From positions 1 to 32,086 of the IMG/VR virus record IMGVR_UViG_3300032329_000548: DNA of 32,086 bases. The stretch is one strand, 5' to 3'. A model generated the notes under the pieces. That model was not told the origin of the DNA, searched no databases, and saw only the letters and a program-made list of their open reading frames with translations. Positions 1-32,086 of this stretch are shown in pieces. Positions within the stretch are counted from its first letter, which is position 1. Each line of letters opens with the position of its first letter. The stretch is from a virus. Taxonomy: Duplodnaviria > Caudoviricetes. Position numbers and translations under genes: made by a program.

Positions 1-123
1 AATTGCTGAAAACTTAAAATGACTGGATTTATATACGAGGCAAGTTGACCAAAAATTTTGGTGAAAGTGTTTTGGAATATTTTTAAAGAATCCGACGCAT
101 CTGCAAGGCTTTGTATTTCCTCA
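1..123. repeat. Terminal direct repeat, copy 1 (identical to 31964-32086); circular-assembly overlap
   Basis: aattgctgaaaact...gtatttcctca occurs at both ends, and the tape-measure frame is continuous across the junction. Confidence 0.97.
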
Positions 124-692
124 TTCGACCAAACTCCCATGGCGTTTCCTAGTTTTGCTATTTCATCTGGGCCCATCCTAAGAGTTTCCAATAAGGATGT
201 GACGCTTTTCCCTGCAACATCTTGCGCTTTTGCAAAAGCCACTAATGGATCTTGGGTGTTTTGAATGGATCGGCTTAGCGCAAAAAACAAATCTTCTGGC
301 GACATGCTTTTTAAATCCTGAACGCTCAAGCCTATGTTTTCAAAAGCCTTGACCATTCCAGTGTCTCCACCAATCGCTTTGCCAGCATTTATGGCCAGCT
401 TGTTCATTGATTTGGCTACGTCGTCTATTCCAGATCCAGACAAACTGGCAGCGTTTCCTATTTCTTGAAGTCCGCTTGCAGCCAGACCAAAACGATTGGC
501 AAGATCCTGCAACTGATCACCCTTCTCAATCGCGCTGGAAAAACCTTGAATAATTTTATCAAAAGCAAACGCCCCTGCAATCATGCCGCCTATCTCTTTT
601 GAGAACTTTCTAACTGATGATTGAGCAGCCGTCAGGCCACGATCAAAGCCGGATGCGTCTAAGGCGAGTTTGGCTGTGGCGACTGCGTCCAT
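1..692 (-). CDS. Tail tape measure protein, N-terminal part (continues at 31963..31237; about 472 aa in total)
   Basis: ATG at 692 overlaps the upstream TAA (TAATG). Translation MDAVATAKLALDASGFDRGL...GDQLQDLANRFG... is Ala/Gly-rich and helical, as typical of TMP N-termini. It is in frame with ORF 31237..31947 across the circular join. Confidence 0.85.
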   Translation of the reverse strand, partial: MDAVATAKLALDASGFDRGLTAAQSSVRKFSKEIGGMIAGAFAFDKIIQGFSSAIEKGDQLQDLANRFGLAASGLQEIGNAASLSGSGIDDVAKSMNKLAINAGKAIGGDTGMVKAFENIGLSVQDLKSMSPEDLFFALSRSIQNTQDPLVAFAKAQDVAGKSVTSLLETLRMGPDEIAKLGNAMGVWSNEEIQSLADASDSLKIFQNTFTKIFGQLASYINPVILSFQQ

Positions 693-1546
693 TATAGACC
701 AGCCTTTTTGCTTTGATAAGCAGCGATGATAGAAAGGCGTTTGATCATTTTTACTACTTGTATGTCAATGGATTTTTGGACGGTAGATTTGCTGATGACG
801 TTTGATATCCATGGGATCGTGTTTGTCATTGAGATGTAGGGCTTTGAAAAAACGCCTGCTTTTGTTAGCGACCTATCCTCAACGCGGCCGCCGCCAGTAT
901 GACGATATACCCATTTTGGTATGCCCCTGAATCCGCCAAGGATCCCGGCACAGACGGCCCAGCCGGATTTTGCGATACCTACGTTTCCACGCTTTTGCTT
1001 AAAGTATCTGGCCAGTTCGGTTTCCTTTGTGACGATCTGGCGTACAAATTGATTTTTTGGCACTCGTCGATTCTTTCCAAACCTAGCATTTTCATGTGCG
1101 CTGCCTTTATCAAAATCGCCGATCCTAGTGTAAACGTAAGGCTTATAGTTTACGCGATCGATCAAAGCTTGCGCCTCGCTTTTTGCAGCGACGCCTTTCT
1201 TGCCTTTGTTGAATGATTTGCCCAGGACAAGCGCGGCCAACGCAGCTGCGGCCTGCTTGGCATTTTGTGTTGCCGTCTTTCCTTTTGCTAATGGCAACGA
1301 TCCTATTTCACGCACGGCCGTGGGTGCTGACTTGTAAACTCGATCGATATCCCGCGTCACAGCCTTCTCGCCTATGGCCTTGGCCTTTGCATTTAGACCG
1401 AATGGTTGAGTGGAATTGGCAAGGCTAACGCAAAGCGAACGAGCCTGAATTCGCATTTCCTTGGCGGCTTCGATCTTCATGTTTCCAGCAAAGGCTTTAA
1501 ATGCCTGCTGAAGTTTGATCGGATTTACGGTAAGGCTGGCGCTCAT
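692..1546 (-). CDS. Putative virion morphogenesis/neck protein (HK97 gp10-like position and basic composition)
   Basis: 284 aa, Lys/Arg/Ala-rich ORF, coupled to neighbours within the tail operon; function inferred from context only. Confidence 0.5.
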   Translation of the reverse strand: MSASLTVNPIKLQQAFKAFAGNMKIEAAKEMRIQARSLCVSLANSTQPFGLNAKAKAIGEKAVTRDIDRVYKSAPTAVREIGSLPLAKGKTATQNAKQAAAALAALVLGKSFNKGKKGVAAKSEAQALIDRVNYKPYVYTRIGDFDKGSAHENARFGKNRRVPKNQFVRQIVTKETELARYFKQKRGNVGIAKSGWAVCAGILGGFRGIPKWVYRHTGGGRVEDRSLTKAGVFSKPYISMTNTIPWISNVISKSTVQKSIDIQVVKMIKRLSIIAAYQSKKAGL

Positions 1547-1758
1547 AGTCCCAAGGCTTTCTCCATGTCACGGAGATCTGTGCCCACGACGGCATACGGC
1601 CGTCGCAACTTTGCTCCGTTCATATACATAAAAACGTGTTCAGCTTGATGGATGATGTGTAGCGGAACTTCCCAGAGAATCGTCATCAGTGGCCACCCGG
1701 TTTCTTTTGCCAGGACGAACACGCACGCGGCGGTTCCGCCTGGCGTTACCCGTTTCCC
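1543..1758 (-). CDS. Tail assembly chaperone frameshift extension (gpT-like), reached by a -1 frameshift
   Basis: The -1 frame after G GGA AAC is open for about 70 codons (RVTPGGTAACVFVLAKETGWPLMTILWEVP...KALGL*) and ends in an ATGA overlap with the next gene. Confidence 0.8.
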   Translation of the reverse strand, partial: GKRVTPGGTAACVFVLAKETGWPLMTILWEVPLHIIHQAEHVFMYMNGAKLRRPYAVVGTDLRDMEKALGL

Positions 1759-2129
1759 GGCGGCTGTGGCACGCCGGATGGGATTACGTTTACCTTAGAT
1801 TTGTTGGACTCATTTAGGATATTGGCGACCAGTAGGCTAGCGGTATCCCGATCCTCTTCGCCCAATTTCTCCGACCATTCCATCAGCTTTTCCCTGAAAG
1901 CATCCTGATCCCACGCCAACTTGATTGCTTCTTTCCTACTCTTTGCCAGCAAGATGTGCAGATAGATAAATGCGTAGACGAAAAATATAGGGCTGTCGTT
2001 TTCGTTACGGATTTGAATCATCAGCAAGCGACTGCCCTCGGTATACGGCGCCAGTTTCTGATCTTTGAAATATCTGTCTGGCGATATGAATGCCTGATCC
2101 AGCTCCTGCAACAGATTCTCTTCGCTCAT
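1746..2129 (-). CDS. Tail assembly chaperone (gpG-like)
   Basis: 127 aa, downstream of the tail tube, ends at the slippery site (PPGNG*). Confidence 0.75.
   Translation of the reverse strand: MSEENLLQELDQAFISPDRYFKDQKLAPYTEGSRLLMIQIRNENDSPIFFVYAFIYLHILLAKSRKEAIKLAWDQDAFREKLMEWSEKLGEEDRDTASLLVANILNESNKSKVNVIPSGVPQPPGNG
1752..1758 (-). promoter_or_regulatory. -1 programmed ribosomal frameshift slippery site GGGAAAC
   Basis: X XXY YYZ heptamer in the correct phase, one codon before the stop of 1746..2129; GGCGG/CCGCC stem just downstream. Confidence 0.8.
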
Positions 2130-2500
2130 AGTTTCTTTAGCATCGCCCGTTTCAGCTCTGGGCTGGCTCGCTCGCTGACTAGAAGCGTCTGCCCGCCACG
2201 TTGAATCGATATGATGGGTTCGGCCCGCTTCATTAGGCCGAGCAGAGTTTCTCGGTTTTCAAGGGCTGCCCTTACGTATCGAATAGGCGATTCCGCATCT
2301 GATTTCATTTCCGCCCAGGTGCGTTCCATTTCAGCTTTTGCCTCTTCGCCTTCAGATATGGTGAACCAAAAAGTAAACTGGCGATGGCCATCCTCTTTTA
2401 CAATGCAAGTGACTGGATCCATTGGACGCAACTTGGCGCCGAAAGCGGAAGCGGCCGCTGCCACCTTAATGTTTGTCGTTCCCCAAAAGCTATCGATCAT
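2126..2500 (-). CDS. Hypothetical protein in the tail operon
   Basis: 124 aa ORF, ATGA-coupled to the chaperone gene. Confidence 0.6.
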   Translation of the reverse strand: MIDSFWGTTNIKVAAAASAFGAKLRPMDPVTCIVKEDGHRQFTFWFTISEGEEAKAEMERTWAEMKSDAESPIRYVRAALENRETLLGLMKRAEPIISIQRGGQTLLVSERASPELKRAMLKKL

Positions 2501-2513
2501 TTTAGGATTTCAT

Positions 2514-2532
2514 AAACCCGCCGGAGCGGGTT
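2514..2532 (-). terminator. Probable intrinsic terminator/attenuator after the tail tube gene
   Basis: Minus strand AACCCGC-TCCG-GCGGGTT hairpin at the stop codon, followed by TTTAT (weak U tract). Confidence 0.5.
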
Positions 2533-2878
2533 AGCTCATGTTAGGGAAGCGAGTCGCAGAGACGTCCACCGTGACAAATCCGTCAGAAGCGCGATTCGTT
2601 GTGACGCTGTCCACGATGATCTTTCCGCCGGTGCTGGCAGCGTTAGCAAGCGTGGTTAGAACAGCGCCAGCCGTAGTAGCGTAGGTGCCCGTGATGGTTG
2701 TGGAGAAGGCAAAGGTATCAGTCGGGTTATACATGGCAGCACCGACTACCTCACCGCTTTGATTCCTAACTTCCGCACGTTCGACGTTGCGGGTTTCTGT
2801 GAAAGATTGCACGAGGCCGCCAGATTCCGCAGAGATGCCGAATTGTAGGCCAGAAGTTCCGATTGTTGTGGCTGCCAT
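2531..2878 (-). CDS. Putative major tail tube protein (small, very Thr-rich)
   Basis: 115 aa beta-rich sequence between the tail-terminator-like gene and the chaperones; has its own upstream motif and downstream hairpin. Confidence 0.65.
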   Translation of the reverse strand: MAATTIGTSGLQFGISAESGGLVQSFTETRNVERAEVRNQSGEVVGAAMYNPTDTFAFSTTITGTYATTAGAVLTTLANAASTGGKIIVDSVTTNRASDGFVTVDVSATRFPNMS

Positions 2879-2896
2879 ATTGCCTTAAATTTTGTG

Positions 2897-3343
2897 TCAA
2901 CTTGCAATAGAATTAGGATACGCGATGACTGCCAGTTTGTAGGTGCGCCGCATCGTTCTCTCCTCATCATCGGCTTCTGGCTCTATTGAGTCCAACTTAG
3001 CGTTATAGCATCGGGCAGATTCGATGGATGTCGTAGAGTTTAATTTATTTGCAAGCGAGCTTGAGTCAAAGAAAGCCTGTAGAACTTTGGAGCATTTTTG
3101 AGTGTGAGCATCCACGGTAGTGTCGTCATATCTATCATTAACAACTATTTCAACTGGAACGCTAAACACGCCAGATCCTTGCACCGGCTCCTCTGTCCCT
3201 AGCGTCGCCTTTATGACAATAGATGGTGGCACATTCTCCGTTTTATCGTGCGACAAGTGATACGTCGGCCCGGTAACTGTGGCGGATAGAAGCTCTTGAA
3301 AAGCGGCTTCAATTAGACGATCGAGCATGGTGACGGCGGCCAT
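2897..3343 (-). CDS. Putative tail terminator/completion protein
   Basis: 148 aa, immediately upstream of the tail tube; P-x-I-V-I pattern typical of tail terminators. Confidence 0.55.
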   Translation of the reverse strand: MAAVTMLDRLIEAAFQELLSATVTGPTYHLSHDKTENVPPSIVIKATLGTEEPVQGSGVFSVPVEIVVNDRYDDTTVDAHTQKCSKVLQAFFDSSSLANKLNSTTSIESARCYNAKLDSIEPEADDEERTMRRTYKLAVIAYPNSIAS

Positions 3344-3345
3344 GG

Positions 3346-4014
3346 TTACAGCTCCACGTCAACGCGGCTAGGCCATGAGGCAACGTTGTCCTGCGCCCAT
3401 CGTTCTTTCTGTGGCAGGAAGTAGGTCGGACGATCTTTACGTAAAGCAGACGCTAGTACGACCGAAGCCGAGTTAATTGTCATAAACTTGTCAGCGTGCT
3501 TAATGGCTTGCGCCATTTCGACAACTGATTGAGCCGTCCAGTGTTTTTTGTGGAAGTAGTATTGGCTCTCGCACATAATCACATAATCGCCCATCAACTC
3601 TTCCGCTTTTTGTAGAATATCCAAGGTTGGATAATTCCAGCCCTGGCTAATGCCTAACGGAGCCAGAAGGTTGTATTGATCAGGCAAACCGGATGGCAAG
3701 TCGTCTGGAATGCAATCCAAAACAATCTTCCTGTCCACTCCGACAAGAGCTGGATGGCTATACATAAAGTCGACGTAGCTTTGCCCGCTGTTTCGGTATT
3801 CGTTGTACCGTTCAGGCCATATCTGAAAGTCTAATATTTCACCTTCGCCTTCACCTGGCCCCACCCATTTTGCATAACTGATGAGATCCAAAGCTGATGC
3901 GTACTGTGGCAAACATTCGATCAACACTTGCTCGCCTTGACTGGCAAAGTGACGGGCTGCTGGGAAGCAGTTAATGATATCCCCAAGGCGCTGATGATAG
4001 ACAATCGTTTTCAA
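3346..4014 (-). CDS. Glycosyltransferase, GT9 (heptosyltransferase)-like GT-B fold
   Basis: N-terminal HQRLGDIINCFP motif; C-terminal AIKHADKFMTINSASVVLASAL resembles the GT9 donor-binding segment. Confidence 0.65.
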   Translation of the reverse strand: MKTIVYHQRLGDIINCFPAARHFASQGEQVLIECLPQYASALDLISYAKWVGPGEGEGEILDFQIWPERYNEYRNSGQSYVDFMYSHPALVGVDRKIVLDCIPDDLPSGLPDQYNLLAPLGISQGWNYPTLDILQKAEELMGDYVIMCESQYYFHKKHWTAQSVVEMAQAIKHADKFMTINSASVVLASALRKDRPTYFLPQKERWAQDNVASWPSRVDVEL

Positions 4015-4496
4015 TTATTAAATCCGACTATGGCAAACGACCAATATAGATCCCGCTCACTGCACAGGATTTGTTTGAACCCAAGATCGGCCAACGTCTT
4101 TGTCATATCCTCTGGGTGAAATAAATGGGCGTGCTTGCGATTGTTTTGTGGGCGCCAGTATTCCATGTCTGGATGAGGCAAATACATAAACAAAATTCCG
4201 CCATATTTGAGACGTGTTTTCCAATGCTCTAACGCATCAACATATCTTTCAACGTGCTCAAGGGTGTGAGACGAGAAAATAAAATCATATTTTCCGTCTG
4301 GTAAATTAAGTGCGTCGTGGCCGTCTGGTTGGTCAATGTTGACCACAGTAGCGCCAGGTAAGTGCCAATCTTTAGTGCCACCAATATCCAGCCCATTACC
4401 CCGGCAAAAATGTTGAGCAAATGGAAGTACGTGAGCGCATGCATTTCCGTTCTTAATATAATCTGGATACAGCTTGCCCTTGTATTCGTAGATCAC
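4011..4496 (-). CDS. Class I SAM-dependent methyltransferase (Methyltransf_11-like)
   Basis: GLDIGG motif I; YDFIFSSHTLEH; LKYGGILFMYLP. Confidence 0.85.
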   Translation of the reverse strand: MIYEYKGKLYPDYIKNGNACAHVLPFAQHFCRGNGLDIGGTKDWHLPGATVVNIDQPDGHDALNLPDGKYDFIFSSHTLEHVERYVDALEHWKTRLKYGGILFMYLPHPDMEYWRPQNNRKHAHLFHPEDMTKTLADLGFKQILCSERDLYWSFAIVGFNN

Positions 4497-6178
4497 GGAT
4501 TCCGCTCCTTGAATATCTTCTCGCCCAGCTCGTAATTTTCTTTTGCGTTGTGGCGTTTAAATTCCGCATCCTGCGCTGCGCCCGTGAATAGCGGATTATT
4601 GTGGGTAAATACGACGTCCTTGGCGGGAATGATCACGCCGTCGTGTGCGGCTCTTTTTGAAAACTCGTTGTCGCTAAAAATGCCGGAGCATGCGTCGTAC
4701 TCAGCGGCAAACATGGCACCCTGATCTTGCAGCCGAGCTTTTGTTAGGATTGCCATGCACAGCAGATCGTCTTTGCGATGTCCGTCAGATATGGCCAACA
4801 CCTTCGGCTTACTAGTATCGCCGATCCTGTCGGTGATTATTTTGTCCCAGTGTAGAGGAGGATCCCAATCGTCGGATCCTTGTATGATGATATCCCCACG
4901 GGCGACAGCAGCCGCACGATTCCAAGCCGCCACGCAGTCGCCCTTGCCTTTGATTAAGTTCCAGTTTTTTAGAGGCTCGGCCTTATCGTCGTCATCATCG
5001 CATGAGAATATCCACTCAACTGAGGCTGGATCTGCCGCCTTTTTCATCCACAAGATGCGGGCGTTGATAGCTTCCTGTGGCCTGCCGCGAGTGGCGTGGC
5101 ATACGCTGATCTTCACCGGCTTCTGTGCCCGCCACATGTTCTCGATCTTTTCTGCCTCGGCGGTATCGCCCACAGCCTTGCATGCCGCAAGATAAAGATC
5201 GATGCACTCAAAGTCATATACGGTACGCTGAGCATTCCAGATCTTTACGCCAGGATCCGGCTGAACCATGGCCGATTTTAGAAGGTGATAGGCTTGCAGC
5301 CATGCCCCCACGCTCGCCTCTTCCCTGGCTAAAAAGTAAATCGCCTCTCTCCGCCCAGGGTTCATCTGATGAGCCTTTTGATATAGGCCGATCCTAGCGG
5401 CACGATCGGTAGTGGCCGTGGCCTGATTGCAGGCGGCCTCGTAAGCCAAGGTTGGCTCCTGCCCTGGCCAAACGGCCGCCACATGCGACCATGGCTCAGA
5501 TTCGGCCCTGCGATTACCAAGATAAAGTTCCTGCTGGTAGTAGTAAGCGTACTTACCCGCCTCGCTGAGCTGTGCTTTTAGGATGCGGAGATTGCGATCT
5601 GCGCTGTTTGCCTTGTACCCTCCGGGGTGATGTTCCACCCAGACTGCCTGCTCGCCCACAGATTCTAGTCCAGCATTAGGCAACAGCGCCTCGTGAACGG
5701 CATAATGCCACTTTCCAGACCATACGCCGTCTATGCGCCTCACCATACGCTCGCGTACTGGGGCAAGTTTGGCGTTTAAAACAGCGTAAACGCCTGCATA
5801 GATGCCAAGCCTAGGATTCTGTTCAAACGCTTCCACAGCCCTTTTAATTGCGTTTTTGAGGTCTCTATGTGGCAAGTCGTCGCAATCGACCCAGACCGCA
5901 TAGTCGCCAGTGCAGGCATCCAGAGCTGTGTTGCGTGCGACTGCAAAGTTATCTACGTGTGGCCAGGTCGCCCCTGCCGATGCGTTATGGTACTCGACAA
6001 TCTTTGCGCCTGACTTTTCAGCGATGGCTCGCGTGCCGTCGTCAGGCTTGCCACCCTGCGCGATGCATACCACAAGCTCGTCGCAGTATGGCTTGAAGGC
6101 AGTAAGGCAGCGGTCAATAAATTGCGCCTCGTGCCCAGCGATCATGTAAATTGAAATTTTAGGATTTCGAGTGGCCAC
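4493..6178 (-). CDS. Bimodular glycosyltransferase: GT2 domain + TPR region + second GT-A domain
   Basis: KISIYMIA...IDRCL, NFAVARN, WVDCDD (DxD), VHE, RNLRIL; TPR-like helices (NPGRREAIYFLA); second domain ISVCHATRGRP...AAWNRAA...IQGSDDW. Confidence 0.85.
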   Translation of the reverse strand: MATRNPKISIYMIAGHEAQFIDRCLTAFKPYCDELVVCIAQGGKPDDGTRAIAEKSGAKIVEYHNASAGATWPHVDNFAVARNTALDACTGDYAVWVDCDDLPHRDLKNAIKRAVEAFEQNPRLGIYAGVYAVLNAKLAPVRERMVRRIDGVWSGKWHYAVHEALLPNAGLESVGEQAVWVEHHPGGYKANSADRNLRILKAQLSEAGKYAYYYQQELYLGNRRAESEPWSHVAAVWPGQEPTLAYEAACNQATATTDRAARIGLYQKAHQMNPGRREAIYFLAREEASVGAWLQAYHLLKSAMVQPDPGVKIWNAQRTVYDFECIDLYLAACKAVGDTAEAEKIENMWRAQKPVKISVCHATRGRPQEAINARILWMKKAADPASVEWIFSCDDDDDKAEPLKNWNLIKGKGDCVAAWNRAAAVARGDIIIQGSDDWDPPLHWDKIITDRIGDTSKPKVLAISDGHRKDDLLCMAILTKARLQDQGAMFAAEYDACSGIFSDNEFSKRAAHDGVIIPAKDVVFTHNNPLFTGAAQDAEFKRHNAKENYELGEKIFKERNP

Positions 6179-6180
6179 GG

Positions 6181-6480
6181 TTAAACCTCTCGCAATCCAA
6201 GCACGTAACTACCCACGGAAGTGTCGATAGATGCCACGCGATAACTGACTGAGTTTGCCCGCAAAATAGATCCGATCGTTGGCGCGGTGGCCAAGTTTGA
6301 AAGGTTGATCGTGAACGTAGAATTTAGATCCAGATCATATCCGCCAAGATCCACGTTTTCCTTACGGCTGATTGTAGACAAAATCCCCGTGACGCTTGTC
6401 GATCCGATAGTGGCCGCTGTGCCGGTCTGGGTGTAAAGAGCCGCCAGACTTTCCTTCAGACATTCAGTAAATTCAGACAT
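6181..6480 (-). CDS. Putative head-tail joining protein (gpFII-like)
   Basis: 99 aa after the capsid gene; C-terminal PTIGSILRANSVSYRVASI beta pattern. Confidence 0.6.
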   Translation of the reverse strand: MSEFTECLKESLAALYTQTGTAATIGSTSVTGILSTISRKENVDLGGYDLDLNSTFTINLSNLATAPTIGSILRANSVSYRVASIDTSVGSYVLGLREV

Positions 6481-6497
6481 TTGAGGATTTCTTAAAG

Positions 6498-6533
6498 TGG
6501 AAAGGGCGGTGAGCCTTTCAGCCCACCGCCCTC
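6498..6533 (-). terminator. Intrinsic terminator after the major capsid gene
   Basis: Minus strand AGGGCGGTGGGC-TGAAAG-GCTCACCGCCCT hairpin followed by TTCCACTTT. Confidence 0.7.
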
Positions 6534-6543
6534 CCCGAGTGAA

Positions 6544-7434
6544 TTAGCTACCGTTGATACGCACGAGGCTGTTTGTCTCGCCAGCCTTCACGCCGTAGAT
6601 CAGCGCGTAGGTGCGTTGCAGGAGTCCGAGTCGGACGTCATAGCTCTCCCGAACCATGACAGAAAGTCCGGTGCGGGGTTCGGTCACCACAGAGATATCT
6701 CCGGGGATTGGAACGCCAGTCGGAACTTCAGGAACGCGAGCTGCGATCAGCAACGCTTCACGCTGGGCGAAGAATCCGCCAAGGGTGATTCCGTTTGCGG
6801 GCACCGCGCTGTACATGTTGACGTTAAATCCTGCAACCGAGCCGATTCCGGCCGTGCGGGATTGTTCGCCGCTGATCTGAGCATTTGCAACGATGGTCGA
6901 ATCATTCAAGAGACGGCCATAGAAGGAGGGAGCCAGAACTGCGTACCGATCGTGTTGAGGCACGTTTGCGTTGTTGAGGGTGATTCCAGCCGACACCACG
7001 GAGGCGTAGCTGAAAGATGACGAAGCAACCGTCAGTGCGCTGGTGAAGCTGGTGGAGGTGACAAGCGTGAGCAAGTCGCCAACCATCTGCAAACCAAGAG
7101 CGTGAGCGGCCGCACCGGCGAACCGTTCAATCAGGTTAATGTTGGAGCTTGTCCGTTCCTGATCGTCCACCGAATACGAAACGTGTTTGAACTTGTTCAG
7201 AGTGATTTGAACGTCGGTCTGGGTTGTCGCGGTCGCTACGTAACCATTAGCCTGGGAATAGTCCTGGGCGGTCGTCGCAGAGATGCGGTGGGTGTAGATT
7301 GATGCGTTGTACTTAGCCGCTTCACTGCTGAAATCCGTGACGGAGTTTCTGAGGAAGCTGTAATCTGCCACGAGGATTTCCAGAGCCCTCTGAGCGATTA
7401 CATTGGCATTCGTTGTTCCGATTGTATTGGCCAT
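6544..7434 (-). CDS. Major capsid protein (P22-coat-like HK97 fold)
   Basis: 296 aa after the scaffold; strong AGGAG SD; DVQITLNKFKHVSYSVDD, VPQHDRYAVLAP and terminal LIYGVK motifs; followed by a terminator. Confidence 0.85.
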   Translation of the reverse strand: MANTIGTTNANVIAQRALEILVADYSFLRNSVTDFSSEAAKYNASIYTHRISATTAQDYSQANGYVATATTQTDVQITLNKFKHVSYSVDDQERTSSNINLIERFAGAAAHALGLQMVGDLLTLVTSTSFTSALTVASSSFSYASVVSAGITLNNANVPQHDRYAVLAPSFYGRLLNDSTIVANAQISGEQSRTAGIGSVAGFNVNMYSAVPANGITLGGFFAQREALLIAARVPEVPTGVPIPGDISVVTEPRTGLSVMVRESYDVRLGLLQRTYALIYGVKAGETNSLVRINGS

Positions 7435-7459
7435 TGTAGTGTTCTCCTAGTGGACTGGA

Positions 7460-7987
7460 TTACAGTCCGAGTTTGCGGAGTAGTTCCGACCGACGGGCCG
7501 GATTCTTTTCCGCGTTGAATTGATTGAGGATTTCTGCCCGGCCGAGCGGTTGGCTCGATTCAGCGGGAACCGCCACTGCGCCAGCAGCGTCGGCCTTGGC
7601 TTTCTCCAAAGTTGTCACGGCCTTGTCGTCGGCCTTTTCGTCGGACTTGGCGCTCATTCCATAAGGCTTGGCCATGTCTTCGACGGCAGCGGCGGGAGCT
7701 GCAGGAGCTTCGCCCGCCTCTTCGCCTTGTTCTCCGGCAATATCTGCTTTTTGAAGAGCGATCATCGAATCCATTTTTTCAGACAGAGCGGTCAACATTC
7801 CGACAACGTCCGTGAGAGTAGGCTCAGCCATTTTTTCAGCAGGCTTGTCGGCGGGCACTTCAGCCAGTTCGGCTTTAGGCGCTTCGACAACTGCGGGAGT
7901 TGCAACGGCGGGAGCTTCAGGCGCGGGAGCTGCCACAACGGCAGGCTCGCTCAGCTCTTTTTTGACTTCGACAGGTGCTTCGATCAT
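7460..7987 (-). CDS. Nested in-frame scaffolding protein (internal start MIEAPVEVKK)
   Basis: ATG at the protease/scaffold boundary, preceded by TTGACA-N14; analogous to lambda C/Nu3. Confidence 0.6.
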   Translation of the reverse strand: MIEAPVEVKKELSEPAVVAAPAPEAPAVATPAVVEAPKAELAEVPADKPAEKMAEPTLTDVVGMLTALSEKMDSMIALQKADIAGEQGEEAGEAPAAPAAAVEDMAKPYGMSAKSDEKADDKAVTTLEKAKADAAGAVAVPAESSQPLGRAEILNQFNAEKNPARRSELLRKLGL

Positions 7988-8428
7988 TTGAAGTTTTTTC
8001 ATGTCAACTGCTGTAAAAGCAGAAAACATTCCCGCTGGGTTTGCGGCTGGCGTGCTAACTACGCTGATATCGTAAATTTCAGTTACCCTGGCGAAACGAT
8101 TGCCAGCAATCTGTTCGGGTACTCCGCTGAACGTAAGCGATAGCCCAAATCCCTCCGGCAACACCTGAGCCAAGTGCTGAACAAATTGCGCCTCGTTTGT
8201 GTTGAACAAAGTCAGATCACCCATTAGGCGATCGCCCTCGATCTTAAATCCGTCGATATAACCGAGGATCCCAGAAACTTCTGCCCCGTGACCCATAGTT
8301 ACTTTGATGCGTTTCATGGTGAGCGCCACGGCCAGCGCTTGCTCTAGCGAGGTTTGGTCGATCAGTAGGTTGTGCCCCTTGGCCTCGCCTACCGTTAAGA
8401 TGGATACGTTGGAAAGTTTGTTGGCCAT
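7460..8428 (-). CDS. Prohead maturation protease with C-terminal scaffold domain
   Basis: N-terminal GEAKGH...VTMGH...GLS...DISVVSTPAANP protease pattern; Ala/Glu/Pro-rich C-terminal half; ATG 8428 preferred over the TTG at 8437. Confidence 0.8.
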   Translation of the reverse strand: MANKLSNVSILTVGEAKGHNLLIDQTSLEQALAVALTMKRIKVTMGHGAEVSGILGYIDGFKIEGDRLMGDLTLFNTNEAQFVQHLAQVLPEGFGLSLTFSGVPEQIAGNRFARVTEIYDISVVSTPAANPAGMFSAFTAVDMKKLQMIEAPVEVKKELSEPAVVAAPAPEAPAVATPAVVEAPKAELAEVPADKPAEKMAEPTLTDVVGMLTALSEKMDSMIALQKADIAGEQGEEAGEAPAAPAAAVEDMAKPYGMSAKSDEKADDKAVTTLEKAKADAAGAVAVPAESSQPLGRAEILNQFNAEKNPARRSELLRKLGL

Positions 8429-8448
8429 GCTGGCCAACGGGTGTCAAA

Positions 8449-8952
8449 TCAGTTTCGGCTTAAAACTGGATCAGGAAAGATAGGTGAAAGTTGGACGGAT
8501 TGCCCAGGATCCGGCGGTGTGTTTAGGTCATGCATGGCCATTTTTATGGCTACGGCCAAAGCCTCGGCGCCATCCATTCTCTTCATATACAGCATTTGAT
8601 TATTCAGTCCGCCAAACTTTAGTTCAACAAATGGGCGGCCATATCCGCGAAAAGCCACCCAAGCAACCCAAAGAGATGCTAGAAAAATGATTGCCCCAGT
8701 AAGTATCCAATCTTCTGAAACTAAAATGCCCCCCATCAATAGCCCAAAAGCACCAAGCAAAAACCACATTAACTTTACAATCACTCCGCTGTTGTCGCGA
8801 CCGTGACTTACTCCATGTATCGTCGCCAAGTTAAACACTTGATTATATGGATGCCCCAAAGTGACCATGCTTTTAGTCACACTGATTGTATCGTCGTAAT
8901 AGTATAACTTGGAAGAATCTGAATCTGGCTGATTAGAACCAAGCCTGTTCAT
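8449..8952 (-). CDS. Membrane protein, DUF6232-like (moron)
   Basis: 167 aa with two TM helices; YYDDTISVT...FNLATIHGV N-terminal pattern; more AT-rich than its flanks; has its own promoter. Confidence 0.6.
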   Translation of the reverse strand: MNRLGSNQPDSDSSKLYYYDDTISVTKSMVTLGHPYNQVFNLATIHGVSHGRDNSGVIVKLMWFLLGAFGLLMGGILVSEDWILTGAIIFLASLWVAWVAFRGYGRPFVELKFGGLNNQMLYMKRMDGAEALAVAIKMAMHDLNTPPDPGQSVQLSPIFPDPVLSRN

Positions 8953-8958
8953 GCCCTG

Positions 8959-8986
8959 ATCCTATGGTCAGAGCTAGTGCGGACAA
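8959..8986 (-). promoter_or_regulatory. Sigma70-like leaderless promoter for the moron
   Basis: TTGTCC-N16-TAGGAT-N6-ATG. Confidence 0.5.
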
Positions 8987-11053
8987 CTATTTTTTCCTAA
9001 TAGTCCTTGGCTTTTTGTCTTTTAGTCCAACTGCCTTTGCCACCATATCCAGCTCTTTAGCGGAAAGGTTAAAGTCAGGATCGTCCTTCATAATAAAGGC
9101 TTGGGATTCCGGCTTGGCGGATAAGTTTGTTCTAGATGTGAAACGTAGTTTACACGCAACCTGTCTTTTATCCTGATCGGGATAATCTTTGACCATGGCT
9201 CGATCTGTCATGCAGCGATCCATAAACGCATCCTCATTCTCGCCTAGCGTTGGATCGGGCATGTTTAGTTCTGTCTTTGAGGTAAAGCGCAACTTGCATG
9301 CCACCTGCCTTTTGTCCTGATCGGGATATTCTTTGATCATGCTTGTTTCGGTCATGCAACGATCCATGAAAGCGTCCACGTTTTCACCTGGCGTTGGATC
9401 TGGCATGTTCAGCTCTGTTTTGGAAGTGAAGCGAAGTTTGCATGCAATCAACCGTTTATCCTGATCTGGGTATTCCTTTTTCATGCTTGTCTCAGTCATG
9501 CAGCGATCCATGAACGCATCCTCGTTCTCGCCGGGCGTAGGATCTGGCATATCAAATTTAACGACTGCTGACAGTTCCGCATCCGGCCCAGCGTTTGGAT
9601 CCTTTTCAGGGTTTACCGGCGTAGGTTCATTGATTGCGGGCGCTTCTTTGACTGCTTCCACTGGGGCAGCAACGTCAGTCTGTGGCGTCACGGTTCCGAT
9701 AGATGCAATAAATTCACGTTCCTTTGCGATCTGTTTGACTTGTTCTTCCCAGTGTTGTCCTAACTCCCCAAAGTAGTCCTGTAGCGAGGATAGGCCCGCC
9801 TTATAGTCCTCTCGCGCCTGCTGTGCCTCGCGCCCGGCGTCCACGGTCAGCGACTTCGGCGTTTGCCATGTAACCTTGGCGTAATCTTCGGCAGCCGGTA
9901 GATCGCCGTTGGCAATCGCTCCGCCAATAAAGAAGCGCCACGCACGATTGCAGAATCTATCGATGAGCAAGCGTTGCCGTTGTTCAAATCTCCGCTGCGC
10001 CTTGGCTACAATAAACCGCATCCCGGCACCGCCAACGCTTGCTGGGTCATAAACAAACTCAACCGGCAGACCGAGGCCCATCGCCACGTCGCGAATCAGA
10101 AACTTGGCGAATGGTTCAAAACCGGCGTGCGGCCGGTTTGGCCCAATCATCTCAATTTTTTCGCCAGGTGAAAGACGCGGAATGGTGGCCGAGCTGGTGA
10201 TTTCCTCGCGGGCGATGGTTGGTTCGCCAGTGTCTTGCGCCTGTACGGTTCCAAAGAATCCTCCCTGCCCGGCCAGCTCGTCGCCCTGGTCGGTGGTGAT
10301 AACTGCTGCGATTGATCCCTGCAATTTTAATGCGTCCTTTTCAAACTCGCCAAGCATCTTGAGATCGCGAACGTGGTTTAATGCGCGGGCAAGTGAGGAT
10401 CCTCCGCGAATCTGATCAGGCCGTTCCAGCTCCATCAGGTGAATCACGGTCTCTGCGGAAAGTTTGCGGTATAGCTCGCCAGTCTGGACGAGGTATGCGG
10501 TGGGTTCACCAAGTTTCCCAAGGAACACGCCGTCGGCAGTTCCGTAGTCCTCGCCTTCGCAAACTCTGTGTCCTTCGACGATTTGCAGCTTGCCCTTCTC
10601 CGTCATCACCACAAACACGTCGCCATCCACGTCGATCGATCGAGAAAGCGCCAGCAGCATATCCGTCCAAGTCATCCGGCCGGTGACTTCGGGCGATGGT
10701 GCTACCATGTCCCGCCAGTATTCCTCGCACAGTCTGCCAAATTCTTGATCTGCTCCCCGATATTGTGGGCGTAACCCTGGGCCGATTGAATAGGTGGCGA
10801 TTGAATCCACCGCCCCCTTAATCAGTCCGACGTTGCGGTACATGTGCCGAGCAAGTTTTAGCAGCTCCGTCCTAGTGGCCTCGTTCAGATCCAGCCGCGA
10901 ATCGCGAGCATGTGCTCCGTAAATGACTGGTCGTTTGCGTGAAAAGCCAGCGCCTTCGTAGGGTTGAAATGTGCTGATGCCTGCACCGAATCCAGCGCCA
11001 AATGCTTTGATGCCTGCCCCCATCCGAGCCACGAGTGAAAGTTTCTGTGCCAT
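8987..11053 (-). CDS. Portal protein, lambda family, with a C-terminal triple-repeat extension
   Basis: YEGA N-terminal motif; VIHLMELERPDQIRGGS; GLGLPVEFV; VDAGREAQ; located after the terminase and gpW-like genes. Confidence 0.9.
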   Translation of the reverse strand: MAQKLSLVARMGAGIKAFGAGFGAGISTFQPYEGAGFSRKRPVIYGAHARDSRLDLNEATRTELLKLARHMYRNVGLIKGAVDSIATYSIGPGLRPQYRGADQEFGRLCEEYWRDMVAPSPEVTGRMTWTDMLLALSRSIDVDGDVFVVMTEKGKLQIVEGHRVCEGEDYGTADGVFLGKLGEPTAYLVQTGELYRKLSAETVIHLMELERPDQIRGGSSLARALNHVRDLKMLGEFEKDALKLQGSIAAVITTDQGDELAGQGGFFGTVQAQDTGEPTIAREEITSSATIPRLSPGEKIEMIGPNRPHAGFEPFAKFLIRDVAMGLGLPVEFVYDPASVGGAGMRFIVAKAQRRFEQRQRLLIDRFCNRAWRFFIGGAIANGDLPAAEDYAKVTWQTPKSLTVDAGREAQQAREDYKAGLSSLQDYFGELGQHWEEQVKQIAKEREFIASIGTVTPQTDVAAPVEAVKEAPAINEPTPVNPEKDPNAGPDAELSAVVKFDMPDPTPGENEDAFMDRCMTETSMKKEYPDQDKRLIACKLRFTSKTELNMPDPTPGENVDAFMDRCMTETSMIKEYPDQDKRQVACKLRFTSKTELNMPDPTLGENEDAFMDRCMTDRAMVKDYPDQDKRQVACKLRFTSRTNLSAKPESQAFIMKDDPDFNLSAKELDMVAKAVGLKDKKPRTIRKK
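9119..9550 (-). repeat. Three tandem 144-bp (48-aa) repeats in the portal C-terminus
   Basis: Units start at ATG 9550, 9406 and 9262: MPDPTPGENEDAFMDRCMTETSMxKEYPDQDKRxxACKLRFTSKTELN. Confidence 0.95.
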
Positions 11054-11055
11054 GA

Positions 11056-11349
11056 TCAGCTATCCAGAATGTAAGAAAATGAGGCGCTGGTGCGTGTGAC
11101 CTGTACGCCATTTAGGTAATCGATTGCGGCCTGAAATAGTTCAACTCGTTCGGTTGGTTTAAGATCGATCTGGAAGCTGGCCGATTGCCCCCCCGCCGAT
11201 GTGCCAATCAAAGCACGGCCAGCGGCCGCGCCGGTCATGGCCGAGTTGCGGTCGGTTGCAAGATTGGTCAGCGCGGTCGCCGTAACCCCAGAGGCTTGTG
11301 CCAGGTAGTTTGTTGCGACGGCCCGAGTGAGTCTGCGGGAAATGGCCAT
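11056..11349 (-). CDS. Putative head completion protein (gpW position)
   Basis: 97 aa between terminase and portal, as in lambda gene order. Confidence 0.55.
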   Translation of the reverse strand: MAISRRLTRAVATNYLAQASGVTATALTNLATDRNSAMTGAAAGRALIGTSAGGQSASFQIDLKPTERVELFQAAIDYLNGVQVTRTSASFSYILDS

Positions 11350-13097
11350 CAGGACGCTTCAGGTGTCAACGGATCTGATTCAATGGAAGCAGTCGGGCGA
11401 ATCACTTTTCCATATACGGCAAAGGCCGCCAGATATGTTTCGCAATCATACAAGTGATCCTGTCTGCTTTTGATTCGCACCCATTCGTAAAGATCGCGAC
11501 CCGTCTTACGGTTAATCCTGTGCACCTTTTTGTGGCTGCTCATGTGCTCGCGGTAGTCTGGGCTTACGTCGTGAGCGATTTCCCAGAGTGGCCCCTGCCC
11601 TCGTCGCAGCCATGCCAGTAAGTCTTGGCAGGCCGGAGAGCTGATAAGCAAAAGCATGCAGCCTGCGTCAGTGGGCTGTTCAGCCGAATGAACTGATTTC
11701 ATCCGACCGCGTGGCGTTTCGATCCAGTAGTTTGGACGCTCTTCGCCTTTCAGCGCTTTCCATTTATAGCGGGCGCAGATTCTGTACGAGTCTTGCGTCT
11801 CATAACCCGTATCCAGCGCGGTATGCTGTGGTTGCACGCCTAGTTCATGTAGGTGTTGCGCCACGTCCTCAATCGTTCTTGCCCGCCCTTCATCAATCAG
11901 CCTGCTTGATCCATCCCTAGCAAACGCCCTCACAACAAACCAATACTCGTCGATCTGTCTGTCTATGGCCGCAAGTTTAATATGTTCCGTTTCCCAGTTC
12001 TGCTTTTTTGCAAATGCGCCAGCGGGTATATCGACGGTTTTATCGTCATCAAACTGATCTTCCCACGGCATTGCGCTCCATCCGTTTACGAATCCCTGCA
12101 ATCCGTGCAGATAATGTTTCTGAGTTAGAAATTGCTTGGCGCAATCCGCAAAGGTGACGGTCGGCGAGTACCAACTAGGCAGTCGCATGCTGCGCCTTCC
12201 GCGTTCTGCGTTTGGATTTGCTGCCACCCACCTACCCTGCTCAACGGCCGTGCGTCGATGGCCTTCATTCCATGGCTCGTTGCACTTAACACAATGATAT
12301 GCCGCCGTCTCTCCCACTTTCTGCAAGTCCCATTTGCCGTCTGGATTGCGTGCGCTGTCTGCCCAACGCACTTGCCCAAACTCCATCGCTTGAAATTCAC
12401 CGCAAGCGTGGCAAGGCACACGGAAAGTCTCTTGCGTTCCTGCCTGATAGTTCTGCCATATATCGCCCGTGCTTAACGTGGGCGTGCTAGTGAGTACGTG
12501 CTTGCGATTTGGAAAAGCCTTTGTGCGTTCTAGCGCCAGATTGTAGGCGGCCGCTTCGCGTTCGGTCGGTGGCGCAAACTTGTCCAGCTCGTCCAATACA
12601 GCGATGCAGATCGGGCGTGAGCTGATGTTTGCTGGGCTATTTGATCCAACTAAGCTGAGAGTCATGCTGGTAAACTGCATCTCTAGGATTTTAAAATCGT
12701 CGCTGTCGTATGGGAACAGTGCCCGCACCGGCTTGCACTTCTCAAAGATCGGAGTCAGTCGCGTTTCGCTGTATGACCTAGCCAGATCCGCGTTTGGCAT
12801 AACTAGCAAGGCTGGCGCAGGATCGTTTGCAATTCTGTACGCCAGCCATATTGCTAGGGTGAGCGTCTTGCCTGTCTGACTGCCCCAGCAAAGGCTAATC
12901 GTATGGACGCCCGGATCGGCCAACGCTTCTAATACGCCCGCCACGTAAGGCGTGTACTTGGTTGAGTAAAGACCTGGGCGAGCTGTGATCCTGCTATCCA
13001 GCTCAATGTACTTTTCGGCCCACTCGATTACTGACGGCGGTGGCTCAAAGTTCCAGCGGTCACGCTCGCGTTTGAGTAGCTGTTCAGCCGCCTTCAC
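11349..13097 (-). CDS. Terminase large subunit, lambda GpA family
   Basis: TPYVAG; WGSQTGKT Walker A; VLDELDKF Walker B; STPT; two CxxC motifs; AIDRQ nuclease motif; RQDHLYDC. Confidence 0.95.
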   Translation of the reverse strand: MKAAEQLLKRERDRWNFEPPPSVIEWAEKYIELDSRITARPGLYSTKYTPYVAGVLEALADPGVHTISLCWGSQTGKTLTLAIWLAYRIANDPAPALLVMPNADLARSYSETRLTPIFEKCKPVRALFPYDSDDFKILEMQFTSMTLSLVGSNSPANISSRPICIAVLDELDKFAPPTEREAAAYNLALERTKAFPNRKHVLTSTPTLSTGDIWQNYQAGTQETFRVPCHACGEFQAMEFGQVRWADSARNPDGKWDLQKVGETAAYHCVKCNEPWNEGHRRTAVEQGRWVAANPNAERGRRSMRLPSWYSPTVTFADCAKQFLTQKHYLHGLQGFVNGWSAMPWEDQFDDDKTVDIPAGAFAKKQNWETEHIKLAAIDRQIDEYWFVVRAFARDGSSRLIDEGRARTIEDVAQHLHELGVQPQHTALDTGYETQDSYRICARYKWKALKGEERPNYWIETPRGRMKSVHSAEQPTDAGCMLLLISSPACQDLLAWLRRGQGPLWEIAHDVSPDYREHMSSHKKVHRINRKTGRDLYEWVRIKSRQDHLYDCETYLAAFAVYGKVIRPTASIESDPLTPEAS

Positions 13098-13585
13098 AGC
13101 GCGGCCTGCACTTGTCGCATGACTTGGCCTACCTCGTTCTCCACCTCTTTCTGGATCTCGGCGGCTGGTCGGTGGGCGCAGATAGGAGCTAGTCGTTTAG
13201 GCATGCCAAGCAGTAGAGGGATTAGTGCGTTAGTTCGACGTGCCAGTATCTTGTCGGCCTCGTCGATCGGAACCATCTTGCCCTCCGCCTCGTTAATGTC
13301 GGGCCGGTCGCCCTTCATTTTGCGCAGTGCCTCCACGACGCGGGTGTAATCGCCTATCAGTGACGACCGCTCCGGCCCGCTCGCCTCCTTGGCAGCTTCG
13401 CCCAGGGTAGCGGCCAGTGATTCAAGTCGATCAATCTCGCCGTCTAATCCTATCCCAGCGATCGGCTTCATAGGTTTTGCTGGCGCAACCGCCTGCCCCT
13501 TCTCAAGCTGGCGCCGAGCCTGTCGCAAACCGACGCCAGTAGCGGCGGCTTGAGCAAGAATTGCGGTGTTTGGTCGTCGTCCCAT
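13094..13585 (-). CDS. Terminase small subunit (Nu1-like)
   Basis: Directly upstream of and coupled to TerL; EAEGKMVPIDE...LLGMPKRLAP is typical of Nu1-like C-termini. Confidence 0.8.
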   Translation of the reverse strand: MGRRPNTAILAQAAATGVGLRQARRQLEKGQAVAPAKPMKPIAGIGLDGEIDRLESLAATLGEAAKEASGPERSSLIGDYTRVVEALRKMKGDRPDINEAEGKMVPIDEADKILARRTNALIPLLLGMPKRLAPICAHRPAAEIQKEVENEVGQVMRQVQAAL

Positions 13586-13691
13586 AACGTCATTCAATGT
13601 TTTTGCAAAAAACTCAAGTAATTACCGAATGTCTTTGCCATCGCGGCCTTTAAACCATTTATGATAGCTTCCTTATGAGAAAGTTTCATGG

Positions 13692-14174
13692 CTAGGTTGG
13701 CCCTACCAGTAGGCTGGACATGCCAGAATCTAGGCACACTGTTTGCTTATCCTTATATATATCATAAGGTAGCCACCACATCATCTCGGGTATGTTTTTT
13801 TCATAGATTCCCAAACAAACAAAATAATCCGCTTCTGATGATTGGGTTTTGCAATTATCCATATTGTTCCGAACACGCCAGGCATTTGTGCTCCATAAAG
13901 TAAATATGTGGCCACGATCGCTAGGATTAGCTGTTTTGATATGTATTCTTAAAAATTTATCTTTCCACCAAATAATTCTATCAATTCTAGAGTTTTGAGC
14001 GATTGGCATAAAAACGCTTATGTCTCGAGACAAACACCACAGATCAAAATAAGTCTCGCCTATCGAACCAACTAAAGAATTTCTGCTAGTAGTTAAGCAA
14101 TCAATTCCAGACGTTGTCGTCGTCTCAGGCTCGGCAAACAAATGCTGTTGATAGCTGATCGCTGTTTGAATCAT
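13692..14174 (-). CDS. PD-(D/E)XK endonuclease (PDDEXK_5 / homing-endonuclease-like)
   Basis: GSIGETYF...VFMP...IDRII...RIHIKT...ADYFV motif; AT-rich. Confidence 0.7.
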   Translation of the reverse strand: MIQTAISYQQHLFAEPETTTTSGIDCLTTSRNSLVGSIGETYFDLWCLSRDISVFMPIAQNSRIDRIIWWKDKFLRIHIKTANPSDRGHIFTLWSTNAWRVRNNMDNCKTQSSEADYFVCLGIYEKNIPEMMWWLPYDIYKDKQTVCLDSGMSSLLVGPT

Positions 14175-14629
14175 TGGGTCATTTCTTTATAAGCATTAAC
14201 AATCGGCTCGGCTTCAGCAAGAAACTGCTTTCGCAGTTCTTTGTCTTGGCTGATAAACTTCAATCCTCTCGACGCAAGCCACTGCCTTGCTTTCATAATA
14301 GGAAACAAGAAGTGTTTGGGTTCGCTTGGCTCGCTGACTGTGATTGGATCGGGCATGATGCCGATACGTAAATACGTTTGACGCATCAGACTGGGATCGG
14401 CTTCGCCATTCGTTAGCTTCTGCTGCGCTGCGGCGACTTTCTCATACCGCTTGCCAACTTCCTCTGTGATCCCTGCCTCTTTGCATAGATCGACAATGTT
14501 ATCGCCGTTGGTGCGAGCCTGCTGAATGATCTCGCCAGCTTCCGCTGCCAAGCCAATCGTCTTGCCAATCAGCTCTAACGCCTTGTCGCGTGTTACGTTT
14601 AGTTTGTTAATTACTGGGGTTAGTTTCAT
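14171..14629 (-). CDS. Hypothetical protein (DUF3102-like helical DNA-binding protein)
   Basis: AAEAGEIIQQAR...GITEEVGKRYEKVA...SLMRQTY pattern. Confidence 0.45.
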   Translation of the reverse strand: MKLTPVINKLNVTRDKALELIGKTIGLAAEAGEIIQQARTNGDNIVDLCKEAGITEEVGKRYEKVAAAQQKLTNGEADPSLMRQTYLRIGIMPDPITVSEPSEPKHFLFPIMKARQWLASRGLKFISQDKELRKQFLAEAEPIVNAYKEMTQ

Positions 14630-15099
14630 TTCTTAATGCCTTTCTGTAAAGCGGCCATATTAAATTTAGGCGCTTCACGCCGCCGCTTGGCGTGGACGCG
14701 GTATGCTCGTTTGCGGTAAGACTCACGTGCCTTCTCGCTCTTTTGCGATCGTGCCCGTATGCCCAGCCGGTCATAGACTTCTGTGACTTTCTTGCTGATC
14801 GCTTGCTTAGTGATGCCGTACCGCTTAGCCACGGCCGTCATAGATTCAGGCGACCGATTCAGCGATATGTTTAGTACTGCATGCCCTAGCGTGTCCGTTC
14901 GGTTGGCCATAGCCGGGTGATCGGCAGACTTATCCATCAAGTGCTCTATCACTTTTGTGATAGTCGCAACCGATGACGTGGTGACGGTGATCTTGAGCGC
15001 ATCGCATGACTCAAAGACCAAATCCTGCAAACTATCCATCATCAACGCTGGGTGCGGAATGTTGGCCGGGATTCGTTCGATTGCTTCCTGATCTATCAT
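14626..15099 (-). CDS. HTH transcriptional regulator (sigma70 region 4-like); candidate late-gene activator
   Basis: ESMTAVAKRYGITKQAISKKVTEVYDRLGI HTH and a basic tail; located between replication and packaging genes. Confidence 0.65.
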   Translation of the reverse strand: MIDQEAIERIPANIPHPALMMDSLQDLVFESCDALKITVTTSSVATITKVIEHLMDKSADHPAMANRTDTLGHAVLNISLNRSPESMTAVAKRYGITKQAISKKVTEVYDRLGIRARSQKSEKARESYRKRAYRVHAKRRREAPKFNMAALQKGIKK

Positions 15100-15117
15100 A
15101 TTAAATTAACCCCGCTG

Positions 15118-15245
15118 ATGCAGTGCTTGGTGCAGTAATGGAAATGGCCGTCTGCATTAGTGCAATAATAGGGCCTATAGGCCCTTTATTACTGCACCTA
15201 CATGCTCCCCAATACTGCACTAGTGCAATAAGGGTTATTGCACTA
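15118..15245. promoter_or_regulatory. Putative replication origin: TGCA-core iterons and palindromes
   Basis: Repeated GTGCA(A/G)TA / TA(C/T)TGCAC; perfect palindrome AGGGCCTATAGGCCCT (15170-15185); inverted repeat TAGTGCAATAA-GGG-TTATTGCACTA (15221-15245); non-coding and directly after the primase-helicase. Confidence 0.65.
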
Positions 15246-15248
15246 ACT

Positions 15249-17204
15249 TTAGAATGGCTCATTTGTCACCTTTTTACTGAATAAACCATCGCTGGCTTCT
15301 TCGATCAGACCGTCCTCTTTTGCCTGCTTTATGCGTGCCTTTGCCTGCCGTTCCTGTAGCCCGGTGGCCTGTTGTACGAATGCAACCACTTGGCTGTATT
15401 TAGCCCCTTCGGGTAACTTGCCCCAATCGATCGTGGATGCACGACGACCTACTGACTTCTCAGGCGCTCCGGCTTCAATCCACGCCATGCCCTTATCGGC
15501 ATGCTTAAGGTGGACTAGCGGCTGCGTCTTGCTGGCAATCAAATCGCTCGCAGTAACGCCAGGACGTAGCCCAGACCGCTTCCCGCGTTTGGTCACCTCT
15601 AGTTTGTAGGTGTACGTTCCTTGCTCATCCTGGCCACAAGGCGACAGCATTAACACGGCCCGCGCCCAATTTGTTAGTTCGCTCGATCCAAACCCGCTGT
15701 AAGCCTTGTCGTGCCCTTGGTAACCGCTGCCGTCCCGTGTTGGCTTAGGCGTGTGGTGCATAAGCATCCATGCAAACCCAGCCGACAACGCCAGCGGGTT
15801 CAGCATGTTGCGTAGAAAGCCACCGGCCGTCTCTTGGCTGGATAAGTCGCCACCGATAAACGCCAGCAAAGGATCCACCCAAGCCAGATGCGGCTTATGC
15901 TTTTCGACAAGGCGACGCATCCGATCCACAAACCGCTCCCCTGTCGATGTGCAGTCACGCACGATCACGATGTTTTGCTTAACAAGCGCAAGCTCATCGT
16001 CAGTAAGGTTCAACGCCTTTAATATGCCCTGCAACGCCTCTGCCACGTCGCCTTCATCGTTCTCGGCCTGCACAATCAGCGATTTCAACGGCTTGCCGTG
16101 TGGGGATATGCCAAAGAGATCACGGCCACAAGCCCAGGTGATAGCTGCCTGTAAGCACAGCACGCTCTTACCAAGCCCGCTACTTCCAACCCACAAGGCG
16201 GATCCGCCACGGCAAATCCAGCGTTTGCCTAGCAGTTGCGTCGGATCTGCGTCCTCCTTGAAATTGACCAAGTCCTCCCACTTATACGGCTCTGGGATAT
16301 CACCGTAGATCGTGCGCTCTTGCCACTCGATGTAAGTCAGCGTCGGAGCGCCACACTCGACCAATTCTTGCTGCTGGCCGGTGGCCGTACGCATAGCACC
16401 TGGCAACCTGGACAACCGCCCGGCGTCCTTGTTGGCAGGATCTAGCTTGGTGTGTTCTAGGTGCTTGTAAATAAACGCCACACGCTCGGCAAACTCCTTG
16501 GCGTTAGCTGCCCTCACATCAACAAAAGCATGCAGGCTACGTGAACCGCTTTTAATGATGGCGGAGGTAGGCAGGCCGCTGCGCTTAATTATCGCCCACT
16601 GTTCCTGCAACGTGCTTTCATCAAATTCGATTAGGCAGTGCCGGTATTTCGTGACGTGCTCTGCGGCTCGTCCGTTTCCATTGTTTGCGTTGATCGACAC
16701 ATACACGCCGACTGCCGATCCCTGCCACTCCTTTAGCCCGTCGCCCTTAAAGATTTCTAGCCACTCCTCACGGCTTCTCGTTTCACCGCTACCGTCCGGC
16801 CGCTCCCGGTCGCCGTCCTTAATCGATCGGCAGATATTGATCTGATCGCCTACGTCGAAACAGGTAGTCAGAAACTTATCGACCGGCCCGCTCTCCACGC
16901 TGATAGGCATGGGCGGCACTGGCAGATCCTCACGCACGATTGCCCCATTCTGATAACCGTACTTCGCTTTTGGCCTCCACGCTTCCCTGGCTGGCTTCGT
17001 GTAAGCTGATTTCACGGCGGCCACTGCCTCTTTCTGCGTCAGACCAAACTTAGCGCCCCAGATTTCGGCCTCCGTTTCGGCGTCGAACTGCGACAAGCCT
17101 TGGTCACGGAATTGCAGCGCCATCTTAAATAGCTCCGTGTTCCTATGCCCTTCCGGCGCCCCGTTGTGGTAAATCGCTTCCGTAGCTGGTGGAAGTGCGA
17201 TCAT
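15249..17204 (-). CDS. Primase-helicase (PriCT-like N-terminus, RepB/AEP-like primase, RecA-like AAA_25 helicase)
   Basis: EGHRN; LIEFD...SGSRSLHA...RLSRLPG; GSSGLGKS Walker A; QAEND; WVDPL; MHHTPK; GSSELTNWAR. Confidence 0.9.
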   Translation of the reverse strand: MIALPPATEAIYHNGAPEGHRNTELFKMALQFRDQGLSQFDAETEAEIWGAKFGLTQKEAVAAVKSAYTKPAREAWRPKAKYGYQNGAIVREDLPVPPMPISVESGPVDKFLTTCFDVGDQINICRSIKDGDRERPDGSGETRSREEWLEIFKGDGLKEWQGSAVGVYVSINANNGNGRAAEHVTKYRHCLIEFDESTLQEQWAIIKRSGLPTSAIIKSGSRSLHAFVDVRAANAKEFAERVAFIYKHLEHTKLDPANKDAGRLSRLPGAMRTATGQQQELVECGAPTLTYIEWQERTIYGDIPEPYKWEDLVNFKEDADPTQLLGKRWICRGGSALWVGSSGLGKSVLCLQAAITWACGRDLFGISPHGKPLKSLIVQAENDEGDVAEALQGILKALNLTDDELALVKQNIVIVRDCTSTGERFVDRMRRLVEKHKPHLAWVDPLLAFIGGDLSSQETAGGFLRNMLNPLALSAGFAWMLMHHTPKPTRDGSGYQGHDKAYSGFGSSELTNWARAVLMLSPCGQDEQGTYTYKLEVTKRGKRSGLRPGVTASDLIASKTQPLVHLKHADKGMAWIEAGAPEKSVGRRASTIDWGKLPEGAKYSQVVAFVQQATGLQERQAKARIKQAKEDGLIEEASDGLFSKKVTNEPF

Positions 17205-17392
17205 TTTTTGGAAAACCCCACCAACGCCTTCTCAATTACGTACTGAATCACTGCCTCTTCATCTTTCTTTAGCTGCCTCAGCCCAAATGCGTGCAACGCC
17301 TTCGCTGTTTTGGCGTCATAGCTTACGTCGACTAGAACTTGCTTTGGCGCAGGCCGTGCTTTTCCAAAAGTAATTTTGCCCAAATCCTTCAT
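17201..17392 (-). CDS. Small hypothetical protein
   Basis: 63 aa, ATGA-coupled on both sides. Confidence 0.6.
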   Translation of the reverse strand: MKDLGKITFGKARPAPKQVLVDVSYDAKTAKALHAFGLRQLKKDEEAVIQYVIEKALVGFSKK

Positions 17393-17568
17393 TTGCCTTT
17401 CGCCTCCATCGCCTTCGCTTTGTGCTCCTCGGCTCGCTTCAGCATCTCCTTACAGATCGTGATCGCCAGATCCAACCGTGTACGCACGGCCTGATACTGC
17501 TCTTTGAGCAGATTCTTTTTCGCACGCTCAAGGATTTCGAGGTGCCAAGTTAAACGCTTTACGCTCAC
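17389..17568 (-). CDS. Small helical hypothetical protein (true start probably GTG 17568)
   Basis: VSVKRLTWHLEILERAKK...; GTGA overlap with the upstream small ORF. Confidence 0.55.
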   Translation of the reverse strand: MSVKRLTWHLEILERAKKNLLKEQYQAVRTRLDLAITICKEMLKRAEEHKAKAMEAKGK

Positions 17569-17693
17569 CACTGCCCCATTCCCCACCTGTGACGATTGGC
17601 ACGGGCCTCTCGCACGCAGTCGGCGTATTGCTCTGGCGTGTAGGTACCGATGACGCGGGCGGAGAACATGCTTAGAAGATCCTGCAATCTCAC
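17565..17693 (-). CDS. Small hypothetical protein (42 aa, not in the ORF track)
   Basis: GTG-RLQDLLSMFSARVIGTYTPEQYADCVREARANRHRWGMGQW*; fills the gap with 4-nt overlaps at both ends. Confidence 0.55.
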   Translation of the reverse strand: MRLQDLLSMFSARVIGTYTPEQYADCVREARANRHRWGMGQW

Positions 17694-17971
17694 AGCACTG
17701 CCTTAGGCAGCGGCCCCGCCAGTTTGTAGTGGTATTTGCTGGCGTCGTATTCCAGTGGATAGCCAAAAAAGTCGCGCAGCAGATCGATGTCCCGCTGTAT
17801 AGTTTTGTAGCTACATTCGAGCTCAACGCCCAATCGGGCACAGCTAGGCAGTGTCAGATCTCGGCGCAACTTGCCAGCGATAACGCCCAAGCGGCGAAAC
17901 GTCGGCCGGGTATCTCCAAGGCCCATCGCACGCTGGCTTTTGGATGCGAACGTGGCGGCCTTTGTGCTCAC
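17690..17971 (-). CDS. Stand-alone winged HTH (HTH_11, like the N-terminus of WYL regulators)
   Basis: PSCARLGVELECSYKTIQRDIDLLRDFFGYPLEYD...YHYKL. Confidence 0.75.
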   Translation of the reverse strand: MSTKAATFASKSQRAMGLGDTRPTFRRLGVIAGKLRRDLTLPSCARLGVELECSYKTIQRDIDLLRDFFGYPLEYDASKYHYKLAGPLPKAVL

Positions 17972-18396
17972 TTGCTGATCTCCACCATCGCCACCTTCGG
18001 TAGCCTCATCGCGTTGAATTGCTTTTCACTAGCGGCAAACACGTCGATCACCGGCAACTTTCCACCGCTCGCCTTCTTGCTCTTCACGGCAGTGCCAGTA
18101 TCCACGGCCACCCACTCACGCTTACCGCCCATCACGCGAATCTTTGACCACAGCGGAATGATGTCTGGATCGACGGCGCAGTGACGACCAGCACGCAACT
18201 TGGTGCCAGTGCTCGACTGATAGCGGCTGCTCCACTCATCTTCTCCGGGCCAGTAGCCAGTGATGCGAACTTTTATCTTTTTCACGTCGATCTTTTTTGC
18301 GTCCGGCCGCATGTCGATCATCACGTTCGACGCCTGAGTGGCCGGGAACCCAAAGAACGCCAGAAACGTCAGGACTACGTTGCAAAGGGCTCTCAT
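17968..18396 (-). CDS. 3D-domain (MltA/RlpA-like double-psi barrel) protein with signal peptide
   Basis: RITGY...CAVDPDIIPLWSKI...AVDTGTAVK...IDVF (three conserved Asp); hydrophobic N-terminus. Confidence 0.85.
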   Translation of the reverse strand: MRALCNVVLTFLAFFGFPATQASNVMIDMRPDAKKIDVKKIKVRITGYWPGEDEWSSRYQSSTGTKLRAGRHCAVDPDIIPLWSKIRVMGGKREWVAVDTGTAVKSKKASGGKLPVIDVFAASEKQFNAMRLPKVAMVEISK

Positions 18397-18545
18397 AGCC
18401 CTGCCCTTATCCGATCAATCAGATCGTTTTCGCGTCCTTCAGCAGCCGCCAGCGCAGCCTTCGCCTCTGCCAGCTCACGGGCCAGCGATCGCACGCGGTT
18501 CAGTAACTGCTCGTGCGCGGATTGTTCAGGTAGGATTTCAATCAC
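18393..18545 (-). CDS. Small coiled-coil protein (50 aa, not in the ORF track)
   Basis: GTG-IEILPEQSAHEQLLNRVRSLARELAEAKAALAAAE...; overlaps both neighbours. Confidence 0.55.
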   Translation of the reverse strand: MIEILPEQSAHEQLLNRVRSLARELAEAKAALAAAEGRENDLIDRIRAGL

Positions 18546-19323
18546 AGCGCACCTCCCGCGGGTCGTACTTCTTCAACCAGCGCCACACCTTGCAGATGGA
18601 CGTGAACGCATCAAACGCCTGAGCAACCTGCTCGGCTGTGTATTTGATGTCCTGTAGTTGGCCGGTGACTGGATCGATCAGAATGTTCCGGCATGCCATG
18701 CCCTCGTCCGTAAACGCGTATGCGTAAGCGGAAAGTTGGAGCAGATCGGTTTCGTAGCCGGTTGCTTTCGAGACGCCTTTTGCATCTGTCTTAAATTTGC
18801 GCGTTTTAAAATCGACCACCTCAATCTCGCCGTGAATATCGCAAATCAAGTCCACTCGCCCTGCGTAGCCTTCGGCCTCGTTCACAAGCACGGCCTCATT
18901 CACGTGCACTTTTGTGACACAACATTCCCGCCACTCTTTCAGCCCGGCATAGTGTTCCTCGTAGCCTTTGATTAAGTCGCCCGGATCCTCGCGGTTGATT
19001 ATGATTTCAGCCAAGGAATGAATGTGAGTCCCGCGGGCAGCAGCGACCTCCACCTCCTTGCGGCTGTCCAATACCACACGCTTGGCAAAGTCGCTGTCGG
19101 CTTCGCCTTCGTTCCGTGGTAGCGACAGGGCGGATAGAATTGCCTGTTCCTCTTTCCAATTCATCAGCCCTTGCTTACTGGGGCCAGCCGCTCCCAGGAT
19201 GGTGGTCACGGATGGATACGCACCCACCTTTCGGGCGGATCGCAGATCACCGTGGCACGAATCTCCGCTTCGCAGATAATAGTGCGACGACTCTGCCTTT
19301 GCGGTAGCGATGATCGGAGCCAT
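18538..19323 (-). CDS. PD-(D/E)XK exonuclease (recombination/Cas4-like); true start probably ATG 19323
   Basis: YPSVTTIL; RGTHIH; GYAGRVDLI; VVDFKT; LQLSAY. Confidence 0.85.
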   Translation of the reverse strand: MAPIIATAKAESSHYYLRSGDSCHGDLRSARKVGAYPSVTTILGAAGPSKQGLMNWKEEQAILSALSLPRNEGEADSDFAKRVVLDSRKEVEVAAARGTHIHSLAEIIINREDPGDLIKGYEEHYAGLKEWRECCVTKVHVNEAVLVNEAEGYAGRVDLICDIHGEIEVVDFKTRKFKTDAKGVSKATGYETDLLQLSAYAYAFTDEGMACRNILIDPVTGQLQDIKYTAEQVAQAFDAFTSICKVWRWLKKYDPREVRCD

Positions 19324-19418
19324 CAGTTCCACCTTCCGATGACTGGCATGAGCTGAACGGCCAAGGCCACAGCACACATCGGGAACATAATTTGAACGAC
19401 AACAGACAGGATTTCCAT
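19323..19418 (-). CDS. Small membrane peptide (31 aa)
   Basis: MEILSVVVQIMFPMCAVALAVQLMPVIGRWN*; TGATG coupling to the exonuclease. Confidence 0.45.
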   Translation of the reverse strand: MEILSVVVQIMFPMCAVALAVQLMPVIGRWN

Positions 19419-19430
19419 GGGGGTCTTTCT

Positions 19431-19459
19431 GGCCGGAGTGGGAATTGCCCACCCCGGCC
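19431..19459 (-). terminator. Hairpin after the SSB-like gene
   Basis: Minus strand GGCCGGGGTGGG-CAATT-CCCACTCCGGCC; no U tract. Confidence 0.4.
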
Positions 19460-19465
19460 AAGTGA

Positions 19466-19948
19466 TTAGAACGGGACGGGATTTCCGTCGTGATCCAGTT
19501 CGGTTGCGGTTGTAGTTGAGGCTCCGTTGCGGTTGATTTTCCGAACAAACGCCTTGTCGACCGTCACCTTTTTAGCTCCGGCAGGCAGTACGGCCTGCAC
19601 ATTCGCGTAGGTGGATCCGTCACGCTCGACGTGAGTTACTAGGATCTGGCACGGCTTACCAATAAGCGTCTCCAGATCCAGATTCTGCGGTGGCGCCTTC
19701 TTGGCATAAGACTTCAAGTCTTTGAAAAGAGCCGCCTTTTCATGCAGGCTCAGTCCGTAACGCCGACCGATAGTGAACGGCCGCCCGTCCTCCATCTTTT
19801 CGGCCAACTGCCACACCAAACGAATCTGGTGCTTTTTCCCGTACATGGTTTCTACGACGCCTAGATCCTCCACGTCGCAGAAAACTGCGTCGTGCGAACC
19901 TTCGGGAGCTGGCGTATAGGTGCCCCCTCTGCTTGCTACTATTGGCAT
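19466..19948 (-). CDS. Putative single-stranded DNA-binding protein (DUF669-like)
   Basis: PAPEGSHDAV...DLETLIGKPCQILV...YANV; acidic C-terminal tip ending in PF; good SD. Confidence 0.7.
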   Translation of the reverse strand: MPIVASRGGTYTPAPEGSHDAVFCDVEDLGVVETMYGKKHQIRLVWQLAEKMEDGRPFTIGRRYGLSLHEKAALFKDLKSYAKKAPPQNLDLETLIGKPCQILVTHVERDGSTYANVQAVLPAGAKKVTVDKAFVRKINRNGASTTTATELDHDGNPVPF

Positions 19949-19991
19949 TTGCTATTCCTTTCTTGGTTTTGGTTTCTTGGTTTTGCTTGGA

Positions 19992-20207
19992 CTATTCGTC
20001 GTCGCAAAAATCGTTGTTGGTGTGCGTTGGTTTAAGGTCTTGGAACTCGCGGTCGGTCATGTGCCAGGCGATCTCATGCTTTCTGGCCAGTTGTTTTGCC
20101 TGATCGATCTCCCCGCGGTTCAGCGCCTTCACAACCCGCTCGGCGGAATTGCGACAGGCCATCACCTCGATGTTTTCAATCAGACGAAACTTGGTCAGGT
20201 CGGTCAT
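19992..20207 (-). CDS. Hypothetical protein
   Basis: 71 aa in the early operon, with a GAGG SD. Confidence 0.55.
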   Translation of the reverse strand: MTDLTKFRLIENIEVMACRNSAERVVKALNRGEIDQAKQLARKHEIAWHMTDREFQDLKPTHTNNDFCDDE

Positions 20208-20209
20208 GA

Positions 20210-20362
20210 TCAGCCTCGCCTGTTGTTCCCGTAGTAATCAGAAAAGCGCTGAAACTCGTATTCCGAGTCAGCCTTCTCACGTTCATAGACGTCGTATTCG
20301 TAATCCGGCTTGTCGTTGTTAAACGGAGTCGGGTTTGAATTTTCGTTGGTTGATTCGCTCAT
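20210..20362 (-). CDS. Small acidic hypothetical protein (50 aa; MSESTNENS...)
   Basis: AAGGAG SD and ATGA coupling; the longer ORF-track version overlaps the nuclease gene. Confidence 0.55.
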   Translation of the reverse strand: MSESTNENSNPTPFNNDKPDYEYDVYEREKADSEYEFQRFSDYYGNNRRG

Positions 20363-20694
20363 TTTTTTCTCTCCTTGATCGCCATGCGGAACGATTGGGC
20401 GGTCATCGCCACTGCTTCGACAGTCAGGCACTTCGTTGTGAATCTCCAAATCCGCCAGCCCAGGTCGGCTGCTGCTCGGTACTTCTCGCAATCCTTGACC
20501 ATCCCCATCCCACGGCCGTGACGGCCACCGAACGGCAGGAACGCACCGCCATCCAGCTCCACGGCACAGCGGGCGGATTTGCAGGCAAAGTCGAAACGCC
20601 ATTTGCGTGTAGGGTGGAACGTGTGCTCGGCGACCAGCTCCGGGCCGTTGGCTGCTTTCCACAGCAGCTCAAACTTTGCTGATAGTGCGCTCAT
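20359..20694 (-). CDS. Vsr/DUF559-like PD-(D/E)XK endonuclease
   Basis: EHTFHPTRKWRFDFA...AVELDGG...GRH...DCEKY..AADLGWRIWRFT. Confidence 0.85.
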   Translation of the reverse strand: MSALSAKFELLWKAANGPELVAEHTFHPTRKWRFDFACKSARCAVELDGGAFLPFGGRHGRGMGMVKDCEKYRAAADLGWRIWRFTTKCLTVEAVAMTAQSFRMAIKERKK

Positions 20695-20945
20695 TTCGTT
20701 TGCCCCTGCTTGGCCATAAGTGCGGCCACGACTTCGTTCAATCGTGCCACGTCACTCTCAAGGCGTTTCATGCGACACTGCAAATCGATCATCGCTGTTG
20801 CTGTCGACCACTCGGCCATGCCGACAGACTTGGACGGATTGAGATGCTGAATGACGCCTTCAGCTTCCAAATCACGCACGCTACCGGCCGTCGGATTGAA
20901 CGACTCCGGCAGGCCGCTTCGGTGCGGGGGCACCTCGGCGAACAT
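20691..20945 (-). CDS. Hypothetical protein with C-terminal coiled coil
   Basis: 84 aa; AAGGAG SD; coupled to neighbours. Confidence 0.55.
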   Translation of the reverse strand: MFAEVPPHRSGLPESFNPTAGSVRDLEAEGVIQHLNPSKSVGMAEWSTATAMIDLQCRMKRLESDVARLNEVVAALMAKQGQTK

Positions 20946-21097
20946 CAGAGAAACTCCTTACGGATAAAATCCCAAACCCACAGCAACACGCACATGGCCA
21001 GCGCTAGGCCGTTAATTGCAAAACCAATGTAAAAAACCCAGCCAAGTATAAGCAGAGAGAGTTGTCCCAAATCTCTCATCACTTCCCAAGCAATCAT
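20945..21097 (-). CDS. Small membrane protein (about 50 aa, not in the ORF track)
   Basis: MIAWEVMRDLGQLSLLILGWVFYIGFAINGLALAMCVLLWVWDFIRKEFL*; TAATG and TGATG coupling. Confidence 0.55.
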   Translation of the reverse strand: MIAWEVMRDLGQLSLLILGWVFYIGFAINGLALAMCVLLWVWDFIRKEFL

Positions 21098-21336
21098 TAC
21101 TGGGCGCTCCACATCCGTGCGACGGACGGGTTTGGGTGGTAGGCAGGCTCAGGTTCGTACCCGCCGCGAATTAAAAGTAAATTTTGTTGGTAGTGCTTCT
21201 TCGGAGACTCAGTTGTTACTGCCGTGTTACTATATCGGCGTAAGTCGTTGCAACCATAAGCATCGGACGGGGTGGGATTTGAACCCACGGATCTATTTCC
21301 TCTTTCGTTTTGATTTATTATGCTTGGCAAGTTCAT
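21097..21336 (-). CDS. Possible ORF spanning attP
   Basis: 79 aa; reads through the tRNA-derived core (SVGSNPTPS); its stop overlaps the next ATG. Confidence 0.3.
   Translation of the reverse strand: MNLPSIINQNERGNRSVGSNPTPSDAYGCNDLRRYSNTAVTTESPKKHYQQNLLLIRGGYEPEPAYHPNPSVARMWSAQ
21264..21290 (-). mobile_element. attP: attP core: 3' end of a tRNA (probably tRNA-Ser)
   Basis: CCGTGGG-TTCAAAT-CCCAC-CCCGTCC-G gives a T arm, an acceptor 3' strand and a G discriminator; 90 bp from the integrase start; flanked by TGTTAC repeats (about 21214, 21225, 21365; inverted at about 21374) resembling arm sites. Confidence 0.8.
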
Positions 21337-21380
21337 TGTATATTATTGCGTTAAACTGAGTAAATGTTACCCTTGTAACT

Positions 21381-22478
21381 ATGGCGTATTCCTACATTAA
21401 AAAAGGAAATCCGTGGTTCTACATTCGCTTCAAAGATCCATCCGGCAAGTGGCGCACTAAAAGCACCCGCTACCGAATCGACAACACGCTGCATCGCGCC
21501 AAGGCAACGGCCGAGGCCGCTCGAATTGGAGTGAACGAAAAGCGAACGGATAACGGCCACGACTGGGTTGATGATTTGATCGAGAATCATCCAGTTTCCC
21601 CTCTGACAAAAGTGTATTACAGAAATTGCTGGCGTCATCTTGCGCGTTTTATTATCGAAAAAAAAATAACCCTGCAAGCGTTTTCTCCATCCGACTGTGA
21701 AATTTATTTGAAATGGCGCCAAAGCCTTCCCCGCACGTCCGGCGGTAAGGCTGGACGGAACCAAGCCTGCCAAGATTTGAAGATTCTTAAATGGATTCAC
21801 CGCCAGGGCCGACTGCTCGGGAAAATGGACTCGGTTGCTTTGCTCGATTACCGAATTAAGCGGGGACCGATAAACCGCATCAAACCTGTCTTTTCGGATA
21901 ATGAGATTAAAATCACCCGGAAAGCCTTGGCAGTCGAAGGTGTGCCCGAATGGATGCGAATCAGCTTTGAGATCGCCCTTGCCACCGGATGCCGGTTGCG
22001 AGAGACGCAGATCCCGCTCGACTGCGTGGACTTGAAAAACCGTGTGATGACCTTCCCTACCCCCAAGGGGGGATCCGGCAAATCGTTCAGCATCCCCATC
22101 CCGGCCGCCATCGAACCCATGCTGGCCAGAATGAAGGCCGAGGGCCGCGAGATCACTTGCGAAGTCCCCCGCACGCGAGCCTCGCTTTGCTGGCGTAGGC
22201 TGCTGGATATTTGCGGCCTCAAAAAACATTGTTTTCATTCCCTTCGCGTGACTCGTGTGACTCGATTGCGGCTCTCAGGTTGCAGCCAATCTGTCGCCAT
22301 GAGGTTGGTAAACCATTCTTCGACTTTAGTGCATGAGCTGTACCAGCGGCACTGCGTAGACGATCTCCGCGATGCTGTGAATTTAGGCCAGTCTGCATCA
22401 GCCTCCATCGATCAAAGTCAGACGGAATTACCTTTCCCGCGATCAGTGGGAATCCAGGCAACGCCTGCATTTGCTTGA
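21381..22478 (+). CDS. int: Tyrosine integrase
   Basis: N-terminal arm-binding WFYIRFKDPSGKW; catalytic LATGCRLRE, PKGG, FHSLRVT, LVNHSS and ELY. Confidence 0.93.
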   Translation: MAYSYIKKGNPWFYIRFKDPSGKWRTKSTRYRIDNTLHRAKATAEAARIGVNEKRTDNGHDWVDDLIENHPVSPLTKVYYRNCWRHLARFIIEKKITLQAFSPSDCEIYLKWRQSLPRTSGGKAGRNQACQDLKILKWIHRQGRLLGKMDSVALLDYRIKRGPINRIKPVFSDNEIKITRKALAVEGVPEWMRISFEIALATGCRLRETQIPLDCVDLKNRVMTFPTPKGGSGKSFSIPIPAAIEPMLARMKAEGREITCEVPRTRASLCWRRLLDICGLKKHCFHSLRVTRVTRLRLSGCSQSVAMRLVNHSSTLVHELYQRHCVDDLRDAVNLGQSASASIDQSQTELPFPRSVGIQATPAFA

Positions 22479-22584
22479 TACGGACATAACCGAACCCGTA
22501 AGCAGCGCCTAGCTGGCGAAGTGAAAGAGCTTGGTTCTCCTGACGGAGTTTCATGGCAGTATCGTTGAGACGCCCCAAGCTCAT
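22219..22584 (-). CDS. Putative excisionase/AlpA-like protein; the C-terminal part overlaps int antisense
   Basis: LSLRQLGAAYGFGYVRIKQM...GFPL...DFDRW HTH-wing pattern; follows the Cro-like gene. Confidence 0.5.
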   Translation of the reverse strand: MSLGRLNDTAMKLRQENQALSLRQLGAAYGFGYVRIKQMQALPGFPLIAGKVIPSDFDRWRLMQTGLNSQHRGDRLRSAAGTAHALKSKNGLPTSWRQIGCNLRAAIESHESREGNENNVF

Positions 22585-22590
22585 AAAATA

Positions 22591-22746
22591 CTATTGTTTT
22601 GCCTCGTTTTCGAGTTGCGCCTCGATGAGTTGGGTTACCAGTTGTGAAAATGAAAGGCGTCGATCGTCTGCCAATTTAAATCCCGCTTTCTTCACGTCCA
22701 ATGGCAGATAGAGGTTTGTCTGCTCGTTTTCGTTGGCGCGGGGCAT
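22591..22746 (-). CDS. RHH protein, Cro-equivalent (51 aa, not in the ORF track)
   Basis: MPRANENEQTNLYLPLDVKKAGFKLADDRRLSFSQLVTQLIEAQLENEAKQ*; Arc/CopG-like strand-helix-helix pattern. Confidence 0.8.
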   Translation of the reverse strand: MPRANENEQTNLYLPLDVKKAGFKLADDRRLSFSQLVTQLIEAQLENEAKQ

Positions 22747-22843
22747 AGGCGCACGTTGTGCGCATAATGTAATGCGTCAATAAGATTCTCTCTTTATTTT
22801 GTTTATTCTTGCTTTGCGCATAAATAGCGCATATGATGCGCCA
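22747..22843. promoter_or_regulatory. Divergent leaderless promoters with phased GCGC operator candidates
   Basis: Leftward TTGACG-N16-CAACGT-N6-ATG; rightward TTGCTT-N17-TATGAT-N6-ATG; GCGC boxes at 22749/22760 and 22816/22827/22838 (11-bp spacing). Confidence 0.7.
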
Positions 22844-23032
22844 ATGGAAAAGCAGAGAACAAACATTTACCTTCCAGCAGACATCAAGAAAAAGGCATTT
22901 GATTTGGCTAATAAGGGTGGCCTATCCCTTTCAGGATATGTTACTCAACTAATCTTGCGGGAATGCGCAATCGCGGAGGGGCGCATTAAGGGCAGTCTTG
23001 CCATTTTTACGAAATCAAATAGGAATAAATAA
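22844..23032 (+). CDS. RHH protein, putative immunity repressor
   Basis: MEKQRTNIYLPADIKKKAFDLANKGGLSLSGYVTQLIL; divergent from the lytic operon. Confidence 0.8.
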   Translation: MEKQRTNIYLPADIKKKAFDLANKGGLSLSGYVTQLILRECAIAEGRIKGSLAIFTKSNRNK

Positions 23033-23033
23033 G

Positions 23034-23288
23034 ATGCAAGCTCTAGCCGGTACTTCCCTTTTCATCGCAATCGTCGCCGCGTTTGCTTTGTTTCTTTTGC
23101 CATTTGCAGTTATTATGATTTCATCGCGTACATATAAAATCATGCAATCTGTTCGGCGCATGGAGAGCAGTCTCGCTTTGCTTGACGGGCAATCTGCCAA
23201 GCTGTCTCAAGCTGTTGTGGAAATAAAGAAAACGAACGCGTTGCTTTCTAAGGCTCTAAAAACTTCAGAAAACGAATCTGCTGGTTAG
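23034..23288 (+). CDS. Membrane protein co-transcribed with the repressor (superinfection-exclusion candidate)
   Basis: N-terminal TM helix plus coiled coil; starts 1 nt after the repressor stop. Confidence 0.55.
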   Translation: MQALAGTSLFIAIVAAFALFLLPFAVIMISSRTYKIMQSVRRMESSLALLDGQSAKLSQAVVEIKKTNALLSKALKTSENESAG

Positions 23289-23573
23289 TTATTTAATGAG
23301 CTTGTAGTACGGCACTTTGCGGCAGTATTGGCCACGCGGTCCGCGTGCGCCGATAGTCTTAGAAACTTTAGGAACAGCGAATGTACGTCTTTCAGCCTTT
23401 TTCAATTTCACCAATTCAGTCAGCACACGATTGGCATGACTCTTGGAGAAGTTCCACATTTTTGCTATTTGCATGGCAGACATCCACCCTGGCGGAACTT
23501 CCTCAACACGACGGGTTTTCATGTGCTCATTGAGCACCTCTGCCCAGTCTTTTTCTAAACTGGCAGTCGCCAT
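23289..23573 (-). CDS. wHTH protein
   Basis: VPPGWMSAMQIAKMWNFSKSHANRVLTELV. Confidence 0.65.
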   Translation of the reverse strand: MATASLEKDWAEVLNEHMKTRRVEEVPPGWMSAMQIAKMWNFSKSHANRVLTELVKLKKAERRTFAVPKVSKTIGARGPRGQYCRKVPYYKLIK

Positions 23574-24304
23574 GTTCCTCCTACCGAGCTAACCACGTTC
23601 ACCGTGCATCCGTCACCGCCATCCAGATACTCACCATAGGCGATCCCGTGCGACCAGCGTGTCACAGACCGCATCCGTCTGGCGTATCCCATAGAGGTTA
23701 TATCCGCTAGGCACCCGATCGACCATCCCACGGGCGCACCGATGCAACGGCCAGCGGCTCGATCAATGCGGTGAAGATGCCCCATGACTACAGGCCGGCG
23801 GAGCATTTCTACGTGGTCTCTGACGGCTGCCTCCGAGTGCATGAAACCATGCCCGAACGCTGTCCCGCCCAGGTCATGCCAGCCTGTCTCGATGTCGTAT
23901 GGGATGAACTTTGCCCGCAAATCTTTCGCTAGGTTGTGGATTTCCGACAGCGCAGAGGTACAGCAGTGAGCCACAATGGCCGATGGCGAGCGTTGTAGAG
24001 CCGTAAGGCGGTGTTCATGGTTACCCTCGAAAATAAACTGTGGAGCCAGTTCTCGAACGAAATTAAGGCCAGCATCAAAGTCCTCTCTGATGCTGTTCCC
24101 ACGTTCCGGGCTGTCTGGATCCCGGCGGGCGTTGCCCATCAGGCACGACAGATCCACGAAGTCGCCAAGGTGCAGAGTCGTATCCCCAGGGCGGATCCAC
24201 CTCCGCTTCATTTCCAGCGCAGCTTTGCAAGCCTCTGCGTTCGCAAGATGTCCGTGGCTGCATGATACGGCCAGCCACCGCTTCCATTTGCGGATTACTT
24301 TCAT
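23555..24304 (-). CDS. Calcineurin-like metallophosphoesterase
   Basis: SCSHG, LGDFVD, GNHE, GHG and MGHLHR motifs. Confidence 0.9.
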   Translation of the reverse strand: MKVIRKWKRWLAVSCSHGHLANAEACKAALEMKRRWIRPGDTTLHLGDFVDLSCLMGNARRDPDSPERGNSIREDFDAGLNFVRELAPQFIFEGNHEHRLTALQRSPSAIVAHCCTSALSEIHNLAKDLRAKFIPYDIETGWHDLGGTAFGHGFMHSEAAVRDHVEMLRRPVVMGHLHRIDRAAGRCIGAPVGWSIGCLADITSMGYARRMRSVTRWSHGIAYGEYLDGGDGCTVNVVSSVGGTWRLPV

Positions 24305-24630
24305 TGTTTATCCTGAGCAGACGGAAAGCCTTCCAACACGGCGAGGATCTGACGACAGCTCTCCCGCGATTGAGCGGCCGCAACTGTGTCGTCAGACGCA
24401 CCACGCAAAGCAAGATCGCCAATGACGGAAAGCTGCATTTTCAATGTGTGGACGTAGGTGCATAGATCCAGAATCTCGTCCCACGCATCCTTCCACACGG
24501 GCCTGCGCCACAACGCTCCGCCGTGCTCGTCCTGTCCCTTGCGGTACTTAGCTGATACGTCACGGACAAGATCGCTCAAGATCCCTTGCAGATGCTTTTC
24601 ATGCTCTGGACTCATCATCGCGAACTCCAC
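24301..24630 (-). CDS. All-alpha NTP pyrophosphatase (MazG/dATP-dGTP diphosphohydrolase-like)
   Basis: KYRKGQDEHGG...DAWDEILDLCTY acidic helix motif; exact start uncertain (24630/24618/24615). Confidence 0.5.
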   Translation of the reverse strand: MEFAMMSPEHEKHLQGILSDLVRDVSAKYRKGQDEHGGALWRRPVWKDAWDEILDLCTYVHTLKMQLSVIGDLALRGASDDTVAAAQSRESCRQILAVLEGFPSAQDKQ

Positions 24631-25139
24631 GGCCTACCGCTGACTAGGTTTCTCTTCTTCACCGCAAATCCTTTGACCTCTACGGGTTGGGGTTTTTGTT
24701 CCACACCATCGCGGGGAATGTCACGCCAGGTGGCATATTCAGCCGCTTGCAGATGCCCAGTTTCCCAAGAGATTGCGGCCAGCTCAAACGTCAGCCCAAC
24801 GTGCTCGCCAAGGCGGAAAGCGGTTTCGTCGTCCCAATCGGCTGCGTATAGATCCGCATTTTTTGGAGCTGGTTTAATCGGCACCCAATCAAACGCCAGC
24901 CCGTAGTTGTGATACGATTGCCCCGGCTTGGCCTTGGTCACGATCCGGCCGCCACTCGTCCTGCCTTTAGCAAACAGCGCAGCCTGCTCCTCCATGGTTC
25001 GCCTTCCACAATAGATCAGCGGGGTGATCCTGCTGGCCACCATTTCGTTTAGCCATCCCCTCACCCGCTTTTGGAACTTTTCGTCTAGCGTATCGATGGC
25101 CCGCAAGGTGCGGGCGCTTGCCTCATTGAGGCTGGTCAC
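24615..25139 (-). CDS. Endolysin, peptidase M15 (L-Ala-D-Glu peptidase-like)
   Basis: GRRTMEEQAALFAKGR...VTKAKPGQSYHNYGLAFD...ETGHLQ. Confidence 0.92.
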   Translation of the reverse strand: MTSLNEASARTLRAIDTLDEKFQKRVRGWLNEMVASRITPLIYCGRRTMEEQAALFAKGRTSGGRIVTKAKPGQSYHNYGLAFDWVPIKPAPKNADLYAADWDDETAFRLGEHVGLTFELAAISWETGHLQAAEYATWRDIPRDGVEQKPQPVEVKGFAVKKRNLVSGRPWSSR

Positions 25140-25387
25140 TGATTCCTCGCTCGCTCTCTTTCAGTTTCTGCCAAGCTGTCAGATAACGCCTTGAGCGCCT
25201 GTGCATACAAATCTCGATAAGCCTGCGGGCAGGGTTTGTTTGTTCGTTCCGCTTTGTCCCATGCATAGATGAAATAGCTGATGCTGTCCTGGCTGGGCGG
25301 CGGGCCGTCCTGCGTTTGCGATGTCGTGGCACAACTTGCCAACGCCAGGCTAAGAATCAGTAGGAGGCCGATGCGTCCACCAGGCAT
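25136..25387 (-). CDS. Lipoprotein, o-spanin-like
   Basis: Hydrophobic signal with lipobox LASC; overlaps the upstream TM gene. Confidence 0.6.
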   Translation of the reverse strand: MPGGRIGLLLILSLALASCATTSQTQDGPPPSQDSISYFIYAWDKAERTNKPCPQAYRDLYAQALKALSDSLAETERERARNQ

Positions 25388-25520
25388 TGATGTCCCTTTG
25401 TCTTTTGCGGCGTTCTAACTCAATCGCCTCGAAGTTTCGTTGGAGTGGCGATTTGCGTTTCAGGATCCACAAAACGATTCCGAACAACCCGCCCAGCGCC
25501 GTTAAGATGCCGGCGATCAT
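25350..25520 (-). CDS. i-spanin-like membrane protein (56 aa, not in the ORF track)
   Basis: MIAGILTALGGLFGIVLWILKRKSPLQRNFEAIELERRKRQRDINAWW...; one N-terminal TM plus a helical tail. Confidence 0.55.
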   Translation of the reverse strand: MIAGILTALGGLFGIVLWILKRKSPLQRNFEAIELERRKRQRDINAWWTHRPPTDS

Positions 25521-25526
25521 GGCCGA

Positions 25527-25697
25527 CTACTTTCTGGAAAATCGTGACAAAAACTCAATTATGCGTCCGAGCGTCCGTTCAGGCTCCTCGCCAGGGATAA
25601 ACGCGGCCACGGCAGCAATCGCTCCAAGCAGTGCCGTAACTGCGCCAAGAGCGCCGAGCCAATCAATCTTCAATAGTGCGGGGATGAGTGTTTCCAT
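25527..25697 (-). CDS. Holin-like membrane protein (56 aa, not in the ORF track)
   Basis: METLIPALLKIDWLGALGAVTALLGAIAAVAAFIPGEEPERTLGRIIEFLSRFSRK*; basic C-terminus; TTGACA-N13-ATG upstream. Confidence 0.6.
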   Translation of the reverse strand: METLIPALLKIDWLGALGAVTALLGAIAAVAAFIPGEEPERTLGRIIEFLSRFSRK

Positions 25698-25712
25698 GCC
25701 CCTTGCGCTATG

Positions 25713-25973
25713 TCAAAGGCCGATCCGACGTTTAATTAGTTCCCACGCCATAGAGCAAACTGCCCCGGCTACCAACGCGACTAACCACAGGCGGGTTTTG
25801 ATCGTGTGGGCATCCCGTTCCATCTGCGTGAGACGGCCGTGATACTCGCCTAGGCTGGCTTGTGAGCGTTCTAGCATATCCATAATAACCCCTTGGCGGG
25901 TTTCGATTCTGGCGATGCTCTCACGGACAAGGCTCAATCGTTCCGCAAGCTCTGCCACTTGGTCAGTGCTCAT
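25713..25973 (-). CDS. Coiled-coil protein with C-terminal TM helix (XhlA/holin-associated type)
   Basis: 86 aa; RESIARIETRQ coiled coil; LWLVALVAGAVCSMAW TM. Confidence 0.6.
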   Translation of the reverse strand: MSTDQVAELAERLSLVRESIARIETRQGVIMDMLERSQASLGEYHGRLTQMERDAHTIKTRLWLVALVAGAVCSMAWELIKRRIGL

Positions 25974-26110
25974 ACTTTTTCAGCGCCTTCCGCAATCCGC
26001 ACCCATTCCACCCCGTCCTTATCGATCCAGCGTTCGATAAATCCTTCGGCTTCTAGGTAACGGAGCTGGCTTTGAAGCTCACGCCATTCGGCTGAGTCGA
26101 AGCAGTCCAT
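25970..26110 (-). CDS. Small hypothetical protein (46 aa)
   Basis: MDCFDSAEWRELQSQLRYLEAEGFIERWIDKDGVEWVRIAEGAEKV*; ATGA coupling. Confidence 0.55.
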   Translation of the reverse strand: MDCFDSAEWRELQSQLRYLEAEGFIERWIDKDGVEWVRIAEGAEKV

Positions 26111-26275
26111 TCACTTGGCCTTCCCTGCATCCTCGGCTGCGCTCATGTCGCTATAGCGTGGTAAAACATTGTTGTCCTGTTTAGGAGAGCAAGAAGACAA
26201 AAAAACGCAAAAGATTACGGCAACAAATTCACATTTTTGCTTTTTTGATATTTTTTTGATTGCGCTATTTTTCAT
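26111..26275 (-). CDS. Small lipoprotein
   Basis: MKNSAIKK...VAVIFCVFLSSC lipobox. Confidence 0.45.
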   Translation of the reverse strand: MKNSAIKKISKKQKCEFVAVIFCVFLSSCSPKQDNNVLPRYSDMSAAEDAGKAK

Positions 26276-26288
26276 TTTGCAATTTGTT

Positions 26289-27284
26289 TCAGATTGTTGT
26301 TGTCGTAACACTTCCACTAATTGATCCACTTGGAACATAAAAAGCCGAACTTGTTGGAAATCCTGATCCGCTTACTAAAGTCCATGAGCCATCGTAATTA
26401 TTGTCGTTTGTTGCAATTAATTCTGCCGCATCTGAATATAATTCTCCTGATTGAATAATAAATGAGTTTTGATTCACCCATAGCCCTGAACCTATTCCAT
26501 CCAACAAATAGGTTCCATTTGCTTCCTCTGGACTTGTAAAACCAGAAACAGCAATTTCGTATATGTATGTCTCGATTGGCCACCAGTTTATTCCATCACC
26601 CGATCCAAAACCGCCAGTATTCCCGCCTGCGTTGGTAAACAACTCGAATCTTGGTTCGCCAGCGTTCCAGTTTAGACTATTTCCAGATGGGCCATTAAAA
26701 CCATAAGTATCTACTCTGTTTTCATATTCATTTCCATAACCGGGAACCGAAGAAGCATTATATGTTCCATTAAAGTTTGGCGAGCTTGAGCCTGTAATTA
26801 TAATCCTTGATGCGTAACTATATGAAAATTTACTTACAGAAGTACCAGATGGAGACCATCCCGCGTTTGGGATATAGTTTTCATTAGTTGATGGGTTTGT
26901 CGCTCTCTCCGTAAAAAACCATACATCGTTTTCGTAGTCGTAATCAATTTGACCAATTTTCCACGCTCCAAATGGTGTTCCTAATTGTGCTGAACCATCG
27001 TTTACATCATTCCATGCTTCAGCGTTAGGACTAAATAGAATTGACCCGCCATAGGATCCTCCAAGCACATAACAAGTTCCAGCAATGTTGCTATACAGAC
27101 TTACGCCACCATAATTTATAAGTTCTTGTTGCGGTATTTTCTTTGTAAATACTCCGCTATTTGACTCATAGCTTGGAATTGCGATTGATACGTATGTTGT
27201 GCTCGCAACAGGAATTCCGCTAGGAGCAGCACCGCCCACCGACTTTAAGACCGAACGAAGCCTTAGGCCAAGGCCGAGCCTCAT
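26289..27284 (-). CDS. Modular tail-tip/receptor-binding protein
   Basis: 331 aa, Gly/Ser/Asn/aromatic-rich and AT-rich; repeated I.(V/I).G...NGTY modules. Confidence 0.6.
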   Translation of the reverse strand: MRLGLGLRLRSVLKSVGGAAPSGIPVASTTYVSIAIPSYESNSGVFTKKIPQQELINYGGVSLYSNIAGTCYVLGGSYGGSILFSPNAEAWNDVNDGSAQLGTPFGAWKIGQIDYDYENDVWFFTERATNPSTNENYIPNAGWSPSGTSVSKFSYSYASRIIITGSSSPNFNGTYNASSVPGYGNEYENRVDTYGFNGPSGNSLNWNAGEPRFELFTNAGGNTGGFGSGDGINWWPIETYIYEIAVSGFTSPEEANGTYLLDGIGSGLWVNQNSFIIQSGELYSDAAELIATNDNNYDGSWTLVSGSGFPTSSAFYVPSGSISGSVTTTTI

Positions 27285-27287
27285 TGG

Positions 27288-27557
27288 TTAATATCCCCGC
27301 GTGTAAGCGATGACCTTGCCGGTAGAAAGTGCGAACGCAGTCACGGCCGCAAACACAACGAACCCGGCTGGGAATGTGATGCCGGTCAAGGCGTCGCCAG
27401 TAAGAGCTGTTTGGCTAACTGACGTAAACTGCCCGTCGGAGATGAATTGAATTGCTTGGAAATTGCCAGTGACGGTGGCCGTTGTAGTTGCAACTTTCCC
27501 GCCATACTCACCCACACTAAGCGAAGTATCCTGATTAATTTGTAAATCGTATGCCAT
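27288..27557 (-). CDS. Small virion protein
   Basis: 89 aa, Thr-rich beta sandwich-like, in the tail-tip cluster. Confidence 0.55.
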   Translation of the reverse strand: MAYDLQINQDTSLSVGEYGGKVATTTATVTGNFQAIQFISDGQFTSVSQTALTGDALTGITFPAGFVVFAAVTAFALSTGKVIAYTRGY

Positions 27558-27581
27558 ATAGGATTAAACGTTTGTCAAAAG

Positions 27582-29216
27582 CTAGTAGCCGATGACGGTG
27601 ATGCGGAACGTTGCGGCCGACTGGGTTTTGCCTGAACCAGTTGCATTGACTGCATCTACGTGCACTTGCCCGGCTGTAACTACGTGGCCAAAAAACGTTA
27701 AACCTTCCGAGACGGCTGATGGCACTCCAAGCATAACAACATCGTTTACGGCAGCACCACTGATAGAAACTGTAATTGAGTTGGATGAGTTATTTGCGAC
27801 CGTTCCAAAATTAAGTGAAGTCGTTACTGTCAGTGTTTCAGTCGATTGCGGCAACACGCCATAAGTTGTACCAGAAGCAATCAATCCTAGGTTGATTAGG
27901 CCAGAAACAGCATTGATGTTTGATGGTTGTGCAGTTGGCGTAGTCCCATAAAAACCAACTGGAATATTTTGCACCGCAAGCCCGGTATTCCAGTTCAATA
28001 TTGTATCAAATCCAGAATTGCTTATTAAGTTTCTATTTAAATAATCTATGGAGGCTCCACCAGAAGTATCATATAATTGCCTATTTGTTGCATCAACATT
28101 AGTGCTTGAATCCTCAACAAAAAGAGCGTTTGCCTCAGACTTTGTATAATACGAATCGCGAGCTCCTGGCACCGTGCTACCGGCCGTGATCAAATCCTTC
28201 CGTATGGTAGCTGTACCTTGAAAAATCGTTTTGGGTGTTCCGCCCTGAGTAAGCTCAATTTCAAGAGTTGGCGTAATTGTGTTTTCAGTAGTGTCCGCAA
28301 ACGCATCCTCCACCTCTGCGGTGTTGATGGTGAGTGTGGTTTGACGCATTGGAATGAACTGAATCCCGCTGGCGTCTAGGGTAAGGGCAGTCGTGATGTT
28401 TGTTAATCCGAGGCGGCCGGTAAATCCAATAATATATCCACCCTTGCCATTCTCTTGTACACTAATGTTAGAAGTAACCGTGGTAATTCCGGCAGAGATA
28501 GCGGCTTGTACCGATACAGCCGACTGAAAGAGCGGAATGGCTGTTGTTGCATTTCCTCCCCAAACCAAAGCAAAGGATCCACTGCGAGCCAACGGCCCCA
28601 CAGAAAGCTCATAAGTTTCGTTTTGCGTGGATGATCCGTCCTGCAATTTTGTTAAAGAAATTTCACTGGCGGTCGGAGTGACCGTAAATGTGTCCGCATA
28701 TACGATTGGATTGCGAACCAGCTTAACTACTTGCTGAGCTGCAACGCTGGCTGCCGGATTGCGGCGAGTGCTGATCAGCACTGAGCTGCTTGGGAAAAGC
28801 GTAAATGCATCTGGGCTGAACGACATGGCTGTATTAGGCTGGGTGGCTGTAAGCAAATACGCGCCGTAGGATCCTTGCCCATAAAGTGCCACCGTTGAAA
28901 CGTTGTTTGAGATAGCATTATAGACAGAAATTGCTGTCGCGTTATATGCGATCGCGGAGGAAGTCGTCCCGTTGATCGCAAGCTTAAACGATCCGGCCGA
29001 TGGTGTTTCTTCGATATTTCCAATTCCAGCCTTTAGGCTTGCCCCAGTAAAATCAATATCATCCAGCGATCCGTTTGCCTTTTTCTCAAGCAATCGCAAG
29101 CGGAGCGTATAAGCATCGTTTCTGGTAAGCGTAGGCAACGCCCCGCCAATTACGCTCCCGCCATCGATTAACTGGCCGGAGGATGTGTCGATGTATAGGT
29201 CTAGCGTAGAGGCCAT
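27582..29216 (-). CDS. Tail fiber/baseplate upper protein-like
   Basis: 544 aa, Thr/Ser-rich; two GSF.L...G.TT.AI.Y/F repeats; VGFYGTTPTAQP; YYTKSE. Confidence 0.7.
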   Translation of the reverse strand: MASTLDLYIDTSSGQLIDGGSVIGGALPTLTRNDAYTLRLRLLEKKANGSLDDIDFTGASLKAGIGNIEETPSAGSFKLAINGTTSSAIAYNATAISVYNAISNNVSTVALYGQGSYGAYLLTATQPNTAMSFSPDAFTLFPSSSVLISTRRNPAASVAAQQVVKLVRNPIVYADTFTVTPTASEISLTKLQDGSSTQNETYELSVGPLARSGSFALVWGGNATTAIPLFQSAVSVQAAISAGITTVTSNISVQENGKGGYIIGFTGRLGLTNITTALTLDASGIQFIPMRQTTLTINTAEVEDAFADTTENTITPTLEIELTQGGTPKTIFQGTATIRKDLITAGSTVPGARDSYYTKSEANALFVEDSSTNVDATNRQLYDTSGGASIDYLNRNLISNSGFDTILNWNTGLAVQNIPVGFYGTTPTAQPSNINAVSGLINLGLIASGTTYGVLPQSTETLTVTTSLNFGTVANNSSNSITVSISGAAVNDVVMLGVPSAVSEGLTFFGHVVTAGQVHVDAVNATGSGKTQSAATFRITVIGY

Positions 29217-29232
29217 TTAAGTTGAGCAAGTG

Positions 29233-30180
29233 TCAATTTATTGTAACGCCCATAAGCTGTGTGCTAGTCGCATTCGGATAATTTATTGTTGTATATGTTG
29301 TTCCATCAAAAAACACGCCTGTATATGAAGGAGGATTATCAAGTCTATTTCCAACTATATAAGAACCTTGTATATCAAAAGCCCTATCCATATTTAATAA
29401 AGTAAAGTTTGATCCATCATATAGCCAAACACCTGAACTCGAGTCGCCAACTACACTTAAGCCATCAATCCCCCTCAAAACAGTGTTATTATCATTTCCA
29501 TATTTAAATTGAGAAAAAGATGAGCCATCATAAATCCAGCCGATTGACCCACTTCCAACATTATGATAACCAACAACTTTTTCTCCACTAATACCGTATG
29601 CAAAAGTACCCCCGCTTGTTCCATCTGGATAAATTAAATCTTTGAAGCTATTTCCATCATATATCCAAGAGAAGAATCTTTGAGTACGATTCACATCTAA
29701 AGCTACTCCACAAACTTTTCCTCCGCTTACCCCAAAGGCTTGGGTGTTTGTTAATCCCGGATATATTATATCAGTAAATGTCGATCCATCATAAATAAAT
29801 CCTTTAGTAATGTTTCCAACAGTTACTCTTCCAACAATATTATTTCCGTCAATATCCTCAACCAGTGTAGATTGTGCTCCCGGATAACTTATGTCCGTGA
29901 AAGCTGACCCATCATAAACGAATGAAGCAGAATTTGTTTGCCCAACTATTTTGTATTTTTTATTTAATGGTTGCGTTGGCGTTGCCCCACCCGCCACTGG
30001 TTGTAAATAGCTTACTCTTGTGCCATCATAATGCGGCTCGACATACATTCCGTTTCCAGCCGTAAGTTTATATTGTCGCAAAAGATCGGCGGCATATTCC
30101 GTGCGATTGATGATGCCATTAACCAGATCGGTTGTAAGCCTTGTCCCGCTGGCCACCTTGGACAACCGAGGCCGGATCAT
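29233..30180 (-). CDS. Tail protein: N-terminal adaptor plus YDGS beta-propeller-like repeats
   Basis: About 6 repeats of (F/W)(I/V/L)YDGS.F....YPG...T..(G/D)I.G..(I/V)VG. Confidence 0.65.
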   Translation of the reverse strand: MIRPRLSKVASGTRLTTDLVNGIINRTEYAADLLRQYKLTAGNGMYVEPHYDGTRVSYLQPVAGGATPTQPLNKKYKIVGQTNSASFVYDGSAFTDISYPGAQSTLVEDIDGNNIVGRVTVGNITKGFIYDGSTFTDIIYPGLTNTQAFGVSGGKVCGVALDVNRTQRFFSWIYDGNSFKDLIYPDGTSGGTFAYGISGEKVVGYHNVGSGSIGWIYDGSSFSQFKYGNDNNTVLRGIDGLSVVGDSSSGVWLYDGSNFTLLNMDRAFDIQGSYIVGNRLDNPPSYTGVFFDGTTYTTINYPNATSTQLMGVTIN

Positions 30181-30404
30181 TGTGTAACGGCGTTAATAAC
30201 CGCACCTTGAGCCGTAAAGTTTATCTGAATGTTGTTCCCCGGTACTGGCTTTTGATTCTGTGCGACTAAAACTAAATCTTCAATACGATCAATAATGGTA
30301 TTGATGTAGTCAGACGATATGCCGACACCATTTGGACTAGTCCTTATTGTGCGTAAAGGCTGACTTTTTCCCGGCAGTTTTGGCGGTGAAGGATTTTCAG
30401 CCAT
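30177..30404 (-). CDS. Small tail adaptor protein, paralogous to the N-terminus of 29233..30180
   Basis: SDYINTIIDRIED...PGNNIQIN..QGAVIN compared with TDLVNGIINRTEY...AGNGMYVE..DGTRVS. Confidence 0.55.
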   Translation of the reverse strand: MAENPSPPKLPGKSQPLRTIRTSPNGVGISSDYINTIIDRIEDLVLVAQNQKPVPGNNIQINFTAQGAVINAVTQ

Positions 30405-30407
30405 AAC

Positions 30408-31235
30408 CTAGAATGAGTAGTTTACATCAGAAAATGAGTTTACATTCGCAAAGTTAATAGTTCCATCAGTCTGATAAAATATATCTGTTCCCTTAAAATA
30501 TTCCGTAAACTGCTCCTCAATCTGATTAAATAATCCCCTTCGCTGAAAACTGATTGCGGATTGAACATATCCAGCGTAAATCCACTCATTAGAAGGAGCG
30601 TAGTTAATTATTGGAGGTTGAGCTATTCCTCCGATTCCCACTGGATTTGCCTTTAAATATGATTGATATTGTGCTGTTGCTATTGCTTGATTTTCTATTA
30701 CATTTTTTGTTCTGCGATATTCTCTTGCTCTAGGGTTCGGAGGCATTGTTGTTCCATTGATTGCACTAGGCATAAGCCTTTTGGTTGGAAGAGTTAGGCT
30801 TGTGCCCCCAAGATTAAGCGAAATATTTCCACCTTTTAGCGTATCAAACAGCGAGTCCTGCGTGATATACTTAACTACGACTGCTGCATCAGCTCCAAAC
30901 ACGCCAACCCCGGGCTGCCCAACGGCTGTTATATACGCTTTTGGCAGGCCAGAGGCTGTATCCAGACCAACGTAGGTCACGCTCAGATCCGCAAGATCAC
31001 CATCGATCGGGTTCACGGCCGTCGTTTCCACTAGCATCCTTGTATATTTTGCAGTGGCCGTAGAAAAAGCGCTGTGCGTTGTCCCAGAGTCAGGCTCCAA
31101 AGACGCTATATCCGCAAGGCGAATGGTGTAGTTTTCGACAAGAGTGACCAATCCGTCCACGGACGTCGACCTAGTCGACTTGCGGAGGATCTTGCCACCC
31201 GCATTTAGCGTCGTGTTGACTATACTAGCGGCCAT
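30408..31235 (-). CDS. Tail protein following the tape measure (distal tail/hub position)
   Basis: 275 aa immediately after the TMP. Confidence 0.6.
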   Translation of the reverse strand: MAASIVNTTLNAGGKILRKSTRSTSVDGLVTLVENYTIRLADIASLEPDSGTTHSAFSTATAKYTRMLVETTAVNPIDGDLADLSVTYVGLDTASGLPKAYITAVGQPGVGVFGADAAVVVKYITQDSLFDTLKGGNISLNLGGTSLTLPTKRLMPSAINGTTMPPNPRAREYRRTKNVIENQAIATAQYQSYLKANPVGIGGIAQPPIINYAPSNEWIYAGYVQSAISFQRRGLFNQIEEQFTEYFKGTDIFYQTDGTINFANVNSFSDVNYSF

Positions 31236-31236
31236 A

Positions 31237-31963
31237 TCAATAAGCCGATTTCAGAATCGGCACTCCAAGTTTGTCGTCGATTTTGTTTAAGATATTTGAA
31301 ACGATTTTCTGCATAGTATCAAAGCTGTTCAGGAGATCAGTGTTTTGTTGCCTCATCAAATCGCCCTCGGTTTGCGTAAGAGCATTGATCTTCTCATTGT
31401 CCCTAAAGCTACGGCGTTCACCTGGCGTTGCACCTAGCCCGGAAATCAGCGACACGTCCGTCTGCCGTTGCTGTTGCTGCCTTTGAATATCAATCTGGCG
31501 AACTAGGCCGCCCATGCCCAACCGTTCAGCGGAGGCTCTGGCACGATCCAAGATGGTGCCGGACGCTTCCATCCCACGCATGACCAGCTCGCGGTTCCTC
31601 ATGGCTGTTTCTTTTTCCAGTTCCAATACTCGCTTTTTTTCGTCACGGGCAAACTCCGCATCCCTTACCATGCGATCAAAAATCGTCTTTTCCCTGTTTT
31701 CTTTCAGGCGTGCTTCTTCTTGTATGCCGTAGATTTCCTCATCATATAGGCTTTTATCTAGTTTGCGTTTTTCATCCGCCACTATTTTTGTTGAATCTTG
31801 CTCATCGATAGATATGGATGGCGCTGGTTTTGCTTCTCTTGCCTTAGGTTGAAGCGAGGCAACATGAGATAAAGATGCTGACTTTAATATCTCAGCGGCT
31901 CCCTTTGCATTTCCAGAAAATGCTTCCTTTATTGCAAAACCAACCATCGTGATTTCTTCTGAG
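31237..31963 (-). CDS. Tail tape measure protein, C-terminal part
   Basis: In frame with 692..1 across the circular junction; charged coiled coil. Confidence 0.85.
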
Positions 31964-32086
31964 AATTGCTGAAAACTTAAAATGACTGGATTTATATACG
32001 AGGCAAGTTGACCAAAAATTTTGGTGAAAGTGTTTTGGAATATTTTTAAAGAATCCGACGCATCTGCAAGGCTTTGTATTTCCTCA
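31964..32086. repeat. Terminal direct repeat, copy 2
   Basis: Identical to 1-123. Confidence 0.97.

Follow-up and report, generated by a model that had tools for sequence, protein, structure and literature searches.

Why TTGACA, the −35 hexamer of canonical sigma-70/sigma-A promoters, stands a short and nearly fixed distance before the late genes of this phage is the question raised by the locus. The −35-to-start distance and the requirement for a −10 element are textbook constants of sigma-70 initiation.

TTGACA sites in the window

In the window (the whole 32,086-nucleotide stretch that was analyzed), an exact two-strand count gave eight copies of TTGACA, all on the minus strand and none on the plus strand, in agreement with the manual scan of an earlier note. 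Each copy was followed by an ATG (N14, 16, 14, 13, 14, 13, 15, and 14, in order of position), and no further copies lacking a downstream ATG, which would have counted against the signal, were found in the window. The one-mismatch variant TTGACG-N13-ATG (3357–3362) was likewise recovered.

746..768, minus strand: TTGACA-N14-ATG inside a 284-aa ORF (692–1546); hexamer in 46/46 homologs, kept without the ATG in 11
2511..2540, minus strand: terminator-like hairpin after the tail tube gene (z −3.08)
2876..2900, minus strand: TTGACA-N16-ATG before a 115-aa likely tail tube gene; TGA is the upstream stop; 13/13 homologs
3341..3362, minus strand: one-mismatch TTGACG-N13-ATG before a 148-aa gene; relatives have TTGACG (14/27) or GTGACA (13/27)
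6499..6536, minus strand: strong terminator-like hairpin after the major capsid gene (−34.6 kcal/mol, z −5.18)
7985..8007, minus strand: TTGACA-N14-ATG nested in frame in ORF 7460–8428; 69/69 homologs
8426..8447, minus strand: TTGACA-N13-ATG before a 322-aa likely protease/scaffold gene; 39 homologs have TTGACA (30) or TTGACG (9)
11347..11369, minus strand: TTGACA-N14-ATG in the last codons of TerL, before a 97-aa gene and the portal gene; 94/97 (coding-site invariance), 17/17 (homolog starts)
25695..25716, minus strand: TTGACA-N13-ATG before a 56-aa holin-like gene and the endolysin gene; TGA is the upstream stop; no homolog start found apart from the window's own
27555..27578, minus strand: TTGACA-N15-ATG before an 89-aa gene; no homolog start found apart from the window's own
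29214..29236, minus strand: TTGACA-N14-ATG before a 544-aa likely fiber gene; TGA is the upstream stop; 13/13 homologs

The chance of an ATG at N13–16 on this strand was computed as 0.068 per site (the earlier note gave about 1 in 16), so that eight of eight copies on the coding strand with an ATG 13–16 nt downstream corresponds to p of about 5e-10. When the 2,467 hexamers with at least six copies were scanned across every 4-nt window from N3 to N32, TTGACA was the only one to reach 100%, the best other achieving 4/6. TTGACA was also rarer than in shuffles (8 vs. a mean of 17.1). The motif lies within coding sequence at three sites (763, 8002, and 11364) and is intergenic at two (8442 and 27573), while at three of eight (2895, 25711, and 29231) its TGA is the upstream stop codon, as had been reported. 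A role of this TGA in setting the frame was rejected, as the spacings span all three frames. No −10 element 16 to 18 bp downstream came up at any of the eight sites in promoter scans, that position falling inside the gene.

Within ORF 692–1546, the ATG at 748 is internal and in frame and yields only 18 aa; at its end this short tail overlaps, through TAATG, a long ORF (likely the tape measure) that crosses the contig origin. The site at 7985..8007, which lies ahead of the major capsid gene, likely marks the start of an internal scaffold. In this genome, the genes for TerS, TerL, portal, and major capsid lack a motif of their own. The hairpins proposed to close the capsid and tail tube modules were borne out (z −5.2 and −3.1). 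No informative Pfam or PHROG match supports the names protease, scaffold, tail tube, tail terminator, holin, and fiber, and these labels rest on gene order.

Early genes and the likely host

The phage in the window is circular and temperate. Its attachment core matches a tRNA-Ser of one Verrucomicrobiota family, and the host is likely a member of the Verrucomicrobia. Within the window the element is limited to late genes, and early genes show canonical geometry.

21264..21290, minus strand: attP core, identical in sequence to the 3′ end of host tRNA-Ser(CGA)
21381..22478, plus strand: tyrosine integrase (phrog_1, E 2.8e-31; Pfam PF00589)
22744..22780, minus strand: promoter-like site of canonical geometry, TTGACG-N16-CAACGT-N6-ATG (N28), before an Arc-like gene; internal control
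22809..22846, plus strand: divergent site of canonical geometry, TTGCTT-N17-TATGAT-N6-ATG, before an Arc/RHH-like gene

In 800 kb of host genome G407, TTGACN preceded ORF ATGs 24 times at N26–31 vs. 3 times at N12–17, and the canonical sites carried A at −11 in 13/25 and T at −7 in 17/25. Hexamers at N26–31 with A−11 and T−7 suggest that the host likely makes leaderless mRNA. In Akkermansia, about 10% of the transcription start sites found by Cappable-seq are leaderless (PMC4782308). Host and phage early genes share this normal geometry of about N28, likely leaderless, and the phage late TTGACA stands about 15 bases closer to the start codon than in the likely host. The Verrucomicrobiota sigma-A leaderless promoters (G407 and Akkermansia) resemble the late sites in the hexamer, in a start codon that coincides with the predicted start site or lies close to it, and in adherence to the YR rule; in contrast, their hexamer lies at N26–31 with A−11 and T−7, whereas that of the late sites lies at N13–17 without these bases. 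A host-wide N13–16 signal was rejected, as counts barely differed from control spacing in four genomes (G001, 9 vs. 7; G002, 121 vs. 119; G003, 129 vs. 112; G004, 34 vs. 29) and no signal appeared in G407. Region 4.2 of host sigma-A is canonical. Both 16S genes of the host family carry an ordinary anti-SD and no TGTCAA complement, and the crude set of host starts displayed no SD peak.

Conservation in related phages

In related phages, ATG or GTG occurred at N12–17 in 389 of 407 distinct sense contexts (96%), and in 3/18 antisense copies among 151 close loci. The hexamer was invariant at synonymous positions of the coding sites (46/46, 69/69, and 94/97). Motif and spacing persist upstream of the relatives' genes, and the spacers share no sequence: logos of 64 and 95 dereplicated spacers exhibited no −10-like bases at any offset, including a TANNNT-type −10 six bp before the start. 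Apart from a weak G at +12 (45/95 sites, p 3e-6), neither the spacer nor the upstream sequence, as far as 40 nt, revealed a second conserved element. The further claim that spacers mostly lack an SD also extends to the relatives, in which SD words preceded 4/95 motif starts vs. 23/180 control starts. The motif was absent from capsid homologs (35/35). It was also missing from Akkermansia locus L156 and from five Mu-like phages whose capsid identity is about 42%; in the stretches examined, all of these lack the HTH described below. No description of the motif was found in open-licence PMC and bioRxiv.

We consider that TTGACA 13 to 17 bases before late starts is probably, mechanism included, an undescribed compact phage late promoter giving leaderless or near-leaderless messages, a reading drawn from sequence comparison. 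At the 746..768 site, 11 relatives (51–97% nucleotide identity) keep the hexamer where N14 reads CTA, TTA, or CTG (ATG to Leu); the Leu of the motif is the sole codon-invariant column among 11 invariant Leu columns. Ten of these 11 ATG-less relatives have GTG at N26, and one has CTG at N14. Antisense TTGACA within ORFs is purged (9 observed vs. 56.2 ± 6.4 expected from codon shuffles), as are off-target sense copies (10 vs. 88.6). Depletion in the host is milder (47 vs. 109, 38 vs. 126), and because TTGACA is avoided there too, some of the antisense purge reflects a generic tendency. Counting from the end of the hexamer, the predicted first base of the message is the 14th or 15th. A pyrimidine preceded the start purine (YR rule) in 22/23 N13 sites (p 3e-6), and less consistently elsewhere (YR at 14 or 15 in 24/35 N14 sites; 22/34 for N15–17; chance about half). 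Retention of the hexamer without an ATG and the antisense purge favor a promoter acting at the DNA level over a ribosome signal. Together with the YR fit at positions 14 and 15 and host 16S lacking TGTCAA, these observations argue for the first of the two readings in the earlier note, a compact late promoter, and weaken the second, an initiation element at the RNA level.

Proposed mechanism and alternatives

In the proposed mechanism, region 4 of host sigma-A would read TTGACA after a shift of about 15 bp toward the start; the canonical region 4.2 and the varying recognition helix of the phage HTH protein were counted in favor of sigma-A as the reader. About 1 bp after the hexamer, a 6-bp −10 region, and a discriminator of 6 to 7 bp would sum to N13–14, the arrangement that sigma region 4 takes in the loading complex of lambda Q. 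Less securely, the remodelling may be caused by an HTH protein that removes the need for a −10 sequence.

14626..15099, minus strand: P0121, 157-aa HTH protein encoded between primase and terminase; candidate late activator

A small transcription unit would begin at each site, its first gene being read leaderless and later genes by SD (capsid has AGGAG) or overlap coupling, and one-mismatch words (TTGACG and GTGACA) may tune strength. The lack of −10-like bases and the many GC-rich spacers leave DNA opening unexplained in the compact-promoter model. The full version, in which a small sigma-remodelling HTH protein of this Verrucomicrobiota phage clade would detach sigma-A region 4 from the flap and place it on TTGACA at about −19 to −14, giving −10-independent initiation from 6 bp and leaderless late mRNAs gene by gene, is offered tentatively as a somewhat doubtful possibility. 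If true, a phage promoter that is widespread and preserves the −35 word exactly, without a −10 and at half the distance, would be a new way to redirect host RNA polymerase, with the paused geometry of lambda Q turned into a promoter class; the candidate protein and 6-bp site make the idea testable in a reporter or in vitro. The motif rule would also fix start codons, including nested scaffold starts, and mark late genes in an abundant, poorly annotated phage clade.

Among known systems, T4 gp55 late promoters also mark a gene class by one short element specific to the phage, which consists of a −10 alone and is recognized by a phage sigma factor, and the start-associated sequences of cluster K mycobacteriophages also lie near gene starts but are longer and contain an SD; neither element is the sigma-70 −35 word. 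Thermus phage Lalka27a (bioRxiv 10.64898/2026.04.20.719267) is likewise temperate with many late promoters (16 predicted, with mostly leaderless transcripts) and canonical early ones, and its late-specific consensus is ascribed to a factor of the phage that acts on the host's RNA polymerase. However, its late promoters carry a −10 variant, TAGGGT, located 6 bp before the start, whereas here the exact −35 word lies 13 to 16 bp away with no −10. In the lambda Q loading complex (PMC9388147), sigma region 4 is off the flap tip and on a −35-like site directly upstream of the −10 position, held by the phage late regulator, and the spacing adds up to N13–14. There, however, one elongation complex is paused close to its promoter, at a place that has a −10-like element and a Q binding element; here, at least nine dispersed sites are tied to start codons, with no −10 and no common upstream element.

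The lambda Q geometry, together with sigma-4-induced pausing at a −35-like element (PMC3326312), also suits the best surviving alternative, an element of elongation or of the late transcript: a site of sigma-4-dependent pausing or of factor loading, or a nuclease site cut 13 to 16 nt downstream to leave leaderless 5′ ends. The purge of off-target sense copies, dispensability of a −10, and tolerance of ATG loss are consistent with it, as is the fold match that ranked first, in a tie, for the HTH: a chain of the AlpA-loaded complex (Z 5.1, rmsd 4.1, 51 aligned). We nevertheless regard it as rather unlikely, given that antisense copies, presumably seldom transcribed, are purged too (9 vs. 56), that sigma-4 pausing is likely confined to early elongation according to PMC3326312, and that the YR signature fits initiation.

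An RNA-level translation-initiation signal in place of an SD, read by the ribosome or by a phage RNA-binding protein, would explain the start codon at N12–17 for 96% of sense copies, the spread of about 4 nt resembling SD spacing, and the absence of SDs from spacers and of an SD peak from the crude host start set. It appears unlikely, being opposed by selection on the motif even where no start codon follows, antisense-strand depletion, ordinary host anti-SDs (2/2 genes, no TGTCAA), the lack of N13–16 use by host genes, and motif absence (35/35) from capsid, the highest-copy gene.

In the compact-promoter reading, P0121 possibly switches on the late motif sites. It comprises a three-helix HTH (about residues 69–116) and a basic KSxxAR..Y tail. 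HTH and motif co-occurred in portal-selected loci with at least three sites (7/10 vs. 3/60, p 1e-5) and in the pooled set (41/65 vs. 29/240). The 15 motif-positive portals all belong to a single clade of 21 rows, and shared descent may therefore account for the link; within the clade, p was 0.011 only with two divergent proteins counted post hoc and 0.12 otherwise. Locus L349 has the motif with no HTH detected within 12 kb, genome G075 (HTH E 1e-43) has the motif at only 2/4 sites, and 12/23 HTH-flank sets, mostly weak matches or short flanks, lacked the signature. The fold of the HTH is of a generic kind, several rows being tied at the best Z of 5.1; Foldseek gave no match at E ≤ 0.001, nor did P0121 have any match among 50,697 GenBank phage records or a Q-family match among the listed Pfam or PHROG matches. 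A mini-sigma idea built on a region-2.2-like string in P0183 and P0185 was rejected, as these records look chimeric and profile comparison gave no support.

The HTH might instead read a compact promoter directly and independently of host sigma region 4, in the role of an activator or a minimal sigma-like factor. Besides its co-occurrence with the motif, the family HTH weakly matches Sigma70_r4 in 7/39 members and has a VTR in common with sigma region 4.2. This is similarly improbable, since the recognition helix differs among prophages with an identical hexamer, one of the seven matches is a GerE contaminant of the alignment, and profile comparison shows no region-2 similarity, hhalign of family alignment A2 with host sigma-A aligning only the region 4.2 helix (E 0.054).

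One-strand bias by avoidance of an asymmetric restriction site, which has a precedent in T7 and EcoP15I and would accord with TTGACA depletion in host and phage, the rest being ordinary −35 use or chance, is extremely improbable: it accounts neither for the fixed distance to start codons nor for synonymous invariance, no −10 lies at 16 to 18 nt, and it is largely refuted by that invariance and by 389/407 sense contexts.

The TTGACA motif and its conservation

The hexamer TTGACA occurs eight times in the window, always on the minus (coding) strand, against a mean of 17.1 in shuffled sequence. Each copy is followed by an ATG after 13–16 intervening bases (N13–16), an outcome with a chance of 0.068 per site and 5e-10 for all eight; among the 2,467 hexamers present in at least six copies, scored with any four-nucleotide window, the maximum for any other word was 4/6. 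This exact count reproduces the number, strand, positions and start-codon spacing claimed in the earlier note, together with its TTGACG variant at 3357–3362 (ATG at N13) and its observation that the TGA of the motif doubles as the upstream stop codon at three sites; three further sites lie inside coding sequence and two are intergenic. ATG 748 is internal to, and in frame within, ORF 692–1546, and its 18-codon reading frame ends in a TAATG overlap with the long origin-crossing ORF. A possible two-mismatch variant, CTGACC-N13-ATG, lies ahead of a 167-residue gene (8449–8971, minus strand; weak DUF6232; 34–54% identity among listed relatives) between portal and protease.

The motif is real and conserved. 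Across 151 close viral loci, ATG was found at N12–16 in 119 of 143 distinct sense contexts versus 3 of 18 antisense. With the addition of 23 loci at ∼53% capsid identity and GTG allowed, 389 of 407 non-independent sense contexts had a start codon at N12–17, a persistence of spacing that the earlier note had proposed to check. Where sites are embedded in coding sequence, the hexamer was kept at synonymous positions in 46/46, 69/69 and 94/97 homologs, and one site switches between TTGACG (14/27) and GTGACA (13/27), each one mismatch off consensus. The motif was absent ahead of capsid (35/35) and portal (22/22) genes, from five Mu-like phages and from one Akkermansia locus. No −10, SD or upstream element was seen in 64 dereplicated spacers, and SD words accompanied 4/95 motif sites versus 23/180 control starts, consistent with the previously described lack of common spacer sequence and general scarcity of SD.

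The likely host and its start-site geometry

The window is circular (terminal repeat of 123 nt) and encodes a lambda-type large terminase subunit (TerL) and portal, a major capsid gene, primase, endolysin and integrase; several late-gene labels are based on gene order alone. Of the 34 genomes in the family of G001 (a UBA3063 bin of the Verrucomicrobia, entered at NCBI as unclassified Verrucomicrobiota), 25 match the 27-nt attP core (21264–21290) with zero mismatches, and 23 of them carry the exact window letter at its single degenerate position. In an even sample of the phylum (301 genomes), the exact match was found in G001 only. The match is tRNA-Ser(CGA) in 4/4 loci tested, and G001 contains TerL at 78% and integrase at 55%. 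The family of G001 is the likely host. A two-domain glycosyltransferase and a methyltransferase are inserted between head and tail genes (4011–6178, minus strand), possibly for modification of the virion or host surface. Many related contigs (L082, L130, L224 and others) share one start point 545 nt ahead of TerL (window 13620–13642), likely a packaging end (cos/pac); a conserved TTGAGT/GAGAGT block lies ∼25 nt into contigs starting there and is retained in phages having a separate TTGACA before the small terminase subunit.

Starts were surveyed with crude calls in G407, a 2.05-Mb genome of the likely host, over a stretch of 800 kb (C1 1–800000, L178–L217). TTGACN preceded long-ORF ATGs at N26–31, a leaderless peak, 24 times versus 3 times at N12–17, and SD words showed no peak before long ORFs in this crude set even though the anti-SD is intact. 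Twenty-five candidate leaderless starts had A at −11 in 13 and T at −7 in 17. The host sigma-A region 4.2 is canonical. In Akkermansia, ∼10% of starts are reported to be leaderless and the YR rule to hold (PMC4782308). Two divergent early genes of the phage have canonical layouts, N28 and N29:

22591–22746, minus strand: Arc/RHH-like gene, canonical leaderless-type promoter
22844–23032, plus strand: Arc/RHH-like gene, canonical leaderless-type promoter

Given these host and early-gene layouts, the late layout therefore corresponds to that of the host minus ∼15 bp and without a −10. The promoters of the Arc/RHH-like pair have GCGCA-containing repeats in common, and the pair is likely a lysis-lysogeny switch.

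A candidate factor

14626–15099, minus strand: HTH gene encoding P0121, between primase and terminase

The predicted structure of P0121 is a three-helix HTH (pLDDT 70, pTM 0.36) with generic fold matches, and the protein has a conserved basic tail and 54 relatives at E ≤ 0.001. A profile of this family gave 27 matches within 24 of 401 Verrucomicrobiota genomes. Flanks were examined for 24 of these (23 sets, omitting G106, G211 and G082): motif sites on the same strand as the HTH gene numbered 5–10 in 10 sets and 2/3 in a short set, with no clear motif signature in the other 12. As a control, portal matches with usable flanks (67/99 lambda-type and 3/17 HK97-type) were scored in windows of ≤20 kb. 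At least three sites were found in 7/10 HTH-positive loci (pooled 41/65; control spacing 6) versus 3/60 HTH-negative loci (pooled 29/240; control spacing 23; Fisher p 1e-5), and two of the three HTH-negative exceptions encode divergent proteins that share the basic tail. The 15 motif-positive portals, however, all group within a single 21-row clade (FastTree; several long branches), within which the link has p 0.011 if these two divergent proteins are included and p 0.12 if they are not. The association, drawn from gene co-occurrence, is a lead rather than proof. P0183 and P0185, in which a methyltransferase or RpoH-like N terminus is fused to an HTH-family C terminus, are probably chimeric assemblies. 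A 152-residue protein (14171–14629, minus strand; feature similarity to DUF3102 clusters, 0.93) always adjoins the HTH gene in close relatives and is a possible second component.

How the motif may be read

In 11 relatives (51–97% nucleotide identity) the hexamer is retained before the tape-measure-like gene with a Leu codon at N14. Of 11 columns with invariant Leu, the CTT of the motif alone keeps the same codon throughout, as do only 4/48 highly degenerate invariant columns. GTG at N26 in 10 of the 11 and CTG at N14 in one count against a DNA-only reading of these ATG-less relatives. Compared with codon shuffles (442 ORFs, 35 dereplicated loci), phage TTGACA was observed 9 times antisense (56.2 ± 6.4 in shuffles) and 10 times off-target in sense (88.6), while host depletion was milder (47 versus 109 and 38 versus 126, respectively). 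In 95 dereplicated sites, a pyrimidine precedes the start purine in 22/23 N13 sites, YR at position 14 or 15 of longer spacers is modestly above half (24/35 and 22/34), and G is at +12 in 45/95. Terminator-like hairpins were found downstream of the capsid and tail tube genes, where the earlier note placed terminators behind the scaffold-capsid and tail tube modules; a third candidate was non-significant (z −0.67).

The HTH recognition helix differs among prophages sharing an identical hexamer, while the protein segment known to recognize TTGACA is region 4.2 of host sigma. In the lambda-Q loading complex, sigma region 4 has moved onto a −35-like site that lies just ahead of the −10-bound region 2 (PMC9388147). 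Comparable spacing would place +1 at the 14th–15th base past the hexamer, where start codons and the YR signal are located. We therefore favor a compact promoter at which host sigma region 4, repositioned, would read TTGACA, with P0121 as a possible remodeler, and consider such a promoter reasonably probable. That the motif is instead an elongation or processing element seems unlikely, although sigma-4 pausing is reported (PMC3326312). A translation signal is distinctly improbable: the host 16S carries the usual anti-SD, and a TGTCAA complement was looked for there and not found. Direct reading by the HTH protein, to which the co-occurrence of gene and motif could point, appears just as doubtful given the variable helix. 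Restriction avoidance, which might be entertained for the hexamer depletion, has a negligible chance of explaining the pattern.

The motif fits neither the canonical sigma-70 promoter class nor that of the Q cassette. No description of it was found in the open-access literature, and it is likely an undescribed promoter variant. Thermus phage Lalka27a has dense, leaderless late promoters, and the motif would work alike; the −10 that characterizes those promoters is lacking from the TTGACA motif (bioRxiv 10.64898/2026.04.20.719267). Some relatives have TGTCAA-N10-TTGACA as an inverted pair (L112:807, L113:1032, L139:1323, L006:1053), with TGT-TATAAT after it and then the ATG of a 187-residue gene that is inserted upstream of terminase and looks like an autoregulated accessory gene.
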